NCBI RefSeq assembly: GCF_026004115.1
Contig: NZ_BPIM01000001.1
Coordinates: forward strand, 3,172,594 to 3,236,593
DNA from: Meiothermus sp.
GTDB lineage: Bacteria; Deinococcota; Deinococci; Deinococcales; Thermaceae
Length of the DNA: 64,000 nucleotides
Direction: 5' to 3'
Part shown: positions 1 through 64,000 of the stretch, piece after piece
Layout of the letters: each line of letters starts with the position of its first letter
How positions within the stretch are numbered: position 1 is the stretch's first letter
The notes under the pieces: model-generated
Database searches by the model: none
What the model saw: only the letters and a program-made list of their open reading frames with translations
What the model was told of the DNA's origin: nothing
Translations under genes and position numbers: made by a program

Positions 1-818
1 GCGTTGTCAGGCGGGTTACCGATAATGTGCAGCCCGGCCCGACGCACGTTACCGATTAACTTGTCGGCGTAGGCGTTGTTGTAGGAGTGCATGGCGGTGG
101 TGTGTGAGGCCGCCACCCGGCCCGACAGCCTCAGGCGCAGCGTCTCGGCGGCCATGGTCTCGAGGAAACGCGATTGGTCGTCATCGGTCTCGTCGCAGTG
201 GATGTCGACAGGCAAGCCGGTCTCGTGGGCCAGAGAGAGCGCGAATTTCACGCTCTGCACGCCGTACTCGCGGGTGATCTCGTAGTGGGGAATCCCCCCG
301 ATCACGTCGGCACCGGTCTCCACCGCTTTTCTGACTAGCTCATCACCCCCCTCGAAGGAGAACATCCCCAACTGCGGGAAGGCCACGATCTGGAGGTCGA
401 TGAGCCCGGCCACCTCGGCCTTGATCTCGAGCAGGGCCTTGAGCGCGGTGAGGCTGGGGTCGCACACGTCGACGTGAGTGCGGATGTGGGTGACGCCGTG
501 GGCCACGAACCACGGCAGCGCCTTGAGCACCCGCGCGCGCACGTCCTCGCGGCTGAGCCGCTTGACCCGCTCAGCCCAGATGGCGATGCCCTCCCACAGC
601 GAGCCCGAGCGGTTGGGCCGGGGGTCGCCCTCGGTGAGGATGGCGTCGAGGTGGATGTGGATCTCGTAGAAGCTGGGGCTCACCAGGTTGCCCTCCGCCG
701 AGATTTCCTCGCCCCCGAGCAACCTTGGTTCGATGGCAGCGATACACCCGCCCTCGAGGCCGATGTCCACCAGCCCTTCGCGTCCGGTGAGGCGTGCGTC
801 CTTGATAACCAGATCCAT
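1..818 (-). CDS. codA: Cytosine deaminase (CodA-type amidohydrolase); 3' end runs off the window
   Basis: Absent from the ORF track because it is open at the window edge. Hand translation from the ATG at 818-816 gives MDLVIKDARLTGREGLVDIGLEGG..SPSFYEIHIHLDAILTEG..QIVAFPQ..IPHYE..DIHCDETDDDQSRFLE..ASHTTAMHSYNNAY. These motifs match E. coli CodA. An AGGAG lies just upstream. Confidence 0.85.
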   Translation of the reverse strand, partial: MDLVIKDARLTGREGLVDIGLEGGCIAAIEPRLLGGEEISAEGNLVSPSFYEIHIHLDAILTEGDPRPNRSGSLWEGIAIWAERVKRLSREDVRARVLKALPWFVAHGVTHIRTHVDVCDPSLTALKALLEIKAEVAGLIDLQIVAFPQLGMFSFEGGDELVRKAVETGADVIGGIPHYEITREYGVQSVKFALSLAHETGLPVDIHCDETDDDQSRFLETMAAETLRLRLSGRVAASHTTAMHSYNNAYADKLIGNVRRAGLHIIGNPPDN

Positions 819-827
819 ATATTTTCC

Positions 828-1661
828 CTACTCCTGCACCTCGTATCCGTGCCCCTTGCGCAGGGCCTCGCGCACCTGTGTGGCGATCTCGAAGAAGCGG
901 GTGGTCTCGCGGGTCTCGAAGCTGCGCGGCTGGGGGAGGTCCACGGGGATGACGGTCTCGATCTTGCCGGGGCGCGGGGTCATGACCACGATGCGCGTGG
1001 AGAGGAACACCGCCTCGGGGATGGAGTGGGTGACGAAGATGACGGTCTTGCCGGTCTCGCGCCACAGCCGTAAGAGCTCGAGGTTGAGGTTCTCCCGCGT
1101 GATCTCGTCGAGCGCGCCAAAGGGCTCGTCCATGAACAGGAGTTGTGGATCGAAGGCCAAGGCCCGGGCGATGGAGACGCGCTGCTGCATCCCCCCCGAG
1201 AGTTGCCAGGGGTAGTGCCTGGTAAACTTTTTCAGTCCCACCAGCGCCAGCATCCGCTCGGCTCTGGCTTTGCGCTCCCCAGCCGGAAAGTTCATCACCT
1301 CAAGGGGCAGCATGACGTTAGAAAGCACCGTGCGCCACTCCATCAGGGTGGGTGCCTGAAAAACATAGCCGTAGGCCCGGCTCTTGCGCGCCTCCTCCGG
1401 GTTTTTCCCACCGATTAGGATAGTTCCCGAGGTGGGCTTGATGAGGTCGGCCAGCAGGCGCAGCAGGGTGGTCTTGCCACAGCCCGAGGGTCCAATCAGG
1501 CTGATGAACTCACCCTGGGCGATCTCGAGGTTAGCGTCTTTAAGAGCGACCGTGCCGGTCTGAAAGATCATCGAGACCTGTTGTACCGACACAATAGGAC
1601 TGACCTCAGGGTTGGTGCCGGACAGATGGATGTTCGGGGTGTTGGATGGCATCATGGTCAT
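828..1661 (-). CDS. ABC transporter ATP-binding protein (NitT/TauT-like family)
   Basis: 277 aa ORF with Walker A GPSGCGKTT, signature LSGGMQQR and Walker B LLFMDEPFGALD. Confidence 0.85.
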   Translation of the reverse strand: MTMMPSNTPNIHLSGTNPEVSPIVSVQQVSMIFQTGTVALKDANLEIAQGEFISLIGPSGCGKTTLLRLLADLIKPTSGTILIGGKNPEEARKSRAYGYVFQAPTLMEWRTVLSNVMLPLEVMNFPAGERKARAERMLALVGLKKFTRHYPWQLSGGMQQRVSIARALAFDPQLLFMDEPFGALDEITRENLNLELLRLWRETGKTVIFVTHSIPEAVFLSTRIVVMTPRPGKIETVIPVDLPQPRSFETRETTRFFEIATQVREALRKGHGYEVQE

Positions 1662-1663
1662 CT

Positions 1664-2308
1664 CTATTGGTGTTTGTGGCCCGTCAGCGCGGCGGTTACG
1701 CCGAGTCCGATGTAGATACCTCCGGTTACCAGCCGCTGCCCCAGGGCAAAGCGAGGCTCTATGCTTTTGCGGCGAAGCCAGCCCCCCAGCGTGCTGGACA
1801 AGAGCGCATAGCCCCCATCGCTGAAGGTGGCCAGGGTAATAAAAACCAGGCCCAGTAGCAAGAATTGCAGCGAGACCGCCCCCCTGGCTGGATCCACAAA
1901 CTGTGGCAAAAAGGCAAAGAAGAAAAGGGCAGTTTTAGGGTTGAGGGCGTTCACCACGAAGCCCTGCAGAAAAATGCGCCGCAGGGGCTGGCGATCCAGA
2001 GCACCGAGTTCGATAGGCTCCCTGGAAAGCCAGGTCCGCAGGCCCAGGTAAGCCAGATAGGCCGCGCCTGCATACTTAACCACGTTATAAGCCAGTGCGC
2101 TGGAAAGCAAAATGGCCGAAAGACCCAGCGTGGCCATCAGCACGTGCACCATGCCGCCGCACTGGATACCCAGCACGCTGGCCACCCCCGCCGCGCGGCC
2201 CTGCGAGGCGCTGCGGGTGACGATGTATAGCACCGCAGGCCCAGGAATCAGAAGCAGCGCCAGGCTGGCCAGGGCAAACACCAGCAGTTGATCGGGGGGT
2301 ATCAGCAT
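1664..2308 (-). CDS. LysE/RhtB family amino-acid exporter
   Basis: 214 aa, multi-TM. The N-terminus LLIPGPAVLYIVTRS..GRAAG is typical of the LysE family. Confidence 0.8.
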   Translation of the reverse strand: MLIPPDQLLVFALASLALLLIPGPAVLYIVTRSASQGRAAGVASVLGIQCGGMVHVLMATLGLSAILLSSALAYNVVKYAGAAYLAYLGLRTWLSREPIELGALDRQPLRRIFLQGFVVNALNPKTALFFFAFLPQFVDPARGAVSLQFLLLGLVFITLATFSDGGYALLSSTLGGWLRRKSIEPRFALGQRLVTGGIYIGLGVTAALTGHKHQ

Positions 2309-2364
2309 TCAGACCTCTTCTCAGATGGGGATTCTACTGTACCACGCATAAATATACAATCTAC

Positions 2365-2517
2365 TCACCACCGCTTAGGACCACGTCGTGCGATCACGAT
2401 TATCAGACCGCCGACCACCACAAACAGCGCCCAGGCGGAGCTACCCCCCAGCACCAGAAGCACCCCAATCGAAAGGCATATTCCCCCCAGGAAGTTGAGC
2501 ACCTGCTTCGGTTTCAT
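2365..2517 (-). CDS. Small hydrophobic membrane protein (50 aa), hypothetical
   Basis: Hand-translated as MKPKQVLNFLGGICLSIGVLLVLGGSSAWALFVVVGGLIIVIARRGPKRW. Its ATG overlaps the dihydropyrimidinase stop (TGATG). It is too short to appear in the ORF track. Confidence 0.35.
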   Translation of the reverse strand: MKPKQVLNFLGGICLSIGVLLVLGGSSAWALFVVVGGLIIVIARRGPKRW

Positions 2518-3896
2518 CAAAAGTACATGGGCTCGCGTCGCAGGAGCTTGCCCCTTCCCTTCTCCCCTACAAACTGCCCCTCGCGCACCGCGACCTTGCC
2601 CCGCACCGTGACCACACTGGGCCTGCCGTCTATCTCGAAGCCTTCAAAGCCGTTGTAATCGTTGTTCACGCTCTGGGTGGCAACCGAAATTTTGCCCCGG
2701 TATTGGGGGTCATAAACGACCAGGTCGGCGTCGGACCCAACTGCAATGGTGCCCTTTCGCGGGAACAAACCAAAGAGCTTAGCCGCCCTGGTGCTGGCCG
2801 CGTCCACAAAGCGGTGGATATCGAGGTGGCCCCGGCTCACCCCATAGGTGTAGAGCAGGTTCACCCGGTCTTCGATGGCCGGGATGCCATTGGGAATCGA
2901 AGTAAAAGCATCCTTGCCGAGCAGCTTCTGTGAAGTGTCGAAGGGGCAGTGGTCGGTGCCTACAGTATCGATAAAACCCTGAGCCAGCGCGTCCCACAGG
3001 GCTTTTTGGTTGCGCTTTTCGCGCAGGGGGGGCGACATGATGTACTTCATGGCCTCTACCCCACCCCGCTCGGCGTAGGTCTTGTCGAGCAGGAAATGCG
3101 GGATCACCGACTCGATGTAAATGGGTACGCCCCGCGATTTGGCCGCCATCGCTGCATCCAGCGCCCCTTTGCAGGAGAGGTGCACCACATATCCGGTAGC
3201 CCCGGTGTTCTCGAGGAAGGTCGCGAAGCGGTTAGTACCCTCGGCCTCGACCGACTCAGGGCGGCTGGGCTCGTGCCACTCGGGGCCGGTCTTGCCTTCG
3301 GACAGGAGTTTTTGTTGCAACTGGCCCACCAGCTCGGCATTTTCGCAGTGGGCGGTCACGATTACGCCCAGCTCTTTGGCCAGCCGCAAGATCTGGTACA
3401 TCTCCCCGTCTTCCACACCAAAGAAGTTCTTATAGCTCAGGAAAATCTTGAAGCTGCTGATGCCGTCAGCCACAATCTCGCGGAGCTGGGCCTCGGTCTT
3501 GGGGTCAAACTTCGTGACCGCCATGTGGAAGGTGTAGTCACAATAGCTGTTCCCCTCGGCCTTGCTCTTCCAGAGGTGATAGCCTTCCAGGGCATCGTCG
3601 TTGCGGCTTGGGCAGCACATCTCAATGTAGGTGGTGGTGCCCCCCATCAGGGCCGCCCTGGAGCCCGTTTCGTGGGTGTCCTTGGCGAAAGTGGCCATAA
3701 AGGGCAGATAGATGTGAACGTGCGGGTCTATGAAGCCCGGAAACACATACTTGCCCGAGGCGTCAATCACCTCCGAACCGGGCGGGGCTTCCAGGTTCTG
3801 CCCAATACGCGTGATGGTCTCGCTTTCAGCGTAAATATCGGCTTTGTAGCGGCTGTCTGCGGTGATGATTTCGCCGTTTTTGATGAGCAGTCCCAT
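2517..3896 (-). CDS. Dihydropyrimidinase / D-hydantoinase
   Basis: 459 aa cyclic amidohydrolase with motifs PGFIDPHVHIYLPF and GTDHCPF. Confidence 0.9.
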   Translation of the reverse strand: MGLLIKNGEIITADSRYKADIYAESETITRIGQNLEAPPGSEVIDASGKYVFPGFIDPHVHIYLPFMATFAKDTHETGSRAALMGGTTTYIEMCCPSRNDDALEGYHLWKSKAEGNSYCDYTFHMAVTKFDPKTEAQLREIVADGISSFKIFLSYKNFFGVEDGEMYQILRLAKELGVIVTAHCENAELVGQLQQKLLSEGKTGPEWHEPSRPESVEAEGTNRFATFLENTGATGYVVHLSCKGALDAAMAAKSRGVPIYIESVIPHFLLDKTYAERGGVEAMKYIMSPPLREKRNQKALWDALAQGFIDTVGTDHCPFDTSQKLLGKDAFTSIPNGIPAIEDRVNLLYTYGVSRGHLDIHRFVDAASTRAAKLFGLFPRKGTIAVGSDADLVVYDPQYRGKISVATQSVNNDYNGFEGFEIDGRPSVVTVRGKVAVREGQFVGEKGRGKLLRREPMYF

Positions 3897-3897
3897 A

Positions 3898-4302
3898 TCA
3901 ACCCCCTTTTGTGAGTCGGTACTCTAATCCCGGTAGTTCGTTTTCCATTGGGCGTGCACAACTCTCGTTTTCGCTCTGATCACTTCCATATGGATCAGCG
4001 ATTTCCCATACAACGAGCTTATCTTGCGAGATACTATTTTTTAAGCATTTAGCTACGTGCTTATCCAAAGCCACTAAGTAGTCAAAAGATGTCAGATCCA
4101 CTGAGTCGAGGCCTCGAGGTTGGTGGCCACTGGCATCAATCCCAAACAAGTCCGCCAGAGTGCAAACGGCGTTGTGGGTGCCTGCCCAATAGCCAGGCTT
4201 CAACCCAGCCGACTCAAAGTGGGCATCCTTTATATTTTGCCTGGCAATGTATTCAGCCATCATGCTACGGCAGGTATTACCTTAACAAGCAAACAGAACC
4301 GT
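3898..4302 (-). pseudogene. Low-molecular-weight phosphotyrosine phosphatase (LMW-PTP/ArsC-like) relic with an in-frame TAA inside the P-loop
   Basis: The 121 aa ORF (MMAEYIARQ..DPYG) is an LMW-PTP lacking its N-terminus. The same frame upstream reads TVLFAC*GNTCRS-MMAE, which is the C-X5-R loop interrupted by TAA at 4282-4284. No canonical start codon is in frame upstream. The region is AT-richer than its flanks. Confidence 0.75.
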
Positions 4303-4386
4303 GGGCTCTTGTGTAAGCCGTCCACCTGCTCCCAGATATAGAAAGCGCTGTAAAGGGAGAAGGGGATCCGCATCTGTAGGTATCTC

Positions 4387-5772
4387 TCAGTGAATCTCAA
4401 TCCCCACCTCTTCCCGGTACCGCTTCATGGCTTCCCAGTCCTCGGTCACCTCGGGGCGCTTCTCGCTGAGTTCACGCCAGGTGACGCTTGGACGGCCCGA
4501 GGGCACCTCTACCATCTCGATACAACCCTCCACCGGACAGACGTTGTGGCACAGGCGGCAACCCACGCAGTCTTCTTCGCGTACCACCGGCTGGGGGCGG
4601 GTGCTCACCGCTTCGTGCTTGCCGTTGCTCCACACGTCGTAGCGGTAAGGTGGCACCACCTGGCCACTCGCGTCTACCAGATCAATGCACTGATGGGCGG
4701 TGTCGTTGCAGGCCACGTAGCAAAGATTGCACTGGATGCACTTGTCAGGATTGATGCGGGCCACGGCGCGGAAGGAGAGGTCGAAGTCGTTGAAGTCGGA
4801 GATGTGGTGCAGGCTCTTGCCCACCACGTCATTTATGGTCTTGAAGCCCTTGGCGTCCATCCAGGCATTCAGGCCGTCCGTAAGGTCTTCGATGATGCGG
4901 AAGCCATAGTGCATCACGGCGGTGCAGACCTGCAGGCTGGTCGCACCCAGCAACAAAAACTCGGCGGCGTCCCTCCAGGTCGAGATGCCCCCCATACCCG
5001 AGATGGGCACCCCCGCCTTTCGCACCACCTCGTCCACCCCCAAAGAGGAAAGCATGTTCAGGGCAATGGGCTTGACCGCCGGGCCGGCATAGCCGCCGTG
5101 GCCACCTTTGCCGCCAATATTAGGGGTGATTTGGAAGGTATCCAGATCCACCCCTACGATGGAGTTGATGGTATTGATGAGCGAAAGCCCGTTGGCCCCC
5201 GCCGCCAAAGCAGCCCGCGCCGGCGGCACCACCGAGGCCACATTGGGGGTCAGTTTCACAATGACCGGAATTTTGGCCACCTCGGTGACCCAGGAGGTAA
5301 TCATCTGACAATACGAAGGTACCTGACCGACCGCACTGCCCATCCCCCGCTCGCTCATGCCGTGGGGGCAGCCGTAATTAAGCTCGATGCCGTCAGCTCC
5401 GGTATCTTCGATGCGCATCACGATATCGCGCCAGACTTCAGGCTTGGACTCAACCATGGCGGAGACAATGACCGCACGGTCGGGCCAGTTGCGCTTCACA
5501 TCCCGGATCTCCTTCAAGTTGACCTCGAGCGGCCGGTCGGAAATCAGCTCCACGTTGTTGATGGCCAGCATCTTCTGGCTCCCGTAGTGCCAGGCTCCAT
5601 AGCGGTTCGAGACGTTCAGTACCGGCGCCCCGATGGTCTTCCAGACAGCTCCGCCCCAGCCGTGCTCAAAGGCCCGGTGGATCTGTGCACCCGAGTTGGT
5701 GGGGGGCGCTGAGGCCAGCCAGAAGGGGTTGGGGGACTTGATACCGGCAAAGTTGATGCTAAGGTCGGCCAT
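4387..5772 (-). CDS. preA: NAD-dependent dihydropyrimidine dehydrogenase subunit PreA (DHOD-like TIM barrel plus 2x[4Fe-4S] domain)
   Basis: 461 aa with GADGIELNYGCPHGM, plus C-terminal CIQCNLCYVACND and CVGCRLCHNVCP ferredoxin motifs. Confidence 0.9.
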   Translation of the reverse strand: MADLSINFAGIKSPNPFWLASAPPTNSGAQIHRAFEHGWGGAVWKTIGAPVLNVSNRYGAWHYGSQKMLAINNVELISDRPLEVNLKEIRDVKRNWPDRAVIVSAMVESKPEVWRDIVMRIEDTGADGIELNYGCPHGMSERGMGSAVGQVPSYCQMITSWVTEVAKIPVIVKLTPNVASVVPPARAALAAGANGLSLINTINSIVGVDLDTFQITPNIGGKGGHGGYAGPAVKPIALNMLSSLGVDEVVRKAGVPISGMGGISTWRDAAEFLLLGATSLQVCTAVMHYGFRIIEDLTDGLNAWMDAKGFKTINDVVGKSLHHISDFNDFDLSFRAVARINPDKCIQCNLCYVACNDTAHQCIDLVDASGQVVPPYRYDVWSNGKHEAVSTRPQPVVREEDCVGCRLCHNVCPVEGCIEMVEVPSGRPSVTWRELSEKRPEVTEDWEAMKRYREEVGIEIH

Positions 5773-5836
5773 TAACTGCTCCTTTCATTGGGGTTGAAAG
5801 CGAAAACTCACCTTACAAAAAGGCCTCTTTGTCCAA

Positions 5837-7168
5837 TCAATCATCGGCGGCTGCGCCCATCCCGGCCATCAGGTTGCGGTGAATCGCAAACGCCGCCAGT
5901 TTGCCGTCCTGCACTGCCATCACGGTAGAGGCCGAGCCCTTGGCCCGGATGCAGTCGCCACCGGCGTAAACGCCGGGCAGGCTGGTCTCGTAATCCTGGT
6001 TGACCTTGATGAAGCCCTTGTCGGTCTCGAGGCCCAGCAGCCCAGCCACCACTGGTTTCTCCTGTCCAATGGCCTTCACCACCTGATCGCAGGGCAACAC
6101 GAACTCCGACCCAGGCACGGGCTCGGGGGCGGGCCGGCCCGAGGCGTCGGGGGCCCCCAGGGCCATCCGCACGCACTTCAAGCCCACCACCTGGCCGTTT
6201 TCCACCAGCACCTCCACGGGCTGGGTCAGGAAGCGGAACTCCACCCCTTCGTTTTTCACAAAGCTGTACTCGAAGTCGTAGGCCGTCATCTCACGCTCGG
6301 TACGGCGGTAGACCATCGTGACCCGCTCGGCCCCCAGGCGCTTGGCAATGGTGGCGCAGTCCACGGCGGTATTACCCGCCCCAATCACCACCACCTGATG
6401 CCCTACCTTGAGGCTTTCGGGATTCATCTTGGAGGTCTCGATATACTGCAGGCCGTCCAGGATGTACTCCTCTCCGGGAATTCCCATCCTGGGCACGGCC
6501 CCCAGGCCCACGCTCAGGAACACCGCATCAAAGCCCCGCTTTACCTCATCCCAGGAAAGGTTTCGGCCCAGCTCCATCTGAGTCTTGATCTCCACGCCCA
6601 GCCGCCGCACCATATCGGCCTCGGCCTGGGCCACCTCTACCGGCTCACGCAGTACGATGATGCCGTAGGTTGAGAGCCCGTTGGGAAGTTCGCGCTTCTC
6701 AAAAACCGTGACGCTGTGTCCCAGCTTGGCCAGCTCGCCGGCGCAGGTCAGGCCCGCGGGCCCCGCCCCGATCACCGCGACCTTCTTGCCTGTGGGGGGG
6801 CCTGGCTTGAACACGTCAATCCCGCGCTCATACACGAAATCGGTTGCGTAGCGCTGCAAGCGCCCAATGGCGATGGGTTTGTGCTCGGCCCCGAGCACAC
6901 AGGCCCCCTCACACAACTCCTGCACGGGGCAGACCCGCGCGCAGGTGGCCCCCATCAGGTTGGACTCCAGAATTGTGCGGGCCGAACCCACCACGTTCCC
7001 GGTCGCAATTTTTTTGATGAACTTGGGAATGTCAATGTGGGTGGGACAGGCATGGGTGCAGGGCGCGTCGTAGCAGTAGAGGCAGCGGTTGGCTTCAACC
7101 AGCGCCTCGTGGTCGGTCAGGGGCGGGTAGTATTCAGATAGCACTTCCTCTGGCTTGATGATCTGCAC
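5837..7168 (-). CDS. preT: Dihydropyrimidine dehydrogenase subunit PreT (GltD-like NAD(P)H oxidoreductase)
   Basis: The ORF track gives 5837..7261. I prefer the GTG at 7168, which is preceded by AAAGGAGGA. The product has Fe-S Cys motifs and the VAVIGAGPAGL dinucleotide fold. Confidence 0.85.
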   Translation of the reverse strand: MQIIKPEEVLSEYYPPLTDHEALVEANRCLYCYDAPCTHACPTHIDIPKFIKKIATGNVVGSARTILESNLMGATCARVCPVQELCEGACVLGAEHKPIAIGRLQRYATDFVYERGIDVFKPGPPTGKKVAVIGAGPAGLTCAGELAKLGHSVTVFEKRELPNGLSTYGIIVLREPVEVAQAEADMVRRLGVEIKTQMELGRNLSWDEVKRGFDAVFLSVGLGAVPRMGIPGEEYILDGLQYIETSKMNPESLKVGHQVVVIGAGNTAVDCATIAKRLGAERVTMVYRRTEREMTAYDFEYSFVKNEGVEFRFLTQPVEVLVENGQVVGLKCVRMALGAPDASGRPAPEPVPGSEFVLPCDQVVKAIGQEKPVVAGLLGLETDKGFIKVNQDYETSLPGVYAGGDCIRAKGSASTVMAVQDGKLAAFAIHRNLMAGMGAAADD

Positions 7169-7287
7169 GCTTCCTCCTTTATTTGGACTGGTGTCTTCTC
7201 TCCACACAAAAGAACAAAAACCCTCTCGGTGATTGATCACTAAGACGGTTCGTGCCCTCACGGGAGCCGATTTAACCCAGCAGATTT

Positions 7288-7320
7288 GTTCTAACAGGAA
7301 TATACGAGCCAGGTTAGAAC
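7288..7320. promoter_or_regulatory. Perfect inverted repeat GTTCTAAC-N17-GTTAGAAC upstream of preT (candidate operator)
   Basis: The arms at 7288-7295 and 7313-7320 are exact reverse complements. The site lies about 120 bp upstream of the preT start. Confidence 0.3.
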
Positions 7321-7484
7321 GTTGTCAAGCACACTTTCTCCTGCTTAGGTGGCCCGGCTAAATGCAATACCGTGAATGTATTTCTAAATAAGCCTTGCTC
7401 GAGGTTTACAGATAGTGTAAATAGTTAAACAAACCCACCCCATTATGTCTTGACTTAACTATACATATGTTATATACATACTCC

Positions 7485-7607
7485 ATGGCACTGAAACGAA
7501 CCACGCCCAATAAAAAAGATGTCAGCGACTTGCTGATGGATATTGTTACCGGCGCAATTGCGGCCCTGTTGCTGGTGGTTTTTGCCCTGATGGTGCCCAC
7601 CATCTAA
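7485..7607 (+). CDS. Hypothetical 40 aa membrane peptide, possibly leaderless
   Basis: Sequence MALKRTTPNKKDVSDLLMDIVTGAIAALLLVVFALMVPTI. TTGACT (7450-7455), a 17 nt spacer and TATACA (7473-7478) sit so that the ATG lies about 7 nt after the -10 element. Confidence 0.3.
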   Translation: MALKRTTPNKKDVSDLLMDIVTGAIAALLLVVFALMVPTI

Positions 7608-7733
7608 TACGAGATTCGGTTATTTCGCGCCATCCGGCGCCGAACTAACCCGACCGAAGGGAGTGCTCTAGGATTCAAAAAGATAGCCTCTGGTGGTCTT
7701 TGGTTTGGATGATTATCTTTTTGAATCCGGTAT
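7607..7733. repeat. MITE-like modular intergenic repeat, copy 1 (127 bp)
   Basis: The ends are ATACGAGATTC...GAATCCGGTAT. It contains the GTTAGTTCG/CGAACTAAC hairpin module and the GGATTCAAAAAG...CTTTTTGAATCC hairpin module shared with copies 2-5. Confidence 0.75.
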
Positions 7734-7815
7734 AAGCCCGCCAGCAAATGCCGCCTCGAAGGCAGATTGACTGTTTGGCCCCGCATCAAAGTTCATCATG
7801 CCGTAGAATTTTGAT

Positions 7816-8031
7816 GTGTATGAGACCTTGGAAGGCTCTGTTTTGCAAGCCCGAATCGCCAGCATTCATGGAGCGGTTTTCTACGATGTGGTGTTGCAAA
7901 CGGGCGACACCGTCCGTCGGTTGCGTTTTCAGGATACATTTTTGAACCCTGCCCCTGAGGCTGGCGAGTATTTACAAATTGAACTCATTTTGGGGAACGT
8001 GAGCAACGTGCAACGAATCCCGGCTCCATGA
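7816..8031 (+). CDS. Hypothetical protein (71 aa)
   Basis: An ORF in an otherwise AT-rich intergenic region, with no recognisable motif. Confidence 0.3.
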   Translation: MYETLEGSVLQARIASIHGAVFYDVVLQTGDTVRRLRFQDTFLNPAPEAGEYLQIELILGNVSNVQRIPAP

Positions 8032-8230
8032 CGGTCTGTCGGGATGGTCAAGCGTGGTTTACTTTCGAGAACCAGATAAATAAACCTTGAGTAAGATACA
8101 CTCAAGTAGCCTAAGTGTAAGATTTGACCCTATCCATGTCCCACCACCCTATAAAATCAAGTATATATATCGCTCCCATCCCGCCGAGAGAGCGACGAAC
8201 CCCAGGCGGAACTCAGGAGATAGATACCTT

Positions 8231-10615
<2,385 letters not shown>

Positions 10616-10645
10616 CCCCCCGGCCTCGAACAAATCAACCCCCAG

Positions 10646-10666
10646 GCCCCCACTACGGGGGGCTTT
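10646..10666 (+). terminator. Candidate intrinsic terminator after lon
   Basis: A GCCCCC-loop-GGGGGC hairpin followed by TTT, 30 nt after the lon stop. Confidence 0.45.
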
Positions 10667-10830
10667 CCCATTCAAGCTGCTTATCGCACCCTTCATAGAC
10701 GTTGCCGCCCGCGAAAACGAGAATGCGTCTGCGCCCAGAAGCATGTTTTCGAGTTTCCGGGTGGCAACTGTTCTGTCTGGGACAAAGGACTTCTAACCCT
10801 GGGAGGCTCGATCTTTGTGAAGAGCGCTCT

Positions 10831-11028
10831 ATACCGGATTCAAAAAGACAACCTCTGGGGTGTTGGGTTTTGTAAAGTGTCTATTTGAATCCTGGAGCAC
10901 ACCCCTCCCTATCGGTTGGTGAAGAAAACGTCTCCGTTTCCAAGGGGCGGTATCGCCCTCCGCTATGCGGATAACTTCGATCGGGTTGATTCGCTACCGT
11001 TCGGCAACAAATCAGCCCAACCTGGCAT
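10831..11028. repeat. MITE-like modular intergenic repeat, copy 2 (198 bp)
   Basis: It starts ATACCGGATTCAAAAAG. It has the hairpin module, the GAGCACACCCCTCCC module, the CCAAGGGGCGGTATCGCCCTCCGCTA.GCGGATAACTT module and a GATTCG...hairpin end. Confidence 0.7.
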
Positions 11029-11049
11029 AAAGATTTCTACCAGTCCCAA

Positions 11050-11316
11050 TCAGGGCTCCAAAGCCTTCCAGAAACGCTCTTGCAGTTTTAAGTCGGTCGC
11101 CAAAGCATTCCCCTGTTTGAGCCGCACCCGGGGCCGCCCTTGTAGGCCCCGCTCGCCCAACGCATGTGCTACCTCTTCCAAGGCCTTTCCCAAGTCGCGT
11201 GTGGGCCGGTGAAAAACCTCGCGCCGCAACTTTCCCAACGCGTCAAAATGCTCCACCTGCACTACCGCTCGGCCTTGCTCGAGCCACACCAAAACTTGAT
11301 CCAGTCTGGGTTGCAC
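11050..11316 (-). CDS. Hypothetical protein (88 aa, GTG start)
   Basis: GC-rich coding-like ORF downstream of nrdJ. No family recognised. Confidence 0.3.
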   Translation of the reverse strand: MQPRLDQVLVWLEQGRAVVQVEHFDALGKLRREVFHRPTRDLGKALEEVAHALGERGLQGRPRVRLKQGNALATDLKLQERFWKALEP

Positions 11317-11386
11317 AGTTCAAAATACTGGCACAGCTTGACCCTTATAAAACTGCTGCCCTGTTTACATTCGTCCAGGAATAACT

Positions 11387-14356
11387 CTATCCACACTTGC
11401 TATAACCACAGCTATAGCACTTGACACACCCTTCCTCGCGTACCAGGTTCTCGTCGCCACACTCGGGACATTTGCCCAAGCCGGTCTTGCCCTGGAGGGG
11501 CTGTGTATTCTGGATGGGTGCGGTCATGGCCCGCTGCATGGCCTGGGGCACCATATTGTCATCCAGGGGCATCTGGGCGGCTTTGCGCTCGCCTTCGGCA
11601 ATCTGGATTTTGCTGGTGGTTTCTAGTGCTACGGCTATCAGGTCGGCCTTGCTGGTCACAAAGCGGCCCTGGTAGCTGCCGTACAGGCCGCCATTAATGC
11701 CGCGCAGGGTCTTGACCAGCTCGGCCACCGGTACCCCGTATTGCAGGGCCTTGGAGATAATACGCCCCAGGGCTTCGCTGTCGGCGTTGGCCTCGTCGCC
11801 CGCCTTACCCGAAGTCAGAATAACCTCCACCGGGTGCTCCCCTTGCATATTGACGGTCACCAGAAAACCCCGCCGGGTGCCGTCGGCGGCAGTGAGTTTG
11901 ACCATGTCGGTGTAGCCCACCAAGCGACCGGTACGCTCGAAGATGGGGCGGGTTGTCCGCTCTGCTTCGTGGCGGCCCAAGTCGCTGCTAGCCGGCACCT
12001 CCAGCAACGCAGGCTGCACCGCTACCGTCTCCTTGTCCTGCTCTGCTTTCTTATCTTCCTTGCTCACCGAGAGCACCTGGTATTCGCGGCTGCCATCGCG
12101 GTAAACCGTGATGCCCTTGCAACCGGTCATGTACGCCTCGGTGTAGGCTGCCTCCACATCCTCCACGGTGGCCTGATTGGGCAGGTTGATGGTCTTGGAG
12201 AGCGAGTTGGCCGCGTAGCCCTCAGCGTCGAAGGCGGTCTGTACTACCCCTTGCATTCGCACATGATCCAGCGGCGGCACGTCGTGGGCCCCTTCAAACA
12301 CATTACCAATAGCGCTGGGGATACCTTCCAGGCCCTTCACGCTGCCGTGGTGGGCCTGAATGGCCTCGATGATGGCATCCCAATCCCAGGCACCGTTCTT
12401 CTCGAAGCGCCCCTCAGCGGGGAACTGCTCCATCATCTCCACAAACAAGGGGTGCAACAAAGCCTTGTACTCCCCGCCGATGCGCCGCCACATGAAGGGC
12501 GAGAACATCGGCTCTATGCCGCTGGAAACCCCCATCAACATGCTGGTGGTACCGGTAGGGGCCACCGTCAGCACCGCCACGTTGCGGCGGGGGCGGATGC
12601 CCAGCGCCTCGAAGGCCGCGCGGTGTTGCTCATAAGCCGGAAACACGCCCCGCTCCCGCCCCAGTTGCTCCGACTCGGCAATGGCTTCCTCGCGCATAAC
12701 GTTCATCACTTGAGCTACCACCCGGCGGCCCGCTTCTGAGGAGTAGGGCAGCCCCATCTTGATGAGCATGTCGGCCAGGCCCATTACCCCCAGGCCCAGC
12801 CGGCGCAAGGTCTGGCTGGCGATACGGTTGTCCTCCAGGGCAAACACGTTTACGTCCAGCACGTTGTCCAGGAAGCGGATGGCGGTGTGAACGTCTTTAC
12901 GGAACTCAGCGAAATTGAATTCGCCGTTCTCCACATAAGCCGCAAGGTTAATGGCACCCAGGTCACAGGGCTCGCCCACCGTGAGGGGGATTTCCCCACA
13001 TGGATTGGTGGAGCGAATCTGATAGCGGGGCCCCAGATTCTTGAGGGCCGAAAGCTCGTTGATGCGATCCACGAAGATCAGGCCGGGTTCGCCGGTAGCC
13101 CAGGCGTGCCAGGCAATTTCGTGCCAGAGCCACTTGGCCGGCACTTTGCCGTCGTAGACCGGAATGGGGCGGGCGCCGTCCTGGGCGCGTTCGGGCAGAT
13201 CGGGCCACACCCCGTTATAGGAGCCTTGCACCGGGTGTGGATAGTATTTGCCCGGCACCTCGGAGGGTTCAACCGCCCACAGGCCATCGGCCTGCAATGC
13301 CTGCCAGAAGGCTTCGGTGACCAGGATCGAGATATTGAAGGTGGAGATATCGCCTTCACTGGCCTCGCGGTCGAGGTCTTTGGCGGTCAGGAAGTCCAGC
13401 AGGTCGGGGTGGTCAATGGCGATGGTGGCCATGCCGGCGCCCCGGCGGGTGCCGCCCTGGCGTACTACCCGCAGCACCGGCGCGTACACGTAGCGCAAGG
13501 TGGTGACCGGGCCCGCTTTCTCGGCCCCCAGGTTGGCCCATTCTAGAAAGTTATCGAAAATTTCCACCAAAAAGCTCACCGGCCCGCTGCTGGTACCCCC
13601 GCTTCCTTTGATGGGCGCACCTTCGGGGCGCAGACTGCTGAAGTCTACATGGGGTTCCTGACCTTTCACAGCCAGGCTCAGGGCGGCCTTGGCAGCCTCG
13701 ATGATGCCTCGCATATCGTCGGGCACCATCAGTGCGTCGCCGGGCTTCTCCCGCACGGTCATGACTCCGTTGCGGCGGGCCAGCGCGGCCAATTCGGGCT
13801 TCAGGAGGCCGTAGACCACTCGCGTCCAGTTACGCACGGTGATGTTTTCTTTATCGCCATCGGGGTTGATGGGGGGGCGCATCATGCCCTTGATGAAGTC
13901 TTCGACATCGGCATGCTCTGCAGAAATATAGGCAAAACCGCGCACCGTTCCGCGTGGGCCAGCATTCTTGCGCGAGACATAGGGATCGAGGTTGACCCCG
14001 TTACCCCCACCCACCTTGGTCACCAATGCCAGCTTGGTCGCTACTTCCAGCACCCCATCAAAGCTGCTGGGGTCGTGATCGGTAGCGCCCTGCACAAAGC
14101 AGTTGAGTACGTTGCCGTGCTGGGTACCCGCTCCGGCCAGCACCCGCCCGCCCGGGCAGAAGCGTTTGGAGGCCATCAGCTGATAGAACTGTTCGCCCCA
14201 GTACGCTTTGTCCTGATCGGACTTTTCGGGCGAGGCCACCCAGGTAGCCACCCGGCGAAACATTCCAAATACGTCTCCATCGCCAGGTTGCATGTACTGG
14301 CGCTTGGCTATGGCTTGGGCGTGATCGTCAAAAAGTGCGGGCGTGAAGCTATTCAT
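11387..14356 (-). CDS. nrdJ: Class II (adenosylcobalamin-dependent) ribonucleotide reductase
   Basis: Motifs NVLNCFV, TNPCGEIPL and a C-terminal CPECG..CVKCYSCG zinc ribbon. I chose the start at MNSFTP (ATG 14356, GGAGGA upstream) over the track start at 14392. Confidence 0.9.
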   Translation of the reverse strand: MNSFTPALFDDHAQAIAKRQYMQPGDGDVFGMFRRVATWVASPEKSDQDKAYWGEQFYQLMASKRFCPGGRVLAGAGTQHGNVLNCFVQGATDHDPSSFDGVLEVATKLALVTKVGGGNGVNLDPYVSRKNAGPRGTVRGFAYISAEHADVEDFIKGMMRPPINPDGDKENITVRNWTRVVYGLLKPELAALARRNGVMTVREKPGDALMVPDDMRGIIEAAKAALSLAVKGQEPHVDFSSLRPEGAPIKGSGGTSSGPVSFLVEIFDNFLEWANLGAEKAGPVTTLRYVYAPVLRVVRQGGTRRGAGMATIAIDHPDLLDFLTAKDLDREASEGDISTFNISILVTEAFWQALQADGLWAVEPSEVPGKYYPHPVQGSYNGVWPDLPERAQDGARPIPVYDGKVPAKWLWHEIAWHAWATGEPGLIFVDRINELSALKNLGPRYQIRSTNPCGEIPLTVGEPCDLGAINLAAYVENGEFNFAEFRKDVHTAIRFLDNVLDVNVFALEDNRIASQTLRRLGLGVMGLADMLIKMGLPYSSEAGRRVVAQVMNVMREEAIAESEQLGRERGVFPAYEQHRAAFEALGIRPRRNVAVLTVAPTGTTSMLMGVSSGIEPMFSPFMWRRIGGEYKALLHPLFVEMMEQFPAEGRFEKNGAWDWDAIIEAIQAHHGSVKGLEGIPSAIGNVFEGAHDVPPLDHVRMQGVVQTAFDAEGYAANSLSKTINLPNQATVEDVEAAYTEAYMTGCKGITVYRDGSREYQVLSVSKEDKKAEQDKETVAVQPALLEVPASSDLGRHEAERTTRPIFERTGRLVGYTDMVKLTAADGTRRGFLVTVNMQGEHPVEVILTSGKAGDEANADSEALGRIISKALQYGVPVAELVKTLRGINGGLYGSYQGRFVTSKADLIAVALETTSKIQIAEGERKAAQMPLDDNMVPQAMQRAMTAPIQNTQPLQGKTGLGKCPECGDENLVREEGCVKCYSCGYSKCG

Positions 14357-14399
14357 GGTGTCCTCCAATTTGAGCGAGATATCCCCGGCCACCCGAGTG

Positions 14400-14457
14400 G
14401 CACAAGATATGGGGGGTTTCGCGCTAGATACTACTACTTGTTGTATATTTTTGACAA
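14400..14457 (-). promoter_or_regulatory. Candidate nrdJ promoter (TTGTCA-N18-TAGTAT) with two weak NrdR-box-like 16-mers
   Basis: On the minus strand the -35 is at 14457-14452 and the -10 at 14433-14428. The 16-mers at 14400-14415 and 14431-14446 match the NrdR box consensus acaCwAtATaTwGtgt at 11/16 and 10/16 positions. Their centres are 31 bp apart. Confidence 0.3.
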
Positions 14458-14755
14458 GTGGTTTTGGAAAAGCCTGGAATTTGGATACAAACAGAATACT
14501 GTAGGTGTTATGAGAAAATCAAGCCCTCGAGTTCAAACATATAGGGGCAAAACTTGCAAATGACCACTATAAGTAGTAGATAGGTAAGGGCTGGTTCTGC
14601 CTTAAACAGAAACAGCTCCGGTATTTGGAACGTTGTAATGGAGGGCGAGATGACCTTTATCTAAATAGGGGGTTGGTGGCTCAACATCAAGGCCAGCCTC
14701 GGAAATATTAAGGGCCCTGATCTCTCCCCACGCTTTGCCCTCTGCCCTGTGGGTT

Positions 14756-16217
<1,462 letters not shown>

Positions 16218-16361
16218 TCAAACTCCCACGCGAAAACGCCTGCTCGTTGCCAGCGGTTAGTCTAAACCTTGCAAGCAAAATCTCAAGTGTAAGCGAACAG
16301 CATTTCGTTACGTGAAGGGCGGGTGGCGCTGGGTCATCGGTTCTGATACCATGCCCCAGTT

Positions 16362-17036
16362 ATGCCGCGTGGGAATCTGTTTGTCATGACCGGGGCTTCG
16401 GGGGTGGGCAAAGGCACCATCCGGGGCAGGCTCCTGGAGTATCACCGCATGTACTACTCGATCTCGATGACCACCCGGCCCCCCAGGGTGGGGGAGCGCA
16501 ATGGGGTGGACTACTACTTTGTCAGCAAAGCCGAGTTTGAAAGCAAGATTGCGCAAAACGGTTTCCTGGAGTGGGCCCAGTACGTGGAAGACTACTACGG
16601 CACGCCCAGGGAGCCGGTGGAGGAAGCCCTGAGCAAAGGCCAGGACGTCATCCTCGAGATTGAGGTACAGGGCGCTTTGCAGGTCAAGCAGGCCATGCCG
16701 GAAGCGATTCTGGTCTTCATCATTCCCCCCTCGCTGTCGGAGTTGCGCCGGAGGCTCCTGGTGCGTGGAACCGACAGCCTGGCCAAGATTCACAAGCGGC
16801 TCAAGCGGGCCGAGGAAGAGATTCGCATGGCCGACCAGTTCAAGTATGTGCTGGTCAACGACCAGCTCGACAAAGCCGTCTCCGACTTTGCCGCCATTAT
16901 TCAGGCCGAGCGGCTGCTTCAACCGCGCATGAGCGAAGCCCTGGCCCGCGCCCTCTCGATAGACCCGGTTCTGGAACGTGAACTCGATGAACTCGAGCGC
17001 AAACGGCTCGAGGCGGGCGAGCAGGGGGGCCAGTAA
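16362..17036 (+). CDS. gmk: Guanylate kinase
   Basis: Motifs [22 protein letters not shown] and YYGTP. Confidence 0.95.
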
Positions 17037-17089
17037 ACATTTTCTCACTTTCTGATGTACAATCGGAGCTTAGTTGCGGAGGTAGACCT

Positions 17090-17398
17090 ATGGCAGAACC
17101 CGGCATCGATACCCTTCTGGCCCTGACCGACTCCAAGTACCGCCTGACCGTAGTGACGGCAAAGCGCGCCCAACAGCTACTGCGCTACGGCTTCAAGAAT
17201 ACGGTGCTGAGCAGCGACGAACTGCCCCGCATGCGCACTTTGGAAGGTGAGAAGCCTGACCCCAACGCAGTTACCTGGGCAATGCAAGAGCTCAAGACCG
17301 GCCGCCTGCAAATCGGTGAAAACCTGATTGCCGAGGATCGTCTGACCAAGTACCTCGATCAGATGTACCCCCGCGAAGTGATCGAAACTTCTGATTGA
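17090..17398 (+). CDS. rpoZ: DNA-directed RNA polymerase subunit omega
   Basis: [31 protein letters not shown] closely resembles Thermus omega. Confidence 0.95.
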
Positions 17399-17422
17399 TC
17401 GGTGCTGGGAAGCGGGCAGCAG

Positions 17423-17446
17423 GCGGGCCGACCAGGGTCGGCCCGC
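17423..17446 (+). terminator. Hairpin after rpoZ (candidate terminator, weak U-tract)
   Basis: GCGGGCCGA-ccaggg-TCGGCCCGC, a 9 bp perfect stem 25 nt after the stop. Confidence 0.4.
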
Positions 17447-17560
17447 ATCTTCATGCATGGGCCAGGTGCGGCCGGGCGTGCGAATTCGCAACTTCGCATC
17501 GCACATCTAGCCCGTGATGTTGCAGTATGCGCTCTGCATAAACCCAAACTATATACGCCC

Positions 17561-17568
17561 TGTATAAT
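17561..17568 (+). promoter_or_regulatory. Extended -10 element TGTATAAT upstream of argR
   Basis: An exact TGnTATAAT about 30 nt upstream of the argR ATG. Confidence 0.4.
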
Positions 17569-17597
17569 CACAAATCGGGACTCGAGGTGAAATCGCT

Positions 17598-18057
17598 ATG
17601 GCCAGCAAAGAACAGCGGCATCGGGCTATCCAGGAAATCATTAGCCGGGAAAGCATATCTACCCAAGCCGAGTTGGTGGATCGGCTGCGTAAGACTGAAC
17701 TATGACGTAACCCAGGCCACGGTGAGCCGCGACATCAACGAAATGCGCCTGGTACGGGTTCCGCTGGGGCGGGGAAAGCACAAATATGCCCTGGCCCATC
17801 TCGACCTGGCCGAAGATGTGATGGAAGAACTCCGGCGCATTTTTCGTACCTTTGTGCGGGATGTAGACCGGGGCGAGAACATTCTGATGCTCAAAGTGTC
17901 CGAAGGGCATGCCTCTGGCATCGCCTTGTTGATTGACCGACTGCGCCGGGATGATATTGTAGGCACGATAGCTGGGGAGGATTCGATTCTGGTGGTGGGT
18001 CGCACGGTTCAAGATGCAGAGGCCTTGCAGGAGGAATTTGACCGGTTGCTAACCTGA
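17598..18057 (+). pseudogene. argR: Arginine repressor ArgR with a +1 frameshift in the N-terminal winged-helix domain
   Basis: The ATG at 17598 gives [35 protein letters not shown] and then a stop at 17703. The shifted frame continues [21 protein letters not shown]... Removing one nucleotide near 17690-17700 restores an ArgR/AhrC-length protein. Confidence 0.8.
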
Positions 18058-18162
18058 GCGCCAGGGCAGCAGGAAGTAGTCGAGCAGCCACAAAGCACCC
18101 GCGAAGGGCCTTTTTCCCTCTCCCCTGCTGTTCTTCCCGCTATCAGTGAGGACTGAATCCCA

Positions 18163-18783
18163 ATGGTTGAATTCGCCCTCCAGGCCTTCCTGACCTTGTT
18201 CGTACTGGTTGATCCCATCGGCCTGATTCCGCTATTCCTGGCCCTGGTGGGTACCCGCAGCTACCAGGAGCAAAAGCGCATCGCGCTCAGGTCAACCCTG
18301 GTGGCGGGCCTCCTGATCCTGGCCTTTGCCTTGCTGGGGGGGGTGATTTTGCGCTACCTGGGCATCAGCCTCGAGGCGCTAAAGGTGGCGGGGGGTTTGC
18401 TTTTGTTCAAGATTGCGCTGGACATGATCAATGCCCAGCTCGAGCGCGAAACCGACGAAGAGCACGCCGAGTCGCAAGTCCGGGCCGATGTCTCTGTTTT
18501 TCCACTGGCTATCCCGCTCATTGCCGGGCCGGGCACCCTGGCCAACGTGCTGATTCTGGCTGGGTCGGCGCCCCCAGGAATTGGGGGGTTCGTACTGGTA
18601 CTGGCCATGGCCGCCCTGGTTTTATTCCTCACTTACTGGTCGCTTCGCGCGGCCCTGAAGTTCTCGAGTTCGCTGGGTCGCACCGGCATCAATGTGATTA
18701 CCCGGGTGCTGGGCATTTTGCTGGCCGCTCTGGCGGTACAGTATGTGGCCGATGGGGTACGGGTCTTGCTAAAGCTCGAGTGA
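18163..18783 (+). CDS. MarC family (UPF0056) integral membrane protein
   Basis: 206 aa, multi-TM, with the LFVLVDPIGLIPLFLAL motif. Confidence 0.8.
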   Translation: MVEFALQAFLTLFVLVDPIGLIPLFLALVGTRSYQEQKRIALRSTLVAGLLILAFALLGGVILRYLGISLEALKVAGGLLLFKIALDMINAQLERETDEEHAESQVRADVSVFPLAIPLIAGPGTLANVLILAGSAPPGIGGFVLVLAMAALVLFLTYWSLRAALKFSSSLGRTGINVITRVLGILLAALAVQYVADGVRVLLKLE

Positions 18784-20139
18784 GTTGCGAACCCGGCGCT
18801 TGTCTTTGTACATGGCCTGATCGGCCTGCCCCAGGGCGGCCTGCAAATCCTGGAGGGGAGTGATGGCCACTGCTCCTGCGCTCACCTCGAAGTGGATGGC
18901 TGAGCGCACCCGCCGAACCATCTCGGGCACTTCGGAAAGCGGCAGCGCCAGGTGCAGGCTCACAAACTCGTCGCCCCCAATGCGAAAAGTCTGGTCTTCT
19001 TGACGGAAGACACTGCGAAGCGTGTTGGCCAAAATTTTGAGGGCTTGATCGCCAGCAGCATGACCGTAATGGTCGTTGAGCCGCTTGAGTCCATCCATGT
19101 CCCAGTAAATGAGGGTCAGAGGTAAGTCCAGGCGTTCGGCCTGGGCCTTCATTTTGGGAAAACTCTCTTTCAGGGCGTGTCGGTTGCCCAACCCCGTAAG
19201 GGCATCGCTCAAGGCCAGCTCGGATAGATTGCGGCGCGTGAGCAGGCCATAAATCACCGTGGCGGCCTGTAAGGCAAAGGTCTGAGCGATGGCTAGGCTT
19301 TCGGGGGGAAAGGCCTCGGTAGAGGTGAGTGAATCGAGGTTGAGGGTACCCATTACCTGGCCCTGAAGCACAATGGGTACGGTCACGGTGGCTTTTAGCT
19401 CCTCCAGCTTGCCCACCTGGTTGAACATATCCAGCTCGTGGGAGATATGCTTTCGGGTTCGCTCCTGGATATGCGGAGACACCAACAAGCGGGGCTTGCC
19501 CAGCAACCATTCTTGCTCACCCAGCCCATACCAGGCCAGTTCGTGATCGTAACCTAAAGAATGTTCGATTAGGCTATCCTCAAAGCCAATCTGCGCCACA
19601 AATCTAAACTCTCCGTTTTCCAGCAGGGTCAGGCTTCCGGCCTCGGCCCCAGGAACCACTTCGACGGCTGTTTGCAGTACCCGCATGAGGAGTTCCTCGA
19701 GTTTTTCTTCCTGGGTAAGCAGGCTGGAAAGCACCTCGAGGGAAGAGTGGTAGGCCAGGGCCTGGTTGTACTCACGGGTCACCTCGCTCAGGATGCACAG
19801 TTGACCATTTTTGAAAGGGGCCAGGCTGACCTGGAACCAACGCCACCGCTTGACCGCTATTCCCAACAAACCCTTCTGGGGGCTGCCCTGCCACCAACCC
19901 GCATTCATAGGCTCGTGCATGCGCGACTCACGTACCATGGGTTGAAACCAGTTTTCCAGCCGCTTGCCCTGCGGATTGGGGTCGGGGATGAGGGCCGCAG
20001 CTACGGGGTTGCACCAGCCAATCTGCCCTTCTTTGTCCAACCACACCACGGCCTCTGGAAGTTGGTTTAGCCAGTTCAAGGTTTCTGGCTCGAGGACAGG
20101 GGCCGAGGTGTTCATATGTGGCGGGCAGGAAATATTCAA
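18769..20139 (-). CDS. Sensor diguanylate cyclase (PAS/GAF-like N-terminus plus GGDEF domain)
   Basis: The C-terminal domain has DALTGLGNR and RIGGDEF motifs. Confidence 0.85.
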   Translation of the reverse strand: MNISCPPHMNTSAPVLEPETLNWLNQLPEAVVWLDKEGQIGWCNPVAAALIPDPNPQGKRLENWFQPMVRESRMHEPMNAGWWQGSPQKGLLGIAVKRWRWFQVSLAPFKNGQLCILSEVTREYNQALAYHSSLEVLSSLLTQEEKLEELLMRVLQTAVEVVPGAEAGSLTLLENGEFRFVAQIGFEDSLIEHSLGYDHELAWYGLGEQEWLLGKPRLLVSPHIQERTRKHISHELDMFNQVGKLEELKATVTVPIVLQGQVMGTLNLDSLTSTEAFPPESLAIAQTFALQAATVIYGLLTRRNLSELALSDALTGLGNRHALKESFPKMKAQAERLDLPLTLIYWDMDGLKRLNDHYGHAAGDQALKILANTLRSVFRQEDQTFRIGGDEFVSLHLALPLSEVPEMVRRVRSAIHFEVSAGAVAITPLQDLQAALGQADQAMYKDKRRVRNSLEL

Positions 20140-20185
20140 TCAAGTGTATGCTTACCCCTCATTTAGCGCAACCATGATTAACGGG

Positions 20186-21763
20186 TTACGTGACCGAGCC
20201 CATCAGTAGTTCACGGGCATGCTCGAGGGCCGCTTCGGAATAGCTGCCCGAGAGCATACGGGCCAGCTCCCGCACCCGCTCTTCGTCCTGCACCCGCTGC
20301 ACCTGCACCGACTGGCTATTCTTGACCACCCGGTAGTGGGTATGGGCCCTGGCGGCGATTTGTGGAAGGTGGGTCACCACCAGCACCTGGCGCTGCTGGG
20401 ACAGGCGTGCCAAACGGTCGGCCACCTGCCAGGCCGCTTCACCGCCTACCCCGGTGTCCACCTCGTCAAAAACCACGGTATCGGCTTCTGAGCCGGTCAG
20501 GAGGGCCAGCGCCAGCATCACCCGTGAAAGCTCCCCGCCCGAAGCAGCTTTCTCCAGGGGGGCCTCGCCCAGACCTGGGTTGGCCGAAAACAGCAGCTGC
20601 ACCTCTTCCAGTCCATCGGGGCCGGGTTTTTCCAGGGGCGAGAGCCCCACCCGAAAACGCGCCGCCGGCATCCCCAGGGCACGAATCTCCTCACTCGCTT
20701 TTCTGGAAAGCCAGTCGGCAGCCTGGGCACGAGCCCTGGAAAGCTGCTCACCTGCCGCTATCAGCGCGTTCCAGGCGCTTTCTTTTTGGGCGTGGAGTTC
20801 GGCCAGGCGATCCTCGGCGCCCTCGAGTTCGGCCAGCTCGCGCCGCGCGGCCTCGGCAAAGGCCAGGATGGCCGGAATGCCCTCGCCGTACTTGCGCCCC
20901 AACTTCTCGATGAGGGCCAGCCGGGCTTCCACTTCCTCGAGGCGCTGGGGGTCGACCTCGAGGCTTTCCAGATAGTCCTCGAGTTCACGGCTCACCGCCC
21001 GCAGGCCATGCAGGGCGCTCTCGAGATCCTGACCCAGGTGCTCCAGTTCCGCATCAAAGCGCCCGGCAGCCTTTACTTCCCGTGAGGCCAGTGTGACCAG
21101 GCCCAGGGCGTCGCCATCCCCGCTGAGCAGAGCGATGGCCGCCGAAACCCGCTCGCGCAGGGTCTCGAGGTGGCGCAGGCGCTCGGCTTCCTGCAAAAGC
21201 TGCTCGTCCTCCCCCACCACCAGTTTGGCCTGGTCAATTTCACCGGTTTGAAATCGCAGAATATCCAGTTTGCGTTCACGCTCACGGGCTGCCGCCTCGA
21301 GGCGTTCGGTCTCGCTCAGAATGGCCTGAAAATGCGCGTAGGCCCGCTGGTACTGCTCCAGCAGACCCGGCTCTACCTGCGAATCTAGCAACCTGCGTTG
21401 AGCCTTGCGGCTAGAAAGCGCCAGGGCTGCGTGCTGGGCATGGATGGTCAGGTGCTGGGCCGCCTCGTCGCTGAGTTCCTTCAGGCTCACCACCTCACCC
21501 TCAATACGCGGGGTACTGCGCCCCTGGGAAACCTTGCGCGAAAGGCTTTTGCCACTGAAGAAGGCCGTTACGAGGAGGGTATCGGCCCCAGGGCGCATCA
21601 GGCCCTCGGCTTTTTCGCCCAGGAGCAGCGACAAAGCATCCACCAAAACGCTCTTGCCCGCGCCGGTTTCCCCTGTAAGCACCGTCAGGCCGGGGCCAAA
21701 CTCGAGCGCCACCCGCTCCAACACTGCTAAGTTTTGTACCTCGAGGCGTTCCAACATACCCAA
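20186..21763 (-). CDS. recN: DNA repair protein RecN
   Basis: N-terminal GETGAGKS, coiled-coil middle region, C-terminal SGGELSRVMLAL and VVFDEVDTG. Confidence 0.9.
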   Translation of the reverse strand: MGMLERLEVQNLAVLERVALEFGPGLTVLTGETGAGKSVLVDALSLLLGEKAEGLMRPGADTLLVTAFFSGKSLSRKVSQGRSTPRIEGEVVSLKELSDEAAQHLTIHAQHAALALSSRKAQRRLLDSQVEPGLLEQYQRAYAHFQAILSETERLEAAARERERKLDILRFQTGEIDQAKLVVGEDEQLLQEAERLRHLETLRERVSAAIALLSGDGDALGLVTLASREVKAAGRFDAELEHLGQDLESALHGLRAVSRELEDYLESLEVDPQRLEEVEARLALIEKLGRKYGEGIPAILAFAEAARRELAELEGAEDRLAELHAQKESAWNALIAAGEQLSRARAQAADWLSRKASEEIRALGMPAARFRVGLSPLEKPGPDGLEEVQLLFSANPGLGEAPLEKAASGGELSRVMLALALLTGSEADTVVFDEVDTGVGGEAAWQVADRLARLSQQRQVLVVTHLPQIAARAHTHYRVVKNSQSVQVQRVQDEERVRELARMLSGSYSEAALEHARELLMGSVT

Positions 21764-22179
21764 AACTCAGGGTATCACATCCGTTTTGTTGGGAACAGAA
21801 TGCCCAAGTAAACGTTCTTTCCCTCTTACCTTACCGCCGACAGTTTTTTGCAAAAAGTCTAATGCCAAAAGCTGAAATTAGTACAGCTTCGTAGAGATGG
21901 CTATACCTGGGGATTTGTCCTTCCATGGCAACCCCACCCTGCCCTCCCCTGCTAGGGAACGGCAGGCAGTGTATGGGGGCCTACACGACGCCGCAATTAA
22001 TAACTAACTCAACCTTCGACACTTGGCCTATCCGAAACCGAACGAGCTTCGAAAGGCCCTTTTGGCGAACCCACTAAAGACGCCTGAACCTGGCTATTCG
22101 CCCTAACCCCAATCCGTCAAGGCAAAAGTATTTTTGTCTCCGCCAAAGCCTTATACTGTTGCCACTAAGGAGGTTAATC

Positions 22180-24150
22180 ATGATTCGCACTGTCGCCCTC
22201 GTGGGGCACAGCGGCAGCGGTAAAACCACCCTCGGCGAGGCACTCCTCTACTTCACCGGGGGCAAGGATCGCATGGGCAAGGTAGAGGAGGGCAACACCA
22301 CCTCAGACTACACCCCGGAAGAAAAGGCCCACCGGGTCTCGGTTCGTACGGCCGTGTTGCCGCTGACCTACCAGGGACATCGGATTTACCTGCTCGACGC
22401 ACCGGGCTACGCCGATTTTGTCGGGGAAATTCGCGGGGCTATGGAGGCCGCTGATGCAGCGGTGGTTGCGGTTTCTGCCGAAGCCGGCGTGCAGATTGGC
22501 ACCGAGCGGGCCTGGACGGTGGCCGAGCGATTGGAACTACCGCGCATGGTGGTGGTGACCAAGCTGGAGAAAGGGGGAAATTTTTTTGCCCTGCTCGAGG
22601 ATCTGCGCTCCACATTGGGGCACATCATCCCGGCCCACCTGCCGCTCTACGAAAATGGGCAGTGGGTCGGCCTGATTGACGTTCTGCATGACCGGGCCTT
22701 CCGCTACGAGAAAGGTCGTCCGGTAGTGGCGAGCATCCCCGAGGATCAGAAGGCTCATGTCGAGAAGTACCGTAGCGAAGCCCGCGAGGCTATCATCGAG
22801 ACCGACGAAAGCCTGCTGGAGAAGTACCTGGAAGGCGGCGAAGTAGAAGAGGTGGCGCTCTCGAGGGCTTTCCACGAAGCGGTACGTAAAGGCCAGGTCT
22901 TCCCGGTGGCCATTGGTTCCTCCGGGGCTCTGATCGGGCTCGATATGCTGCTCGACTTGTTCTTGGAGGCCCTGCCCTCCCCCGAGGAGCGCTGGGGCGA
23001 GGGCGGCCCAGCAGCCAAGGTGTTCAAGGTACAGGTAGACCCCTTCATGGGGCAGGTGGCTTTTGCCCGGTTGTACCGGGGCAAGGTAAAAGTCGGCGAC
23101 ACCCTGCAATCGGACAATGGCTCGGTGCGCCTGGCCCACATTTACACCGCCAGAGGCAAGGATCTGGTGGAGCTCGAGGAAGCCGAAGCCGGTACCATTC
23201 TGGCCCTCCCCAAGGCCGACAACCTGCACAAGGGGATGGAACTATGGCAGGGGGAACGCCCCGAGTTTCCTACAGCACGCCTGCCTGACCCGGTAGCAAT
23301 GCTGGCCATTGCACCCGAAACCCGTAGCGACGAGGCCAAGCTCGGAGACGCGCTGCGCAAGCTGCTGGAAGAAGACCCCAGCCTGAAGTTCGAACGCAAC
23401 CCCGAGACCGGTGAGCAAATCCTGTGGGGCATGGGCGACCTGCATCTGGAAACCGCCAGGGAACGCCTGGCCGACTATGGGGTGAAAATCACCAGCCGCC
23501 CCCCTAAAATCCCCTACCGCGAAACCATACGCAAGAAGGCCGAAGGCCAGGGCAAGCACAAGAAGCAGACCGGCGGGCACGGGCAGTACGGCGATGTATG
23601 GCTGCGGTTAGAACCCCACGAAGACTACGAGTTTGTTTGGGAAATTACCGGCGGCGTAATTCCCACCAAGTACATGGAGTCGGTGGAAATGGGCATCCAG
23701 GAGGCCGCCAAAACCGGGCCTCTGGCCGGTTACCCGGTGATTGGCTTCAGGGCTGCGGTTTACCACGGCTCCTACCACGATGTGGACAGCTCTGACATGG
23801 CCTTTCAGTTGGCCGCCCAACTGGCATTCAAAAACGTGGTGGCGCAGGCCAGCCCCACCCTCCTGGAGCCCATCTACACCCTCAAAATTTTTGTCCCGCA
23901 AGACCGGGTAGGCGATATTTTGTCCGACATGCAGTCGCGGCGCGGGCGCATCCTGGGCATGGATCAGGACGGCGCGCTGGCGGTGGTGAGCGCAGAGGCT
24001 CCCCTGGCCGAAATCCTCGAGTACAGCCGCACCCTCTCCGGGCTGACCCAGGGAACCGGGGCCTATAGCCTCGAGTTCTCCCATTACGCCGAGGTGCCGC
24101 CCAACCTGGCCCAGAAAATTATTGCCGAACGGCAGAAGGCCGAAGCCTAG
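22180..24150 (+). CDS. Elongation factor G paralogue (EF-G2-like translational GTPase)
   Basis: GHSGSGKTT, DAPGYADF and TKLE G-motifs. I chose the start at MIRTVAL, which has TAAGGAGG upstream. At 656 aa it is shorter than canonical EF-G. Confidence 0.9.
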   Translation: MIRTVALVGHSGSGKTTLGEALLYFTGGKDRMGKVEEGNTTSDYTPEEKAHRVSVRTAVLPLTYQGHRIYLLDAPGYADFVGEIRGAMEAADAAVVAVSAEAGVQIGTERAWTVAERLELPRMVVVTKLEKGGNFFALLEDLRSTLGHIIPAHLPLYENGQWVGLIDVLHDRAFRYEKGRPVVASIPEDQKAHVEKYRSEAREAIIETDESLLEKYLEGGEVEEVALSRAFHEAVRKGQVFPVAIGSSGALIGLDMLLDLFLEALPSPEERWGEGGPAAKVFKVQVDPFMGQVAFARLYRGKVKVGDTLQSDNGSVRLAHIYTARGKDLVELEEAEAGTILALPKADNLHKGMELWQGERPEFPTARLPDPVAMLAIAPETRSDEAKLGDALRKLLEEDPSLKFERNPETGEQILWGMGDLHLETARERLADYGVKITSRPPKIPYRETIRKKAEGQGKHKKQTGGHGQYGDVWLRLEPHEDYEFVWEITGGVIPTKYMESVEMGIQEAAKTGPLAGYPVIGFRAAVYHGSYHDVDSSDMAFQLAAQLAFKNVVAQASPTLLEPIYTLKIFVPQDRVGDILSDMQSRRGRILGMDQDGALAVVSAEAPLAEILEYSRTLSGLTQGTGAYSLEFSHYAEVPPNLAQKIIAERQKAEA

Positions 24151-24205
24151 ACTTGCCCGCCATCGGCCCTATTCCTGCCCAAAGCCCCTGGGCCTCCGGT
24201 TCTGG

Positions 24206-24886
24206 CTACCCCTGGTCTGGCGCAGGCGTGGGCCAGTACCCCTTTTCGCTCATCCAGTCGTAGGTTCGGGCGGCCATGCTAATGGTCTCGGCGGCGAGCA
24301 GGTAGGCCACCAGTTCCTTGTTCAAAGAAGGCTCCCAGCGCAGGCTTTGCACTGCGCTGAGCAGCATGTTAACCATCAGGTCGGCCAAAAAAGCAGCCTC
24401 GGGGCGGCCTCCATCGGGGATAGCCAGCGGCTTCAACAAGGTCATGAGGTGCTGGGTGAGTTCGTCGCGGATACTTTGCTGTATGGCAGCCAGGGTGCGC
24501 CCCAGCGGCGTGGGCTCTCGAAAGTAGCGCAACAAAAGCTCCACAAACTGCCACTGGGCCTCGAGCTGATCTAAAATCCTGTGGTACTGGGCCAGCACCA
24601 GATTGAAGTCGTTCACCCCTTCTTCGCGCAATAGGGAAAGCCCCTCACGAATGGAGTCCTGGATGCGCCGCCCGATGTGTTCGGCGGCTGCAACGACGCA
24701 GTCCTCGAGGCTGGCAAAGTGCGCATAGAAGCCCGACTGCACGATGCCCGCATCGTGGGCGACTCGAGCCGTGGAAATAGCCTCCAGACCTTCACGGCTC
24801 AGGATCTCGACCGTGGCCTGGATAAGCCGCTCGCGGGTGGCCTGGCCGTCTCGGCGCTTTCGTAGGGGCTTGGCGTTGGAGCTCAT
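24206..24886 (-). CDS. TetR family transcriptional regulator
   Basis: HTH region TRERLIQATVEILSREGLEAISTARVAHDAGIVQSGFYAHF. Start chosen at MSSNAKP. Confidence 0.8.
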   Translation of the reverse strand: MSSNAKPLRKRRDGQATRERLIQATVEILSREGLEAISTARVAHDAGIVQSGFYAHFASLEDCVVAAAEHIGRRIQDSIREGLSLLREEGVNDFNLVLAQYHRILDQLEAQWQFVELLLRYFREPTPLGRTLAAIQQSIRDELTQHLMTLLKPLAIPDGGRPEAAFLADLMVNMLLSAVQSLRWEPSLNKELVAYLLAAETISMAARTYDWMSEKGYWPTPAPDQG

Positions 24887-24993
24887 GGTTTCCTGACCGA
24901 ACATTAACACACCATTTAGTTTCCATGTCTGTAAGTTGTGCAAGTAAAATGATTGAACTATCATTCTTATGGGCAGTGACCCAAGGAGGAAAC

Positions 24994-25866
24994 ATGCGGC
25001 AGCTCAAACCTCTTTTGAAAATCCTTGCCTCAGGGATGGTAGGTCTATTGGCAGCTTGTGGTCAACAACCCACCACCGACCCAATTTCTAAAGCCGATGC
25101 CCAGAAGCTCAAGGACTCGCTAACACAGAGCAATAAATACCTCGTTGCAGCCATCGCCAGCCCATCGGGGGTCGTCACCACCAATACCGCAGGCGGGCTG
25201 AGCCTGCCTTCTCCGGTAGCCAACCTGATTCTGGCCTCTGGGCTGCAACCCCAATCCATCAACTGTACGGCCAGCGAAACCCCCCCCAAGGCACAGCAAC
25301 AAGACCTGGACAACGACAAGATTCCGCTACAGGCTACCTACAGGGTAGACTGCACGGTCGGCGACACTCGGCTCAGGGGGGGCATCGTGCTGAGGGACAA
25401 AGACGACAACAACCCCACCAGCGGCTATACCGTGGACACCGACCAGTACCAGCTCACCTTCAACACCGGCAAGTCCAACGAGTCGGGGGTCAAGCTCGAT
25501 CTGGATCTGGACGTCACCTGGAACAACCCCAACTATGCTGTTCGCTACAACTTCAACTTTGAAATCTACGGCAGCGATGGGCTTTACGGCACCACCTACA
25601 CCTATACCGCCACCTATGTTCCTGATAATGCCCAAACGCCCTTTGCGGCAGGCACCTTTAACTATGAAGGTTCGCTGGACTTCCGTACCCCCACCAAGCT
25701 GTATCGGCTCACCGGCAAAACCACCGACCTCAAGTTCAGCAACGCCTGCAAGGAAACCTTCGTCGGCGGAAGCTGGAACCTGGAAGACACCCACGGCAAC
25801 AAGCTATTTGTGGTCTACAACGCCTGCAACAACGTGACCGTGACCTACAACGGCGAGGCTTTATAG
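24994..25866 (+). CDS. Hypothetical lipoprotein
   Basis: MRQLKPLLKILASGMVGLLAAC has a lipobox. GGAGGA lies upstream of ATG 24994. The mature part is Thr/Asn/Tyr-rich and probably beta-rich. Confidence 0.6.
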   Translation: MRQLKPLLKILASGMVGLLAACGQQPTTDPISKADAQKLKDSLTQSNKYLVAAIASPSGVVTTNTAGGLSLPSPVANLILASGLQPQSINCTASETPPKAQQQDLDNDKIPLQATYRVDCTVGDTRLRGGIVLRDKDDNNPTSGYTVDTDQYQLTFNTGKSNESGVKLDLDLDVTWNNPNYAVRYNFNFEIYGSDGLYGTTYTYTATYVPDNAQTPFAAGTFNYEGSLDFRTPTKLYRLTGKTTDLKFSNACKETFVGGSWNLEDTHGNKLFVVYNACNNVTVTYNGEAL

Positions 25867-25931
25867 CCCTTGGCTCGGTTGTCAAGGCCAAAATTCGCAC
25901 ATCTTCTGGCCCAGGCGAGTACCATACACGT

Positions 25932-27356
25932 ATGGCTCGCCTTTTAATTTTTGTGTTGCTGTTGCTTGGCCCGGCCCTGGCCCAGAACCTGCTCGCACTG
26001 GCCCCGCAGGGGGCCGTAGCAGGCTTTTACATGAACGACCTGCGCGGTAGCCGCTACCTGAGCGGTCTGGCTGCCGACTGGAAACAGAGCGGTATGGAGG
26101 CTCTGCTGGGCCGCGAACTGGGCAAACAGGCCGGCAACGATGCCGACTTATTGGGTATTGCAGCGGGCGGGGTGGCCATAGCCCTGTATAGCGATGGATT
26201 TTTTGTGATTACCCGACCCACCCAGGCAGCCATGCGGGCCCTGCGCAAGGATACCAGGGGACTGCGCCCCCAAGGCGGCTGGCTGGTGGGGGGTGACCAG
26301 GATGTCCAGACGGGCTTCAGCCGCGAGCTGGTGTTTATCGCCTCGCCCAGGTATGCCCGTTTGTTTTTGCAAAACCGCCGGGGCCTGCAAGCCCCGGTGC
26401 GGGGCGACATCGTGCTGTGGGGTTCACCGCCGCAAGACCTGTTGCAAAGCCTGAACCTGCCCCCCAGGGCCAATGGGGCAGCCCGCACCTTCCGTCGCTT
26501 CAGCTACGCCATCCAACTCACTGCCGGCGGCTACACCGAAGAGACTCGCCTGGACGTGAACCCTGCCCCCGACCCCGCCCTGGCCAGCCTGCTGCTGCCC
26601 AAAGAGCGCCCCTACAACGCTGCCGACCTTCCCCAGGGCTACTCGGTTTCTACAGGTGTGCTGGATCTGAGCCGGGCAGGCCCCTATCTGTCTGGCCTTT
26701 TACGCGATTTTGATGTACGGCTCAATCTCGATTTACGGGCTTTTGGGGCCCGCTATGCTACCGTAACGGTGCAAGGGCCACCCCCCGCCCCCGATGGTCG
26801 CAGCGAGGCCATTCTGGGTCACAGCCTGATCTACTGGGAGGTACGCGACCCCGCTACTGCCGAGGCCAACCTGCTGGCGCTCTTGCAGAGCCTGGCCGCC
26901 TTTTCTACACCCGATGGGCAGGGCGGCTTCAAGGTGTTGGGCAACGAAGGCGACTTTAAGGCGGTGGAGGTGGGTCTGGGCGGAACCCTCTACTACAAGC
27001 TCGAGCCCACCCGCCTGGTGATTGCAACCAGCAAAAGCGCCCTACAAGCGGTGAACAACCCCCCCTGGAGCCAGGATCCCAACTTCCGACGCTTCCGCGC
27101 CCGCATTCCGGCCAATGCCATCGGCTACAGCTTTGCTAACCAGGGCTCGAGCTTACAGCAGCAGTTGGGACAGCTGGGTACCACCCTCCCGCAAACCATT
27201 GGCAGCGAGCTGGATCAGCAAACCTCCCGCGAGCTGGCCAAAGCCTTGACCAACTTTACAGAGCGACTGGCCAAGCGCTTCGGTTCGGGGCTTTCGTATG
27301 CCGTGGTGGAGGGCAACAGCTTGATTAGCCGGGGGTTCTATGAGGTGCGCTGGTAA
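25932..27356 (+). CDS. Hypothetical secreted protein (474 aa)
   Basis: Signal peptide MARLLIFVLLLLGPALAQ. No motif recognised. Confidence 0.6.
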   Translation: MARLLIFVLLLLGPALAQNLLALAPQGAVAGFYMNDLRGSRYLSGLAADWKQSGMEALLGRELGKQAGNDADLLGIAAGGVAIALYSDGFFVITRPTQAAMRALRKDTRGLRPQGGWLVGGDQDVQTGFSRELVFIASPRYARLFLQNRRGLQAPVRGDIVLWGSPPQDLLQSLNLPPRANGAARTFRRFSYAIQLTAGGYTEETRLDVNPAPDPALASLLLPKERPYNAADLPQGYSVSTGVLDLSRAGPYLSGLLRDFDVRLNLDLRAFGARYATVTVQGPPPAPDGRSEAILGHSLIYWEVRDPATAEANLLALLQSLAAFSTPDGQGGFKVLGNEGDFKAVEVGLGGTLYYKLEPTRLVIATSKSALQAVNNPPWSQDPNFRRFRARIPANAIGYSFANQGSSLQQQLGQLGTTLPQTIGSELDQQTSRELAKALTNFTERLAKRFGSGLSYAVVEGNSLISRGFYEVRW

Positions 27357-27626
27357 TACCGGATTCAAAAAGATAATCATCCAAACCAAAGATCCCCCAG
27401 AGGCTAACTTTTTGAATCCTAGAGCACACCCCTCCCTGTCGGTCGGCGAAGAAAGCGTCTGCCTTCCAAGGGGCTTACGCCCTCCGCTACGCGGATAACT
27501 TCCAAGGGGCTTACGCCCTCCGCTACGCGGATAACTTCCAAGGGGCGGTATCGCCCTCCGCTACGCGGATAACTTCGGCCCTGTTAGTTCGCCGCCATCC
27601 GGCGCCGAACTAACCGAATCTGGTAT
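27356..27626. repeat. MITE-like modular intergenic repeat, copy 3 (271 bp, longest and most complete)
   Basis: The ends ATACCGGATTC...GAATCTGGTAT form an 11 bp terminal inverted repeat with 1 mismatch. It fills the whole gap between two convergent stop codons. Confidence 0.8.
27464..27573. repeat. Tandem triplication of a 36-38 bp module inside MITE copy 3
   Basis: TTCCAAGGGGCTTACGCCCTCCGCTACGCGGATAAC occurs twice, followed by the variant TTCCAAGGGGCGGTATCGCCCTCCGCTACGCGGATAAC. Confidence 0.85.
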
Positions 27627-29065
27627 TAGGGGTTCAAAATGGCCGCTCGAGCAAAAGCCAGCCCGGTGGCTTGCTCGAAGGCATGGGCTACGGTAAAGAT
27701 TTGCTCGTCGCACAAAGGTTTGCCGATAAGCTGTACGCCCACCGGCAAGTTACCCTCGAGCCCGGCGGGGATGCTCATGGCGGGCGCACCGGCCAGGTTG
27801 ACGGCTACGGTATCTATGTCGGCCAGGTACATCGAGAGGGGGTCGCTGGTTTTCTCGCCAAAGCGGAAGGCCGGGAAGGGGCTGGTGGGGGTGAGTAACA
27901 GGTTGGCTTGGGTAAAAGCATCGTCCAGGTCGGCTTTTAGTTTGGCCCTCGCCCGCAGGGCTTTGCCGTAGTAGGCATCGTAGTAGCCCGAGGAAAGCAC
28001 AAAAGTTCCCATCAAAACCCGCCGCTGCACCTCGGGGCCAAAACCATGTTCACGGCTTTGCATCATGGTATCGGCACTATCCAGACCGGGCACCCGCAGG
28101 CCATAAAGCGTGCCATCGTAGCGGGCCAGGTTGGAGCTGATCTCGGCGGTGTTGACGATGTAGTAAGCCGCCAGGGCATATTCCAGGGTGGGGATGCTGA
28201 CCTCCACAAAACGCACCCCCTGCTCCTCCATTACTGTGCGAAAGCGCTCGAGGGCCTCCAGCACGCCCGGCGAGTTGCCCACCGCCAGGGCTTCTTTAAC
28301 GATGCCAATGGTCATGCCCTGCACTGGGGCCTCTAAAGCCTTCCCGAACTGCGGCACGGCCTCCAGGCTGGTGCTGTCTTTAGGGTCATAGCCACTGATC
28401 ACATCGCTCAGCAGGGCCAGATCCTTTACCGAGCGGGCCAGCGTACCCACCTGATCCAGACTGCTGGCCGTGGCCACCACCCCATAGCGCGAGATACGAC
28501 CGTAGGTAGGTTTGAAGCCATAGACCCCGCACAGCGCAGCCGGCTGGCGCACACTGCCACCGGTATCGGTGCCGAGCGCAACCGGCACCATATCGGCTGC
28601 GACGGCCGCCGCTGAGCCTCCTGAGGTGCCCCCCGGCACCCGTTCCAGATCCCAGGGGTTGCGGGTAGGGCCAAAAGCCGAATATTCGGTGGAAGAACCC
28701 ATGGCGAACTCGTCCATGTTGGCCTTGGCCATCACAATAGCCCCTGCCTGCCGGAGCCTTTCGACTACCGTTGCGCTGTATGGGGGCACAAAGGCGGCCA
28801 GCATCTTAGAGCCACAGGTGGTCTCGAGGCCCTGGGTGCAGATATTGTCCTTGACGGCAAGCGGAACGCCCGCCAGGGGCAGGTTTTCGCCTCTGGCAAG
28901 CCGATGTTCAACAACATGGGCTTCTTCTAGTGCCTGGGGGTTCAGGCGGATAAAGGCATGGATGTGGGGCTCGAGCTGCTCGATGCGCTGCATGTAGCTC
29001 TCCACAACTTCCCGAGGTGACCTCTGGCCCGATTGAACGCTTTGCACAATTTCCAACGCCAACAT
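27626..29065 (-). CDS. gatA: Glu-tRNA(Gln)/Asp-tRNA(Asn) amidotransferase subunit A
   Basis: Amidase signature GGSSGGSAAAVA-like (GGTSGGSAAAVAA) and DTGGSVRQPAA. Start chosen at MLALEIV. Confidence 0.9.
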   Translation of the reverse strand: MLALEIVQSVQSGQRSPREVVESYMQRIEQLEPHIHAFIRLNPQALEEAHVVEHRLARGENLPLAGVPLAVKDNICTQGLETTCGSKMLAAFVPPYSATVVERLRQAGAIVMAKANMDEFAMGSSTEYSAFGPTRNPWDLERVPGGTSGGSAAAVAADMVPVALGTDTGGSVRQPAALCGVYGFKPTYGRISRYGVVATASSLDQVGTLARSVKDLALLSDVISGYDPKDSTSLEAVPQFGKALEAPVQGMTIGIVKEALAVGNSPGVLEALERFRTVMEEQGVRFVEVSIPTLEYALAAYYIVNTAEISSNLARYDGTLYGLRVPGLDSADTMMQSREHGFGPEVQRRVLMGTFVLSSGYYDAYYGKALRARAKLKADLDDAFTQANLLLTPTSPFPAFRFGEKTSDPLSMYLADIDTVAVNLAGAPAMSIPAGLEGNLPVGVQLIGKPLCDEQIFTVAHAFEQATGLAFARAAILNP

Positions 29066-29210
29066 ACCGCCCCATGATAAGGCCGATGGGGCCGAAGGTA
29101 GCAAATATGGCTTTGGTGCCTGATTTTAAGGATGCTGTTTACGGGTCGCAAGTCTCAGGTCAAAGGCCGCCTTTTCGGGGCGTAGGGCTTGCCGAAATTT
29201 TGTCCTGGTG

Positions 29211-29246
29211 TTCTGGAACAAGTTCTGGAACAAGTTCTGGAACAAG
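29211..29246. repeat. Perfect 3 x 12 bp tandem repeat (TTCTGGAACAAG) upstream of gatA
   Basis: Read directly from the sequence. Across unit junctions the sequence reads GTTC-TG-GAAC (the leading G comes from the preceding unit), an imperfect palindrome. Confidence 0.85.
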
Positions 29247-29286
29247 TATCAGGATAACGGGCCTGGGCTATGCCCAATACCTCCAA

Positions 29287-30225
29287 TCACAACCAGCCCT
29301 GAATACCGCATTCAAACCAGCTTTGCACATCAGGCCAGGCGGCCCCTCCGCCAAAGGGCAAAAAGGTGACCGGGCCGGGCTCCTTGCGGAACCAGGTGTA
29401 CTGGCGTTTAGCATAGGCCCGTGTTGCGCTCACCACAGCTTGCTGGGCCTCCTGAAGCGTGTACTCACCTCGCAAATAGCCCGCTACTTCCTTGTAGCCG
29501 ATGCTCTGCAAGGCGGTGGGCATGTGCGGGTACTGGTTCAGCAAGCGCTCGACCTCCTGAACCAGGCCTTGTGCAAACATTCGCTCGACCCGGGCCTCGA
29601 GACGCGGCTTTAGCCACTCCCAGGGGGGCCACAAAATCAGTTTTAGGTACCTGAACCGTGGCGCACGTCTGGGAATCCTGGCCGGTGGCATGCCGGTACG
29701 GCGCAGTATCTCCACCGCCCGCACGATGCGGCGGGGGTTGCGCTGCACCCGCAGGGCATCTTCGGGGCTGGCGGCCTCGAGTTCGGCCAGCAAAGGCCCA
29801 ATCCCCCAGGTTTCAACCACCTTCCACAGCTCGGCCTGAAGCGCGGCATCGGGCTTTGGTAGTTCGTGTAATCCTTCCGATAGCGCTCGAATGTAATAGC
29901 CGGTGCCTCCCGCCACCAGGGGAATTCGATTCTGCTCCAGAATCTCTTCGATCGCCTCTTCGGCGCGGCGCACATAGTCAGAGACACTAAAGGGCTGGTT
30001 GGGCCACAGCACATCGATCAGGTAGTGCCTGACCCGTTGCTGCTCGGCTTGGCTGGGCTTGGCCGTTCCGATGTCCATCCCCCGGTACACCATGCTGGCA
30101 TCGGCAGAAACCACCGCCAGCGGGTACCTCTCTCCCAGGCAGAGAGCCAGCTCGGTCTTGCCGGTGGCGGTGGGCCCGGTCAACACTGGAATGGCCGGAT
30201 GGGGTCGCTGTTTCGCATCACGCAT
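29287..30225 (-). CDS. miaA: tRNA dimethylallyltransferase
   Basis: GPTATGKT P-loop, [20 protein letters not shown]-like motif and the HHLID-like motif RHYLID. Confidence 0.9.
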
Positions 30226-30266
30226 AGCTCATAGCCCAGGGCTTTAATCATGATATCCTCGAGGCC

Positions 30267-30671
30267 ATGACCATTGAGCGCTTTGATGCTATTGAGCGTT
30301 TACAAACCATCCGCCAACAACTCGACGAGCTCTCGAGGCGGTTTGCCTCCCAGGAAGCCCTCGGCGAGTGGGTGCCGGCGGTAGATATACTCGACGAAGG
30401 CACCCAGTACCGCATTCTGGTGGATGTACCCGGCGTAAAAAACGAAGACCTGGAGTTGCTTGAGGAAGGTCAGACCATCACCCTGGCCGGTGTGCGGCAT
30501 CCCAGGGTGGGCAGCTACGCGCGCCAGGAGCGTTCTACCGGCACCTTTCGACGCACCCTGACCCTGCCTGAGGCCATCCTCCCCAATAGCGCCCAGGCTT
30601 CTCTCAAGGGTGGGGTGCTCGAGCTGGTGGTGCAAAAAGCCCGTAAAACCTCGCGCAAAAGCAAAAAATAA
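30267..30671 (+). CDS. Hsp20/alpha-crystallin small heat-shock protein
   Basis: WVPAVDILDEGTQYRILVDVPGV..F.R...LP matches the alpha-crystallin domain pattern. Confidence 0.9.
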   Translation: MTIERFDAIERLQTIRQQLDELSRRFASQEALGEWVPAVDILDEGTQYRILVDVPGVKNEDLELLEEGQTITLAGVRHPRVGSYARQERSTGTFRRTLTLPEAILPNSAQASLKGGVLELVVQKARKTSRKSKK

Positions 30672-30733
30672 GCCAGCCACGAAGGTTTTTATCCTGGAGC
30701 CAGTCCAGATAGGCCCAAGGGAATAGTGGCGAT

Positions 30734-31342
30734 TCAAAGGATCTCCTGCACCTCCGGGGCCACCACCATATGACACTTGCGGCAGCGCGGCTCGTAGGCC
30801 TCGCTGGCCCCCACCAGGATCACGGGATCGTCGTAGCGGGCTGGTTTGCCGTTCACAAAGCGCTGGGTGCGGGTCGCAGGAGCTCCACAAACCGGACACA
30901 CGGCATAAAGTTTTTCCACGTACTCGGCGCGGGTCAAAAGGTCGGGCATAATGCCAAAGGGCTCTCCACGAAAGTCCATGTCCAGACCAGCGCAAATCAC
31001 CCGCACGCCCTTGTCGGCAAGCTCCAGCACTAGCGGTATCAAACCCGCATCAAAAAACTGTGCCTCATCTACTGCGACCACATCGGGAAGAGGCTCGGTC
31101 AGGTGGGCCCGCAGCTCGGCCGAATCGTACACCGCAATAGCCTCTGCGCGCCTGCCGTCGTGGCTCGAGACATCTGTTGCGTGCTAGCGGGCATCTATGC
31201 GCGGCTTGAATACCAGCACCCGCTGCCGGGCAATCAGGGCCCGCTTGATGCGCCGGATCAATTCGTCCGACTTTCCCGAGAACATCGGCCCAACCACAAC
31301 TTCAATCCAACCCTGGTGGTGCGGAAGATGGGGCAAGCTCAT
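30734..31342 (-). pseudogene. tdk: Thymidine kinase with an in-frame TAG replacing a conserved Tyr codon
   Basis: ATG 31342 gives [52 protein letters not shown], then TAG at 31186-31184. The same frame continues [24 protein letters not shown]...CPVCG...CRKCH. The TK consensus at the stop position is D.RY. Confidence 0.8.
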
Positions 31343-31509
31343 AACCGGGGCCTAGCATATAGCATTGGCGGTATCGCCGACCGAAAGCGAGAGCAAGCGA
31401 GCAATCCAGTTAGCCGGTAGCCGTTCATGGGCCAAGGTATTGCGTGCACGGTTCACAGGCAACAAACAACCTGACTGCGCCAGGGTTCCATCCAGGACAA
31501 AGGGTTCTT

Positions 31510-31757
31510 ATACCAGATTCGGTTGATTCTTTACCAAACGGCAGCGAATCTACCCGACCAAAGTTATCCGCGTAGCGGCGGGCAATACCGCCGTTGGAAA
31601 GGGCGACGCTTTTTCACCGACCGACAGGGAGCGGAATGCTCTAGAAAGACAACCTCTGGGATATTTGGTTTTGCAACGGTCTTTTTGCATCCTAAAGCAC
31701 TCCCTTCGGCCCTGTTAGTTCGCCGCCATCCGGCGCCGAACTAACCGAATCTGGTAT
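31510..31757. repeat. MITE-like modular repeat, copy 4 (248 bp, composite), immediately upstream of the cas operon
   Basis: A perfect 15 bp terminal inverted repeat, ATACCAGATTCGGTT...AACCGAATCTGGTAT. The inner modules are in the opposite orientation to copy 3. Confidence 0.8.
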
Positions 31758-31904
31758 TAGAGCGGTCTCCAAGTACTTCCGCTCTAAAGTGGCAGCACAT
31801 TTAGCGTAATATACTCAGATTATATTCTAATACTTTTTACTATTTCTAAAAAATGGACGGTTGTTGGACGGTATTGTGCTAACTTTGCAACAAGCAAAAC
31901 TGCC

Positions 31905-34900
31905 ATGTTCGGTCTGCCGGAACTCAACTACCATCAGAGCAAAGCCTTGCGGCTCCTGCGGTTGCTGGAGCTCCTGCAACAAAAGCCCTGGAAGCCGGCC
32001 GAGCTGCGACAGGAGCTGGGCCTGGGCGAGCGAGCCATTTTCGACTACCTGAACGAGGTAGAAACCCTGGCCGAGCGCCTGGGGTTGCGCTTTGTGCACG
32101 ACACCCTGCGCAGCACCTACCACATCGAGGTGGTGGAGCGCCTGAGCCTGACCGAGACGGTGGTGGCTTTTGCTACCATCCGGATGCTGGCCCACCACGC
32201 ACCGGGAACCAACAAGACCTACCAGGAAGCCCTGCGCAAGCTGGCCAAGCACCTGCCCGAGCCGCTCAAAACCCTAGCTCTAAAAAGCACCAATGCCTTG
32301 CAGCTTCGTCCTCCCAGCCTGAACGGGGCCAACCTCGAGACCCTGACCCAGGGCTGGCTGGAGCGGCGGGTGGTGGCTTTCGAGTACCGCATCCCGCAGG
32401 GTGGGGTCTTTGGGGTGGAGCTCGAGACCTATTTCATCGAGGTTTCGCGGGCCAACATGGCCGTTTATGTCATTGGGAAAGACCGCTTGTATGGCCGCAA
32501 CATCCATTACCTGGACAACCTTAGAACCTACAAACTTGAGCGCATCCAGCGGCCCCGCTTGCTGGAGGCCTCCTATAGCATTCCCGACGATTTCGACCCA
32601 GGCCTGTACCTCTCGACCGCCTGGGGCATTGTGGGCGGCGCAAACCCGCAAAAGGTATTGCTTCGCTTCACGCCAGAAGCCAGCGAACGCATCCGTGAAG
32701 GGGGCTATCCCAATCTTTCAATCCTTGAGCAGCTCGAGGGTGGCGACACTCTCGTTGAAATTACCGTTGGCACCGATCATATTGGATTCCCCCTCGAGCT
32801 GCTTCCTTGGATACAAAGCTGGGGGCCCCGGGTAGAAGTACTAAAGCCCACCAGTCTGCGGCAGAAGTGGCTGGCCGAGGCCCGCCAGGTGCTCGAACGG
32901 TACGACCCCCAGCGGGTAACGGGCCCCAAAACCTACTGGGCCCACACCCACAAAGACCCCACCCGCTGGCAAACCCTGCAGGAACATGCCGCCCAGGTAG
33001 CCCGCCTGGCCGCCGAAAAAGCCCGCCCCTTTGGCGATTCGGAGAAGGCCGACCTAGCGGGAAAGCTCCACGACTTGGGCAAGTATGGCGACCTCTTCCA
33101 GCGCCGCCTCGAGGGCAAGGAAAAAGGCCTCGACCACTGGTCGGCGGGGGCTCATGTGGCCTTGTTCGAGTACCGCGCCCCCGAGCTGGCTTTAGCCATT
33201 CAGGGCCATCACATCGGGCTCCAGAGCGGGGCCAAAGAAAGCCTCAAGGCGATGCGGCTACGCGAGGATGGCCAGGGCTACCCGCCCGAGCTGCGCCTGA
33301 GTGAGACCCGCCTGGAGGTGCTTCAAGAGCGCTTGCAATCCGACGGCCTCGAGCTGCCCCCGCCCAGCCAGGCCCAGATAGCGCTGCCCCAAAGCGCCGC
33401 GGCCATGCTCGAGACCCGGATGCTCTTCTCGGCCCTGGTCGACGCCGACTTTCTCGACACCGAACGGCACATGCAGGGCGAGGTGCGGCCCAGCCCTCCC
33501 CCATTGCAAGCAGCGCTGGCCTTAGAGAAGCTCGAGGCCCGCCTGCAGGCACTCGCAAACCAGGAAGGTCTGCCCCAGCCCATCCGCGCACTTCGTCGGC
33601 AGGTCTCCGAAGCCTGTGCAGCGGCAGCGCAAGCACCGGCCCGACTCTTTACCCTCACCGCCCCCACCGGCAGCGGCAAAACCCTGTCCATGCTTCGCTT
33701 TGCCCTACAGCGCGCCGCGCAAGACCCGCGCATAAGGCGCATCGTGGTGGTGCTGCCCTACCTTTCTATCCTCGACCAAACCGTGCACATCTACCGCGAG
33801 CTATTCGCCGACTTCGGGCCCCACTACATCCTGGAAGACCACAGCCTGGCCTACCGACCGCTGCGCAAGGAGTTTTCCGATGAGCAAGACATCCTGGAAC
33901 GGGAGCGCCGCCTCTTGAGCGAAAACTGGGAGGCCCCCATCATCCTGACCACCCACGTGCAACTCCTGGAGAGCCTGCACGCGAGCCGCCCCGGCGCCTG
34001 CCGCAAGCTGCACAACCTGGCCGGGAGCGTGCTGCTGTTCGACGAGGTACAAACCCTGCCCACCCACCTGGCCGTGCCCACCCTGAAGACCCTTGCGCAC
34101 CTGGCCAGCGACAAGTACAGCTCGGTGGTGGTCTTTGCCACCGCTACCCAGCCGGCCTTCGATACCCTGCACGACAAAATCCAGGAAAACGAACCGCAGG
34201 GCTGGCAGCCGCAAGAAATTGTACCGAACCCTGAAGCGCTCTTTGGCCAAAGCCAGCGAGTAGCGGTGGAGTGGTGGCTCAAAAACCCCACCCCCAACCC
34301 GGCCCTGGCGACCCTACTGGCCGCGGATGAACAGGCCCTCGCGGTGCTCAACCTCAAGCGGCAGGCCCAGGCCCTCTTTCAGCAGGCCCAGGAGCGGGGC
34401 TTGGAGGGGCTTTATCACCTATCCACCGCGCTGTGTCCGGCCCACCGGAAGGCGGTACTGGGGCAGATCAAAGCCCGTCTGGATCAACGAGAACCTTGCC
34501 GCTTGATCGCTACCCAGGTGGTGGAGGCCGGGGTGGAGCTGGACTTTCCCATAGGCTACCGGGCTTTGGGGCCTTTGGAGGCCATCGCCCAGACCGCCGG
34601 GCGGGTCAATCGGCACGGCCTGCGCAGGGAAGGCCGTCTGGTGGTCTTTTTGCCCGAGGACGAGGGCTACCCCGACCGGGCCTACGCCCAGGCCGCCCAG
34701 CTCACCCGGGCCTTGCAGGCCGAGGGGGGCCTCGAGCTGACCCCCGCCGCCTTCCGCCGCTATTACCAAAGCCTCTATGGGCTGCAAAAGGTGAGCGACC
34801 CCGAGGTCGAACAACTCATCAAAACCCAAAACTACGCCGAACTCGCCCGCCGCTACCGCATTATCGAGTCTCCGGCAGTGAACGTGGTGGTGCCCTACAA

Positions 34901-35159
34901 CGAGGAGGCCCTGGCCCTCATGCAGGAAGCCCGTGAGCGGGGCATCGCCGCCGACTGGATTCACCGGGCGCGGCCCTACACGGTGCCCTTCTTTTTGCCC
35001 CACGGGGGGCCGCCGGCCTTCCTCGAGACGGTCTTTCTGCGCTACGGTCGCCAAAAAAGCGAGGTTCCCGACTGGTTTTTATGCCCCGACCCGGCCTGCT
35101 ACCACCCTTCGCTGGGCTTCACCCCTGCCGAGGGCGGGCAGGCAGGTCTGGTTATTTGA
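31905..35159 (+). CDS. cas3: Cas3 (HD nuclease plus SF2 helicase, type I-C) fused to an N-terminal HTH-WYL-WCX transcription-factor-like module
   Basis: Residues 1 to about 335 have an HTH (SKALRLLRLLELLQQKPWKPAELRQELGLGERAIFDYL), a WYL-type core (VVAFEYR..VYVIGKD..LRTYKLERI) and a C-terminal extension (RVEVLKPTSLRQKWLAEARQVLERY). From about residue 344 the sequence is Cas3: HD motif KLHDLGK, helicase motif I APTGSGKT and motif II LLFDEVQ. Confidence 0.9.
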   Translation: MFGLPELNYHQSKALRLLRLLELLQQKPWKPAELRQELGLGERAIFDYLNEVETLAERLGLRFVHDTLRSTYHIEVVERLSLTETVVAFATIRMLAHHAPGTNKTYQEALRKLAKHLPEPLKTLALKSTNALQLRPPSLNGANLETLTQGWLERRVVAFEYRIPQGGVFGVELETYFIEVSRANMAVYVIGKDRLYGRNIHYLDNLRTYKLERIQRPRLLEASYSIPDDFDPGLYLSTAWGIVGGANPQKVLLRFTPEASERIREGGYPNLSILEQLEGGDTLVEITVGTDHIGFPLELLPWIQSWGPRVEVLKPTSLRQKWLAEARQVLERYDPQRVTGPKTYWAHTHKDPTRWQTLQEHAAQVARLAAEKARPFGDSEKADLAGKLHDLGKYGDLFQRRLEGKEKGLDHWSAGAHVALFEYRAPELALAIQGHHIGLQSGAKESLKAMRLREDGQGYPPELRLSETRLEVLQERLQSDGLELPPPSQAQIALPQSAAAMLETRMLFSALVDADFLDTERHMQGEVRPSPPPLQAALALEKLEARLQALANQEGLPQPIRALRRQVSEACAAAAQAPARLFTLTAPTGSGKTLSMLRFALQRAAQDPRIRRIVVVLPYLSILDQTVHIYRELFADFGPHYILEDHSLAYRPLRKEFSDEQDILERERRLLSENWEAPIILTTHVQLLESLHASRPGACRKLHNLAGSVLLFDEVQTLPTHLAVPTLKTLAHLASDKYSSVVVFATATQPAFDTLHDKIQENEPQGWQPQEIVPNPEALFGQSQRVAVEWWLKNPTPNPALATLLAADEQALAVLNLKRQAQALFQQAQERGLEGLYHLSTALCPAHRKAVLGQIKARLDQREPCRLIATQVVEAGVELDFPIGYRALGPLEAIAQTAGRVNRHGLRREGRLVVFLPEDEGYPDRAYAQAAQLTRALQAEGGLELTPAAFRRYYQSLYGLQKVSDPEVEQLIKTQNYAELARRYRIIESPAVNVVVPYNEEALALMQEARERGIAADWIHRARPYTVPFFLPHGGPPAFLETVFLRYGRQKSEVPDWFLCPDPACYHPSLGFTPAEGGQAGLVI

Positions 35160-35207
35160 ACACCGGGGTGCAGGAGCAAAGGCTATTTTTTTCCCAAAGG
35201 AGGTTCT

Positions 35208-35954
35208 ATGCGAAGTTTTGTGCTCGAGGTTTGGGGGGAGCTGGCTTGTTTTACAAGGCCCGAGTTCAAGGTGGAGCGCTTCAGCTACCCCCTCATCACC
35301 CCCAGCGCAGCCCGGGGCATTTTCGACGCCATCTACCTGGACTTTGACCCCCAGAGCCAAAAGTCCCTCATGTACTGGCAGGTGGAGCGCATCGAGGTGC
35401 TCAGGCCGATACGCTACATCAGCCTGATGCGCAACGAGGTCAAGGAAAAGGCCAGCCCACGCAACATCCAGGCCTGGATGAAAGACCCCAGCCGCCTCGA
35501 GCCCCTCTATGCCGACGCCACCAGTAACGAAACCGGCCAGGACACCAAAGGCCGCACCCAGCGCCAGACCATGGCCCTCAAGGACGTGCGCTACCGCCTG
35601 AGCGCCCACGCGGTGCTCTACCGGGAAGACCCCGCCCTGCGCCAGAAAATTGAGCACAGCTTTGAGCGGCGGGCCCGTGCCGGGCAGTGCATCTACCAAC
35701 CCTACCTGGGCTGCCGCGAGTTTAGCGGCTACTTCCGGCTGGTCGAGCCCGGCGAGGAAGCCCCGCCTGTGGACTACCACGAAAAGATCGGCTGGATGCT
35801 CTACGACGTCTTCGACCTCTCGCGACCGGGGGCCCCGCTGCGTACCGACAAAGGGGAAAAGCCCCGCATCAGCCTGTTCGAGGCCGAGGTGGTGGCGGGG
35901 GTGCTGCTGGTGCCCCCCTATGAAAGCGAGCGGGTCAAGAAGGGGGTGGGTTAA
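35208..35954 (+). CDS. cas5: Cas5c (Cas5d), type I-C pre-crRNA endonuclease subunit
   Basis: [43 protein letters not shown] is the typical Cas5d N-terminus. Confidence 0.9.
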
Positions 35955-37798
35955 TGCTCGCGCAGTTGGTGGAGTACGCCCGGCAAAAAGGCCTGGGCAC
36001 CGAACCCGGCTTTACCACCAAGGAGATTCGCTGGCTGGTGGGGGTGAGTCCGGCTGGAGAGTTCACCGAGCTGATCGACCTGAACCAAACCAAACCTGCC
36101 CCCGACCTCTCCCAGCCCGACATGATGAGCCTGCCCGGCTACTTGCGGGCGCAGGGTCACACCGTCGAGCAGGCCGCCCACTTCCTGGCCGACACCTGTG
36201 CGGTGGTGTTTGGGCTGGCCGAGCGGGACGCCGCAGGGAATATCAAAAAGCCCGAGGAACATGCCAAAAACCTCCTGAAGCACGCTGCCTTCCGGCTGCT
36301 CATCCAGTTGGCGGCCAGAAACGTACCGCTCCTCGAGCCCATCGCCAAGGCGCTCTCCGACCCCCAGCAGGTGCAGGCTTTCTTGCAGAAGCTGGAGGCC
36401 CAAGCCCAGAAAAGGGGGCCAGAAAGGCTCAAATCCACCGACAAAATCTCTTTTTTCGTGAACGGCCGGTGCGTGCTGGACTGCCCCGACTGGCACGACT
36501 GGTGGCGGCAGTTTAGGGCCCAGGCCTTCCCCAAGTCGGGCGAAGAGGGCCAGATGCCCTCGTTCGCCAGCGGCGAGCTGGTCACTCCGGCTTCCACCCA
36601 CCTCAAGGTCACCCGGCTGGGCGGGAGCGCCTTTGGCCACGCTTTGGTCACCTACGACAAGGAGGCCTTCGAGTCCTATGGCCTCTCCCAAGGGGAGAAC
36701 GCGGCGGTAGAGGAGGAGGCCGCTACCGCCTACCGGGCCGGGCTGGACGCGCTGTTGGAGAAAGCCCAAACCCTGGGCGAGATGAAGGTGGTGGTCTGGT
36801 ACGACCGCGAGATTCCCGAGGAAGACGACTTCTTCCGCGACCTCTTCGCCCCCAGCAGCGGCGAGGCCGAGGAGCTACAGGCCCTCGAGCGCGCCCACAA
36901 GGTGCTACAAGCCCTCAAGACCGGCCAGGCCCCGCCCAGCCTGCGCCAGGCCCGCTTTTTCGCCACCGCCATGAGCCCAGCCTCGGGCCGGGTGATGGTG
37001 CGCGACTGGCAAATCGGCAGGCTGGAAGACTTCGTGGAGGCCGTAACAACCTGGTTTGAGCAACTGGCCATCGTGCGCAAGGGCGGCGACCGCCCGGCCA
37101 GCCTGCCGGGGTTGAACCGGCTCTTCCTGAGCCTGCAGCGGCCCAAATCCCCCGACCAAAAGCTGGACGACTACCTCAAGCCCGTCAAAACCTTGCAACT
37201 CCCCCTCTGGCGAGCCGCCCTGAACCCCAGCCTGCCCATCCCTTACGCCGCCATCGCCAAAATTATGGAGACCCACACCGCCGAGGTGATGACCGGGGCC
37301 TTTACCGAGGCCCTGAACACCCAGAAACCCGACGCCGCCGCCCTGGGGCGCATCTACGCCCGCATGGGGCTTTTGAAGGCCTACCACATCCGCAAAGGAG
37401 GGAAGATGAGTACCGCCCTAGACCCCCACCACCCCAGCCCGGCCTACCACTGTGGCCGCTTGATGTGCCTCCTGGCCCAGATCCAGGAGGCCGCCAGCGA
37501 GTCCGAGATCAACGCCGGGGTGGTGCAGCGCTACTACGGCGCTGCCAGCAGCACGCCGGCCCTGGTGCTGGGCCGCCTCACGCGGCTTTCGCAGCACCAC
37601 CTGAGCAAAATGGCCAAGGACGCCCCCGGCCTGGCCTACTGGTTCAACACCCAACTGGCCCAGGTCTGGAGCGCCCTGGGGCCCAGCCTCCCGCGCACCC
37701 TGAGCCTGGAAGAGCAAAGCCTTTTTGCCCTGGGCTACTACCATCAACTGGCCCAAAGCCGCAAGGGCAAGCAGGAGGGCGAGACTCAATCCGCATAA
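35954..37798 (+). CDS. cas8c: Cas8c (Csd1), type I-C large subunit
   Basis: Assigned by position between cas5c and cas7c, its 614 aa size and a Csd1-like N-terminus. The ATG overlaps the cas5 stop (TAATG). Confidence 0.85.
37406..37798 (+). CDS. cas11: Predicted internally translated small subunit Cas11c (130 aa, in frame within the cas8c 3' end)
   Basis: An in-frame ATG at 37406 is preceded by a strong AAAGGAGGG Shine-Dalgarno. Type I-C systems are known to make Cas11 by internal initiation in cas8c. Confidence 0.5.
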
Positions 37799-37828
37799 AT
37801 CCAAGCCAAACCCTGAAAGGAGATGTTT

Positions 37829-38818
37829 ATGTCCCAGCCCATCCAGAACCGCTACGAGTTTTTGCTCTTCTTCGACGTGCAAGACGGCAACCCCAACGGC
37901 GACCCCGACTCGGGCAACGCCCCCCGCGTAGACCCCGAGGACGGCCACGGCCTGGTGAGCGACGTGGCCCTCAAGCGGCGCATCCGCAACTACGCCCAGG
38001 CCGCCGGAGCCCCCATCTTTGTGCAGCACGGCACCAACCTCAACCGCTCCATCTTCGAGGCCCACGAGAAAACCGAGGGTGGGTTCACCGCAACCAAAAC
38101 CAAGGACAAGGTAGAAGCGGCCCGCCGCTGGATGTGCGGGCAGTTCTTCGACGTTCGCACCTTTGGGGCGGTGATGAGCACCGGGGCCAACGCCGGGCAG
38201 GTGCGGGGGCCGGTGCAGATCACTTTTGCCCGCAGCCTCGACCCCATCTTTCCCGCCGAGTTCAGCATCACCCGCGGCGCGGTGGCCGAGGACGTCAAGA
38301 ACGCCAAAACCCTGGAAGACTACCTGCGCTGGGAGAAAGAACAACCCGAGGACAGGCTGCGCACCATGGGCCGCAAGAGCCAGGTGGCCTACGGCTTATA
38401 CCTGGCCAAGGGCTTCATCAGCGCCCACCTAGCCCAGGGCACCGGCTTCAGCCAGGCCGATCTTAAGCTTTTGGTGGAAGCCCTTTTGAACATGTACGAC
38501 CACGACCGCAGCGCCTCCAAAGGCATGATGGCCACCCGCCGGCTTTACCTTTTCCAGCACGTGGGCAACGGCGACCCCCACAACGCCGAGCAAAACAAGC
38601 GCCAGGCCATGCTGGGCTGCGCCCCTGCCCACCGCCTGCTCGATCTGGGCCAGGTGGTCTCGGTGGGGCGACTCGACGAAAGCAAACCCCCCCGCCGCTT
38701 CGCCGACTACGAGGTAAAAGCCGACCCCCAGAAGCTACCCAAAGGGGTGCGGATGTTGGAACTGGACGCCTGGGACGAGGCCCGCTTTGACCGCTGGATG
38801 GGAGGGCAGGATGCCTAG
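37829..38818 (+). CDS. cas7: Cas7c (Csd2), type I-C backbone subunit
   Basis: [49 protein letters not shown] is the Csd2 hallmark. The start is at MSQPIQ, after AGGAG. Confidence 0.9.
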
Positions 38819-40103
38819 AACCATCCCCTTTTCGCCCCCCGAACTCAAGACACCTGCGTTGGAGACCTGGACGCTCAGGCTCAAAACCATCACGCCAATG
38901 TTCGGCGGCAGCGCTACCCCGCGCGAGGTAGACCCGGAAAACCCTGTTCGGGCGGCCAGTGTGCGCGGGCACCTGCGCTTTTGGTGGCGGGCTGTGGCGG
39001 GGGGACGGTATGCCAGTGCGAAAGAGTTGTTCGAGGCGGAGGAGGAAATTTGGGGCAGTGATGCCATCCCAGGAAAAGTTTCCATAAAGGTATTGGAGGC
39101 GAGGGCATCAGAGCCCAAGCCTTGCTGTACTTATGAGCATCCGCGAAGAGATGGGGGAACTGAGCTAAAAACCTACCCTTATTTTGGGGAGTACCCCGGA
39201 TATGCTCTTTTCCCGTTTCAGGGCAAGGCCCGGAGAGACAAACAAAGTGGCGTAATAACTATTACTGAGCAGCCATCTAAGTGTCTCGAAGAAGTAAGCT
39301 TTACCCTATGCCTTTCTTTTCCTAACTACATCAAGCCCCAAGTAGAACCGGCCGTCGCCTTTTGGCTAAAGCTTGGCGGAATAGGGGCGCGTACAAGGAG
39401 AGGCTGCGGAAGCTTAGAGATTGTTGAAGATTCGCTTCCTCAAAACACGAAGCTCGAATCTTTATTGGGTCGCAAAGCAAATAGTCTTCTCACAACGGTT
39501 CCAATCGTTTGTTTTGTGGGCGAAGAGAAAGAATCGCCCATCCAAGCATGGAAAGAGGCAGTTGAGGTTTACAAGGAGTTCCGGCAAGGAAAAGATTACG
39601 CCAGAGACCCAGGCTCTAATCCCAAATCTGCAAAACTCGGACGTTCAAGGTATCCAGAACCCGATACTATTCGCGAAATGTTTTCGCAAGAGAGTTGGCG
39701 GCACGGAGTAAAACATCCAGTTAGAGGCTTTCCTCGAGCCGATCTAGGCCTCCCGATAGTTTTTCACTTTCAGGAAGAAGGCCCTAAAGATGAAAACTTC
39801 TACCTCGAGTCCAACTATTCACGCGGTTCACGGTTTGCCTCGCCGGTCATTACGAAAGCGATGAAAAAGAATAATGGCTATGCTCCGGCTATTATTCTGC
39901 TCAACGCACCTCATGTGTGGGAGGCTGGAAACTTTACGTTGAGGTTGCGTTCGGATGTGCATGTAATAAAAGAGAACTTTGTTAATCTTGATCGGCACAG
40001 TCGAGAGCACATACCACCGCTGAGAATGTTTGGCTCCAAACCGATTCGCGAAGCATTGTGGGATTTCATAAAGTCCAAGGGCTACCAGGAGGTGCGCCTA
40101 TGA
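38811..40103 (+). CDS. cmr1: Cmr1 (type III-B RAMP)
   Basis: ITPMFGGSA...[16 protein letters not shown] is the Cmr1 signature. The ATG overlaps the cas7 stop by 8 nt. Confidence 0.8.
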
Positions 40104-41584
40104 GCCACCTGCTCTCCATCTCCCTGGGCCCAGTGCAAGACTTCATTGCCGCCGCGCGCCGCACCACCGACCTGTACGCAGGTTCGCAGATTTTGCAGGA
40201 ACTGAGCAAGCACGCCGCGCAGCACTTGGCTTCGCAGGGGGCTACGCTCATCTTTCCAGCCAACCAGAACGCCGACGGGGCCAACAAGATTCTGGCCGAG
40301 GTAAAGGACGACCCTAAGCAGCTTGCCGCGAAGACCAAAAAAGCCGTTCAGGACAGGCTATTGAGTCTCTGGGACGAGACCAAAGGCAAACTTCCCGCCG
40401 AGCAACAGAACCTGATTGACCAAGCAAGGGCCCAAGAGCAGCTTGGGTGTTTTCTCGAGTTCTACGCCGCCTGGGTGCCGCTGCCCAACAAGGAGGCCTA
40501 CAGGGAGGCCCGGCTTCAGGTGGAGCGCCTCTTGGCCGGGCGCAAGGCTTTGCGGGACTTCGCCCCCACCCAGCAGAGCGACGACGGCGTGCCCAAGTCC
40601 CCCCTCGACCCCTCCTGGGCGGCGGTGATCGATCCCCGACAGTGGGGGGATGTCAACATCCGCCTGGCCGTTGGCTCCTACCGCCCACTGCGCATCAAGC
40701 CCACCGAGCACCTCGACGCCATCTCGCTCCTCAAGCGCTGTTACGGGGTGCTGAACTCGGACAAAGTGGTGGACACCCGCACCATGGCCCGGCGCTCCTG
40801 GAGGCCGGAAGCAAAGCCCGACGAGCGCTACGGCGAGGAAGACGACCATATCCCAGAGCCCCAGCCCTACCTGGCCATCCTGGTGGCCGACGGCGACCGC
40901 ATGGGCGAGCTGATCGCGCGGCAGGACGACCCCAATGCCCACCGTGGGCTATCAAAAACCCTGGACGACTTCGCCAAAGAAGCCCGCAAAATTGTGCCCA
41001 AGCACAGGGGCTTTATGGTCTATTCGGGCGGGGACGATGTGCTGGCCCTCCTGCCAGTGAATCGGGCCATCGCCTGCGCCAAAGACCTCTCGGAGGAGTT
41101 TCGCCACCGGGTCAAGGGCACCCTTTCGGCAGGAATCGCCATTGTGCACTACCGCGAGCCGCTTTCCATTTCCCTGCAACATGCGCGATATGCGGAGAAA
41201 GCCGCTAAGAACGGTGGACGGAATGCCCTGGCGGTGGCCCTGCACACCCGTGGTGGCTCGCCGGTCACGGTGGTGCAGCCCTGGAACGAGCTGTCCTGGG
41301 ACGAGCTGCTCGAGGCCTACCAAAACCGCCAGATTACCCGTGGCCTGGCCCATGAACTGCGCGACCTGGTGCAGGAGTGGCAGGACGACATGCGGGCCGA
41401 TTACCTCCATAAGGAAGCCCAGCGGGTTCTGTCTCGCAAAGAGGCCCGCAATCTAAAAATCCCCGCACCCGCCAGCGACACCCCCACCTACCGCAAAGCC
41501 CTGCTGCGCTTTGTGGATCAGCTCATCATCGCCCGCTTTTTGAGTGGCCTTCAGGAGGAAGAGCATGCCGGAAAGAGTGCTTGA
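40100..41584 (+). CDS. cas10: Cas10/Cmr2, short form without an HD domain, cyclase GGDD motif intact
   Basis: It starts directly at SLGPVQDFIAAARRTTDLYAGSQIL. It has VADGDRMG and YSGGDDVLALLP and is 494 aa. There is an ATGA overlap with cmr1. Confidence 0.9.
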   Translation: MSHLLSISLGPVQDFIAAARRTTDLYAGSQILQELSKHAAQHLASQGATLIFPANQNADGANKILAEVKDDPKQLAAKTKKAVQDRLLSLWDETKGKLPAEQQNLIDQARAQEQLGCFLEFYAAWVPLPNKEAYREARLQVERLLAGRKALRDFAPTQQSDDGVPKSPLDPSWAAVIDPRQWGDVNIRLAVGSYRPLRIKPTEHLDAISLLKRCYGVLNSDKVVDTRTMARRSWRPEAKPDERYGEEDDHIPEPQPYLAILVADGDRMGELIARQDDPNAHRGLSKTLDDFAKEARKIVPKHRGFMVYSGGDDVLALLPVNRAIACAKDLSEEFRHRVKGTLSAGIAIVHYREPLSISLQHARYAEKAAKNGGRNALAVALHTRGGSPVTVVQPWNELSWDELLEAYQNRQITRGLAHELRDLVQEWQDDMRADYLHKEAQRVLSRKEARNLKIPAPASDTPTYRKALLRFVDQLIIARFLSGLQEEEHAGKSA

Positions 41585-42698
41585 AATCCACGCCCTGAGC
41601 CCCCTGCTTTTCCGCGACGGCAGGCCCTTTAGCGCCGCCGACGGTACCGAGACCGCCGCCCGGAGCCTGAGTCTGCCCTTGCCCAGCACCGTGGCGGGCT
41701 TCGTGCGGACGCAGGTGGGGCTGGCCGAGGGCAAGGGGTTTAGCCAGGAGCACCTGCAAAATCTGCACGGCCTTCAGGTGTGCGGGCCGCTGCTGGCTCG
41801 AGACGACGAGGTGTTGCTACCCGCCCCCCGCGATGCGGTGGTGTACCGGGATGCTGAAGGCAATGCCCAGGTCATGAAGCTGACCCCCTTTAGCCCCCCC
41901 GCGGGCCCAGGCTGTGACCTGCCGGACGGCCTTTTGCCCTTGCAGATCACCCAGGACGTGAAGCCCGAATCGGGCTACAACTTCTGGACGGCCCGCAACG
42001 TGGAGCGCTGGCTATTGGACGAGAGCCTGGTGCCCGAAAATATCTCTGGCCTCCCCACCGAGACCCGCGTGCACGTGGCCATGGACCCCGTCAAGGGCAA
42101 AGCCAGGGAAGGCCAGCTATACAGCGTGGCCTACCGGCCTTTGGAGATGGGCGAGAACCCCCAAACCTACCAGCCCGCCAGCCTGCGGGTGCGGCTCTCG
42201 CTGTCCAACGGGCAGACCCCGGCCCCCATCGGCCACCTGGGGGGCGAACGCCGTCCGGTGGCGGTGGAGGTGAAGGAAAGCCTTTCCGAGCACTGGTTCG
42301 ATTGCCCGGAGGCTATCAAAAAGCGCTTCGCCGAGATGGGAAAAGGGGCTCGAGTGCGGCTGGTGCTGGCCACGCCAGCCCTGTTCGAACACGGCTGGAA
42401 ACCTGGCTGGATCGAGAAATCGGGCAGTGGCGAGCTTCATCTGCCTCGAGGTCTGTGCCGGGTGAAACTCAAGCTGGTGGCCGCCGCAGTGGGGCGGCGC
42501 GAGCCGGTGAGCGGCTGGAGCCTGCGGGAAAACCGGCCCAAGCGGGTGCGTTGGATGGCGCCCGCAGGCAGTGTGTATTTCTTCGAGGTGGTGGAAGGCC
42601 AACCAGCCGACCTGCTGGAAAGCTGGCTCAGGCCCATTAGCGACCTCAAGCAAGATCGCAAGGACGGCTTTGGACTGGCCCTTTGGGGAGTGTGGTGA
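41565..42698 (+). CDS. cmr3: Cmr3
   Basis: ALSPLLFRDGRPF N-terminal motif. The start follows AGGAGGAAGAGC and overlaps the cas10 3' end by 20 nt. Confidence 0.85.
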   Translation: MPERVLEIHALSPLLFRDGRPFSAADGTETAARSLSLPLPSTVAGFVRTQVGLAEGKGFSQEHLQNLHGLQVCGPLLARDDEVLLPAPRDAVVYRDAEGNAQVMKLTPFSPPAGPGCDLPDGLLPLQITQDVKPESGYNFWTARNVERWLLDESLVPENISGLPTETRVHVAMDPVKGKAREGQLYSVAYRPLEMGENPQTYQPASLRVRLSLSNGQTPAPIGHLGGERRPVAVEVKESLSEHWFDCPEAIKKRFAEMGKGARVRLVLATPALFEHGWKPGWIEKSGSGELHLPRGLCRVKLKLVAAAVGRREPVSGWSLRENRPKRVRWMAPAGSVYFFEVVEGQPADLLESWLRPISDLKQDRKDGFGLALWGVW

Positions 42699-42700
42699 AC

Positions 42701-43489
42701 ATGCACGCAAAGATGATTTTTTGGCAGGCCCTTACGCCGGTGCACCCCGGCACCGGGCAGGACAGCAGCAGCGTGATTGACCTTCCCGTAGCCCGCGAAG
42801 CGGCCACGGGTTTTCCGGTGATACCGGCCAGCAGCCTTAAGGGGGTGCTGCGCGATGGGCGCGATGATGAGCAAAGCAATAGACTTTTCGGCTCCTTAGA
42901 AAATGCAGCCGAACTGACCCTGACCGATGCCCGCCTCTTGTTGCTGCCGGTGCGCTCGTATGCGGGCACCTTTGCTTTCCTGACCTGCCCGCTGGTGCTC
43001 GAGCGGCTCAAACGCGACCAGAAGGCCTTGGGGCTTCCTGAGCTGAAAGCTCCGATACCGAACCCGGGACAGACCGAAGCTCTCGTACCCAAGAACACTC
43101 AAATTGTGCATGCTAACCAGGTAATCCTCGAGGACATAGACCTGAGTGCCACTGTCGGAGGCGCAGAAGCGCTGGCGCAGGAACTGGGGCAACTGGTCTT
43201 TGGCGCGGAGTCGAGCTACTTTGTGGGGCGCTTTGCATTGGTATCCAACGAAGTGTTCGATTACTTTTGCGAGATGGGCCTCGAGGTCATCGCCCGGGTA
43301 CGCCTGGAAAACGAGAGCAAAACCGTAGCCAACGGCGCTTTGTGGTACGAGGAAGCCATCCCTGCCGAGACGGTGTTCTCGAGCTTCGCCATCGGCAATG
43401 GGTTCGAGGAACTGAACCGGCCCTACATCCAGATAGGCGGCCAGGCCAGTGTGGGCCGGGGGCTGTTGCGGCGGTTGGGGGGTGAGTAG
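42701..43489 (+). CDS. cmr4: Cmr4 (RNA-cleaving backbone RAMP)
   Basis: ALTPVHPGTGQDSSSVIDLPVAREAATGFPVIPASSLKGVLRD is the Cmr4 pattern. Confidence 0.9.
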   Translation: MHAKMIFWQALTPVHPGTGQDSSSVIDLPVAREAATGFPVIPASSLKGVLRDGRDDEQSNRLFGSLENAAELTLTDARLLLLPVRSYAGTFAFLTCPLVLERLKRDQKALGLPELKAPIPNPGQTEALVPKNTQIVHANQVILEDIDLSATVGGAEALAQELGQLVFGAESSYFVGRFALVSNEVFDYFCEMGLEVIARVRLENESKTVANGALWYEEAIPAETVFSSFAIGNGFEELNRPYIQIGGQASVGRGLLRRLGGE

Positions 43490-43491
43490 CC

Positions 43492-43870
43492 ATGTCCCAA
43501 ACACGCAGCCAAAAGGACATGCAGCAGGCGCTGGAGCTGGTGAGCAGCCTCGAGCGGGCCGACCCCGAGGTCAAGCGCATCTACGGCGGCCTCTGCCACA
43601 GCTTCCCGGTGATGGTCCTGCAGAGCGGGCTGTGCCAGGCCGTGGCCTTCAGCGCTGATAAAGCCAGCGGCGACGGTAAGCGGGCCCAGGCGCACCAGCA
43701 TTTGCTTGAGCACCTCGGCGAGATGCTGGGCGTAAGGGGCAAGCTGCTGGAGGCGTTGCAGTCGGCACCCACGCCCCTGTACATGCACCACACCCGGCGG
43801 GTGCTGGAAGCGTGGGTGTACTTCAAGCGCTTTGCGGTAAGCGTACTCGAGGTGCAAGCGGGGGAAGACC

Positions 43871-43881
<11 letters not shown>
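43492..43881 (+). CDS. cmr5: Cmr5 (type III-B small subunit)
   Basis: 129 aa helical protein with the motif IYGGLCHSFPVMVLQSGLCQAVAF, positioned between cmr4 and cmr6. Confidence 0.85.
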
Positions 43882-44841
<960 letters not shown>

Positions 44842-44845
<4 letters not shown>

Positions 44846-45900
44846 GCACTGTCGTCCTCACCACCGTCGGCACCAGCCTGCTCTTCAACGCCCGCCGCGA
44901 GGGCCTGGTAGAAGACCACCAGATTCTGGCTTACCTGAAGCAAGACCCCAAAAAAGCCAGCGCCGAGACCAACTCGCTTTCGCGCATTTTGCAAAAAGGC
45001 GATGAGGTGGTGCTGCTGCACAGCGACACCTTCGAGGGCGCTAACGCCGCAAACTTGCTGAAGCTTTTCTACGAGGAGCAGGGGGTGCCTTGTGGTCGGG
45101 TGCGCATACCCGGCCTGGCCTACGAGGCCCAGGGCTTTGTGGACTTTGGCCTAAAGAACTTTGTGCGCACCCTGGCCGGCGAGATTCGTAAGGCTGCCAA
45201 GGGGCAGAAAGACGTCATCATCAACGCCACCGGGGGCTTCAAGGCCGAGATTTCCTATGCCACCGTGCTGGGGCTGGTGTTCAAGGTTCCGGTCTGCTAT
45301 ATTCACGAGCAGTTCAGGGAAATTGCCATCCTGCCGCCCACGCCCATCGGTTGGGATAGTAGCTTGTTTGTTTTGTATGGCGACTTTTTCGACTGGCTGA
45401 GCGAAGGCGAGGGGGGCGTGCGCCCCAAATCGGAGGTGCAACCCAGGGCAGCTCTGTTGCCCGAAGAAGCACAGGTTTTGCTGGAGGAGTTCGAGCTCGA
45501 CGGAAAGCCTTACGTGGGGCTATCCCCTTTGGGCGAGGCCTACTTCGAGGCCTTTCGGGGTGAACTCGAGCAGGCCCAGACCATCCCCATCTACCTCGCG
45601 CCCAAGGCCAGGCGCACCTGGGAGGGCCTCGAGCCCGCCACCAAAGAGCGCTACCGCAAGCTGCTGGAGCGCCTGCGCCTGCCCAACCGCGCTACCAGCA
45701 GCGAACTCAAAAGCGGCGGAGGCGACGCTCTGGGGTTTCCCAAAGGGCACACGGACGAGCGGGTTTTTTACGCCGAGAAGGACGGTGCGCTGTATGTGTT
45801 CGCCCTCACCCACCACGGCCCGGAGTACGAGCGGATGTGCCAGGAGGGCTTCTACTGGCGTGATTATTCTCCGCAGGATTTCACCCTGCTCGACGAGTGA
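44842..45900 (+). CDS. CARF domain protein with a C-terminal RelE/ParE-like domain (cOA-responsive effector candidate)
   Basis: N-terminal CARF motifs LTTVGTSLL and INATGGFKAE. By eye, the C-terminal roughly 95 aa (IYLAPKARRTWEGLEPATKERYRKLLERL..ERVFYAEKDGALYVFALTHHGPEYERM) align position by position with E. coli RelE. There is an ATGA overlap with cmr6. Confidence 0.7.
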
Positions 45901-45927
45901 AGCCCCCAAAGCCTGTCCGGAGGCTTT

Positions 45928-46584
45928 ATGGACGAGACGGACGACCTATTCCCCCCAATAGACCCGCCCAGCCCCGCCGAGCGGGAGCCCCTACCCCTGA
46001 GCGCCCTGGCCCAGTACACCTACTGCCCCCGCCGGGCCGCGCTGATACTGCTGGAGGGCGAGTGGGAGGACAACGAGTACACCCTGCGCGGAACCCGCGC
46101 CCACGAGAATGTGGACATTCCCGAAGGGCTCTTGCGCGAGGGGGTCTGGGTCGAGCGGGCCTTGCCCATCTGGTCGGAGCGGCTGGGGCTTTCAGGCCGG
46201 GCCGATGTGGTGGAGTTTGTGAACGGGGTGCCCTACCCGGTGGAGTACAAGGTGGGCCAGCGGTGGCCCCGCGAACTGGCCCGCAAAGCTGCCGAGGTAC
46301 AGCTCTGCGCTCAGGCCTTGTGTCTGGAGGAGATGTTCGGCCAGAGCGTACCCGCCGGGGCTTTGTTTAGCAAGGCCAGCCAGCGCCGCCGGGAAGTCCT
46401 GTTTACCCCGGAGTTGCGGGCCGCTACCCTGGCCACCCTCAGCGCCCTGCGCAAGCTTTTGCGTCAGGAACGCTTGCCCCCGCCCGCAGCAGACGAACGC
46501 TGCCGCCACTGCTCCCTTCATGCGGTGTGCATGCCCGAGGTGCCCCAGGCGTTGGTGCATTTCCTCAGCCACAACCAGCCATGA
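45928..46584 (+). CDS. cas4: Cas4 (RecB-like nuclease with Fe-S cluster)
   Basis: YTYCPRR at the N-terminal Cys and C-terminal CRHCSLHAVC. Confidence 0.9.
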   Translation: MDETDDLFPPIDPPSPAEREPLPLSALAQYTYCPRRAALILLEGEWEDNEYTLRGTRAHENVDIPEGLLREGVWVERALPIWSERLGLSGRADVVEFVNGVPYPVEYKVGQRWPRELARKAAEVQLCAQALCLEEMFGQSVPAGALFSKASQRRREVLFTPELRAATLATLSALRKLLRQERLPPPAADERCRHCSLHAVCMPEVPQALVHFLSHNQP

Positions 46585-47600
46585 CTACCGAGCTGCTCAA
46601 TACCCTCTACATTCAGACCCAAGGCGTATACCTGCGCCTCGAGAGCGACACCCTGCGCATCCAGCATGAGGACGTAACCCTGCGCCATGTCCCGCTGCAC
46701 CACCTGGGGGGCTTGGCGCTTTTTGGCAACGTGCTGGTTTCGCCCTTTTTGCTCCACCGCTGCGCCGAGGAGGGCCTCGAGGTCGCCTGGTTTAGCGAGT
46801 CGGGCCGCTTTCAGGGGCGGCTGGCAGGGCCGGTCTCGGGGAATGTGCTGCTGCGGCGGGCTCAGTACCGGGCCCTGGATAACCCTTCGACCTGCTTGTA
46901 CCTGGCCGCGCGCTTTGTGGAGGGCAAGCTTAAGAACGCTCGCCTGGTGCTACAGCGAGCCGTGCGCGAGCGGGGCGAAACCGAGGCTCTGAATCAAGCA
47001 CTTTTTGAACACGAAGCGGCCCTGCGCCAGCTTCCCCAAGCCCGAACGGTGGACGAGGTGCGGGGCCTCGAGGGACAGGCGGCCAGCGCCTATTTCGCGG
47101 CTTTTGGCGATCTGTTGCTCTCGGGCGAGTTCCGCTTTGAAGGGCGCAACAAACGCCCCCCGCGCGACCCCGTAAATGCCCTGCTGGGCTTTGTGTATGC
47201 CCTGCTCACCACCCAGTGCACCGCCGCCCTGGAAGGGGTAGGGCTCGACCCCCAGGTGGGCTTTCTGCATGCCCTGCGACCCGGTCGCAACGCCTTGGCC
47301 CTGGACTTAATCGAGGAGTTTAGAGCCTGGTGGGCCGACCGGCTGGTGCTTTCGATGATCAACCGCAAGCAGCTCTCTCCCGAGCACTTCGAGGAGCGCC
47401 CCGGCGGTGCGGTTTTGCTGAGTGAGGAAGGGCGAAAGGCGGTTATCGTGGCCTTTCAGGGCCGCAGGCAGGAAACCCTACAGCACCCTTTGTTCAAAGA
47501 GCCCGTACCCATCGGGTTGCTGCCCCACATCCAGGCCCGCCTGCTGGCCCGCTACCTGCGGGGCGACCTGCCCGAGTACCCCCCGTTTGTAGGAAGGTAG
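46581..47600 (+). CDS. cas1: Cas1 integrase
   Basis: TLYIQTQGVYLRLESDTL...NALLGFVYALL...GFLHALRPGRNALALDLIEEFR. ATGA overlap with cas4. Confidence 0.95.
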   Translation: MTTELLNTLYIQTQGVYLRLESDTLRIQHEDVTLRHVPLHHLGGLALFGNVLVSPFLLHRCAEEGLEVAWFSESGRFQGRLAGPVSGNVLLRRAQYRALDNPSTCLYLAARFVEGKLKNARLVLQRAVRERGETEALNQALFEHEAALRQLPQARTVDEVRGLEGQAASAYFAAFGDLLLSGEFRFEGRNKRPPRDPVNALLGFVYALLTTQCTAALEGVGLDPQVGFLHALRPGRNALALDLIEEFRAWWADRLVLSMINRKQLSPEHFEERPGGAVLLSEEGRKAVIVAFQGRRQETLQHPLFKEPVPIGLLPHIQARLLARYLRGDLPEYPPFVGR

Positions 47601-47602
47601 AT

Positions 47603-47902
47603 ATGGAGCGGCTGGATATTCTGGTTACCTACGATGTCAACGTAACCTCCGCAGACGGCCAGACCCGCTTGGCCCGGGTCGCCAAGGTCTGCAAGAACTT
47701 TGGTCAGCGGGTGCAGATGTCGGTGTTTGAGTGCCGCGTGACGCGGGCTCAGCTCGAGGACATGGAGGCCAAACTACTCAAAATCATCGAGCCCGACAAA
47801 GACAGCCTGCGCATCTACACCCTGCCCGGAGGCCGGGAGAAGTGCTTGCGGGTACACGGCCAGGACAAGTACACCGACTTCGACGACCCCTTGGTGGTCT
47901 AG
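47603..47902 (+). CDS. cas2: Cas2
   Basis: 99 aa with VTYDV...RVAKVCKNFGQRVQMSVFEC. Confidence 0.9.
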   Translation: MERLDILVTYDVNVTSADGQTRLARVAKVCKNFGQRVQMSVFECRVTRAQLEDMEAKLLKIIEPDKDSLRIYTLPGGREKCLRVHGQDKYTDFDDPLVV

Positions 47903-48103
47903 GCCACCCTGGCACTTGCTTTGCGCGAACCCCAAGCAAGTGCCAAAACCCGGGGGGGTTCGCGCAAGCCGAGAAATCGGCTAGGGGACATTGAAAACCT
48001 GTTTTCCCTTCACCTTGCCCCACCCTGCGCCGGAACCCTTTTCAGGGGGGTTCGCGCAAACGGCCTCTTGAGCTTTGTCCAGCACGCACGCTAGAATGAG
48101 GCC
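47903..48103 (+). promoter_or_regulatory. CRISPR leader (201 bp) with a candidate promoter TTGAGC-N18-TAGAAT (48068-48097) and repeated motifs
   Basis: It lies between the cas2 stop and the first repeat. Degenerate repeats are at the far end of the array, so this end is the leader. The -10 element ends 6 nt before repeat 1. Confidence 0.6.
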
Positions 48104-51100
48104 GTTGCACTCGGGCGAAAGCTCGAGTGAGGATTGAAACCCTGATCCGCGATGCGCTGCGCTTCCGCCGAGTCGTTGCACTCGGGCGAAAGCTCGAGTG
48201 AGGATTGAAACCTGGCAGGCCTTGGAGCAATGCTTGGAGTCCCTGGTTGCACTCGGGCGAAAGCTCGAGTGAGGATTGAAACCTGGCCGACCAGCCGCGC
48301 GATCATCCGCTCGGCGTGTTGCACTCGGGCGAAAGCTCGAGTGAGGATTGAAACTGGTAGGTCGAAGGGTATATCTTTACGCGGATGGGTTGCACTCGGG
48401 CGAAAGCTCGAGTGAGGATTGAAACACAGAAGTGCCACAAATAGCGTCCAGGACAACAAGTTGCACTCGGGCGAAAGCTCGAGTGAGGATTGAAACGTGC
48501 CGTGTGCTCAGTAAGCATTTCCTCTAAAGCGTTGCACTCGGGCGAAAGCTCGAGTGAGGATTGAAACACATAAACGTACAACCCACGGCCCACTCGAACC
48601 ACAAGTTGCACTCGGGCGAAAGCTCGAGTGAGGATTGAAACCTCGAGGACGATAGCCCAGAGGGGCTTCGCACCAACGGTTGCACTCGGGCGAAAGCTCG
48701 AGTGAGGATTGAAACAGCTTATCGATGGCCTCCTGGGGGCTGCGCCCGCGGTTGCACTCGGGCGAAAGCTCGAGTGAGGATTGAAACGGCCGTTATCTGT
48801 CGGGCTATGACGACTGGATAGCGTTGCACTCGGGCGAAAGCTCGAGTGAGGATTGAAACACCTGCATCCCTATGTTGAACAAAAATTCTTTAAGTGTTGC
48901 ACTCGGGCGAAAGCTCGAGTGAGGATTGAAACGCAAGCCTCACAGGTGGTATAGCGTGCGTTGTAGCAGTTGCACTCGGGCGAAAGCTCGAGTGAGGATT
49001 GAAACTCGTAGCCCAGGAACAGCCGCCGGTCGTACTCAAGTTGCACTCGGGCGAAAGCTCGAGTGAGGATTGAAACCCGCACCAGCCAATCGTCATCCGA
49101 TACTAGCCGCCAGTTGCACTCGGGCGAAAGCTCGAGTGAGGATTGAAACTTGAACTGAAACAATATTGTTTTCTCTGCCCAAAGTTGCACTCGGGCGAAA
49201 GCTCGAGTGAGGATTGAAACTGCTAACGCGCAGACATTCACGATCTGCGCAAACGTTGCACTCGGGCGAAAGCTCGAGTGAGGATTGAAACAGCGCCGCT
49301 AAGGGAGAATCGGCAGCCATGTTCATGTTGCACTCGGGCGAAAGCTCGAGTGAGGATTGAAACTTCTTTAGGGCGAATCATACCATTAGAATATTTTGTT
49401 GCACTCGGGCGAAAGCTCGAGTGAGGATTGAAACAGAGATGGGCTCCACGGGAATGACTACCTTATTATCGTTGCACTCGGGCGAAAGCTCGAGTGAGGA
49501 TTGAAACCTTCGAGGGGTTCTACAGGTATTACTACCTTGTTATGTTGCACTCGGGCGAAAGCTCGAGTGAGGATTGAAACCCCTGCTGGATGGCGTCGTT
49601 GAGCAACGCCACCACCGGTTGCACTCGGGCGAAAGCTCGAGTGAGGATTGAAACGCGAGAGATGCACTAATGCTCGAGTCATACTCACCGTTGCACTCGG
49701 GCGAAAGCTCGAGTGAGGATTGAAACTCCTCACCGGGGAGGACATCCCCCAGGGCTGGGCGCGTTGCACTCGGGCGAAAGCTCGAGTGAGGATTGAAACT
49801 ATAGCTGTTCCAGCTTCTTCAGTACTTCCAGATCCGTTGCACTCGGGCGAAAGCTCGAGTGAGGATTGAAACGAGTGCGAGGGGCGGCTCATAGAGGTAA
49901 AGGCCGCGTTGCACTCGGGCGAAAGCTCGAGTGAGGATTGAAACTATGCGTTTAGCGTTTAGGCGTTTAGGCGCGTATACGTTGCACTCGGGCGAAAGCT
50001 CGAGTGAGGATTGAAACGCGAGAGATGCACTAATGCTCGAGTCATACTCACCGTTGCACTCGGGCGAAAGCTCGAGTGAGGATTGAAACCATCAGGAATG
50101 AAATAAACTGTATAAACATCATCTGTTGCACTCGGGCGAAAGCTCGAGTGAGGATTGAAACAGGAGAACGCCCTTGTAGAGGCTTTCCTTTTCCTCGTTG
50201 CACTCGGGCGAAAGCTCGAGTGAGGATTGAAACTAGCCATTAGGATTGACAACGATTTGGCTTGGAGGATGTTGCACTCGGGCGAAAGCTCGAGTGAGGA
50301 TTGAAACAGCCAAAAAATATCTTTCGAATTCAATTAACTGTACGTTGCACTCGGGCGAAAGCTCGAGTGAGGATTGAAACGTGCATAAAATGCACAATGT
50401 CTTCAGCCAGAGATAGTTGCACTCGGGCGAAAGCTCGAGTGAGGATTGAAACTTCTAATTTATTTCCAGTAGCAATAAAATGAAGGTTGCACTCGGGCGA
50501 AAGCTCGAGTGAGGATTGAAACTCGACGACGGCGAGAAATCCCGCGGGCCCCATCCCGTTGCACTCGGGCGAAAGCTCGAGTGAGGATTGAAACCCGAAC
50601 GAGAAAAAAGCTGTTGGGAGAAATCTCGCGTTGCACTCGGGCGAAAGCTCGAGTGAGGATTGAAACGCTAAACAACGACACCACATTATTCAGAAGGGCG
50701 TGTTGCACTCGGGCGAAAGCTCGAGTGAGGATTGAAACAGGCATCCCATACAGCCGTACGTCCGTAGGCGACCCGTTGCACTCGGGCGAAAGCTCGAGTG
50801 AGGATTGAAACCGACTCCCGCGACGAGGAGCGGGTGCGCGCCCTCGTTGCACTCGGGCGAAAGCTCGAGTGAGGATTGAAACCCCGAACGCCTCGCTAAA
50901 ATACGGCAGCCCGGCTAGTTGCACTCGGGCGAAAGCTCGAGTGAGGATTGAAACATCGCGGGCAGGTCTGTATCGTACCCCCAGCCCAGTTGCACTCGGG
51001 CGAAAGCTCGAGTGAGGATTGAAACTCGCCGTCGCAACCATCTGGGCTGGGCCTTTGAGTTGCACTCGGGCGAAAGCTCGAGTGAGGATTGAAACGGCGG

Positions 51101-52319
51101 TCAAAGGGCGGGCAGGCGGCAACATCAAGCGTTGCACTCGGGCGAAAGCTCGAGTGAGGATTGAAACGCCAGGCGAGTCAAGATTCTCTGGGAGTCCGTA
51201 GCATGTTGCACTCGGGCGAAAGCTCGAGTGAGGATTGAAACGCACTCCCCACATTCCAGGCCCCAGTAGGCCACGTTGCACTCGGGCGAAAGCTCGAGTG
51301 AGGATTGAAACGTTGCGGGCTTCGCCGTTGCCTGGGGGATCCAACCGTTGCACTCGGGCGAAAGCTCGAGTGAGGATTGAAACGAACAGTTCCGACCTGA
51401 AGTGTAGCAGGTCTTCCTGTTGCACTCGGGCGAAAGCTCGAGTGAGGATTGAAACTTTGACCTGGCTTACCGCTACCTCAATCCTGGCTCGTTGCACTCG
51501 GGCGAAAGCTCGAGTGAGGATTGAAACTCAAAGGCCCCGCGGAACTTGAATGCCCCGTGGGCGTTGCACTCGGGCGAAAGCTCGAGTGAGGATTGAAACC
51601 TTCAAATCGACTAGGAAAACGTAGGAAAACGGAGGGTTGCACTCGGGCGAAAGCTCGAGTGAGGATTGAAACAAGCACCACCAGCGAAGACATCCTGATT
51701 GCCCGTCTTGTTGCACTCGGGCGAAAGCTCGAGTGAGGATTGAAACAGACCACACCCCCGCTGGCGGGGTGCGGTATTCCACGTTGCACTCGGGCGAAAG
51801 CTCGAGTGAGGATTGAAACAATTCAATCTCTATTTGGCTATTTTCCACCGGAAGTTGCACTCGGGCGAAAGCTCGAGTGAGGATTGAAACTTACGCGGAT
51901 GCGGGCAATGTTTTGCCCGTTCCGGCGTTGCACTCGGGCGAAAGCTCGAGTGAGGATTGAAACCGATGGTCGCGAGGGCTTGCGGGCCCGTGTGGAGGTT
52001 GCACTCGGGCGAAAGCTCGAGTGAGGATTGAAACTGGAGCGAGGGCGGCAGCACGTCCTGGGTCGAAGGTTGCACTCGGGCGAAAGCTCGTGTGAGGATT
52101 GAAACCTACGCGCCTTGTTGCTAGGAAGTTTACGCCGTCGTTGCACTCGGGCGAAAGCTCGAGTGAGGATTGAAACATTCCTGAACCTATGGGACAGGCC
52201 CGCCTCGAGTGGTTGCACTCGGGCGAAAGTTCGAGTGAGGATTGAAACAGAAAATCATCCAGAATTTCCTGCACGGCTTTTTGTTGCACTCGGGCGAAAG
52301 CTCGAGTGCCGAACAATAG
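48104..52319 (+). CRISPR. CRISPR array: 59 repeats of 37 bp (GTTGCACTCGGGCGAAAGCTCGAGTGAGGATTGAAAC) and 58 spacers of 33-37 bp
   Basis: Every unit was hand-indexed. Repeat 56 carries A>T at 52091 and repeat 58 carries C>T at 52230. The last repeat (52283-) matches only its first 26 nt. The repeat ends in ATTGAAAC on the same strand as the cas genes. Confidence 0.98.
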
Positions 52320-52324
52320 CAAAA

Positions 52325-53833
52325 CTACTCTTCGTCGGTGGATTCGTCGGTCTCGGCCACTTCTTTTCGTGGTTTGAGCAGGGGGAACAAAATCACATCG
52401 CGGATGCTGTTCTGGTTGGTAAGCACCATGGCCAGCCGGTCTATGCCCAGGCCCATCCCGGCAGCAGGGGGCATACCGTACTCCAGGGCCAGCAAAAAGT
52501 CTTCGTCGATCTCGGGTTCTTCGTCGTCGCCGGCCTCGCGGCGCTTGGCCTGTTCCTGGAAGCGGGCGCGTTGGTCGAGGGCATCGTTGAGCTCGGAGTA
52601 GATGGGCGAAATTTCGAATCCGGCCACAAACAAGTCGGCCCGCTCGGTCAGGTGGGGCTTGCTGGGGTCGCGGTGGCGCTTGACCAGGGGGCTAATGGCC
52701 AGGGGCACGTCCAGCACGTAGGTGGGCTGAATCAGGGTATGTTCTACGTAGTGCCCAAAAAGCTTGTCCAGCAGCTTGTAGCTCGGCACACTACGCAGCT
52801 CGGGGTGCTTTTGGTCGGCCCAGGCCCGCAGTCGCTCTAAGTCGGTGGGGTCGAAATCCAGGCCCGCTTTTTCTTTGAGTGTGGAGGTAAAGTCTATGCG
52901 GCGGAAGGGCTTGGCGAAGTTAATAAGATGCTCGCCATAGCGCACCTCGGTGGTGCCGAATAGGTGCTGCACCAGACCCGAGAGCAGGTCTTCGATGAGG
53001 GCCATCATGTCCTGGTAGTCGGCATAGGCCCAGTAGGCTTCCAGCATGGTGAACTCGGGGTTGTGCTTGACCGAGATGCCCTCGTTGCGGTAGTTGCGGC
53101 CAATCTCGAAGACCTTTTCAAAACCGCCCACCAGCAGGCGCTTGAGGTGCAGCTCGAGGGCAATTCGCAGGTTGAACTCGTGGTCGAGGGCGTTGTGGAA
53201 GGTTTTGAAGGGCTTGGCCTCGGTGCCGCCCGCAATGGCCTGAAGGGTGGGGCCCTCTACTTCCAGAAAACCTTGCTGGTCGAAGAAATCGCGAATGTAG
53301 CGCACCATGCGGCTGCGAATGCGAAAAACCTCGCGCACTTCGGGGTTCTGGATCAAGTCCAGGTAGCGCTGGCGGTAGCGGGTCTCCACATCGCGGATGC
53401 CGTGCCATTTATCCGGCAGGGGATGCAGCGACTTGACCAGAGGGGTAAACTTTTGGACCTTGACGGTAATCTCGCCGGTCCTGGTGGTGAATACCGTCCC
53501 CTCCACACCCACAATGTCGCCAATATCGAGCTTCTTGATCAGGTCGTAGTGCTCGGTCAGGTCGCGGGCCAGGTAGAGCTGAATGCGTCCACTCTGGTCT
53601 TGCAGGTGGGCAAAGCTGGCCTTGCCCATGTGCCGGAAGGTCATCAGGCGGCCGGCTACCCGCACCCGCTCGTCGGGCCACTCCTCTTGCGGCCCGGCCC
53701 CGGCGTGGGCGGCTAAAATCTGGGCAGCATCGTGGGTCTTGGGGAAGCGGTAGGGGAAGCGCTCAAAGCCAGCCTGTGCGAGGGCCTCGAGGTTGGCTAA
53801 GCGTTGTTGGGTCTGTTCAGTGTATTCAGGCAT
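52325..53833 (-). CDS. lysS: Lysyl-tRNA synthetase, class II
   Basis: Class II motifs and an OB-fold N-terminus ([22 protein letters not shown]). Start chosen at MPEYTEQ rather than the track start at 53905. Confidence 0.9.
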
Positions 53834-53903
53834 AAGTCCATCCAGCGTATAGAGTCTAGGCCCCAGGGCCGAAGGTTGTCGAGGGTTGGGGGGCGAACTA
53901 TAC

Positions 53904-53937
53904 AAAAAAACGCCTTTGGCTCCTGGCCTCGGGCGTT
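53904..53937 (-). terminator. Intrinsic terminator after greA
   Basis: Minus strand AACGCC-loop-GGCGTT followed by T7, 17 nt after the greA stop. Confidence 0.65.
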
Positions 53938-53953
53938 CTGGCGGGTGGGGCGG

Positions 53954-54427
53954 CTAGTGTCTGACCGTCTCTACCTTGAACTCTTTTTTGCCCTTGGGGG
54001 TCTCGAGCATCACCTTGGCCCCCACCTTCTGGCCCAGCAGGGCCTTGCCCAAGGGGCTCTCGTCGGAGATTTTCATGGGGCGCTCGAGGACGCTGGCCTC
54101 AGCAGGCGAGACCACCTGCACCTCCATGTGGTCGCCCTCCTTGGACTTCAGGCTCACGATGGCCCCCAGGCTGACCACACTCACCTTGTTGCCCTCTTCC
54201 TCCAGGATTTCGGCACGGGAGAGGGTGTCGGTCAGGGAGTCTATGCGGGCCTCGATGCGGGCTTTCTCGCGTTTGGCGTCCTCCAGACCGGAGTCGTCGT
54301 AGTCGTCGGAGGACTCCATGAGTTCCTGCAAAATACGGGTGGCATCCTGCAAGCGGGCGCGTTCTTGCTCGAGTTCGGCCACCAGACGTTCATATCCCGA
54401 TTTGGTAAGTTTTACTTCGCGTGCCAT
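53954..54427 (-). CDS. greA: Transcription elongation factor GreA
   Basis: 157 aa. MAREVKLTKSGYERL...coiled coil with an acidic tip DDYDDSGLEDAK, then a C-terminal FKBP-like domain. Confidence 0.9.
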   Translation of the reverse strand: MAREVKLTKSGYERLVAELEQERARLQDATRILQELMESSDDYDDSGLEDAKREKARIEARIDSLTDTLSRAEILEEEGNKVSVVSLGAIVSLKSKEGDHMEVQVVSPAEASVLERPMKISDESPLGKALLGQKVGAKVMLETPKGKKEFKVETVRH

Positions 54428-54504
54428 CCGGCCTCCTGAAAGCTGTGACCTGTAACGCTTGGCGCCTTAGCTGGTCGCTAACGATGCTGCGCCATGGTTC
54501 TGAG

Positions 54505-54533
54505 ATTTATATGAGATGTCTTTCCCTCGTCAA
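54505..54533 (-). promoter_or_regulatory. Candidate sigma-A promoter for greA (TTGACG-N16/17-TATAAAT)
   Basis: On the minus strand TTGACG is at 54533-54528 and TATAAA at 54511-54506. Confidence 0.45.
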
Positions 54534-54585
54534 GGAAGAGGCCCGGCGCACCTTCTGCCGAGCCTGGTTTTGACCGTCGACCTGC

Positions 54586-54951
54586 TCAGGGCAGTATACC
54601 CCTTAACAGGATTTCTCTCAAACGCCCTGGTCGGGCCGCCCCCGAGCAGCTTTCGGTGTCGCGGCACAGGGCCACATAGCGAAAATGCCGCTCATTTTCA
54701 GCCACACCAAAGCGGAAGAACTGCGCTGCCGTGCGAGAGACATGTCTTAAGCAGGCCTCGCAGATGATGGGCGTGGAGCTAGCAGAGCGCTCGAGGGGTT
54801 CCAGAACCAGATGGAGCGGGCTTTCCTCGATGTGAACCCGCCCCTCCTTGTCCCGGTAATAAAGCACTTCCCCCGGAGGCAGCAGCTCCGGGGAAGTTCC
54901 AGGGAACAACTCTAAAATCAGCTCCCGCTCTTCGAAGATTTTTTCCCCCAT
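54586..54951 (-). CDS. Hypothetical protein with a CxxC...Cx5C zinc-finger-like C-terminus
   Basis: 121 aa with CEAC...CRDTESC. It may belong to the FBP C-terminal treble-clef family, but this is unverified. Confidence 0.4.
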   Translation of the reverse strand: MGEKIFEERELILELFPGTSPELLPPGEVLYYRDKEGRVHIEESPLHLVLEPLERSASSTPIICEACLRHVSRTAAQFFRFGVAENERHFRYVALCRDTESCSGAARPGRLREILLRGILP

Positions 54952-55083
54952 GTTGGCAGTAGTTTACCATGTCCCGACACAGTTTTTACGCCTCGGCCCT
55001 GGTTCAGGTCGGTGCGTTATTTTGTGAAAACTGTGGCGAGGCATTCTATTGAAAATACTTATATACCATAACATTTCACGGGT

Positions 55084-55552
55084 ATGAACTTTCTATTGGA
55101 CGAAACCCTGGACGAGCTGTGGCGGCTGTCCACCCATCTGGTGTGGCAGATGCGGCTCGACCAGCAAAAAGCCTTTGAAGGGCTGGGCATCTCCCCGATG
55201 CAGGCTTTTGCGCTGATGTGCATCTCGGAGGGTATTGACCAGCCTTCGGGCCTGGCTTTTGTGATGGACGCCTCACCGCCGGGGGTCTCGCAGCTTTTGG
55301 CAGGCCTCGAGGAGCGCGGTTTGGTGCGGCGCGAACTCGACCCCAGCAACAAGCGCAAGGTACGGATTCTGCTGACCGATAACGGTAAAGATTTTCTTGG
55401 GCAGATGCGTGTGCAGTGGAGGGCCGTCTCGCGCGAACGATTTGCCCGGCTAAGCCCCGAGGAGCTAACCATGCTTACCCAGAGCTACCGCAAACTAACC
55501 GACCCCAGTTCTGTGGGCCTATCAGCCGGGAGACCAGGGGGTAGAACCATGA
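55084..55552 (+). CDS. MarR family transcriptional regulator (native stop uncertain)
   Basis: The wHTH core is ISPMQAFALMCISEG..PSGLA..VSQLLAGLEERGLVRRELDPSNKRKVRILLT. As sequenced, the frame reads through into the next gene. The TGA at 55550-55552 would terminate it if the G5 run (55537-55541) were G4. Confidence 0.7.
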
Positions 55553-56856
55553 AAGGGCCAAAAGCGCTGATTGGGGCCGCCCTGGTGCTGAACCTTGGGC
55601 TCGCCCAAGGGTTCTTCGCCCCGCTGGAAAACCACCCTTCGCTGCTAGCAGGCCCGTCTGGGCCTCGAGGCCGCCCAGGCCCAGCTTCGGGCAACCCTCA
55701 GCCCCGTCAGCCTTGCAGGCCCAGGGGGGGTTTTCCTTCTTTGAGGTATCACGCCGCCCCCGGGCCCCCCTACCTGCCCCAACCCCCTCAACCCCCAGTG
55801 CGTCGCCGCTGCCCACCGATGGGCGGCAATTAACCCTGGGCCTGACCTTTACCCCGTTTCCCTTTGGCGATGTATCGGATGCGGCCAATCAGGCTGCTTT
55901 GGGGGTCGAGCAGGCTGCGCTGGGCTTGCGGCAGGCCCGTACCCAGCTCGAGGCCCAGGCTGTCGAGAGCGCCCTGCGGGTGCGCCTGGCCGAATCGGGC
56001 CTCGAGGTAGCCCGCCTTGGGGTGCGGCTGGCCCAGGCCAACCTGGAGGCCACCCGGCTGCGCGAAAGCCGGGGAGCCGCCAGCCCGAGCGAGGTACGCC
56101 AGGCCGAGGCCAACCTGCGGCAAGCCGCCCTGCAGCAAGCCGATGCCGAGCGCAACCTGGCCCTGGCAAAGCAAAGCCTGGCCGACCTCATCGGGCAAAG
56201 CAGTGCCACACCCCCCGCGCCTGGCGGTGCCAGCCGAGGGTGTTCCGCCCCAGGTGCGGCAGGCCGAACTGCAGGTAGCCAACGCCCAGATTGGCTTCGA
56301 CCGGGCCGTGCGCGGGGTGCTGCCGGTAGTACAGGGCAGTTACACGCGCAACACCTCCGACAACGACTCGCTCACGCTGTCCATCAACTCCCGTACCCTG
56401 CAGCCCAGCCTGAGCTACACCAACCAGTCCCAGGGCCGCAGCGCCCCGCAGGATCGCATTGCGGGCACCCTGCAAATCGGGCTTTCGGCCAACATTGCTT
56501 TTGGGGTGCTGGACGCCCTCGAGGCAGCCCAGAAGCAGGTGGATGCGGCCCGACAGGCCCTCGAGGCCGCACGCCGCAACAGCAAGCTCCAGGAGGACTT
56601 GCTCCGCTCCTCCTTGCAAACCGCCGAGCAAGGCCTGGCCAATGCCCTGCAAGCCCGCGCCGACGCCGAACGCAGCCTGGCTGAAGCCCGCGAACGCGAG
56701 CGGCTGGGGCTCTCGAGCCCCCTGGCTTCCCTCCAGGCCGAGCTGGCCCTGGCCCAGGCCCGCCTTGGCGTTGAACAGGCCGAACTCAGTCGCACCCAAC
56801 GAATTTTGGATCTGTACCGTTTTTATGCCCTGCCCCTCAGCGAGGTGAACCGATGA
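55549..56856 (+). pseudogene. TolC-like outer-membrane efflux protein split over three frame changes
   Basis: Signal peptide MKGPKALIGAALVLNLGLAQG...HPSLLA (frame 1). Then ARLGLEAAQAQLRATLSPVSL (frame 2, after 55651). Then GGFSFFEV...QSLADLIGQSSATPP (frame 0, after the G7 run at 55724-55730). Then RLAVPAEGVPPQVRQAELQVANAQ...LYRFYALPLSEVNR (frame 1, after the C6 run at 56211-56216). Confidence 0.75.
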
Positions 56857-57857
56857 AAATGGCTCTTGCCACCCGTTTGATTTCCCTGGTTGCTGTGTTT
56901 CTAACCCCCTTCACCCTGTCTCAGGCCCAGAACCTGACCCTCGAGGCCGCGCTGGCCAGGGCCGCCGAGCAAGCCCCGGTAGCGGCGGCCAAGGCCGAAC
57001 TGGACGATGCCAGCGCCAACCTGCAAAGGGTGCTCTCTGACCCACTTCTAACCCGCCCCAGCAAGGTACAGGCCGAGCAGCGGGCCGCACTGGCCCAGGC
57101 CAGCTACGAGCGGGCACTGGTTCAGGCCCAGAGCAGCATTGTGGGGGCGTATGCGCAGGTACTCGAGGCCCAGTTGCAAGTGCGCCTGGCCCAGAAGGCC
57201 CTCGAGGTAGCCACCCGCGGCCTGGAAATTGCCCAGATTCGCCAGCGCAACGGCTCCGGCACCGCCCTGGACGTGCGCAACGCCCAGAACCGCCTGGACG
57301 ACGCCCGCAGCAACCTCACCCGGGCCGAGAACGGGCTGGCCCTGGCCCAGGCCTCGCTGCGAAGCCTGGTGGGTGCGTTCTCCACGGTAGCGCCGTTGCC
57401 CAATCCCCCTGCCCTGCCGGAAGCCACCTCCGTGCAGGGGCTGCTGGCTAAAAACCCCGACGTCATCCAGGCCCGCCAGCGAACCGAGCTGGCCAACCTC
57501 CAGGTGGAACTGCTCGACCCCAGCTACGCGGCCCAGGCCGAGATAGCAGCCGCAAAGTCGCGGGCCGAGCAGGCCAGTGCGGGCGCTCGGGAAATCGAGC
57601 GGGGGCTGGGGCTGCAATACGACTCGCTGTACCAGAACCTGCAGGCCGCCGCTCGGGCCCTGGCCGTGCAACAGGCCGCCCTGGCCAACGCCCGCGAGGC
57701 CCTGGCCAACGATAAAAAGCGCCTGGACGCCGGGCTGATTAGCCAGGTGGCCTACCTGCAGACCGAGCTTTCCTTCATCCAGGCCGAGCTGGCCGCCCAG
57801 CAAGCCTTGGGCAACTACTGGCGGGCCTACTACAGCCTGCTGGCGGGAGGGCGCTAA
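56853..57857 (+). CDS. TolC-like outer-membrane efflux protein (short, 334 aa)
   Basis: Signal peptide followed by repeated coiled-coil OEP-type repeats. ATGA overlap with the upstream gene. Confidence 0.75.
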   Translation: MKMALATRLISLVAVFLTPFTLSQAQNLTLEAALARAAEQAPVAAAKAELDDASANLQRVLSDPLLTRPSKVQAEQRAALAQASYERALVQAQSSIVGAYAQVLEAQLQVRLAQKALEVATRGLEIAQIRQRNGSGTALDVRNAQNRLDDARSNLTRAENGLALAQASLRSLVGAFSTVAPLPNPPALPEATSVQGLLAKNPDVIQARQRTELANLQVELLDPSYAAQAEIAAAKSRAEQASAGAREIERGLGLQYDSLYQNLQAAARALAVQQAALANAREALANDKKRLDAGLISQVAYLQTELSFIQAELAAQQALGNYWRAYYSLLAGGR

Positions 57858-59075
57858 TGGAAAAGTCGTCCTACAGGGTTTGGCTCTGGCTGGGGCTGGT
57901 GGTGTTCTTGCTGGCCGGGTGCGGGCCGCGCCGCGCCGCTTCTTCAGAAAGCCCTGCCCGCAGAAACGCCGGTGTCTCGAAGCATTAAGGTGCGGGTGGT
58001 GCAAGCCGAGCGCGGGACGCTCAGTACCATGCGCACCACCGGGGCTACCCTGTCGCCGGTACGAGAAAGCCAGGTCGGGGCCACAGCCTCGGGCAAGGTG
58101 CTGGAGGTGCGGGTAGCCGAGGGTAGCCGGGTGGCCCAGGGCCAGGTGGTCTTGCGGCTCGACCCGGCCAACGCCCAGACAGCCTTGCGCAACGCCGAGC
58201 TGGCCTTGCAGCAAGCCCAGGTGAACCTCGAGCGCGCCCAGCGCTCCACCTCCGGCTCCCTGGCGCCCTTGCAGGCCAGCCTGGAGTCGGCCCAGGCCAA
58301 CCTCCAGGTAGCCGAGCGGCGCTATGTGGAAGGGCAGCAGCTTTTCAAGGCCGGGGCCATTTCGCAAGTTGAGCTTACCGGCCTCGAGGCCGCCTACAAC
58401 CAGGCCCGGGCTGCCTTTGACAATGCCCGTGAAAACCTGGCCCGCACCCAAAGGGCCTCCAGCGAAGACCTGGCCTTGCTCCGCCTCCAGGTGCAGCAAG
58501 CCCAGAACCAGCTGGCCCAGGCGCGGCGGGCCGTGGCCGATACCGAGGTGCGGGCTCCCTTTGCAGGGGTGGTGGTCGAAATTTTCGTGAACCCCGGCGA
58601 GTTCGTTTCGGCGGGGCAGCGGGCCTTCCGGCTGGCCGATACCAGCCAGCTCGAGGCCACCTTCCGCCTACCCCCCGAGGAGGCCGCCACCTTACCTCTG
58701 GGAACCAGGGTAGAGGTGCTTTATGGCGGTAATAGCTACCCCGCCACCCTTCGCAAAAGCAGCAAAGTGCCCGGCACCGATCGCCTCGTCGAGCTGACGG
58801 CCCAGGTAGAAGGCAGCCTGCCCCCCGGGGCCAGTGTACAGGTACGCTACAGCCTCTCCCTGGCGCAGGGCAGCCTGCTGCCGGCCGGGGCCCTGCGCAC
58901 CGAAGGCCGCAACACCTATGTTTTCGTGGTGCAAGATAACAAGGCCGTGCGCACCCCGGTGCGGGTGCTGGGCGATACCGGCACCCGGGTGGCGGTTGAA
59001 GGGGTCAACGGGCCGGTGGTTTTTCCGGTGCCCTCGAGCCTCTCCGACGGCGACGCGGTGGAGGTGGTGCAGTGA
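57857..59075 (+). pseudogene. RND efflux periplasmic adaptor (HlyD/MFP family) with a +1 frameshift after the lipoprotein signal
   Basis: ATG 57857 gives MEKSSYRVWLWLGLVVFLLAGC (lipobox) and then a stop at about 57980. The main ORF frame (57972..59075) reads back as ..ALPAETPVSRSIKVRVVQAERGTL and carries the MFP motif EVRAPFAGVVVEIFVNPGE. Confidence 0.8.
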
Positions 59076-59285
59076 GGGTTCGCCAGGCCCAAATCTATAT
59101 GAACCCTTTGCCTTCTCCCCTTGCGGGAGAAGGTGACGACACCCCACCGGCGCCATTGCGCTTCATTACAGCGACGCCATTGACTGCATCTGGGGCGTGT
59201 CGCCGAATGTGGGGCATATGGAACACCGCTCAAAAATAACCCTTCAGGTTGGGTCGGTATTAGCACAGCAGGAGGGGGTGCCGGC

Positions 59286-62200
59286 ATGAGCCAGAAAGAG
59301 CGTAAAAACCCACAGCCCGAAACCGGCGATAAACCGGAGAACCCGGTCATTGCGTTCTTTGTCAAGCGCTTCGTGTTCTCCACGGCGGTCTTTTTGGCCA
59401 TGGTGCTCTTTGGCCTCATCTCGGGCAGCCGGGTGGGCGTAGACCTCCTGCCCCGTTTCGAAATTCCGGTGGTAGCCGTCACGACGGCCTACCCCGGGGC
59501 CGGCCCCGAGGAGGTCGAGCAGCAGATCAGCCGACCCATCGAGGATGCGGTCTCGACCCTTTCCGGCCTCGACCAGATCGCCTCACTTTCGGGGGAGGGC
59601 TTTTCCCAGGTGATTGTTTCGTTCGAGTTTGGCCAGGACATCAACCGGGTGGCCACCGACGTCTCCCAGCGGGTGGCAGCGGTACGGGGGCAACTGCCCC
59701 GCGATGCCCAGGCCCCGGTGGTGCAGCGCTTCGACCCAGCCGCTTCCCCCATCCTCTTCATTGCACTTTCGGCGGAAGGGCGCGACCTGCGCGAGGTGGC
59801 CAAATACGCCAACGACGTGCTCAAGCCCCGTTTACAGCTTGTTTCGGGGGTGGCCGATGTGCAGGTGCAAGGCGCCCCCGACCGCCAGGTGCAGGTGCTG
59901 CTGGATCCATACAAGGTGGCCAGTTACAACCTTTCACCTGCCCAGGTGGTGGGGGCCATCCAGGCCTCGGCCCTGGCCGTACCCGCCGGCACCCAGAGCG
60001 ACCAGGGGCAGCGCCTCCTGTTCACCCTGCGCAACACCCCGACCACCCCGGAGGAGGTGGGGCGCATTCTGGTAGACCCCGCCCGCGGCCTTCAGGTGCG
60101 CGATCTGGGCGTGGTGCGCGACACCCAGGCCGAGCCCACCCGCCTGACCCGGCTTAACGGCCAGCCGGTAATTCCCTTGGCCATTCGCAAAACCCCCGAC
60201 TCCAACGCCGTGGCGGTGGCTCAGGGCATCAAGCGCACCCTGCAGGAAGCCCGCCTGCCCCAGGGCTACCAGGCCCGCATCGTGGGCGACACCACCACCT
60301 TCATCGAGAACACCGTCAACGACACCTTCCGCGAGGTGCTGCTGGTCGCGGCCATCGTATCGTTCATCACCCTCATTTTCCTGGGCAAGCTCAACTCGGT
60401 TTTCAGTGTGGTGCTGGCCATTCCCATCACCATGTCGGGTGCTTTGATTGTGTTTGGCTTGCTGGGCTTTACCTTTAACATCATCAGCCTGCTGGCCATC
60501 ATCGTGGCGGTCGGCATCGTGGTAGACGACTCCATTGTGCTGGCCGAAAACATCGAGCGTTACCGCAAGATGGGCTACGACAACCTGCAAGCGGTTCTAA
60601 AAGGGGCCACCGAGGTGCTCTCGGCGGTTTCGGCGGCCACACTCTCGCTGCTGGCGGTGTTCTTGCCGATTAGCTTCCTGCCGGGCATTATCGGCGAGTT
60701 CTTCCGGCAGTTTGGCATAGTGCTGGCCGCGGCCATTGCGGTGAGCTGGCTCGAGGCCCTGTTCTTCCTGACCGTGCGCCTGGCGTATTTCCCCGACCCC
60801 GAGCCTCCAACCTGGCAGCAACTGGGGGCCCGCTTCCTGGGTCTGGGCCAGGACCTGCGCTGGGGGCTGCGGTTGCATGTCTACCGGCAGCCGGGCCTGA
60901 GCTGGGAGCGTCGCCTGTTCAATGTTCTGATCACGCCCGTCACGCTGCTCCTGGCCCCCTTGCGCTGGCTGTTCTCGGTGATTTTCGGACTGGCCGGGGC
61001 CATTACCGGCAGCCTGCACGGGGTTTCGGAGCGGGTATTCCTGGGGCTGCGCGAGTGGTATGCCCGCACCCTGGCCGCAGCCTTGAAGCGAAGCGGCCTG
61101 GTGCTCTTGCTGGGCCTGGGCTTCTTCCTCAGCATTGGCTATGTGGGCCCCAAAATTCCTTTCAACTTCACGGCCAAAAACGATAACGGCCAGATGAACG
61201 TGGATCTGGTGCTGCCCAAAGGCACCGCCCTCACCGAGACCGACGCCCTCGCCCGGCGGCTCGAGGGCTGGCTAGCAACGCGGCCCGAGGTTCGGGCGGT
61301 GCTTAACACCGTGGGCAGCTCACAAAACATCCTGGGCGCGGGCAACCCCGAACGGGCCCGCCTGGTAATTGAGCTGGTCAAGAAAGATGAGCGTCAAAAC
61401 GTCTACGACCTGCTGCCCATCTACCGCGAAGCCCTGCAAAAACTGCTCGATGACCGGCCCGAAGCTGACCTGCGGGTGACCGTGCCGGAGGGGGGACCGG
61501 GCGGCGCCGCCGACCTGCAGTACACCCTAACCGCCCCCAGCCCCAGCCTATTGGCGGAGAAAAACCGGCAAGTCCTCGAGGTCATGCGGCGGCTCCCCTA
61601 CCTCATTGACGTGCGCAGCAGCCTCGAGGAGACCGCCAGCGAGCGGGTACTGGTGCCCAACCCCAACCAGCTCCAGGGCACCGGCCTGACCCCCAACGAC
61701 CTCGCCCAGACTCTGCGCATTTACAACGCCGGCACCGAGGCCGGCAACCTCCGCTCCGGCGGCGACGATATCCCCATCGTGGTGCGGGCCGACCCCCGCT
61801 TTGTGCCCGACCAGTCCAGCCTGCTTTCGCTTCCGGTGGCCGCGCCTGCTCTACGCAGCAGCTTGCCCCTTGGCAGCCTGGGACAGTTCGAAAACCGCCA
61901 GACCCCCGCCCAGCTTTCGCGCACGAACCAGGCCTTCTCCACCGGCATTAACGCCAACCGCGCGCCCGGCACCGAGGTCGGCACCTTCCAGCTTTCCAAC
62001 CTGGTGCGCCAGGAGCTGGAAAAAGCTGGGATCTTTACCGATGGGGTGCGCCTTGAGACCCAGGGCTCTACCGCCTTTGTGGGCGACCTGGCCCGGAGCG
62101 CCCCCATTGCCTTTGGGCTGGCCCTTCTGCTCAACTTTCTGGTGATCTCGAGCCAGTTCAACACCTTCCGCTACCCGCTTTACTTGCTGCTGCCGGTTCC

Positions 62201-62639
62201 GCTGGCCCTGGTGGGAGCTTTCTGGTTCCTGTACTTCTTCCGAAGCGGCCTGGACGTGGTTTCGGTGCTGGGGGTGGTCATTCTGATTGGCCTGGTCACC
62301 AAGAACGCCATTCTGCTGCTGGACTTTGCGGTGCGCGAGGCCCGCGAAAAACCCCTCTACGATGCCCTGGTGGAGGCCGCCCGGCTGCGTCTGCGCCCCA
62401 TTCTGATGACCACCCTGACGGTGTTGATGATCTCCATACCCCTCATCGCCGCAACGGGTGAGGGCTCGGAGTTCCGCAAGCCCCTGGGCATCATCATCCT
62501 GGGTGGGGTCTCGGTTTCGATGCTGCTGACGCTTTTTGTCGTGCCGGCTGCGTTCTACTTGTTTGAGCGAAAACGCTACGAAAAGCTGCGCCAGGAGCGT
62601 ACCAGCTTACTGGGCACCGCACCAGCGGTGGGGGACTAA
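59286..62639 (+). CDS. RND family efflux permease (AcrB/HAE1-like)
   Basis: 1117 aa with 12-TM architecture and two large periplasmic loops. Its N-terminus is AcrB-family (AFFVKRFVFSTAVFLAMVLFG, LLPRFEIPVVAVTTAYPGAGPEEVE). Confidence 0.9.
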   Translation: MSQKERKNPQPETGDKPENPVIAFFVKRFVFSTAVFLAMVLFGLISGSRVGVDLLPRFEIPVVAVTTAYPGAGPEEVEQQISRPIEDAVSTLSGLDQIASLSGEGFSQVIVSFEFGQDINRVATDVSQRVAAVRGQLPRDAQAPVVQRFDPAASPILFIALSAEGRDLREVAKYANDVLKPRLQLVSGVADVQVQGAPDRQVQVLLDPYKVASYNLSPAQVVGAIQASALAVPAGTQSDQGQRLLFTLRNTPTTPEEVGRILVDPARGLQVRDLGVVRDTQAEPTRLTRLNGQPVIPLAIRKTPDSNAVAVAQGIKRTLQEARLPQGYQARIVGDTTTFIENTVNDTFREVLLVAAIVSFITLIFLGKLNSVFSVVLAIPITMSGALIVFGLLGFTFNIISLLAIIVAVGIVVDDSIVLAENIERYRKMGYDNLQAVLKGATEVLSAVSAATLSLLAVFLPISFLPGIIGEFFRQFGIVLAAAIAVSWLEALFFLTVRLAYFPDPEPPTWQQLGARFLGLGQDLRWGLRLHVYRQPGLSWERRLFNVLITPVTLLLAPLRWLFSVIFGLAGAITGSLHGVSERVFLGLREWYARTLAAALKRSGLVLLLGLGFFLSIGYVGPKIPFNFTAKNDNGQMNVDLVLPKGTALTETDALARRLEGWLATRPEVRAVLNTVGSSQNILGAGNPERARLVIELVKKDERQNVYDLLPIYREALQKLLDDRPEADLRVTVPEGGPGGAADLQYTLTAPSPSLLAEKNRQVLEVMRRLPYLIDVRSSLEETASERVLVPNPNQLQGTGLTPNDLAQTLRIYNAGTEAGNLRSGGDDIPIVVRADPRFVPDQSSLLSLPVAAPALRSSLPLGSLGQFENRQTPAQLSRTNQAFSTGINANRAPGTEVGTFQLSNLVRQELEKAGIFTDGVRLETQGSTAFVGDLARSAPIAFGLALLLNFLVISSQFNTFRYPLYLLLPVPLALVGAFWFLYFFRSGLDVVSVLGVVILIGLVTKNAILLLDFAVREAREKPLYDALVEAARLRLRPILMTTLTVLMISIPLIAATGEGSEFRKPLGIIILGGVSVSMLLTLFVVPAAFYLFERKRYEKLRQERTSLLGTAPAVGD

Positions 62640-62667
62640 AACACCTCCGGGCCGCACGCCCAGGCTT

Positions 62668-62826
62668 ATACCCGATTCTCTTGATTCGTTACTGTTTGTT
62701 GACGAATCAACCCGACCGAAGGGCGACGCTTTCTTCGCCGACCGACAAGGAGGGGTGCGCTCTAGGATTCAAAAAAACAACCTGTGGGGTTTTTGGTCTA
62801 GTAAACTGTCTTTTTGAATCCGGTGT
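62668..62826. repeat. MITE-like modular intergenic repeat, copy 5 (159 bp)
   Basis: ATACCCGATTC...GAATCCGGTGT. It has a GATTCG..CGAATC hairpin, the GACGCTTTCTTCGCCGACCGACA module and the GGATTCAAAAAA..CTTTTTGAATCC hairpin. Confidence 0.75.
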
Positions 62827-62862
62827 AACCCCTACGCCCTGTCCCCTGTTCGCTAAGCATTT

Positions 62863-63606
62863 ATGAGCAAATACCGCGTTTTCTGGCTGGTTTTCTTTGG
62901 AGGTCTGCTGCTTTTTGCCGGAGCCATGGTCTGGTACACCCGGCAGGCCCTCAAACCCTATCCGGCAAACCAGGCTGCTCAGGCAGCCCTGCAAACCGAT
63001 GCCCAGGTGCAGGTACGTGCCGTTCCCTACGGCTGGGTCTTCCTGCCGCAAGGGCCGGTCAAGGGCGGGTTGGCCTTTTATCCGGGGGGTCTGGTAGAGC
63101 CCCAGGCCTATGCCCCCGTGATGCGTCGGATTGCCCAGGAGGGGTACCGGGTGGCGCTGCTTCAGGTGCGCTTTAACCTAGCCGTCACCGAGCAAGGCAA
63201 AGCCCGCCAGGCCATCGCCGAGGCGCCCGACCTGCCCTGGGCGGTGGGCGGGCACAGCCTGGGCGGGGTAGTGGCCTCCAACTTTGCCGACAGCAACCCC
63301 CAGGTCAAAGCCCTGGTGATGTGGGCGGCCTACCCGCAAAACAATCTCTCGGGAAAGCGCCTTCCCACCCTGGCCCTCTTCGGCGAAAAGGACGGGGTGA
63401 TTCGGCGAGAACAGCTCGAGGCCGCCCAGGGTAAGTTCCCGCAGGGCACCCTCAAAGAAACCATCCCCGGCCTCAACCACGCGGGGTTTGGTTCTTATGG
63501 CCCCCAGCGCGGCGATAACCCCGCCACCATCGCCTCTGAGGCCGGCTGGGATGAGGTTGCCAAACGAACCGTGGTCTTCCTGGATCAAGCCCTGACAGCG
63601 CCATGA
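62863..63606 (+). CDS. Alpha/beta hydrolase with an N-terminal membrane anchor
   Basis: N-terminal TM segment, nucleophile elbow GGHSLGG, and a late LNHAGF motif. Confidence 0.75.
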   Translation: MSKYRVFWLVFFGGLLLFAGAMVWYTRQALKPYPANQAAQAALQTDAQVQVRAVPYGWVFLPQGPVKGGLAFYPGGLVEPQAYAPVMRRIAQEGYRVALLQVRFNLAVTEQGKARQAIAEAPDLPWAVGGHSLGGVVASNFADSNPQVKALVMWAAYPQNNLSGKRLPTLALFGEKDGVIRREQLEAAQGKFPQGTLKETIPGLNHAGFGSYGPQRGDNPATIASEAGWDEVAKRTVVFLDQALTAP

Positions 63607-63609
63607 GGT

Positions 63610-64000
63610 CTACCGCTGCCCCAAACGGCGCCCGGCGATAAAGCGGTCTACCCAGCGGTCGGGCAACAAACGAGCCAGAAGGGCCCCTGCTCTGGCATCG
63701 CGCCCCACCACATAGCGGGTCCTGGGACGGGCTGAGGCGAGGGCCTGCGCCACCACCCGGGCTACCTCGTTGGGGTGTAAACCGCTGCCATCTTGCGCCC
63801 GGATGTAGTTCAGGATTCCGTCAATGGCGCGGCCGTACAATCGGATAGCTTCCGGGGGCAGTTGTTGTTTGAGCGCCTCGCCCCAGGCCACCCCCTTGCC
63901 CCAGATGGGGGTTTGGATGTTGCCCGGCTCGATAATCGAGACCTCTATTCCCCACGGCCCCAGCTCCCGCCTGAGGGCATCGCCGATGGCCTCGAGAGCA
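63610..64000 (-). CDS. Short-chain dehydrogenase/reductase, C-terminal part (5' end beyond the window)
   Basis: The frame stays open upstream of the track ORF: ALEAIGDALRRELGPWGIEVSIIEPGNIQTPIWGKG is a typical SDR segment. Confidence 0.7.
   Translation of the reverse strand, partial: ALEAIGDALRRELGPWGIEVSIIEPGNIQTPIWGKGVAWGEALKQQLPPEAIRLYGRAIDGILNYIRAQDGSGLHPNEVARVVAQALASARPRTRYVVGRDARAGALLARLLPDRWVDRFIAGRRLGQR

Follow-up and report, generated by a model that had tools for sequence, protein, structure and literature searches.

A complete WYL-type regulator fused in frame to the N-terminus of type I-C Cas3 in Meiothermus and a conserved candidate operator upstream of its gene

Introduction

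The WYL regulators DriD, PafBC and CapW have recently been shown to be sensors of single-stranded DNA (ssDNA). DriD from Caulobacter crescentus, an ssDNA-activated activator composed of a winged helix-turn-helix (wHTH), a three-helix bundle, a WYL and a WCX domain, binds its own promoter (PMC10853764), and DriD promoters lack -35 hexamers (PMC13004042). PafBC of Actinobacteria is also an ssDNA-activated WYL activator, acting via sigma adaptation, and at its promoters a motif at about -26 replaces the -35 element (PMC11804915). The wHTH-WYL-WCX regulators CapW (CBASS), BrxR (BREX) and sll7009 stand at the head of defence operons; sll7009, the repressor of a type I-D system in Synechocystis, is the precedent for WYL control of type I CRISPR. 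How type I CRISPR systems restrain the dangerous Cas3 nuclease, yet provide more of it upon infection, is not yet well understood. Fusions of WYL and Cas3 were mentioned by Makarova, Anantharaman, Grishin, Koonin and Aravind in 2014 (Front Genet 5:102; PMC4012209) in one sentence, which gives neither anatomy nor distribution nor function, and our literature search found no functional work on them, as the initial annotation of the locus described here had supposed.

This study describes such a protein from Meiothermus sp., encoded in a stretch of 64,000 nucleotides of genomic DNA, referred to as the window, to which all coordinates refer. It is a real member of the class mentioned in 2014, and the novelty that its first description implied was overstated, given that mention, the public records of the same protein as plain Cas3'' and the analogous fusions to I-E-type Cas3 described below.

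Domain architecture of the fused protein

Positions 31905..35159 of the forward strand form a single uninterrupted open reading frame of 1084 amino acids, whose ATG is the first start past the upstream stop. The following parts were distinguished:

31905..32138, + strand: wHTH domain, residues 1-78, recognition helix at about 42-58 (AF2 helices 11-26, 31-38 and 42-58, strands 62-66 and 71-75)
32139..32309, + strand: three-helix bundle or linker domain, residues 79-135 (AF2 helices 82-98, 104-115 and 121-132)
32310..32609, + strand: WYL Sm-like beta-barrel, residues 136-235 (Pfam WYL)
32610..32909, + strand: WCX domain (Pfam WCX, residues 248-330)
32910..32942, + strand: flexible linker YDPQRVTGPKT of about 11 residues, residues 336-346
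32943..33464, + strand: Cas3 HD nuclease domain, residues 347-520 (NCBIfam cas3_HD)
33465..35159, + strand: SF2 helicase part and C-terminal domain of Cas3, residues 521-1084, with the stop codon (cas3_core, DEAD, Cas3-like_C_2)

Pfam and NCBIfam profiles, AF2 and Foldseek agree that a complete wHTH-WYL-WCX regulator is fused in frame to the N-terminus of a type I-C Cas3, which was the central claim of the initial annotation. In the profile searches, WCX (PF25583) scored 45 bits at residues 248-330 (cut-off 23.9), WYL scored 21.3 bits at 143-218, which is 0.5 bits below its cut-off of 21.8, and direct HTH matches of the N-terminal module were weak. The HTH and WYL assignments were nonetheless accepted because the predicted structure bears them out. 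AF2 modelled residues 1-343 with a mean pLDDT of 92.6, placing three helices and a beta-hairpin wing in residues 9-75 and a beta-barrel at 155-223, and Foldseek aligned about 341 columns of the model to DriD (8tp8, E 6e-16), followed by PafBC, BrxR and CapW. A profile built from stand-alone relatives and searched against the PDB matched DriD over its full length, starting at residue 6 (E 2e-44), PafBC with E 7e-43, and BrxR and CapW with E of about 1e-6. The module had been assigned to the PafBC/BrxR/CapW type, of which the WYL regulator and the closeness to PafBC hold, while BrxR and CapW are far more distant than DriD and PafBC. Likewise, the three parts proposed for residues 1-335 were all recovered, but an additional three-helix bundle, corresponding to that of DriD (PMC10853764), is inserted between wHTH and WYL. 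The WYL motif of the window protein is degenerate (V-Y188-V), its closing strand reads R207-T-Y-K-L-E-R213, and the WCX motif FPLELLPWIQSWGPRVEVLEP is largely invariant among the fused proteins. The module makes up the N-terminal third of the protein and hence is not a free-standing regulator of about 280-350 amino acids.

The linker is short and free of stop codons as predicted, although the HD domain begins at about residue 347 rather than 344, and its length and sequence vary between homologues. In the full-length AF2 model, judged by pLDDT and pTM only, residues 333-340 have a pLDDT below 50 and pTM is 0.68, so that nothing in it supports a fixed interface between module and Cas3. In the Cas3 part, cas3_HD scored 63 bits at residues 358-519 (NCBIfam cut-off 43.45) and cas3_core 99.3 bits, marginally under the NCBIfam cut-off of 102.45; Pfam located HD at 360-440, DEAD at 580-750 and Cas3-like_C_2 at 809-904, with a further match to ResIII. 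An alignment of 52 sequences shows as invariant the HD residues H361, H389-D390, H411, H435-H436, D513 and D515 and the helicase motifs I (TGxGKT, 588-593), II (DE, 713-714), III (TAT, 746-748) and VI (QxxGRxNR, 896-903). The gene thus encodes, in one polypeptide, a DriD/PafBC-type regulator, a flexible linker and a type I-C Cas3 with intact catalytic residues.

The type I-C locus

The fused gene is the first gene of a type I-C operon, followed in the same operon (35208..38818) by three genes above the cut-offs of the NCBIfam set TIGR01876/TIGR01863/TIGR02589:

35208-35954, + strand: cas5c
35954-37798, + strand: cas8c
37823-38818, + strand: cas7c

Further downstream lie cas4, cas1c, cas2 and a CRISPR array; the cas1 matches cas1_DVULG with 474.8 bits (I-C type), and the type I-C assignment made at the outset is thereby upheld. 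No cas6 was found in the scanned stretch 35208-47902. The 64-kb window contains no second WYL regulator and no homologue of the TPR gene, and Rfam gave only a chance-level match for structured RNA in the 770-bp intergenic region upstream of the fused gene.

Promoter and candidate operator

Three elements were recognised in this intergenic region:

31813..31832, + strand: a further conserved element, ACTCAGATTATATTCTAATA (approximate consensus CTCAnATTTTnTGA), situated some 20-30 bp before the direct repeats
31854..31870, + strand: tandem direct repeat TGGACG-N5-TGGACG, candidate wHTH operator, 11 bp start to start, spanning the -35 to -20 region
31880..31885, + strand: TAACTT, a putative -10 hexamer with TGc ahead of it (extended -10-like), 9 nt past the second repeat

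The arrangement TGGAYR-N5-TGGAYG-N8/9-TAnnnT is conserved amid otherwise divergent intergenic DNA, and more than 20 loci have it 44-66 bp ahead of the start (100 bp in one). In each of 15 loci the repeats TGGAYR-N5-TGGAYG occur exactly once, on the + strand and always upstream of the start of the WYL or WYL-cas3 gene; further loci have the variant half-sites TCGACA and TAGATG, and TAnnnT follows 8-9 nt past the second repeat in the motif-bearing loci (about 23 of 44). With the upstream regions aligned on the repeats, the element at 31813..31832 falls at a corresponding place in most of the fused loci. Within the 64-kb window the full motif including the -10 hexamer is unique and was matched by none of 100 shuffles; a wider regulon within the window was rejected, as the motif is found there once only.

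A sigma-70 scan of 31100-32000 returned no promoter on the + strand, and the window promoter has no -35-like hexamer at a spacing of 16-18 nt from the -10 hexamer. It thereby resembles activator-dependent promoters, so that the idea of Cas3 as its own repressor, raised in the initial annotation, is not specifically supported; the activator-like module (DriD/PafBC) and the replacement of a key Arg that contacts bases in the recognition helix, the Arg41 equivalent described below, are further reasons for this. A TGn extended -10 is found in some loci, including the window, and the promoter might accordingly be constitutive, with the repeats as an operator for repression.

The motif is also found ahead of stand-alone WYL genes that front a long open reading frame of cas3 size, one of which is a confirmed I-E cas3, and it therefore fits autoregulation by this regulator family. 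However, the motif could also be served in trans. Several clusters and species encode Cas3 variants that retain only the WCX domain, without wHTH and WYL (P0119, P0120, P0122, L003, L018), and L018 and probably L003 still keep the promoter motif; moreover, several genomes carry a stand-alone paralogue with the same promoter half-sites (Meiothermus taiwanensis L012/L026, M. granaticius L018/L030). Co-variation of the recognition helix with the half-sites was tried as proof of self-binding and was uninformative: near-identical stand-alone helices stand behind TCGACA, TGGACG and TCGATG, and TGGACG half-sites are common to fused and stand-alone proteins.

Proposed mechanism and the conservation of DNA-contacting residues

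The reading that we consider most likely, although it is put forward tentatively, is that of an ssDNA-sensing Cas3 that regulates its own expression. The mechanism that we infer would begin with dimerisation of the fused protein through its WCX domains, so that the pair of wHTH domains could bind the tandem TGGACG-N5-TGGACG ahead of its own gene, at the usual place of the -35 element. Binding of ssDNA in the conserved WYL pocket would then switch the promoter, most likely in the sense of activation as in DriD and PafBC. Possible sources of the ssDNA are phage replication, DNA damage, and the unwinding and degradation carried out by Cas3 itself, and the outcome would be a feedback from ssDNA, interference products included, to cas3-cas5c-cas8c-cas7c and probably to the downstream cmr genes. 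In addition, WYL-WCX may aid Cas3 itself by providing a further means of ssDNA binding and dimerisation. In a more far-reaching version, which we regard as improbable, the WYL pockets of a WCX-dimerised Cas3 would sense the ssDNA that it produces itself, with allosteric gating or an up-shift of a I-C/III-B super-operon at the TGGACG repeats as the consequence. If true, target degradation by CRISPR would raise cas expression through built-in positive feedback; to our knowledge, such a feedback is undescribed for any CRISPR system.

The residues expected to contact DNA were compared with those of DriD. The equivalents of its ssDNA contacts, known from PMC9186387 and PMC10853764, are kept in fused and stand-alone proteins alike (Y161, R182, Y188, R/K207, Y/F209, K210, R213). 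In the window protein and in its orthologue from M. hypogaeus, the beta2-beta3 loop QGGVFG has no basic residue, unlike in most fused homologues, which counts against the proposed mechanism. Binding of ssDNA by the module is predicted, as is its homodimerisation through WCX, the domain by which DriD dimerises. Of the two arginines of the recognition helix that contact bases, the equivalent of DriD Arg37 is kept as R43, and R43, Y48, L49 and K13 of the wHTH are almost invariant. The equivalent of Arg41, by contrast, is D47 in the window protein; among the leading residues counted at this position in 30 fused proteins are D, Y and N but no Arg, which is present in 79 of 90 stand-alone proteins, and the equivalent of Thr38 is Ala in the fused clade. 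The R41A exchange abolishes DNA binding by DriD (PMC10853764), so that operator binding by the fused wHTH may be altered or lost. Specific binding of the operator by the fused protein is thus uncertain: the predicted site is conserved, yet the Arg41 equivalent is replaced.

These replaced contacts favour another, somewhat doubtful explanation, according to which WYL-WCX acts chiefly on the Cas3 protein, as an accessory effector module, and not as a transcription factor. The WCX domain would dimerise Cas3 and the WYL domain would provide one more ssDNA site of high affinity, through which loading, processivity or the coupling of ATPase and unwinding is tuned. The wHTH would survive as a structural relic or clamp DNA without sequence specificity, and a stand-alone paralogue would bind the promoter repeats. 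The conserved ssDNA pocket is in line with this, as are the half-sites shared with the promoters of stand-alone paralogues in the same genomes, and the persistence of WCX-only Cas3 suggests that WCX-Cas3 is useful by itself. However, dN/dS is about 0.05-0.3 for every N-terminal domain, as it is for Cas3 itself, and the wHTH (0.14-0.27) is under purifying selection as strong as that on the other domains, such as WYL (0.05-0.27); together with the near-invariant residues of the wHTH, this counts against that explanation. Most lineages also keep the complete four-domain regulator and not WYL alone as in Pif1, the low-confidence linker of the full-length model offers nothing in support of a fixed contact with Cas3, and the window lacks the stand-alone paralogue that would have to bind the repeats. 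As judged by dN/dS, selection on the N-terminal domains is purifying and as strong as on Cas3, whereas the linker, with values mostly of about 0.5-1.3, is near-neutral and unconstrained.

Distribution and evolution of the fusion

A full-length search and an exhaustive search of representatives led us to reject the possibility that the fusion is unique to this protein. About 30 homologous protein clusters from Meiothermus, Calidithermus and other Deinococcota, down to about 41% identity, have the junction in frame, as does the WCX-HD junction of an independent metagenomic contig with 78% nucleotide identity. P0097 is 96% identical over the N-terminal module, and the same fused protein is deposited in public databases as plain Cas3'' from M. 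hypogaeus, M. cerbereus, M. ruber, M. rufus, Calidithermus and others. In a scan of species-representative genomes, a dozen loci match the entire WYL-to-HD query and several more reach well into the HD domain, all named records being from Deinococcota. Module and Cas3 body have been reshuffled repeatedly, with two module subfamilies paired with two I-C Cas3 families, and the junction ...YWAHT was kept throughout. More distant relatives represent analogous, independent fusions to I-E-type Cas3.

In agreement with the expectation that WYL regulators normally stand alone, the module finds its closest relatives in free-standing regulators of about 330 amino acids, often directly upstream of cas3 with a gap of 4-26 bp. 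In Meiothermus sp. CFH 77666 (L002), for example, such a gene is followed after 26 bp by a confirmed I-E cas3, and in Thermus thermophilus TTHB186-TTHB187 are listed as one operon (PMC7662524). In Thermaceae and their relatives, the usual and, in a well-supported reconstruction, ancestral arrangement is a stand-alone WYL gene behind its own promoter followed immediately by a cas3 gene; the fusion would have arisen by loss of the short gap and, on the same well-supported view, selection then kept it and shuffled it between Cas3 lineages.

The ease with which such a gap can be lost between co-transcribed genes raises the question of whether the covalent linkage adds any property at all, or whether regulator and Cas3 act just as when separate, in a near-neutral "Rosetta-stone" fusion. 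Fusion and fission are indeed labile, since the fused I-E loci L044 and L045 and the split locus L046 share about 98% nucleotide identity as far as the end of the WCX domain, unfused and truncated forms exist within the Meiothermus clade, and the linker is unconstrained. We nevertheless consider this unlikely: the frame was kept despite the divergence of the homologues, the fusion survived repeated recombination with its junction preserved, and independent fusions to I-E-type Cas3 exist. Strict 1:1 tethering is also unlikely to be neutral, because a transcription factor is normally needed at a far lower copy number, and elsewhere, than a nuclease-helicase recruited by Cascade. If the fusion does prove functionally equal to the two-gene arrangement, it would still confirm, in Rosetta-stone fashion, that regulators of this WYL family and Cas3 act together.

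That there is not one protein, owing to a sequencing or assembly error or to separate products made by internal initiation or linker proteolysis, is very improbable: a related metagenomic contig (L001) has a frameshift in its WYL domain, GAGG precedes a GTG at V329, the only in-frame start candidate near the junction, and the linker, predicted to be disordered, could be cleaved, but the frameshift lies elsewhere (residue 188) with the WCX-HD junction of L001 in frame, codon 329 varies, with L, V or A among the homologues, and the junction is open in the independent clusters, the independent contigs and many isolate genomes, which also rejects an artefact and effectively excludes a hidden stop and start at 32900-32940.

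Comparison with known systems

The protein offers a compact thermostable test system that combines a naturally fused sensor, regulator and nuclease with a sharply defined candidate operator, natural WCX-Cas3 and split variants, and stand-alone paralogues. It could answer whether cas expression responds to ssDNA that arises in interference or infection, whether a WYL domain can modulate the helicase-nuclease directly, and whether Cas3 can act as a dimer.

DriD (PDB 8tp8, 7tzv) is the best structural and profile match; it shares the domain order of the module, in which most of its ssDNA-contact residues are conserved. However, DriD is a free homodimer of 327 amino acids, whereas the module is fused to Cas3, the DriD site is an inverted repeat (ATACGAC-N7-GTCGTAT) and the candidate site here a direct repeat, the equivalents of Arg41 and Tyr240 are not conserved, and the identity to DriD is only about 18-19%. 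PafBC has the same module architecture, and its promoter layout with the motif at -26 resembles the repeat-N8/9-TAnnnT arrangement described here. It differs in that two WYL regulators make it up, either as a heterodimer or fused in tandem, that it has no enzymatic domain, and that it controls a DNA-damage regulon and not a cas operon. CapW, BrxR and sll7009 share the position at the head of a defence operon, and CapW also binds ssDNA in its WYL pocket, but CapW and BrxR are much more distant in the profile comparison; all three are stand-alone repressors and contain an RWHVR motif that is absent in the module.

The Pif1 helicase of Thermotoga elfii also has a WYL domain covalently joined to a DNA helicase of a thermophile, and its C-terminal WYL tunes the helicase in the way that the accessory function discussed above proposes for Cas3. 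There, the WYL is an isolated C-terminal barrel without wHTH and WCX, attached to an SF1 Pif1 helicase and not to Cas3. With its whole regulator at the N-terminus, the window protein is not of this type, although it may still work like it.

The pairs of stand-alone WYL gene and cas3 in Thermus and Meiothermus (TTHB186-TTHB187 of HB8; L002) have a homologous regulator with 44-47% identity, which likewise heads a type I operon, behind a promoter of the same layout; they consist of two genes, mostly with an I-E Cas3, and their recognition helix keeps the canonical R-T-x-x-R. The window protein belongs to the class mentioned by Makarova et al. (PMC4012209), in which a single type I protein combines WYL with the HD domain and SF2 helicase of Cas3. 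Beyond that mention, it is described here that a whole regulator is fused N-terminally to Cas3, together with its promoter, selection pattern and mosaic evolution.

Genomic context of the fused gene

The 1084-aa product is encoded by a single unbroken ORF (31905..35159, + strand), the ATG of which is the earliest start codon past the upstream in-frame stop. The profile matches along the product are as follows:

Residues 143-218, WYL domain (Pfam, 21.3 bits, slightly below the cut-off of 21.8)
Residues 248-330, WCX domain (Pfam, 45 bits, cut-off 23.9)
Residues 360-440, HD (Pfam)
Residues 580-750, DEAD (Pfam)
Residues 809-904, Cas3-like_C_2 (Pfam)
NCBIfam models, cas3_HD (63 bits, cut-off 43.45) and cas3_core (99.3 bits, cut-off 102.45)

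The genes cas5c, cas8c and cas7c, each over its curated cut-off, lie 3' of WYL-cas3, and an alignment of 52 sequences shows no variation in the catalytic residues or helicase motifs of Cas3. Together, the domain matches, the I-C neighbour genes and the invariant residues and motifs identify the effector part as an intact type I-C Cas3, in agreement with the subtype proposed in the initial annotation.

After cas7c follow cmr1-6, a CARF protein, cas4, I-C-type cas1, cas2 and the CRISPR array. The complete III-B cmr1-6 set adjoins the I-C interference genes cas3-cas5c-cas8c-cas7c (window 35208-51527), and cas4-cas1c-cas2 and the array are found only beyond cmr1-6 and the CARF gene.

44782-45900, CARF protein of the Cas_APE2256 family, after cmr1-6
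48104-51527, CRISPR array, about 47 repeats, 37-nt repeat GTTGCACTCGGGCGAAAGCTCGAGTGAGGATTGAAAC

Judging by this gene order, with I-C interference followed by III-B and then by adaptation and array, I-C and III-B seem to be united in one super-operon with a common adaptation module and array. The layout recurs in M. hypogaeus and in the homologous loci L008 and L004, in the latter as far as the contig extends (cmr2). Elsewhere in the window, a tandem repeat separates gatA from an unannotated 474-aa ORF:

27463-27576, tandem repeat, 36-nt unit CTTCCAAGGGGCTTACGCCCTCCGCTACGCGGATAA, 3.1 copies, 96% match

Conservation and selection

A full-length search returned about 30 clusters with the same architecture, comprising proteins of roughly 1080-1126 aa with identity down to 41%. 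The fused orthologue of M. hypogaeus shows 92% identity and syntenic flanks; the other hosts are M. cerbereus, M. ruber, M. rufus, Calidithermus timidus, C. roseus, and Thermaceae and Deinococcota MAGs. When one genome per species was scanned, a dozen loci matched the entire WYL-to-HD query and several others reached well into HD, and all named records belonged to Deinococcota. The reading frame runs through the junction (...ERY-linker-YWAHT...) in every one of the about 30 clusters, and the junction is also open in a metagenomic contig (78% nucleotide identity) that has a frameshift elsewhere, which upholds the claim of a translational fusion without a hidden stop and start between WCX and HD. 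In L001, the closest metagenomic relative (JGI 3300002510), a frameshift at about 2843 (residue 188, inside the WYL domain) causes gene callers to split the gene into 221-aa and 694-aa products, and reflects either faulty sequencing or decay of this copy.

Selection was evaluated segment by segment using the Nei-Gojobori method. Most comparisons of the winged HTH (wHTH), three-helix bundle, WYL and WCX gave a dN/dS of 0.05-0.3, a range that HD and helicase share; values for the linker (11 residues) were mostly 0.5-1.3. In the full-length AlphaFold2 model, residues 333-340 have a pLDDT below 50. Constraint on module and Cas3, together with a near-neutral, low-pLDDT linker, makes the protein two selected units with a free tether between them.

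Family assignment and conserved residues of the module

The initial annotation described the N-terminal third as a complete WYL regulator of the PafBC/BrxR/CapW type. In profile searches the WYL domain falls just short of its cut-off and HTH-family matches are weak; structure prediction recovers both the wHTH and the barrel. From 90 stand-alone relatives, AlphaFold2 modelled residues 1-343 at a mean pLDDT of 92.6, and the model contains:

Residues 9-75, winged HTH
Residues 82-132, three-helix bundle
Residues 155-223, beta-barrel
Residues 249-333, alpha/beta C-terminal domain

The best Foldseek match against the PDB is C. crescentus DriD with ssDNA and operator (8tp8; about 341 columns, E 6e-16), and PafBC, BrxR and CapW rank after it. 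The module-family profile matches DriD (E 2e-44) and PafBC (7e-43) over their full length, and BrxR and CapW only at about 1e-6. The regulator is thus complete as described, and PafBC stands as a relative, second to DriD, with BrxR and CapW much more distant; profile and structure place the module in the DriD/PafBC branch, that of the ssDNA-activated activators, rather than among the repressors.

Within the wHTH, K13, R16, R43, Y48 and L49 are conserved. Arg41, which is essential for DNA binding by DriD (PMC10853764), corresponds to Asp, Tyr or Asn, with no Arg, in the counts shown for 30 fused proteins, and to Arg in 79 of 90 stand-alone relatives; the Thr38 equivalent is Ala in the fused proteins. 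The ssDNA contacts of DriD (Tyr168, Arg189, Tyr192, Arg204, Trp206 and Arg207, with Arg288 or Leu; PMC9186387, PMC10853764) have the equivalents Y161, R182, Y188, R/K207, Y/F209, K210 and L297, which are kept in fused and stand-alone proteins, and R213, the equivalent of DriD Arg210 neighbouring these contacts, is invariant too. DriD Tyr240 corresponds to Val. The beta2-beta3 loop, which in DriD gives Arg176 and Arg178 to ssDNA (PMC9186387), carries Arg or Lys in most fused homologues (QSRTIRV, QQRTFKV, GRRDPTRF) and no basic residue in the window and M. hypogaeus (QGGVFGV, residues 165-171, nt 32397-32417). Given the conserved DriD-type pocket residues, ssDNA is the most likely ligand of the WYL pocket, as judged by homology only.

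A conserved promoter layout

The following elements were identified upstream of WYL-cas3:

31699-31757, 59-bp insertion compared with the orthologous M. hypogaeus intergenic region
31813-31832, a second conserved element, ACTCAGATTATATTCTAATA, with approximate consensus CTCAnATTTTnTGA, in part a palindrome
31854-31870, + strand, direct repeat TGGACG-N5-TGGACG, 33-51 bp 5' of the ATG
31880-31885, + strand, putative -10 TAACTT, nine nt past the second repeat

The layout T[G/C/A]GA[C/T][G/A]-N5-same-N8/9-TAnnnT is present in about 23 of the 44 loci examined, in nearly all of them 44-66 bp from the start codon and surrounded by divergent intergenic DNA. The strict repeat pattern occurs once per locus in 15 loci, and repeat motif plus -10 occur a single time in the 64-kb window (0/100 shuffles). 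No -35-like hexamer was found 16-18 nt from the -10, and a sigma-70 scan upstream of WYL-cas3 found no + strand promoter. PafBC-dependent promoters have a specific motif at about -26 and no -35, and DriD promoters are likewise without -35 hexamers (PMC11804915, PMC13004042). Ahead of stand-alone WYL genes of the module family, the motif is found at L026 and L036, and a version with variant half-sites at L002, L024, L028 and L030. Conservation of the motif ahead of fused and stand-alone genes fits autoregulation by the regulator family, in which the fused protein may or may not be the binder.

The second element lies about 20-30 bp 5' of the direct repeats in most fused and some stand-alone loci, and may be the site of another regulator, e.g. 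of the CRP family. A hairpin (31714-31745, arms of 14 nt) lies inside the insertion, which resembles a small element of the MITE or REP kind.

Mosaic evolution of regulator and Cas3

Among fused homologues, module identity and Cas3-body identity are uncoupled: in the homologous protein P0101 the module shows 55% and Cas3 92% identity, and in P0126 76% and 38%, respectively. Pairings exist between two module subfamilies and two I-C Cas3 families that diverge from one another; the second Cas3 family, too, is found in an I-C locus. Forms without wHTH, bundle and WYL also occur (P0119, P0120, P0122, M. granaticius L018, Meiothermus sp. QL-1 L003), and the promoter repeats persist in L018, 50 bp upstream. 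The persistence of WCX-Cas3 suggests that WCX alone is useful to Cas3, through dimerisation. P0123 was called unfused; its contig begins only about 90 bp before the gene, with the upstream context beyond its edge.

L003 6001-8550 and L018 2917 onwards, WCX-Cas3 variants, only WCX kept ahead of Cas3
L044 5001-8633, WYL module fused to Cas3
L046 5001-8457, separate 348-aa WYL gene, then a different helicase 4 bp later

An exhaustive representative search showed that about 20 of the 150 nearest module relatives exceed 800 aa; Cas3 fusions make up seven of the nine long relatives scanned, four of the seven to E. coli-type (I-E) Cas3. Within one separate I-E lineage, fused L044 and L045 and split L046 are about 98% identical in nucleotides through the WCX end and unrelated beyond it. 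The abrupt divergence identifies a breakpoint of recombination where the regulator meets cas3, and this boundary is a recombination hot spot. The closest stand-alone relatives of the module (44-47% identity) are encoded directly 5' of cas3, and in Meiothermus sp. CFH 77666 (L002) a stand-alone WYL gene lies 26 bp ahead of I-E cas3. TTHB187 is presumably the I-E cas3 of T. thermophilus HB8. There, the regulator TTHB186 and TTHB187 are given as one operon (PMC7662524). From the split and fused pairs and the adjacent genes, the fusion thus arises easily from a neighbouring, co-transcribed regulator-cas3 pair.

Several loci have, immediately 5' of the WYL or WYL-cas3 gene and in the same orientation, a gene for a TPR protein (about 500 aa; weak MalT-like TPR matches; 40-68% identity from locus to locus). 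This TPR protein is a possible partner of the regulator; no homologue was found in the window or M. hypogaeus.

TPR gene 5' of stand-alone WYL and fused WYL-cas3 genes: L001 618-2153; L002 6263-7882; L007 8212-9822; L008 8420-9895

Possible roles of the fused module

We tentatively favour, at somewhat less than even chances, a self-regulating Cas3. WCX would dimerise the fused protein, its wHTH pair would occupy the tandem repeats of its own promoter, and the WYL pockets, on binding ssDNA from phage replication, damage or Cas3 action, would switch expression of the cas3-cascade operon, probably along with that of the cmr genes. Purifying selection on the wHTH, the retention of K13, R16, R43, Y48 and L49, and the kept repeats speak for retained transcription factor activity. 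Some loci, the window included, have a TGn extended -10, so the repeats may serve repression rather than activation.

The main rival reading, somewhat less likely still, is that the module is an accessory ssDNA-binding and dimerising unit acting on Cas3 itself, with a paralogue controlling the promoter. The WYL domain of T. elfii Pif1 (preprint) offers a precedent, and both the replaced Arg41 and Thr38 equivalents in the fused clade and the promoter motif retained by HTH-less WCX-Cas3 variants argue against transcription factor activity of the fused protein. The stand-alone paralogues of M. taiwanensis and M. granaticius are preceded by the same half-sites as the fused or truncated cas3 of their species, and such identity makes regulation in trans by the paralogue plausible. 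Self-regulation and an accessory function are not mutually exclusive, and both are more likely than the remaining explanations: a near-neutral Rosetta-stone fusion is improbable, and an artefact or separate products are hardly credible.

Relation to known systems

The initial annotation knew of no functional characterisation, and our literature search likewise found no functional or structural study of WYL-Cas3 fusions. New here are the DriD/PafBC assignment, the selection on every domain, the mosaic evolution with natural truncations, the recognition-helix change specific to the fused clade and the conserved tandem-repeat promoter. The system offers a direct way of testing a link of ssDNA sensing to the control of type I CRISPR, and a specialist would be only mildly surprised by it. 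WYL-Cas3 fusions were already mentioned by Makarova et al. 2014 (PMC4012209), a mention repeated in the T. elfii Pif1 preprint, and the fused proteins are in public databases, labelled plainly Cas3''. The fusion is therefore genuine, but of a kind already known.

Follow-up and report, generated by a model that had tools for sequence, protein, structure and literature searches.

A type III-B Cmr module and a predicted CARF-RelE effector gene nested in a type I-C CRISPR-Cas operon of Meiothermus and other Deinococcota

Canonical type I-C systems (Dvulg), such as those of Nitratidesulfovibrio vulgaris pDV, Deinococcus aetherius and T. thermophilus HB27, comprise the same seven I-C genes as the locus described here, with Cas5c as the processing enzyme, an adaptation module of Cas4-Cas1c-Cas2 and a repeat whose hairpin is followed by an 11-nt tail with ATTGAAAC at its end; the present locus differs from them in that a 7.1-kb Cmr/Cami1 block splits the operon between cas7c and cas4 and in that Cas3 bears an N-terminal WYL-WCX extension. 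Characterised type III complexes carry 8-nt 5' tags that Cas6 produces, and precedents for type III effectors fed by a non-Cas6 nuclease are found in Synechocystis III-Bv, where crRNAs mature via RNase E, and in the self-processing III-E Cas7-11. The literature searched yielded no description of a type III complex whose crRNAs mature through Cas5c. Hybrid type I/III arrangements are an already known kind, to which the nested operon belongs: type III-B uses type I-F arrays in the III-B/I-F hybrid loci of Vibrio (PMC6360697) and in Marinomonas mediterranea (Silas et al. 2017 eLife, as cited by PMC11229360). Both systems have Cmr without its own adaptation genes, beside or dependent on a type I array, as here, with redundancy against PAM or seed escape as the proposed benefit; they use Cas6f and a normal 8-nt tag with modules adjacent or unlinked, whereas the present module sits within the type I operon, with Cas5c as its sole linked processing enzyme. 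In T. thermophilus HB27, of the same bacterial family, the I-C repeat has the same design (GTTGCAC-hairpin-GTGAGGATTGAAAC) and its family is cut by Cas5c, its only cutter, and by neither Cas6, but the systems stand in separate loci, type III uses another repeat (tag AUUGCGAC) with an orphan Cas6, and array cross-use was not detected (PMC12102369).

The locus, on a Meiothermus chromosome, combines two class 1 systems in one composite CRISPR-Cas operon, a III-B Cmr module lying within a type I-C operon (Table 1). All 14 cas genes (31905-47902, plus strand) are intact, each with an ATG start and no internal stops, and a leader and 59-repeat array follow 3' of cas2. The original prediction had read the locus as a Cmr module plus CARF effector nested inside a type I-C operon; its gene names match NCBIfam and Pfam profiles judged against model cut-offs, its gene order was borne out, and every junction figure proved correct on recomputation. 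The I-C order is indeed cut exactly between cas7 and cas4, where Cmr and CARF-RelE sit, as judged against canonical controls in which cas7c adjoins cas4 (D. vulgaris pDV and D. aetherius), and a single adaptation module and single array are what we find within the 64-kb window, the whole stretch of DNA analysed.

Table 1. Features of the nested operon, leader and array, with the junction between each gene and the next.
Feature	Coordinates	Strand	Description	Junction with next gene
WYL-cas3	31905-35159	+	1084 aa; N-terminal HTH-WYL-WCX extension of ~340 aa, followed by HD nuclease and helicase	gap 48 nt
cas5c	35208-35954	+	I-C pre-crRNA endoribonuclease and Cascade subunit; 248 aa; TIGR01876 121.7 bits (cut-off 85)	overlap 1 nt
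cas8c/csd1	35954-37798	+	I-C large subunit; 614 aa; TIGR01863 265.5 bits (cut-off 218.65); PF09709 E 2.5e-100	gap 24 nt
cas7c/csd2	37823-38818	+	I-C backbone subunit; 331 aa; TIGR02589 316.8 bits (cut-off 182.25)	overlap 8 nt
cmr1	38811-40103	+	430 aa; TIGR01894 67.6 bits (cut-off 28.65)	shared ATGA
cas10/cmr2	40100-41584	+	494 aa; TIGR02577 188.1 bits (cut-off 79.4); Cmr2_N and palm2	overlap 20 nt
cmr3	41565-42698	+	377 aa; TIGR01888 122.8 bits; PF09700 E 2.2e-79	gap 2 nt
cmr4	42701-43489	+	backbone and slicer subunit; 262 aa; TIGR02580 194.4 bits	gap 2 nt
cmr5	43492-43881	+	small subunit; 129 aa; TIGR01881; PF09701 E 1.9e-28	overlap 11 nt
cmr6	43871-44845	+	324 aa; TIGR01898 118.2 bits	shared ATGA
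CARF-RelE	44842-45900	+	putative effector, Cami1 homologue by predicted fold; 352 aa; CARF domain PF09651	gap 27 nt
cas4	45928-46584	+	TIGR00372 126.9 bits	shared ATGA
cas1c	46581-47600	+	TIGR03640 475 bits (cut-off 385)	gap 2 nt
cas2	47603-47902	+	profile match	
leader	47903-48103	+	201 nt	
GGGGTTCGCGCAA motif, three copies	47921-47933; 47955-47967; 48047-48059	-; +; +		
promoter-like site in leader	48068-48097		TTGAGC-18-TAGAAT	
CRISPR array	48104-52319	+	58 full 37-nt repeats GTTGCACTCGGGCGAAAGCTCGAGTGAGGATTGAAAC (48104-52248) and a degenerate 59th, terminal repeat (52283-52319); 58 spacers of 33-37 nt	

Among the type I-C proteins, Cas5c has as its best PDB matches the I-C Cas5 chains described as pre-crRNA processing endonuclease (8g9t, 3kg4 and 8dex). 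Cas3 passes the HD model (TIGR01596, 63 against a cut-off of 43.45) and falls slightly under that of the helicase core (cas3_core, 99.3 against 102.45); its extension matches WCX (PF25583, E 1.4e-11) and, marginally, WYL (PF13280, E 2.6e-4, 21.3 bits, slightly under the cut-off of 21.8), and the D. vulgaris protein has only about 745 aa. The six Cmr proteins, Cas10/Cmr2 included, all exceed their model cut-offs. Cas10 holds a GGDD cyclase motif at residue 310 and has no HD domain.

By predicted fold, the CARF protein is a homologue of Cami1, the CARF-RelE effector of Mogila et al. 2023 Science (PDB 8PHB, 8PHJ), both having a CARF7-type domain, a middle domain and a C-terminal RelE fold. Sequence searches matched it to 8phb and 8phj (E about 1e-15), these entries were also the best Foldseek matches of its full-length AF2 model (8phj and 8phb, E 7e-18; pLDDT 88.6), and the C-terminal domain of the model retrieved the RelE, YoeB, HigB and YafQ toxins. 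The RelE label that this protein had been given is thus upheld by the predicted fold, sequence searches having given it no confirmation; identity to Cami1 is only about 23%. Cami1 often accompanies Csx1 in III-B loci (PMC11229360), and a csx1-like gene accompanies the Cami1-type gene in relatives of the locus and is absent from the 64-kb window.

Judged from its sequence, the 37-nt repeat is of the Thermaceae I-C type, with a covarying 9-bp hairpin and an invariant GAGGATTGAAAC tail. Folding gives a 9-bp hairpin capped by a GAAA loop and leaves 11 nt as the 3' tail (z = -4.4), covariation touches eight of the nine pairs across the nine repeats compared, and its 3' part is an invariant 12-nt tail that contains the AUUGAAAC tag. 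The leader, with its promoter hexamers and GGGGTTCGCGCAA motif, is kept in eight nested loci. Three protospacers only were found, all imperfect, none flanked by TTC and only one antisense to an annotated phage gene.

A search for the same gene order in relatives, as the original prediction had proposed, found it in at least 15 other Deinococcota loci of Meiothermus, Calidithermus, Thermus and Deinococcus, so that the nesting is not a one-off insertion. These 15 comprise 13 GTDB species genomes (L001-L006, L028, L034, L035, L037, L039, L047 and L067), the PGAP-annotated megaplasmid pMESIL01 of Allomeiothermus silvanus DSM 9946 and one Meiothermus MAG; in every one of them cas7c and cmr1 either overlap or are separated by no more than about 80 nt. 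The order has outlasted module exchange: the I-C interference genes of the nested loci fall into two lineages (cas8c identity 26-28% in L005 and L006), cmr1 occurs in two forms, and a slot for ancillary genes varies in content. The description of the architecture as unusual must therefore be tempered; the nested order is real, but it is a feature of the lineage, with one instance already in the annotated A. silvanus record.

We lean slightly towards the reading that Cmr and Cami1 were inserted in the I-C operon and that crRNAs cut by Cas5c from the array load both Cascade and Cmr, and one Cas5c-processed pool feeding both complexes is plausible. A complete III-B module (cmr1, an HD-less, cyclase-competent cas10 and cmr3-6) together with a Cami1-type CARF-RelE gene would have entered at the border of the I-C interference genes (WYL-cas3, cas5c, cas8c and cas7c) and the adaptation genes (cas4, cas1c and cas2). 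The cas genes would be co-transcribed and in part translationally coupled, with the array transcribed from its leader promoter, and Cas5c would cut every repeat where the hairpin stem ends on its 3' side, leaving an AGGAUUGAAAC handle. The resulting crRNAs would load I-C Cascade for PAM-dependent DNA degradation by Cas3, and the same crRNAs may load Cmr through the AUUGAAAC tag, either after 5' and 3' trimming or with three extra 5' bases tolerated; Cmr would then detect complementary transcripts, Cas10 would make cyclic oligoadenylate, probably cA4, and this would activate the Cami1-like RelE nuclease and shut down translation.

Several observations count against such sharing. The Cas5c product tag is 11 nt long against the 8 nt of type III, the canonical I-C system of D. 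aetherius has the same 37-nt repeat design, which is thus not special to nested loci, and the A. silvanus array that matches the nested operon lies about 58 kb away from it. The main alternative, which we consider rather unlikely, is that Cmr receives, in trans, crRNAs that come from I-B-type arrays elsewhere, have been processed by Cas6 and bear the 8-nt AUUGAAAC tag, the adjacent array serving I-C Cascade only and the nesting reflecting co-inheritance or co-regulation only. The 8-nt tags of characterised type III complexes would suit it, as would pMESIL01, which carries beside its nested operon a cas6-encoding I-B locus whose arrays have repeats closing with the same GAGGATTGAAAC as the nested type, and the Cas6 homologues of two further nested-operon species, C. 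roseus and M. luteus. HB27 offers a parallel, its type III relying on a distant orphan Cas6 and showing interference with Repeat-1 mini-arrays and with no other repeat-spacer combination, by implication not with the I-C repeat (PMC12102369). Against loading in trans, Cmr is embedded in I-C and never in I-B in all 15 loci, including those whose I-C interference module was exchanged, and none of the 15 shows a linked cas6 in the DNA examined, at most 10 kb either side (unassigned ORFs for the 13 genome loci, the PGAP table for pMESIL01). In Paenibacillus aceti and another MAG, members of the same Cmr clade also stand beside I-C-type arrays, and cas6 is absent from the surrounding 10 kb. A Chthonomonadaceae genome has a sister operon, of nested type I/III-B layout, in which cas6 is present; this suggests that operon and processing enzyme as a rule move together. 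The original claim that cas6 is missing stands for the window, where none appeared among the matches listed for ORFs of at least 170 aa outside the operon (PADLOC, roughly E < 2e-7), and for the linked DNA of relatives, but not for whole genomes, given the Cas6 encoded elsewhere in those three species.

The cas genes overlap or nearly abut at their junctions, as would fit co-transcription. The claim of one transcription unit draws support from these junctions and from a sigma-70 consensus scan, admittedly crude, which met promoter-like and terminator-like sites within the operon no more often than in shuffled sequence; since the array is equipped with a conserved leader promoter of its own, however, such a unit can cover the cas genes only. 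That the two modules instead have separate transcripts, started at internal promoters missed by the scan, with I-C and III-B regulated independently, seems to us improbable: internal promoters in coding sequence are common in long operons, and a weak terminator-like hairpin (35135-35150) ends cas3 ahead of the 48-nt gap, but six junctions, among them the two module borders on the Cmr side, show overlaps of 4-20 nt, and the cas7c/cmr1 proximity is conserved in relatives. Least probable is that the block is neutral or decaying mobile cargo contributing nothing to a working I-C operon, as the foreign composition of cmr1 (GC 0.51 and GC3 0.51 against 0.60-0.68 and 0.73-0.86 in adjacent genes), the IS insertions and gene loss in relatives' blocks (an IS3 element in A. 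silvanus) and the missing csx1-like gene might suggest, for all seven block genes are intact with ATG starts, overlaps and the catalytic GGDD preserved, the block is retained in four genera at 36-97% protein identity, and gene swaps among the nested loci keep reading frames and overlapping junctions.

If Cas5c-cut crRNAs do load both Cascade and Cmr, these bacteria would possess layered DNA and RNA immunity built on one spacer memory gained through the I-C Cas4-Cas1-Cas2 module, and the recurrence of the arrangement in at least 15 related loci makes the sharing of guide RNAs by both machines testable.

The nested anatomy is real; it is conserved and lends itself readily to testing. The operon comprises 14 intact genes, all on the plus strand and with ATG starts, and curated profiles confirmed every gene name in the original prediction. 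Its type I-C set consists of Cas3, Cas5c, Cas8c and Cas7c, followed after the CARF protein by Cas4, Cas1c and Cas2: Cas8c/Csd1, the I-C signature large subunit, scores 265.5 bits against TIGR01863 (cut-off 218.65; PF09709 E 2.5e-100), Cas5c scores 121.7 bits against TIGR01876 (cut-off 85) with PDB matches to I-C pre-crRNA endonucleases that suggest a role in processing, and Cas3 exceeds the cut-off of the HD model, with a helicase core slightly below its own (99.3 vs 102.45 bits). Seven genes (7.1 kb) between cas7c and cas4 break the cas3-cas5-cas8c-cas7-cas4-cas1-cas2 contiguity of type I-C, so that the Cmr block falls precisely between the interference and adaptation genes, where the cut had been placed; in the canonical I-C controls D. 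vulgaris and D. aetherius the order is contiguous, with cas7c directly 5' of cas4. Recomputation from the sequence returned all of the junction figures originally given, with overlaps of 8 nt (cas7c/cmr1), 20 nt (cas10/cmr3) and 11 nt (cmr5/cmr6), ATGA overlaps at cmr1/cas10, cmr6/CARF and cas4/cas1, and a widest gap between operon genes of 48 nt, 3' of cas3.

The N-terminal extension of Cas3 matches WCX (E 1.4e-11) and, marginally, WYL (21.3 bits; cut-off 21.8). A WYL protein is encoded by a separate gene in the co-resident I-B loci of Thermus thermophilus HB27 and Allomeiothermus silvanus, and many nested relatives have a gene for a TPR and winged-helix regulator directly upstream of cas3 that is absent from the window. 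The genes examined on either side of the operon are housekeeping genes (miaA, gatA, hsp20, lysS, lon, and those for an EF-G-family GTPase and ribonucleotide reductase), which places the locus in the chromosome and in no defence island; the defence-like PADLOC matches of other window ORFs are therefore most likely generic ATPase/Lon matches. At gathering thresholds, no Rfam family matched the window.

The III-B set is complete, with six of six subunits (Cmr1, Cas10/Cmr2, Cmr3, Cmr4, Cmr5 and Cmr6) above NCBIfam cut-offs. Cas10 is short (494 aa), with a cyclase palm domain (PF22335, E 1.5e-37) and a GGDD motif at residue 310; an HD domain was not detected in it. The cmr1 gene is compositionally foreign (GC 0.51 and GC3 0.51, vs 0.60-0.68 and 0.73-0.86 in its neighbours), and despite this foreign GC3 its overlapping junctions are kept on both sides. 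Across relatives cmr1 exists in two forms, mutually 36-41% identical, which have been swapped between otherwise near-identical nested operons (loci L001 vs L086) with the overlaps again kept. The window operon is itself a mosaic, in which cmr1 and the CARF gene resemble those of Meiothermus hypogaeus (96-97%), and cmr4, cmr5 and cas4-cas1-cas2 resemble those of A. silvanus (94-98%).

The last gene of the inserted block encodes an N-terminal CARF domain of the APE2256/CARF7 type (PF09651 E 1.4e-31; PDB 8phb E 9e-16). Matches in the PDB sequence search, the best being 8phb and 8phj, cover the CARF and middle parts only, and the last 110 residues had no sequence match in Pfam or by phmmer against the PDB, so that RelE was not detected by sequence. 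The label CARF-RelE was nonetheless right, since the fold predicted by an AlphaFold (AF2) model from 26 homologues (pLDDT 88.6) has as its best Foldseek matches the apo and ribosome-bound forms of the CARF-RelE effector Cami1, over the full length (E ~1e-17), and its C-terminal domain matches the toxins RelE, YoeB, HigB and YafQ. The protein thus has the Cami1 hallmarks of an N-terminal CARF domain and a predicted C-terminal RelE fold. The hallmark activity of Cami1 is cA4-activated, ribosome-dependent mRNA cleavage, and the likeness drawn for the window protein is one of sequence and fold. The slot between cmr6 and the Cami1 gene is variable: most relatives have an extra csx1-like gene of 373-419 aa with an R-x4-H HEPN-type motif, locus L005 has a Card1-type CARF gene in its place, and in the window the slot is empty.

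The nesting is no accident and recurs across Deinococcota loci. With a profile of Cmr1 relatives we searched a set of genomes, one for each GTDB species, and mapped the 14 window proteins onto the best 80 loci, 13 of which show the nested order, all 13 from Deinococcota (M. hypogaeus, M. luteus, M. cerbereus, M. granaticius, Calidithermus roseus, Thermus altitudinis, Deinococcus piscis and several MAGs); other searches added two further nested loci, on the PGAP-annotated megaplasmid pMESIL01 of A. silvanus DSM 9946 and in a Meiothermus MAG. The search for the same gene order in relatives that had been proposed as a check therefore succeeded. Two loci, L005 and L006, share the Cmr and adaptation lineages but have I-C interference genes of another lineage (Cas8c 26-28% identical), and the nested architecture has persisted through extensive module exchange and gene-by-gene replacement in four genera. 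The A. silvanus operon has an IS3 element inside its ancillary slot and an IS-type integrase-core gene directly 3' of cas2; the 4.5 kb read downstream of cas2 contain no array, and an array whose 37-nt repeat is identical lies ~58 kb away from the operon. Type I and III-B genes are nested in a second way in a Chthonomonadaceae MAG (L011), where the order is cas6, an unassigned ORF, cas3, two unassigned ORFs, cas4, cmr1-6, further unassigned ORFs that include a cas1-like match, and finally an array with ATTGAAAC at the end of its repeat; another locus, L010, looks similar. This Cmr clade may be nested in type I operons more generally.

Coordinates of features in the window, in relatives' loci (L-numbers) and in phages
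Feature	Location	Description
Tandem repeat next to gatA	window 27463-27576	36-nt unit, 3.1 copies, 96% matches; outside the CRISPR locus
Tandem repeat between gatA and miaA	window 29210-29247	12-nt unit GTTCTGGAACAA, 3.2 copies; outside the CRISPR locus
HTH-WYL-WCX extension of Cas3	window 31905-32900	~340 aa; regulator-like module fused to nuclease-helicase; WYL match marginal
cmr1	window 38811-40103	compositionally foreign
cmr6/Cami1 gene overlap	window 44842-44845	direct overlap, slot empty
GGGGTTCGCGCAA 13-mer in CRISPR leader	window 47921-47933 (-), 47955-47967 (+), 48047-48059 (+)	nowhere else in 64 kb
Adjacent spacers	window 49435-49470 and 49508-49543	shifted, diverged versions of one target, 25 shared positions
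Identical spacers	window 49655-49689 and 50018-50052	
csx1-like slot gene	L001 16110-17231; L085 22951-24024	PGAP name csx2/TIGR02221
Nested operon of A. silvanus (L085)	NC_014213.1 183.7-202 kb	
A. silvanus array	about 125.4 kb	
Nested operon of Chthonomonadaceae MAG	L011 3478-21212 (OZ251990.1)	
Repeat mimic	L082 1507-1600, Meiothermus phage MMP7 MK071653.1 about 29015-29072	
Repeat mimic, further carriers	phage MMP17; IMG/VR loci L092, L093, L095, L097, L098, L100-L103	

In the array, 58 spacers of 33-37 nt separate 58 full 37-nt repeats and a last, degenerate one (the 59th, ending at 52319); mutations in the repeats are confined to the far end, which puts the leader on the cas2 side. Spacer GC ranges from 0.24 to 0.79, a width that suggests several, very different sources. 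When the window array and arrays of two relatives were compared with 50,697 phage records, only three imperfect phage protospacers emerged, a number too small to interpret, with flanks CCC, AGC and GCT (none with the 5'-TTC PAM of type I-C) and one of the three antisense to a gene. No spacer matched elsewhere in the window over more than 17 nt.

Between 31000 and 48300, sigma-70-like promoters and intrinsic-terminator-like hairpins were not commoner than in shuffled sequence, and the only well-placed promoter-like site is TTGAGC-18-TAGAAT in the leader, whose 3' end lies 6 nt before repeat 1. In eight nested loci the leaders conserve both this site and the GGGGTTCGCGCAA motif, the latter perhaps bound during integration or in regulation. 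The single transcription unit originally proposed thus stands in part: judged from sequence, the cas genes look like one unit, and the array probably has a promoter of its own, given the conserved promoter-like site in its leader.

Each 37-nt repeat has a 9-bp stem, a GAAA loop and an 11-nt 3' tail, AGGAUUGAAAC, with a fold energy of -16.2 kcal/mol (z = -4.4). Comparison of nine repeats (seven nested loci including the window, the array beside a related Cmr module in locus L014, and Repeat-2, the I-C repeat of HB27) showed compensatory changes at eight of the nine stem pairs and an invariant last 12 nt. Repeat-2 has the same design as the window repeat, and canonical I-C of D. aetherius the same design as the nested loci, so we reject the idea that the repeat is an adaptation to Cmr. 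Repeat-2 serves I-C and is cut by Cas5c and by neither Cas6-1 nor Cas6-2 (PMC12102369). No cas6 was found elsewhere in the window among the PADLOC matches listed (E below ~2e-7), among leftover ORFs of the 13 nested genome loci, or near the nested operon in the PGAP table of pMESIL01, and two more Cmr modules of this clade, in Paenibacillus aceti and an unclassified MAG, have I-C-type arrays around them and no cas6 within 10 kb; in contrast to the nested Deinococcota loci, the Chthonomonadaceae operon encodes cas6. Together, the shared design of Repeat-2, the lack of a linked cas6, the cas6-free Cmr relatives and the Chthonomonadaceae contrast lead us to favour Cas5c as the enzyme that would feed whatever uses the window array.

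A mimic of the I-C-type repeat, a hairpin with a AGGATTGAAA(C/T) tail, occurs in single copies in Thermaceae phages and viral contigs. The copy in MMP7 is intergenic, preceded by a TAGAAT -10-like box and followed by a hairpin and T-run. These mimics look like solitary repeat units and are candidate RNA anti-CRISPRs against Cas5c-processed repeats.

The layout of the nested operon is that of a hybrid type I/III-B locus, a III-B module lacking cas1-cas2 and cas6 of its own and joined to a type I module and array, and we hypothesize that Cmr is guided by crRNAs of the adjoining I-C array. Characterised type III complexes hold a crRNA with an 8-nt 5' tag made by Cas6, and Cas5c is expected to leave 11 nt; the alternative crRNA 5' ends from the window repeat are accordingly 11-nt AGGAUUGAAAC and 8-nt AUUGAAAC, and the repeat ends in the tag sequence ATTGAAAC. 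It is also credible that Cmr is served by Cas6 in trans and bypasses the I-C array. On A. silvanus pMESIL01, cas6 is encoded in a separate I-B locus, whose arrays end in GAGGATTGAAAC, and C. roseus and M. luteus, both with the nested operon, have named Cas6 homologues; cas6 elsewhere in the genome, which the original prediction had set against shared guides, is therefore present in these three relatives, and none was found in the window. Type III interference in HB27 was obtained only with mini-arrays of Repeat-1, its type III repeat (PMC12102369), so the I-C repeat gave none there; the HB27 type III tag is AUUGCGAC, and the comparison of HB27 with the window is one of repeats. We would put somewhat short of an even chance on the Cmr of the nested Deinococcota lineage being fed solely by Cas5c-processed crRNAs of the I-C array.

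Type III modules without cas1, cas2 and cas6 that borrow type I arrays have already been described, as have III-B/I-F hybrid loci with Cas6f (PMC6360697), and 'hybrid' type I/III operons are flagged by CRISPRCasTyper (PMC9755687; PMC11229360). Within the searchable library, we found neither a Cmr module nested in an I-C operon nor Cas5c-dependent type III guides described. To our knowledge, type III systems that borrow type I arrays always do so through Cas6, which makes the 8-nt tag, whereas the sole linked processing enzyme of the nested Deinococcota loci is Cas5c. A test should be feasible in culturable thermophiles, among them Meiothermus, or in Thermus, in which CRISPR gene deletions have already been made (PMC12102369). 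If Cmr does not use crRNAs of the I-C array, the locus is merely a tidy case of packed defence genes. If it does, the nested operon would reveal a new route of type III guide biogenesis and the way in which an 11-nt handle is fitted in or trimmed, and would be a compact natural system in which a single spacer memory provides layered immunity at the DNA and RNA levels. Were Cas5c-processed crRNAs of that array the only guides of Cmr, this would be the first type III effector to depend on a Cas5-family nuclease for guide maturation, and one operon would build DNA-targeting and RNA-sensing complexes on a single crRNA pool; solitary repeat mimics carried by phages might in that case knock out the two complexes together.

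Follow-up and report, generated by a model that had tools for sequence, protein, structure and literature searches.

The cami1-like gene considered here lies in a 64-kb window (the whole stretch of DNA analysed; 64,000 nucleotides). Genes for type I-C interference (31905–38818, plus strand) precede those for a type III-B (Cmr) complex in one gene string, and the genes cas4, cas1 and cas2 and a CRISPR array lie downstream (Table 1). The III-B module and the cami1-like gene are nested in a type I-C operon, and the repeats of the array are of the I-C type. The Cas10 (Cmr2) subunit has a GGDD motif (SGGDDV; the translation reads FMVYSGGDDVLALLP), and no HD domain was detected in it by Pfam search; translation of cas10/cmr2 probably begins at the Met of codon 15. 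There is no cas6 gene within the 64-kb window. Among the ORFs scanned in the window, no other gene for a CARF, SAVED or ring-nuclease protein was found, and five ORFs outside the cas locus gave zero family matches. The preliminary description had called the gene product the only ancillary effector of the locus, which is the case for the cas locus (31905–52248) and extends to every ORF scanned in the 64-kb window.

Table 1. Features of the cas locus and of the cami1-like gene (positions are those of the window)
Feature	Position	Strand	Assignment or remark
WYL-WCX-cas3 fusion	31905–35159	+	Type I-C interference
cas5c	35208–35954	+	Type I-C interference
cas8c	35954–37798	+	Type I-C interference
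cas7	37823–38818	+	Type I-C interference
cmr1	38787–40103	+	Type III-B subunit
cas10/cmr2	40058–41584	+	Pfam Cmr2_N, Cas10-Cmr2_palm2; TIGR02577 (E 3.2e-55)
cmr3	41544–42698	+	Type III-B subunit
cmr4	42683–43489	+	Type III-B subunit
cmr5	43492–43881	+	Type III-B subunit
cmr6	43871–44845	+	TIGR01898 (E 5e-34); stop overlaps cami1-like start
cami1-like gene (CARF7–winged helix–RelE fusion)	44842–45900	+	352 aa plus stop; PADLOC, Foldseek, BLASTP
CARF7 (APE2256) sensor domain, aa 1–170	44842–45351	+	Pfam PF09651, TIGR02619, homology to Crn1
CARF7 ligand-binding/ring-nuclease residues	S12 44875–44877; E42 44965–44967; K134 45241–45243	+	
Winged-helix-like linker, about aa 174–245	45361–45576	+	AF2 model, alignment to Cami1
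RelE/ParE-fold nuclease domain (predicted), aa 248–352	45583–45897	+	Domain-only AF2 and Foldseek
RelE-site residues	R307 45760–45762; H325 45814–45816; Y329 45826–45828	+	
cas4	45928–46584	+	Directly downstream of cami1-like gene
cas1 (type I-C)	46527–47600	+	Downstream of cami1-like gene
cas2	47603–47902	+	Downstream of cami1-like gene
CRISPR array	48104–52248	+	58 copies of 37-nt repeat GTTGCACTCGGGCGAAAGCTCGAGTGAGGATTGAAAC

An ORF at 44782–45900 (plus strand) contains the cami1-like gene and, when read from the ATG at 44842, encodes the 352-aa protein, in agreement with the ORF that had been proposed. The sequence motifs quoted with that proposal are all present, namely TVGTSLL (aa 7–13), NATGGFK (aa 128–134), KARRTWEGLEPATKERYRKLLERL and ERVFYAEKDGALYVFALTHHGPEY. 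So is the ATGA overlap (44842–44845) behind the claimed coupling to cmr6, in which the ATG of the cami1-like gene (44842–44844) overlaps the TGA of cmr6 (44843–44845; context gga ttt ATG Agc). An AGGAG sequence is located 11 nt upstream of this ATG. Position 44842 is likely to be the start codon, because the N-termini of homologous proteins align with this Met and the PADLOC match extends over residues 1–351. The alternative start, ATG 44782, was rejected; it would cause a 64-nt overlap with cmr6, and both the homologues and the PADLOC model favour the short form. A scan of 31000–48300 for promoters and terminators gave a number of sites no greater than chance, and no element in this region divides the cami1-like gene from its neighbours. 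The 352-aa protein has 404 homologues, the majority of which are full length.

Domain Structure and Conserved Residues

Profile searches, structure prediction and fold searches confirm a three-domain architecture consisting of a CARF domain, a winged helix and a RelE-fold domain, as had been read from the sequence by eye. The N-terminal domain matches Pfam PF09651 (Cas_APE2256; E 1.4e-31), TIGR02619 (E 2.5e-21) and the PADLOC CARF7 models, and is homologous to the Crn1 ring nucleases Sis0811 and Sso1393, with K134 aligned to Lys169 of Sis0811. S12, E42 and K134 are each retained in 116–117 of 117 homologues, and residues equivalent to these have been implicated in the roles of Crn1 and of Sll7062, a protein of Synechocystis PCC 6803 (PMC9676260). 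The preliminary description had suggested a check for a ring nuclease elsewhere in the genome, without remarking on these residues; because the CARF7 domain retains them, a ring-nuclease function is probably built into the cami1-like protein itself.

The middle region, which had been described as wHTH-like, has a winged-helix-like fold in the AF2 model, consisting of helices (residues 174–211), a β hairpin (214–227) and a further helix (229–245) with pLDDT values of 77–93, and it can be aligned with about residues 195–256 of Cami1.

The C-terminal domain, modelled alone, has an AF2 pLDDT of 89.6. In a Foldseek search of the PDB with this domain, all 50 matches listed are either Cami1 or toxins of the RelE/ParE superfamily (RelE, HigB, YoeB, YafQ and ParE), and none has a non-RelE fold. 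RelE of T. thermophilus (2khe) superimposes on the domain with a TMt of 0.71 and an rmsd of 2.4 Å, RelE toxins in general give TMt values of 0.57–0.72 against the predicted structure (whole protein and C-terminal domain), and Cami1 gives TMq values of 0.69–0.70 against the C-terminal domain alone. E. coli RelE, to which the C-terminus had been likened along its whole length, is the best non-CARF match in the PDB, with its residues 7–92 aligned; the likeness is marginal by sequence (E 0.06–0.16; hhalign probability 44.6%, E 2.3e-4) and solid by structure comparison. Pfam gave no match to the last 112 or the last 186 aa even at E ≤ 10, and in a scan of 31 homologous C-termini only one touched ParE_toxin (E 0.009), the remainder being scattered noise. 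It is thus not Pfam that supports the assignment to RelE but the structure, the profile-to-PDB alignment and the homology to Cami1.

In the profile alignment, R307 pairs with RelE Arg61 and Y329 with RelE Tyr87. H325 pairs with a His residue of Cami1 in whose place the ribosome-bound entry 8phj has Ala, a substitution which suggests a catalytic role for the His in Cami1. R307 is conserved in all 117 homologues, H325 in 115 and Y329 in 116. Position 324, which is aligned with RelE Arg81, is Arg in most homologues and His in the window protein, and RelE Lys52 and Lys54 have no exact counterparts in the C-terminal domain. RelE also differs in having Glu82 at the position of the near-invariant H325, a His that is common to Cami1. 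Moreover, type II RelE toxins are neutralised by the antitoxin RelB, whereas the RelE domain of the window protein is fused to a sensor: it has no stand-alone toxin–antitoxin pairing, is joined to the CARF and winged-helix domains, and its gene has cmr6 and cas4 as neighbours.

Relation to Cami1 and Proposed Function

The best match among solved structures is Cami1, a name that reportedly stands for CRISPR-associated mRNA interferase 1 and is said to come from Mogila et al. in Science in 2023. By their entry titles, PDB 8phb is apo Cami1 and 8phj is "cA4-bound Cami1 in complex with 70S ribosome". phmmer ranks these two entries first (E 9e-16), and in a Foldseek search with the whole-protein AF2 model (pLDDT 90.3) Cami1 (8phj/8phb; E 7.5e-18 to 1.6e-16) is followed by Crn1 ring nucleases and then by RelE toxins. 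BLASTP aligns the protein with Cami1 residues 59–352 (28% identity over 307 columns, E 1e-20), and a profile of 40 homologues matches Cami1 with E 8e-30 and spans the RelE domain up to Cami1 residue 352. The two proteins share CARF7, winged-helix and RelE domains in identical order, aligned Arg, His and Tyr positions in the RelE domain, SAE and GGFK motifs in the CARF pocket, and an origin in type III CRISPR loci.

The window protein nonetheless differs from Cami1 in several respects. The identity between them is about 23–28%, the window protein comes from a thermophile (Meiothermus-like), and about 35 residues that follow the RelE domain in Cami1 are absent from it; the PDB chain of Cami1 has about 20 additional N-terminal residues, which may be an expression tag. 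They also belong to different PADLOC sub-clusters. The window protein matches PDLC01937 ("CARF7--CARF_RelE") with E 1.8e-163 (residues 1–351 against profile positions 1–344 of 344) and PDLC01939 ("CARF_RelE_like") with E 2.1e-22, whereas a Cami1 fragment matches PDLC01939 with E 2.1e-158 and PDLC01937 with E 1.4e-28.

[quoted passage not shown] By analogy with Cami1, which is a cA4-activated, ribosome-dependent mRNA interferase in the part of PMC11229360 that summarises Mogila 2023 and has intrinsic ring-nuclease activity according to passages of PMC12409355 and PMC12830947, the protein is most likely a cA4-activated, ribosome-dependent mRNA interferase that degrades its own activator. The same analogy would give it cA4 as ligand, dependence on the ribosome, capture by the ribosomal stalk (L7/L12) and ring-nuclease activity. 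In the proposed mechanism, the Cmr complex would bind a complementary foreign transcript, and the GGDD cyclase of Cas10/Cmr2 would make cyclic oligoadenylate (cOA), most likely cA4. Occupation by cA4 of the CARF7 domains, in a presumed dimer as in Cami1, would cause the winged-helix and RelE domains to shift position, and the RelE domain would then enter the ribosomal A site and cut the mRNA under translation, so that translation would halt and phage production would be blocked. The protein would also terminate its own activity by a slow breakdown of the activator; such self-limiting cleavage of cA4 is expected because the CARF7 pocket retains residues of the Crn1 ring-nuclease type. In keeping with this mechanism, the CARF7–RelE protein Sll7062 is a ring nuclease that shows no RNase activity in the absence of ribosomes (PMC9676260).

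The preliminary description had predicted a cOA-activated, ribosome-dependent mRNA interferase in place of a HEPN-type Csm6/Csx1, a prediction supported by the homology to Cami1, for which just this activity has been shown. Csm6/Csx1 proteins resemble the window protein in pathway role, as cOA-activated RNases encoded beside type III genes, but they have a HEPN domain and a CARF domain of another family, and act on bulk RNA, where ribosome-bound mRNA is the predicted substrate of the window protein. PADLOC "Csm6" matches are confined to the CARF part (residues 12–176), and no HEPN family matches the 352-aa protein; a Csm6/Csx1 identity was rejected because a HEPN domain is absent. The same description had stated that CARF–RelE fusions have been noted in the literature and that few have been studied. 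The fusion is indeed known, but its standing was understated, as the biochemistry and structure of Cami1 have been determined and a survey of 1113 type III loci showed Cami1 to be common, with 135 loci and the third rank of the effector families that were counted. A reading of the bare sequence had picked out a real CARF–RelE effector, of a type known since 2023; what the window adds is a member from a thermophile, in a sub-cluster that is sister to that of the studied Cami1.

Alternative Readings

It is improbable, in our estimate, that the protein is mainly a Crn1-like ring nuclease, with the RelE-like domain an inert, structural or regulatory appendage and the true effectors encoded elsewhere in the genome. 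Next to Cami1, the nearest relatives of the CARF7 domain are the ring nucleases of the Crn1 type (Sso1393, Sso2081 and Sis0811; Foldseek E about 1e-12, TMt 0.61–0.65), which share the CARF7 and winged-helix domains; S12, E42 and K134 are near-invariant; and a 97%-identical protein is named "CRISPR system ring nuclease" in one database. The case of Sll7062 ("SyCsm6") points the same way. This protein is likened to the window protein by its described CARF7–RelE architecture, and in vitro it showed only ring-nuclease activity, without RNase activity on free RNA (PMC9676260). Its gene is likewise the last in a type III effector operon, with the difference that this is a III-D locus with an adjoining Csx1 gene, and the locus in the window is of type III-B and lacks Csx1.

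Crn1 proteins, however, have no RelE domain and are off switches only. In the window protein and its homologues, the conservation of R307, H325 and Y329 equals that of the CARF residues, which argues for a selected catalytic function of the RelE domain. With the NCBIfam ring-nuclease model NF040951 the protein reaches 40.5 bits, where the cut-off is 600. A pure Crn1 identity was rejected as the main explanation on account of these conserved RelE-site residues together with a score so far under the cut-off. Furthermore, with no other effector in the locus and no HD domain detected in its Cas10, a protein that was purely an off switch would lack a local target, and the homologue Cami1 is a proven effector.

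We regard as very improbable a cOA-responsive nuclease that works without the ribosome, or one that answers to a signal other than cA4 (e.g., cA6 or cA3). In favour of this reading, the sub-cluster differs from that of the studied Cami1; against it, the nearest folds besides Cami1 are the RelE, HigB, YoeB and YafQ toxins, which are known as ribosome-dependent. Sll7062 bears on it from both sides: it bound and cleaved cOAs of several sizes, and its inactivity on free RNA is contrary to a ribosome-free nuclease (PMC9676260). PMC11229360 and PMC12409355 give cA4 as the cOA used by Crn1 and by Cami1, the CARF7 proteins that have been characterised.

A cOA-sensing transcription regulator that acts via the central winged helix (Csa3-like), with a passive C-terminal domain, is scarcely credible; a winged-helix-like domain does lie between the CARF and C-terminal domains, but an equivalent linker is present in Cami1 and Crn1, neither of which is known as a regulator, and the conserved RelE-site residues would be left without explanation.

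The Cami1-Like Protein in a Nested III-B Module

The III-B module, in which no HD domain was detected and which has no cas6 nearby, seems to signal through the cami1-like protein alone. As a Cami1-family effector this protein would make the locus a clear-cut natural example of a Cas10 without a detectable HD domain that has Cami1 as its single output, and a thermostable member of the sister sub-cluster could reveal how widespread ribosomal-stalk capture and self-limiting ring-nuclease activity are. More tentatively, and with considerable doubt on our part, the sister clade PDLC01937, with its shorter C-terminus and thermophilic hosts, may engage the ribosome or the activator in a manner unlike that of Cami1.

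If the nested module does share the I-C-type array, Cmr would have to use crRNAs that are processed by Cas5c (with an 11-nt handle) or by a host enzyme, and the operon would be a single two-tier unit in which I-C DNA interference is backed by III-B/Cami1 translation arrest. The repeat GTTGCACTCGGGCGAAAGCTCGAGTGAGGATTGAAAC forms a 9-bp stem, after which a tail of 11 nt remains (z = -4.4). An 11-nt 5′ handle (AGGAUUGAAAC) on Cmr-bound crRNA would mean processing by Cas5c, and an 8-nt handle (AUUGAAAC) would point to Cas6 or trimming elsewhere. Among the titles and abstracts listed by a literature search, none dealt with the use of Cas5d-processed crRNA by Cmr.

What stands out more in the locus is the conserved nesting of III-B and cami1 genes in an I-C operon that lacks cas6. 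In Thermus, Meiothermus, Calidithermus, Deinococcus and an archaeal contig, homologues of the cami1-like gene follow cmr6 either directly or with one gene in between. Of six related loci, five thus retain this position, and the remaining copy is an orphan.

Domain architecture and family membership

The cami1-like gene lies in an open frame spanning 44782–45900 (+) of the window, and translation from the ATG at 44842 yields 352 aa with the N-terminus MSTVVLTTVGTSLL. This start is supported by the alignment of its Met with the first residue of homologues, and by the best family model, which spans residues 1–351. AGGAG is located 11 nt upstream of the ATG. The preliminary description proposed ATGA coupling to cmr6 and quoted several peptide motifs; the ATG (44842–44844) indeed shares nucleotides with the cmr6 TGA (44843–44845; ...ggatttATGAgc...), and every motif is found in the translated protein. 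The nearest database protein (97% identity) comes from a Meiothermus metagenome-assembled genome.

Residues 37–166 match Pfam Cas_APE2256 (E 1.4e-31) and TIGR02619, in agreement with the N-terminal CARF sensor described earlier, and the N-terminal domain is assigned by sequence to the CARF7 family. The C-terminal third has no Pfam match, even at E <= 10. Its alignment by eye with Escherichia coli RelE was reproduced by HMMER over RelE residues 7–92, but is marginal by sequence (E 0.06–0.16); hhalign of the two gave a probability of 44.6% and a pairwise E of 2.3e-4. When the last 110 residues were modelled alone with AlphaFold (pLDDT 89.6), the 50 best matches of the model were exclusively Cami1 and RelE/ParE-superfamily toxins, including RelE of Thermus thermophilus (TMt 0.71, rmsd 2.4 Å), E. 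coli and archaea, HigB, YoeB, YafQ, and ParE, which bears out the RelE/ParE fold suggested for this region.

Among solved structures, the best sequence relatives are 8phb and 8phj (E 9e-16), titled in Foldseek 'apo Cami1' and 'cA4-bound Cami1 in complex with 70S ribosome'. With a 40-homologue profile, E improves to 8e-30, and the match runs from the CARF to the C-terminal domain (profile positions 39–331, chain residues 59–352). The whole-protein AlphaFold model (pLDDT 90.3) retrieves Cami1 chains as the top four PDB matches (E 7.5e-18 to 1.6e-16), ahead of two Crn1 ring nucleases, Sis0811 and Sso1393, with RelE toxins ranking below these. The PADLOC model PDLC01937 ('CARF7--CARF_RelE') matches end to end (E 1.8e-163) and represents exactly this clade, which is therefore already catalogued. 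The protein shows all features of the Cami1/CARF7–RelE family that are testable in silico and is a further member of this known family; the earlier statement that few such fusions have been studied is out of date, as Cami1 has been characterized.

Cami1 itself belongs to a different sub-cluster: the fragment of it taken from the PDB alignment has PDLC01939 ('CARF7--CARF_RelE_like'; E 2.1e-158) as its best model and scores just 1.4e-28 against PDLC01937. The two proteins share 28% pairwise identity over 307 columns, and only Cami1 carries about 35 extra residues beyond the RelE domain.

Other identities were rejected. The curated Crn1 model gives 40.5 bits where 600 are required, the HEPN domain of Csm6/Csx1 is absent, and a free RelE toxin does not correspond to a RelE domain that is fused to a sensor, has no antitoxin gene, and has no Pfam match.

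Conserved residues and predicted activity

Conservation was counted in 117 full-length homologues. CARF-pocket residues Ser12 (116/117) and Glu42 (117/117), and Lys134 (117/117), which aligns with Lys169 of Sis0811, correspond to residues implicated in binding and cleaving cOA, both in Crn1-like proteins and in Sll7062, a Synechocystis CARF7–RelE protein (PMC9676260). In the RelE domain, Pro300, Gly302, and Arg307 (aligned with RelE Arg61) are invariant, and Tyr329 (aligned with RelE Tyr87) is retained in 116 homologues. His325 (115/117) aligns with the only position at which the sequences of the two Cami1 entries disagree: 8phb has His there and 8phj has Ala. We infer that the Ala was introduced to inactivate the protein and so trap its complex with the ribosome. 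Position 324, aligned with RelE Arg81, is Arg in 71 of the 117 homologues and His in the window protein. Strong constraint acts on both halves of the protein, and a function as a ring nuclease only, despite the alignment with Sis0811, is improbable.

Cami1 proteins are described in PMC11229360, based on Mogila et al. (2023), as dimeric and cA4-activated, and in PMC12409355 and PMC12830947 as possessing intrinsic ring-nuclease activity; the account of Sll7062 in PMC9676260 is of cOA degradation and no cleavage of free RNA. Based on this literature and the homology found here, binding of target RNA by Cmr would switch on the Cas10 cyclase, and cA4 would bind the CARF7 dimer, freeing the RelE domains to cut mRNA under translation, while the CARF pocket would slowly destroy cA4 and limit the response. 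The cami1-like protein is thus most likely (probability about 0.85) a self-limiting, cA4-activated cutter of translating mRNA, a reading in which we infer the steps from the ligand onward. The cOA-activated, ribosome-dependent mRNA interferase predicted earlier is supported by the homology to Cami1. More doubtful still than ring-nuclease activity alone is action without the ribosome, or activation by something other than cA4. The winged helix between the two domains makes a transcription regulator conceivable, which is the least likely of these readings.

The nested cas locus

The cas genes form one unbroken string on the + strand, in which a type III-B cassette (cmr1–6) and the cami1-like gene interrupt a type I-C operon between cas7 and cas4–cas1–cas2. 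A single array accompanies the operon. The locus is flanked by housekeeping genes, with thymidine kinase, Hsp20, miaA, and amidase on one side and class II aminoacyl-tRNA synthetase and greA on the other.

Coordinates of features in the window
Feature	Position	Strand	Remark
EF-G paralogue	22159–24150	+	663 aa
Match-less ORF	24925–25866	+	
Match-less ORF	25932–27356	+	
36-nt tandem repeat	27463–27576		3.1 copies
WYL-WCX-Cas3 fusion	31905–35159	+	1084 aa
cas5c	35208–35954	+	
cas8c	35954–37798	+	
cas7	37823–38818	+	
cmr1, cas10/cmr2, cmr3, cmr4, cmr5, cmr6	38787–44845	+	
cami1-like gene	44842–45900	+	
cas4	45928–46584	+	
cas1	46527–47600	+	type I-C
cas2	47603–47902	+	
Promoter-like site	48068–48097		immediately ahead of first repeat
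CRISPR array	48104–52248	+	58 copies of 37-nt repeat
Match-less ORF	54586–54951	-	
Match-less ORF	57048–58499	-	
Match-less ORF	58692–59156	-	

Cas10 is short (about 495–508 aa), with Cmr2_N and palm domains and the motif SGGDDV, and has no match to an HD domain. Across the 64 kb, none of the scanned ORFs matched a further CARF, SAVED, HEPN, or ring-nuclease family, which leaves the cami1-like gene as the only ancillary one in the window, as first proposed for the locus. The lack of an HD match in Cas10 and of another effector would make the cami1-like protein the sole collateral output of the III-B module.

No cas6 was found in the window; it may lie elsewhere in the genome. Of the 58 array repeats, 56 are identical, and both variants lie towards the array's far end. 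Folding of the repeat gives a 9-bp stem and then exactly 11 unpaired nt, AGGAUUGAAAC, which we take to be the layout expected for type I-C processing by Cas5c/Cas5d. The final 8 of these nt, AUUGAAAC, would ordinarily form the 5′ tag in a type III system.

The Cas3 ORF owes its length to a WYL and WCX ligand-sensor/regulator module (about aa 140–330), fused in frame before the HD and helicase domains. The 1009-position PADLOC Cas3c model covers it nearly end to end (E 8e-217), so the fusion is a catalogued variant.

Homologous loci and other window features

Homologues lie immediately 3′ of cmr6 in Thermus caliditerrae (L001) and in another Meiothermus locus (L006), the latter with the same nested I-C/III-B operon and WYL–Cas3 fusion (1079 aa). 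The nesting recurs in Calidithermus roseus (L007), where one gene separates cmr6 and the homologue, as does a gene of the same kind in Deinococcus sp. S9 (L003). This intervening gene (8838–10004 in L007, 8754–10004 in L003; about 390–416 aa) has a weak CARF/Csx1-like match (PF27248, MJ1674_2nd) and is missing from the window, where cmr6 overlaps the cami1-like gene directly. In an archaeal contig (L008), the homologue follows cmr6 and a Csm6/Csx1-type gene lies downstream. According to a type III survey, about half of Cami1 loci have Cami1 alone and the commonest partner is Csx1 (PMC11229360), a pattern that these neighborhoods, alone or with a Csx1-like gene, fit. An orphan Armatimonadota homologue (L005, 10001–11035; 44% identity) is flanked on each side by 10 kb free of cas genes.

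Outside the cas locus, five ORFs have gene-like third-position GC and no Pfam, NCBIfam, or PADLOC match. Between the amidase gene and an unannotated 474-aa ORF, the intergenic DNA holds head-to-tail copies of the 36-nt unit (CTTCCAAGGGGCTTACGCCCTCCGCTACGCGGATAA) at 96% identity; no spacers part the copies, which rules out a CRISPR array. The EF-G paralogue, which has all five EF-G domains and adjoins a TetR-family gene, precedes the cas locus by about 8 kb and probably has no connection with the ribosome-targeting effector.

Follow-up and report, generated by a model that had tools for sequence, protein, structure and literature searches.

A Cmr Module Inside a Type I-C CRISPR Operon of Meiothermus sp. 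and Cas5c as a Possible Common Source of crRNAs

Introduction

When PAM or seed mutations let phages escape, guides shared between DNA-targeting type I and RNA-sensing type III CRISPR systems are believed to provide a second line of immunity. Sharing based on Cas6 has been described for Marinomonas (I-F/III-B), Sulfolobus (I-A/III-B) and Pyrococcus (I-A/I-G/III-B), as well as for I-B/III-B complex loci. As in the locus reported here, a DNA-targeting and an RNA-targeting effector go with a single array and a single adaptation module, and the type III part has no cas1, cas2 or cas6 of its own. In all documented cases, however, the common nuclease is a Cas6 that produces handles of 8 nt and does not remain bound to them, whereas the sole processing nuclease encoded in cis in the present locus is Cas5c, associated with an 11-nt handle and itself the handle-binding subunit of Cascade. 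No proven guide sharing without Cas6 and an 8-nt handle was found in the literature searched.

Arrays shared between I-C and type III modules were noted in three genomes by Vink et al. 2021 (PMC8482600), under the term 'multi-effector compatible arrays'. The authors stated that array sharing needs experimental verification, and the paper gives no account of how a Cas5c-cut crRNA could serve a type III complex. The literature searched contained neither an experimental demonstration that Cas5c-made guides serve both I-C and III-B nor an answer to how Cmr obtains its guides in such loci.

A Cmr-type system lacking Cas6, as in the present locus, is the III-Bv system (CRISPR3) of Synechocystis PCC 6803, in which Cmr loads crRNAs with 13/14-nt handles made by RNase E, the cut falling in an AU-rich stretch downstream of the repeat stem. 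In contrast to the present locus, processing there depends on the housekeeping RNase E (with RNase J) instead of a Cas protein from a type I system encoded alongside, and both the repeat family and the Cmr clade are different.

The closest analogue for cleavage is the type I-C system of Thermus thermophilus HB27, which likewise has Cas5c, Cas8c, Cas7c and Cas3. Its 37-nt Repeat-2, GTTGCACCGGCCCGAAAGGGCCGGTGAGGATTGAAAC, is cut by Cas5c in vitro and requires Cas5c in vivo, and it is left uncut by both Cas6-1 and Cas6-2. Unlike the operon described below, the HB27 I-C operon has no embedded Cmr module; the HB27 Cmr belongs to another clade, has the gene order cmr2-3-1-4-5-6 and uses separate arrays with the tag AUUGCGAC made by Cas6-2, without cross-use of the I-C repeat.

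The same composite gene order is annotated in RefSeq on plasmid pMESIL01 of Meiothermus (Allomeiothermus) silvanus DSM 9946, with a Cas5c 91.5% identical to the one studied here, a WYL-fused Cas3 of 1084 aa and the same leader motif. That locus differs in being plasmid-borne rather than chromosomal, in its IS insertions and additional TIGR02221 gene, and in having lost its array. No functional study of it was found in the literature searched.

Organization of the Locus

In the window analyzed, a stretch of 64 kb of Meiothermus sp. DNA, a type I-C system is interrupted after cas7c and before cas4 by a full set of type III-B (Cmr) genes, together with the gene of a probable CARF effector (Table 1). 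The order is cas3-cas5c-cas8c-cas7c-cmr1..6-CARF-cas4-cas1-cas2-array, and all 14 cas genes are intact and lie on one strand. With one adaptation module (cas4-cas1c-cas2), one array and two effector modules, the gene map is that of a complex locus.

Table 1. Coordinates of the operon, leader and array within the window.
Feature	Position	Strand	Remarks
cas3 (HD + helicase)	31905..35159	+	N-terminal wHTH-WYL-WCX regulator module of ~340 aa
cas5c, predicted pre-crRNA endonuclease	35208..35954	+	NCBIfam match; Tyr (AIY) and invariant Lys (RQK) present
cas8c/csd1	35954..37798	+	TIGR01863, 265 bits
cas7c/csd2	37823..38818	+	TIGR02589, 317 bits
cmr1	38787..40103	+	ORF coordinates; true start may be downstream
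cmr2/cas10	40058..41584	+	likely start MSHLL (~40097); GGDD intact; no HD domain
cmr3, Cas5-family subunit binding the crRNA 5' tag	41544..42698	+	profile match
cmr4, backbone and RNA-cleaving subunit	42683..43489	+	VIDLPVARE motif with Asp
cmr5	43492..43881	+	NCBIfam match
cmr6	43871..44845	+	NCBIfam match
CARF protein, Cas_APE2256 family	44782..45900	+	best PDB matches 8phb/8phj
cas4	45928..46584	+	NCBIfam match
cas1c	46527..47600	+	TIGR03640, 475 bits
cas2	47603..47902	+	NCBIfam match
Leader	47903..48103	+	promoter-like site; motif GGGGGGTTCGCGCAA twice
First CRISPR repeat, 37 nt	48104..48140	+	GTTGCACTCGGGCGAAAGCTCGAGTGAGGATTGAAAC; 4-nt 5' flank, 9-bp stem, GAAA loop, 11-nt tail AGGATTGAAAC
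CRISPR array	48104..52319	+	59 repeats, 58 spacers of 33-37 nt

Cas5c, Cas8c, Cas7c, Cas1c, Cas4 and Cas2 matched NCBIfam models above the curated cut-offs, and the six Cmr proteins exceeded the cut-offs of equivalog models (for Cmr1, a hypothetical-equivalog domain model). Cas3 passed the cut-off of the HD model, and the score of its helicase core fell slightly short of the one required (99.3 against 102.45 bits). The likely start of cmr3 is near 41565, since its homologues are about 377 aa long.

The cyclase motif GGDD of Cas10 lies in YSGGDDVLALLP, and the VIDLPVARE motif of Cmr4 includes the catalytic Asp; absence of the HD domain from Cas10 is common in III-B. The CARF protein is a probable cOA-activated effector. 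The cmr genes are under purifying selection, with dN/dS values of 0.13-0.35 (0.53 in one cmr6 comparison) at dS up to about 1-2; values for the I-C effector and adaptation genes were 0.04-0.25.

The catalytic triad of Cas5c consists of Tyr, Lys and His, of which Lys alone is invariant in the family, and the His position tolerates Phe, Leu or Tyr. In the protein encoded here, Tyr and Lys align at the catalytic positions, the His position is occupied by Ile, and a His follows three residues later. Many Cas5c proteins have the general-base His, and Phe and Tyr are found at this position in those of N. lactamica and T. thermophilus.

CRISPR Array and Leader

The array is the only one in the locus, and copies of the repeat are absent from the rest of the 64-kb window. 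Of its repeats, 56 of 59 are identical, all three variants lie at the trailer end, and the terminal copy (52283-52319) keeps the stem with a degenerate 11-nt tail. The position of the variants and the degenerate tail of the last copy indicate that the array is transcribed on the + strand. The promoter-like site in the leader is TTGAGC-18-TAGAAT (48068-48097). The leader motif is located at 47953 and 48045 and is also present 3' of cas2 in M. silvanus.

Repeat Structure and Predicted Cleavage Site

The predicted RNA fold of the repeat, ....(((((((((....)))))))))..........., has an energy of -16.2 kcal/mol, compared with a mean of -6.7 for shuffled sequences (z = -4.37); none of 200 shuffles folded equally well or better. 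The fold therefore comprises a 9-bp stem (positions 5-13 with 18-26, including one G-U pair) and a GAAA loop, followed by exactly 11 nt, as the sequence-only reading of this DNA had described it.

Covariation was examined in 12 distinct repeats of related loci. Bases were able to pair in 97% of cells, and changes on both sides of the stem were found in 8 of the 9 pairs, values reached by 0 of 500 shuffles. When the stem partners were slid by 1-3 columns, pairing fell to 31-44%. The structure of the repeat is under selection. The last 10 nt (G28-C37) were invariant across the 12 repeats, and the tail fits the 3' handle pattern (U/A)GGAUUGAAA(C/U) of published I-C repeats.

Compared with HB27 Repeat-2, the repeat has the same 5' GTTGCAC, GAAA loop and 3' GTGAGGATTGAAAC, and the 9-bp stem differs by compensatory changes. 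The cut is predicted between G26 and A27 (48129|48130 in the first repeat); the site was taken from the Cas5c literature, namely a paper on S. mutans Cas5c, with T. thermophilus Cas5c acting on this homologous repeat as the cleavage analogue. The earlier proposal that the repeat is a Cas5c-type substrate was supported by the hairpin and its 11-nt tail, by the presence of cas5c, cas8c, cas7c and cas3 with no cas6, and by the cleavage of the HB27 homologue by Cas5c and not by Cas6.

The repeat is a normal Thermaceae type I-C repeat. Its length of 37 nt had been pointed out as greater than the usual 32 nt of I-C, which is true, but it is no anomaly, as the I-C repeats of Thermaceae are normally 37 nt long. 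The resemblance of the last 8 nt to a type III tag was also noted earlier, and it holds: the spacer-adjacent ATTGAAAC is the tag on Cas6-linked arrays of most sister Cmr loci. It is no peculiarity of this locus, however, since characterized type I-C repeats in the literature end in ...GGATTGAAAC. A III-B system is recognized by an 8-nt 5' tag made by Cas6; here the tag is present, but the window has no cas6 and the hairpin points to a cut at -11 rather than at -8.

Search for Cas6

No match to a Cas6 family was obtained in Pfam or NCBIfam among the sizeable ORFs of the whole 64-kb window. Likewise, when every ORF of 70 aa or more in the six reading frames was compared with three Cas6 HMMs and with T. 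thermophilus Cas6-1, there was no match. The claim that no cas6-like ORF exists between 31.9 and 52.3 kb was borne out by these searches, which covered the entire window.

Two unannotated ORFs, 16308-17048(-) and 30300-30995(-), were considered as divergent Cas6 candidates and rejected, with no match in Pfam (E <= 1), NCBIfam (E <= 0.1) or the Cas6 HMMs. An extra gene located 3' of cmr6 in 31 related loci was considered as a hidden processing nuclease and was found to encode a TIGR02221/DxTHG CARF protein (Csx1-type), which the window does not have.

Related Cmr Loci

Among 80 loci with related Cmr3 proteins, I-C genes lie beside cmr in 20 and cas6 is present in cis in 17, and no locus has both. 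The 20 composite loci come from 20 different species-representative genomes, to which M. silvanus is added. The repeats of Cas6-linked arrays form weak stems, and in many of them the stem stops 8 nt short of the repeat 3' end, whereas in all I-C-linked arrays the hairpins end about 11 nt from it.

The Deinococcota members form one Cmr3 clade, with Cmr3 proteins about 41-90% identical to that of the window; the nearest relative in the genome collection is Meiothermus hypogaeus (90%). An I-C operon adjoins cmr in every member of this clade with enough flanking sequence. A second, independent association with I-C was found in Chthonomonas (L048). The Cmr clade is combined with two divergent I-C lineages, the Cas5c proteins being 35% identical in one case and 60-90% in the other. 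Four stand-alone Cmr modules (L019, L031, L045 and L052) are directly flanked by hairpin arrays with 11-nt tails. Close relatives have a Csx1-type (TIGR02221) gene between cmr6 and the CARF gene, which is missing from the window.

In the plasmid collection, cas6 outside the composite operon was seen for at least two of the relatives that have this operon, or for their species. Plasmid pMESIL01 of M. silvanus has a separate I-B locus with cas6, whose arrays end in GAG(G)ATTGAAAC, and cas6 is also present on a plasmid of M. taiwanensis WR-220. Given these two cases, it is not claimed that genomes with the composite operon lack Cas6.

Source of Guides for the Cmr Complex

With one array and no Cas6 in the operon, Cas5c probably makes guides for both machines, and we put the probability that it supplies crRNAs to I-C Cascade and to Cmr at about 55%. 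The sequence-only reading had set three options side by side, namely Cas5c feeding both complexes, a distant cas6 and a starved Cmr module. These are not equally likely; supply by Cas5c is favored because I-C genes and cas6 in cis are mutually exclusive (20 and 17 of 80 loci, with 0 having both) and because the Deinococcota Cmr clade lies beside an I-C operon. The loading of crRNAs with 13/14-nt handles by Synechocystis III-Bv Cmr serves as a precedent.

In the mechanism envisaged, the array would be transcribed from the leader promoter and every repeat would be cut by Cas5c between G26 and A27, where the hairpin has its 3' base, a step that is well supported. In the resulting crRNA the spacer would follow an 11-nt 5' handle, AGGAUUGAAAC, and precede a 3' hairpin of 26 nt. 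With Cas5c, Cas8c and Cas7c this crRNA would form I-C Cascade, which would recruit Cas3. Cmr may take the same Cas5c-made crRNAs, Cmr3 and Cas10 binding the spacer-adjacent 8 nt, AUUGAAAC, the tag which most sister Cmr modules obtain through Cas6. The three extra 5' nucleotides (AGG), which match in position the cut-side triplet read by B. halodurans Cas5c, would either protrude from the Cmr-bound crRNA or be trimmed. Like the 3' ends of crRNAs in other type III systems, the hairpin would be trimmed off. Judging by the motifs, binding of a target RNA by Cmr would then cause Cas10 (GGDD, no HD) to make cyclic oligoadenylate, switching on the CARF effector.

Cas5c remains on the 5' handle in I-C Cascade, so the transfer of the handle from Cas5c to Cmr3 needs explaining. 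The Ile at the general-base His position of Cas5c counts against supply of both complexes by this enzyme. So does the observation that the HB27 III-A/B complexes do not use crRNAs with the I-C repeat; this is no clean test of an 11-nt handle, however, because the cognate III-A/B tag is AUUGCGAC.

A broader proposal, held tentatively and at slightly under even odds, is that the Deinococcota Cmr clade, and independently some Armatimonadota, gave up Cas6, came to depend on Cas5c and load 11-nt handles in which the 3-nt Cas5c triplet precedes the 8-nt type III tag. If so, Cas5c would mature crRNAs for two systems and would have to release or share the handle that it normally keeps in Cascade.

The main rival to supply by Cas5c is that Cmr is fed by Cas6-made crRNAs of another array elsewhere in the genome, for example of type I-B. 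The adjacent array would then serve I-C Cascade only, and cmr would sit in the I-C operon merely for co-regulation or shared adaptation. This part of the earlier distant-cas6 option is live, because relatives such as M. silvanus have a separate I-B locus with cas6 and ATTGAAAC ends. I-B repeats likewise end in this tag, and the I-B and I-C repeats of T. thermophilus have their last 12 nt in common. On pMESIL01, the composite operon without an array of its own is accompanied by an I-B locus with a cas6 59% identical to T. thermophilus Cas6-1 and arrays ending in GAGATTGAAAC and GAGGATTGAAAC. Moreover, several CRISPR systems are frequent in Thermaceae, and an orphan cas6 lies on the T. thermophilus chromosome.

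Nevertheless, we regard supply from another array as rather unlikely. None of the 20 loci with I-C-embedded Cmr has cas6 in cis, compared with 17 other Cmr loci that do, and the four stand-alone Cmr modules flanked by 11-nt-tail hairpin arrays also speak against it. That cmr has long stayed between cas7c and cas4 throughout a deep clade is most simply read as use of the adjacent array, and the 64-kb window contains neither cas6 nor a second array.

A sub-variant of supply by Cas5c is that Cas5c or a housekeeping RNase cuts first and a host nuclease then takes about 3 nt off the 5' end, giving Cmr an 8-nt tag. The maturation of Cmr crRNAs by RNase E and RNase J in Synechocystis III-Bv gives a precedent, but nothing in the sequence points to such trimming, and Cas5c products bear a 5'-OH. 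Exonucleases that depend on a 5'-monophosphate, RNase J among them, act poorly on RNA with a 5'-OH. Trimming of this kind appears improbable.

The other part of the distant-cas6 option, that a Cas6 acting in trans cuts the hairpin repeat itself 8 nt from its 3' end (G29/A30; A30 is 48133 in the first repeat), fared poorly. The last 8 nt do form the canonical tag, and there are well-documented cases of Cas6 acting in trans in Sulfolobus and Pyrococcus and, with Cas6-2, in T. thermophilus. However, both T. thermophilus Cas6 enzymes are inactive on the homologous hairpin repeat, although its last 12 nt are also those of the I-B repeat, which both enzymes cut. Cas6-linked sister loci with a recognizable stem have a weak one reaching to -8, whereas all I-C-linked repeats have a stable stem to about -11 that covaries to stay there. 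Cutting of this repeat in trans is thus very improbable.

Least credible is a crRNA-starved or otherwise non-functional Cmr module, a decaying insertion: the absence of cas6 in cis and of the Csx1-type gene of close relatives would fit it, but it is disfavored because neither the CARF gene nor any of the six cmr genes is disrupted, the catalytic motifs are in place, dN/dS is 0.13-0.35, and the arrangement is kept in the composite loci of 20 species-representative genomes and in M. silvanus.

[quoted passage not shown] If 11-nt Cas5c guides work in Cmr, type III tag recognition would tolerate a 5' extension in a canonical Cmr, beyond the cyanobacterial III-Bv, and Cas5c, normally a handle-bound Cascade subunit, could give up RNA to a complex that competes with Cascade. 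In thermophiles, the sensing of RNA by type III systems could then be programmed with compact I-C arrays. The locus is well suited to testing, as there are cultivable relatives (Meiothermus, Thermus, Deinococcus), carriers among them being M. hypogaeus DSM 23238, M. granaticius, Calidithermus roseus and Thermus altitudinis, and T. thermophilus offers genetics, Cas5c and Cas6 mutants and a near-identical repeat.

Spacer Content

Contigs from public sequencing runs that contain the repeat or cmr genes belong to related strains with other spacers, and their ends are repeat/spacer branch points, not RNA ends. Within the array, one spacer is present twice (49655-49689 and 50018-50052). The arrays of all composite loci together comprise roughly 400 spacers.

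When the array was compared by BLAST with 50,697 phage records, two weak matches to Meiothermus phages and one good protospacer were obtained, too few for a test of PAM or strand bias. The good match pairs spacer 49727-49762 with Thermus phage Riverbug at one mismatch. The 5' flank of this protospacer is CCC, not the I-C PAM TTC, and the sense of the spacer is that of the phage gene.

Organization of the composite operon and the CRISPR array

The window carries a composite operon of types I-C and III-B, which is conserved and lacks a cis cas6. The 14 genes located 5' of the array all lie on the + strand, tightly packed or overlapping, and their order shows a complete Cmr module and an effector inserted in the I-C operon, between the Cascade and adaptation genes. 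The locus is chromosomal, and its flanking genes are of housekeeping type (Lon, ribonucleotide reductase, EF-G, MiaA, LysRS, GreA and AcrB). Composite operons of this kind are already visible in annotated genomes, and no functional study of them was found in the searched literature.

Features of the composite locus (window coordinates)
Feature	Position	Strand	Remark
cas3	31905-35159	+	
cas5c	35208-35954	+	
cas8c	35954-37798	+	
cas7c	37823-38818	+	
cmr1	38787-40103	+	
cas10/cmr2	40058-41584	+	short, about 495 aa; GGDD present, HD domain absent
cmr3	41544-42698	+	
cmr4	42683-43489	+	catalytic Asp motif present
cmr5	43492-43881	+	
cmr6	43871-44845	+	
CARF protein	44782-45900	+	Cas_APE2256 family
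cas4	45928-46584	+	
cas1c	46527-47600	+	
cas2	47603-47902	+	
First CRISPR repeat	48104-48140	+	GTTGCACTCGGGCGAAAGCTCGAGTGAGGATTGAAAC
CRISPR array	48104-52319	+	59 repeats of 37 nt, 58 spacers of 33-37 nt

Fifty-six of the 59 repeats are identical, with variants only at 52069, 52212 and 52283, and no further copies were found in the window outside the array. The terminal repeat (52283) keeps the hairpin but has a decayed 11-nt tail, CCGAACAATAG. The first repeat is preceded, at a distance of 7 nt, by a promoter-like site (TTGAGC-18-TAGAAT, 48068-48097). Both observations place array transcription on the + strand, and the repeat orientation adopted in the sequence-only reading was therefore right.

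No Cas6 family of Pfam or NCBIfam matched the sizeable ORFs of the 64-kb window, including the unannotated ORFs, for which the cut-offs were E <= 1 (Pfam) and E <= 0.1 (NCBIfam). Three Cas6 HMMs, built from cas6 genes adjoining related cmr modules, and T. thermophilus Cas6-1 likewise gave no match among six-frame ORFs >= 70 aa of the window. The lack of a cas6-like ORF, originally stated for 31.9-52.3 kb, thus extends to the whole window.

Repeat hairpin and its probable nuclease

The repeat RNA folds as ....(((((((((....)))))))))........... with -16.2 kcal/mol, compared to a mean of -6.7 for dinucleotide shuffles (z = -4.37), none of 200 of which matched the native fold; the 9-bp stem with one G-U pair, the GAAA loop and the 11-nt tail described previously were thereby confirmed. 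In an ungapped alignment of 12 distinct 37-nt repeats from related loci, 97% of cells in stem columns were standard pairs, and two-sided changes occurred in 8/9 stem pairs, the closing pair C5-G26 being invariant. None of 500 shuffles attained the observed stem covariation values, and shifting the 3' partners by 1-3 columns reduced pairing to 31-44%. The ten 3'-terminal nt (GGATTGAAAC) were invariant, and position 27, the first nt 3' of the stem, was A in ten repeats, U in one and G in one. These results point to a genuine hairpin that selection maintains.

The I-C repeat of T. thermophilus HB27, GTTGCACCGGCCCGAAAGGGCCGGTGAGGATTGAAAC, is also 37 nt long (PMC10989782, PMC12102369), so this length is normal in the clade: the earlier remark that the repeat is longer than typical holds for its length, which is nevertheless not unusual. 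The two repeats have the 5' flank, the GAAA loop and the 3' 14 nt in common, and their stems differ by compensated changes. Deletion of cas5c in HB27 abolished I-C interference and increased pre-crRNA, and purified HB27 Cas5c cleaves the HB27 repeat. In the Cas5c of the window, the catalytic Tyr and Lys align, with Ile at the His position; across the family the Lys is invariant and the Tyr and His positions are variable (PMC8524198).

With a hairpin ending 11 nt from the 3' end and cleavage of a related repeat by HB27 Cas5c, the proposed Cas5c-type substrate was well supported, and the array very probably yields 11-nt-handle crRNAs for the I-C Cascade. B. halodurans Cas5c recognises the three nt immediately 3' of the cut (PMC8524198). 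The last 8 nt, previously likened to a type III tag, are exactly the tag received by most sister Cmr modules.

Distribution of related Cmr loci

Cmr3 homologues of greatest similarity were found in Thermaceae. A Cmr3-alignment scan, taking one genome per species, yielded 80 loci with <= 10 kb on each side, which were annotated by means of a repeat finder, the Cas6 HMMs and comparison with the proteins of the window. I-C genes adjoined cmr in 20 loci and cas6 in 17, both in none, and neither in 43, many of them on truncated contigs. The I-C-linked loci comprised Meiothermus hypogaeus, M. granaticius, M. luteus, M. cerbereus, M. taiwanensis and M. rufus, Calidithermus roseus, Thermus altitudinis, T. 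caliditerrae, Deinococcus piscis, a Deinococcus MAG, several Deinococcales and Thermaceae MAGs, and one Chthonomonas. In the majority of them cmr lies between cas7c and cas4, as in the window; T. caliditerrae has the order I-C operon, array, cmr, and in Chthonomonas cas4 precedes cmr1.

In the Cmr3 tree, all Deinococcota sequences formed one clade, I-C-linked in every member with enough flanking sequence, with Cas6-linked Actinobacteria as the sister group. The Chthonomonas linkage was separate, inside an Armatimonadota clade. The Deinococcota Cmr clade pairs with two divergent I-C lineages: Cas5c identity to that of the window was 60-90% in Meiothermus-type loci, which carry two clade-specific insertions, and about 35% in Deinococcus-type loci.

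Repeat geometry tracks the nuclease. Arrays adjoining cas6 had weak structure, several with a 4-bp stem ending exactly 8 nt from the 3' end, whereas those adjoining I-C genes had a core hairpin of 8-9 bp whose end lay about 11 nt from it. Four Cmr modules without cis I-C (L019, L031, L045, L052) were directly flanked by 11-nt-tail hairpin arrays, L052 also having cas6. In L052, a Chthonomonadales MAG, one Cmr module has cas1-cas2-cas6 and a Cas6-type array on one side and a 62-repeat I-C-like array with the 11-nt-tail hairpin on the other (3512-4450 and 16111-20554).

Selection on the cmr genes

In comparisons with four Meiothermus relatives, cmr and CARF genes had dN/dS of 0.13-0.35, with one cmr6 comparison at 0.53 and dS of up to about 1-2; for the adaptation genes and the I-C effector genes the ratio was 0.04-0.25. 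Stop codons and frameshifts were absent.

Divergence from M. hypogaeus was mosaic across 38787-44845, with dS of 0.05 in cmr1 and 1.3 in cmr5. The window Cmr1 is 96% identical to that of M. hypogaeus and only about 38% to other Meiothermus, which suggests an exchange of cmr gene cassettes by recombination.

Source of the Cmr guides

The sequence-only reading is confirmed as an observation; as an interpretation it is supported in part and has become more specific. We infer, at a probability of roughly 0.55, that Cmr uses the same Cas5c-made crRNAs, the variant with 3-nt trimming included. This is suggested by the placement of cmr inside or next to the I-C operon throughout a deep clade, the mutual exclusion of I-C genes and cas6 in cis, the contrast between -8 and -11 geometry, the 11-nt-tail arrays at the borders of stand-alone Cmr modules, the purifying selection that acts on cmr, and a handle made of the 3-nt Cas5c determinant plus the exact 8-nt tag of most sister modules. 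Cmr3 would compete for, or be handed, the Cas5c-bound 5' handle. Cas5c normally remains on this handle as a Cascade subunit, and such retention is a mechanistic difficulty for the sharing model.

Synechocystis III-Bv, in which Cmr functions without Cas6 on 13/14-nt handles made by RNase E (PMC12464536), is a precedent for a Cas6-less Cmr with a longer handle. In HB27, crRNAs with the I-C repeat are not cross-used by the type III complexes, which have their own tag, AUUGCGAC; the HB27 Cmr differs from that of the window in clade and gene order. A genome survey reported three genomes in which I-C and type III share repeats and acquisition machinery, sharing that the survey itself terms unverified (PMC8482600). 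Complex loci served by a single adaptation module form a recognised class, I-C/III-B not being among the discussed combinations (PMC7145637). [quoted passage not shown] The guide source is directly testable in cultivable thermophiles.

The main rival, Cas6-made guides from another array, is less probable, none of the 80 loci having both cis I-C and cis cas6, but it draws on Meiothermus (Allomeiothermus) silvanus DSM 9946 and its plasmid pMESIL01. There the same composite operon is annotated (Cas5c 91.5% identical), its array 3' of cas2 lost and the leader motif left, followed by an IS. About 127 kb away on this plasmid lies a type I-B locus with cas6 (L085, 314-345 kb) and two arrays with repeats ending GAGATTGAAAC and GAGGATTGAAAC, so one cell can also contain crRNAs that are made by Cas6 and bear the same 8-nt tag. 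Another Cas6 is encoded by an M. taiwanensis plasmid; the composite operon thus does not generally go with a Cas6-free genome.

Cleavage of this hairpin repeat by a Cas6 in trans is very unlikely, since purified HB27 Cas6-1 and Cas6-2 left the homologous I-C repeat uncut and cleaved the I-B repeat, whose 3' 12 nt are identical. The crRNA-starved, dead Cmr module considered in the sequence-only reading is very unlikely in view of purifying selection and retention across a deep clade, where a useless module is not expected.

Additional features of the locus

The N-terminal ~340 aa of Cas3 (31905-32930) form a winged-helix/WYL/WCX regulator module (Pfam WCX 8e-12, WYL 5e-5). The same 1084-aa WYL-fused Cas3 is annotated in M. 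silvanus, and a gene of its own, adjoining cas3, encodes the WYL protein in the I-B loci of T. thermophilus and M. silvanus.

The closest solved structures to the CARF protein are 8phb/8phj (E 1e-15). Its C-terminal ~100 aa (ERVFYAEKDGALYVFALTHHG), matched by nothing in Pfam, appear RelE-like by eye, which suggests a Cami1-type CARF-RelE effector. An extra TIGR02221/DxTHG (Csx1-type) CARF gene lies between cmr6 and the APE2256 gene in M. hypogaeus (L001 13380-14501), M. granaticius, C. roseus, M. luteus and M. silvanus (L081 29574-30647), and occurs in many Armatimonadota loci; it is absent from the window (junction 44845/44782) and several other Meiothermus loci.

A 36-nt unit (CTTCCAAGGGGCTTACGCCCTCCGCTACGCGGATAA) in 3.1 head-to-tail copies of 96% identity (27463-27576), between an unannotated ORF (25932-27356) and an amidase gene (27626-29104), was rejected as a CRISPR array because it has no spacers. 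The leader (47903-48103) carries the motif GGGGGGTTCGCGCAA twice (47953 and 48045), along with three inverted repeats, all perfect and 12-14 nt long; the motif also occurs 3' of cas2 in M. silvanus (L081 35075-35182), where an IS/integrase replaces the array. An identical 35-nt spacer, GCGAGAGATGCACTAATGCTCGAGTCATACTCACC, is present at 49655-49689 and 50018-50052, at a distance of five array units. Spacer 49727-49762 corresponds to the hypothetical gene Riverbug_3 of Thermus phage Riverbug (L083 1502-1537) except for a single mismatch in position 3 of the spacer; the protospacer has the 5' flank CCC, not the I-C PAM TTC, and the spacer sense is that of the phage gene.
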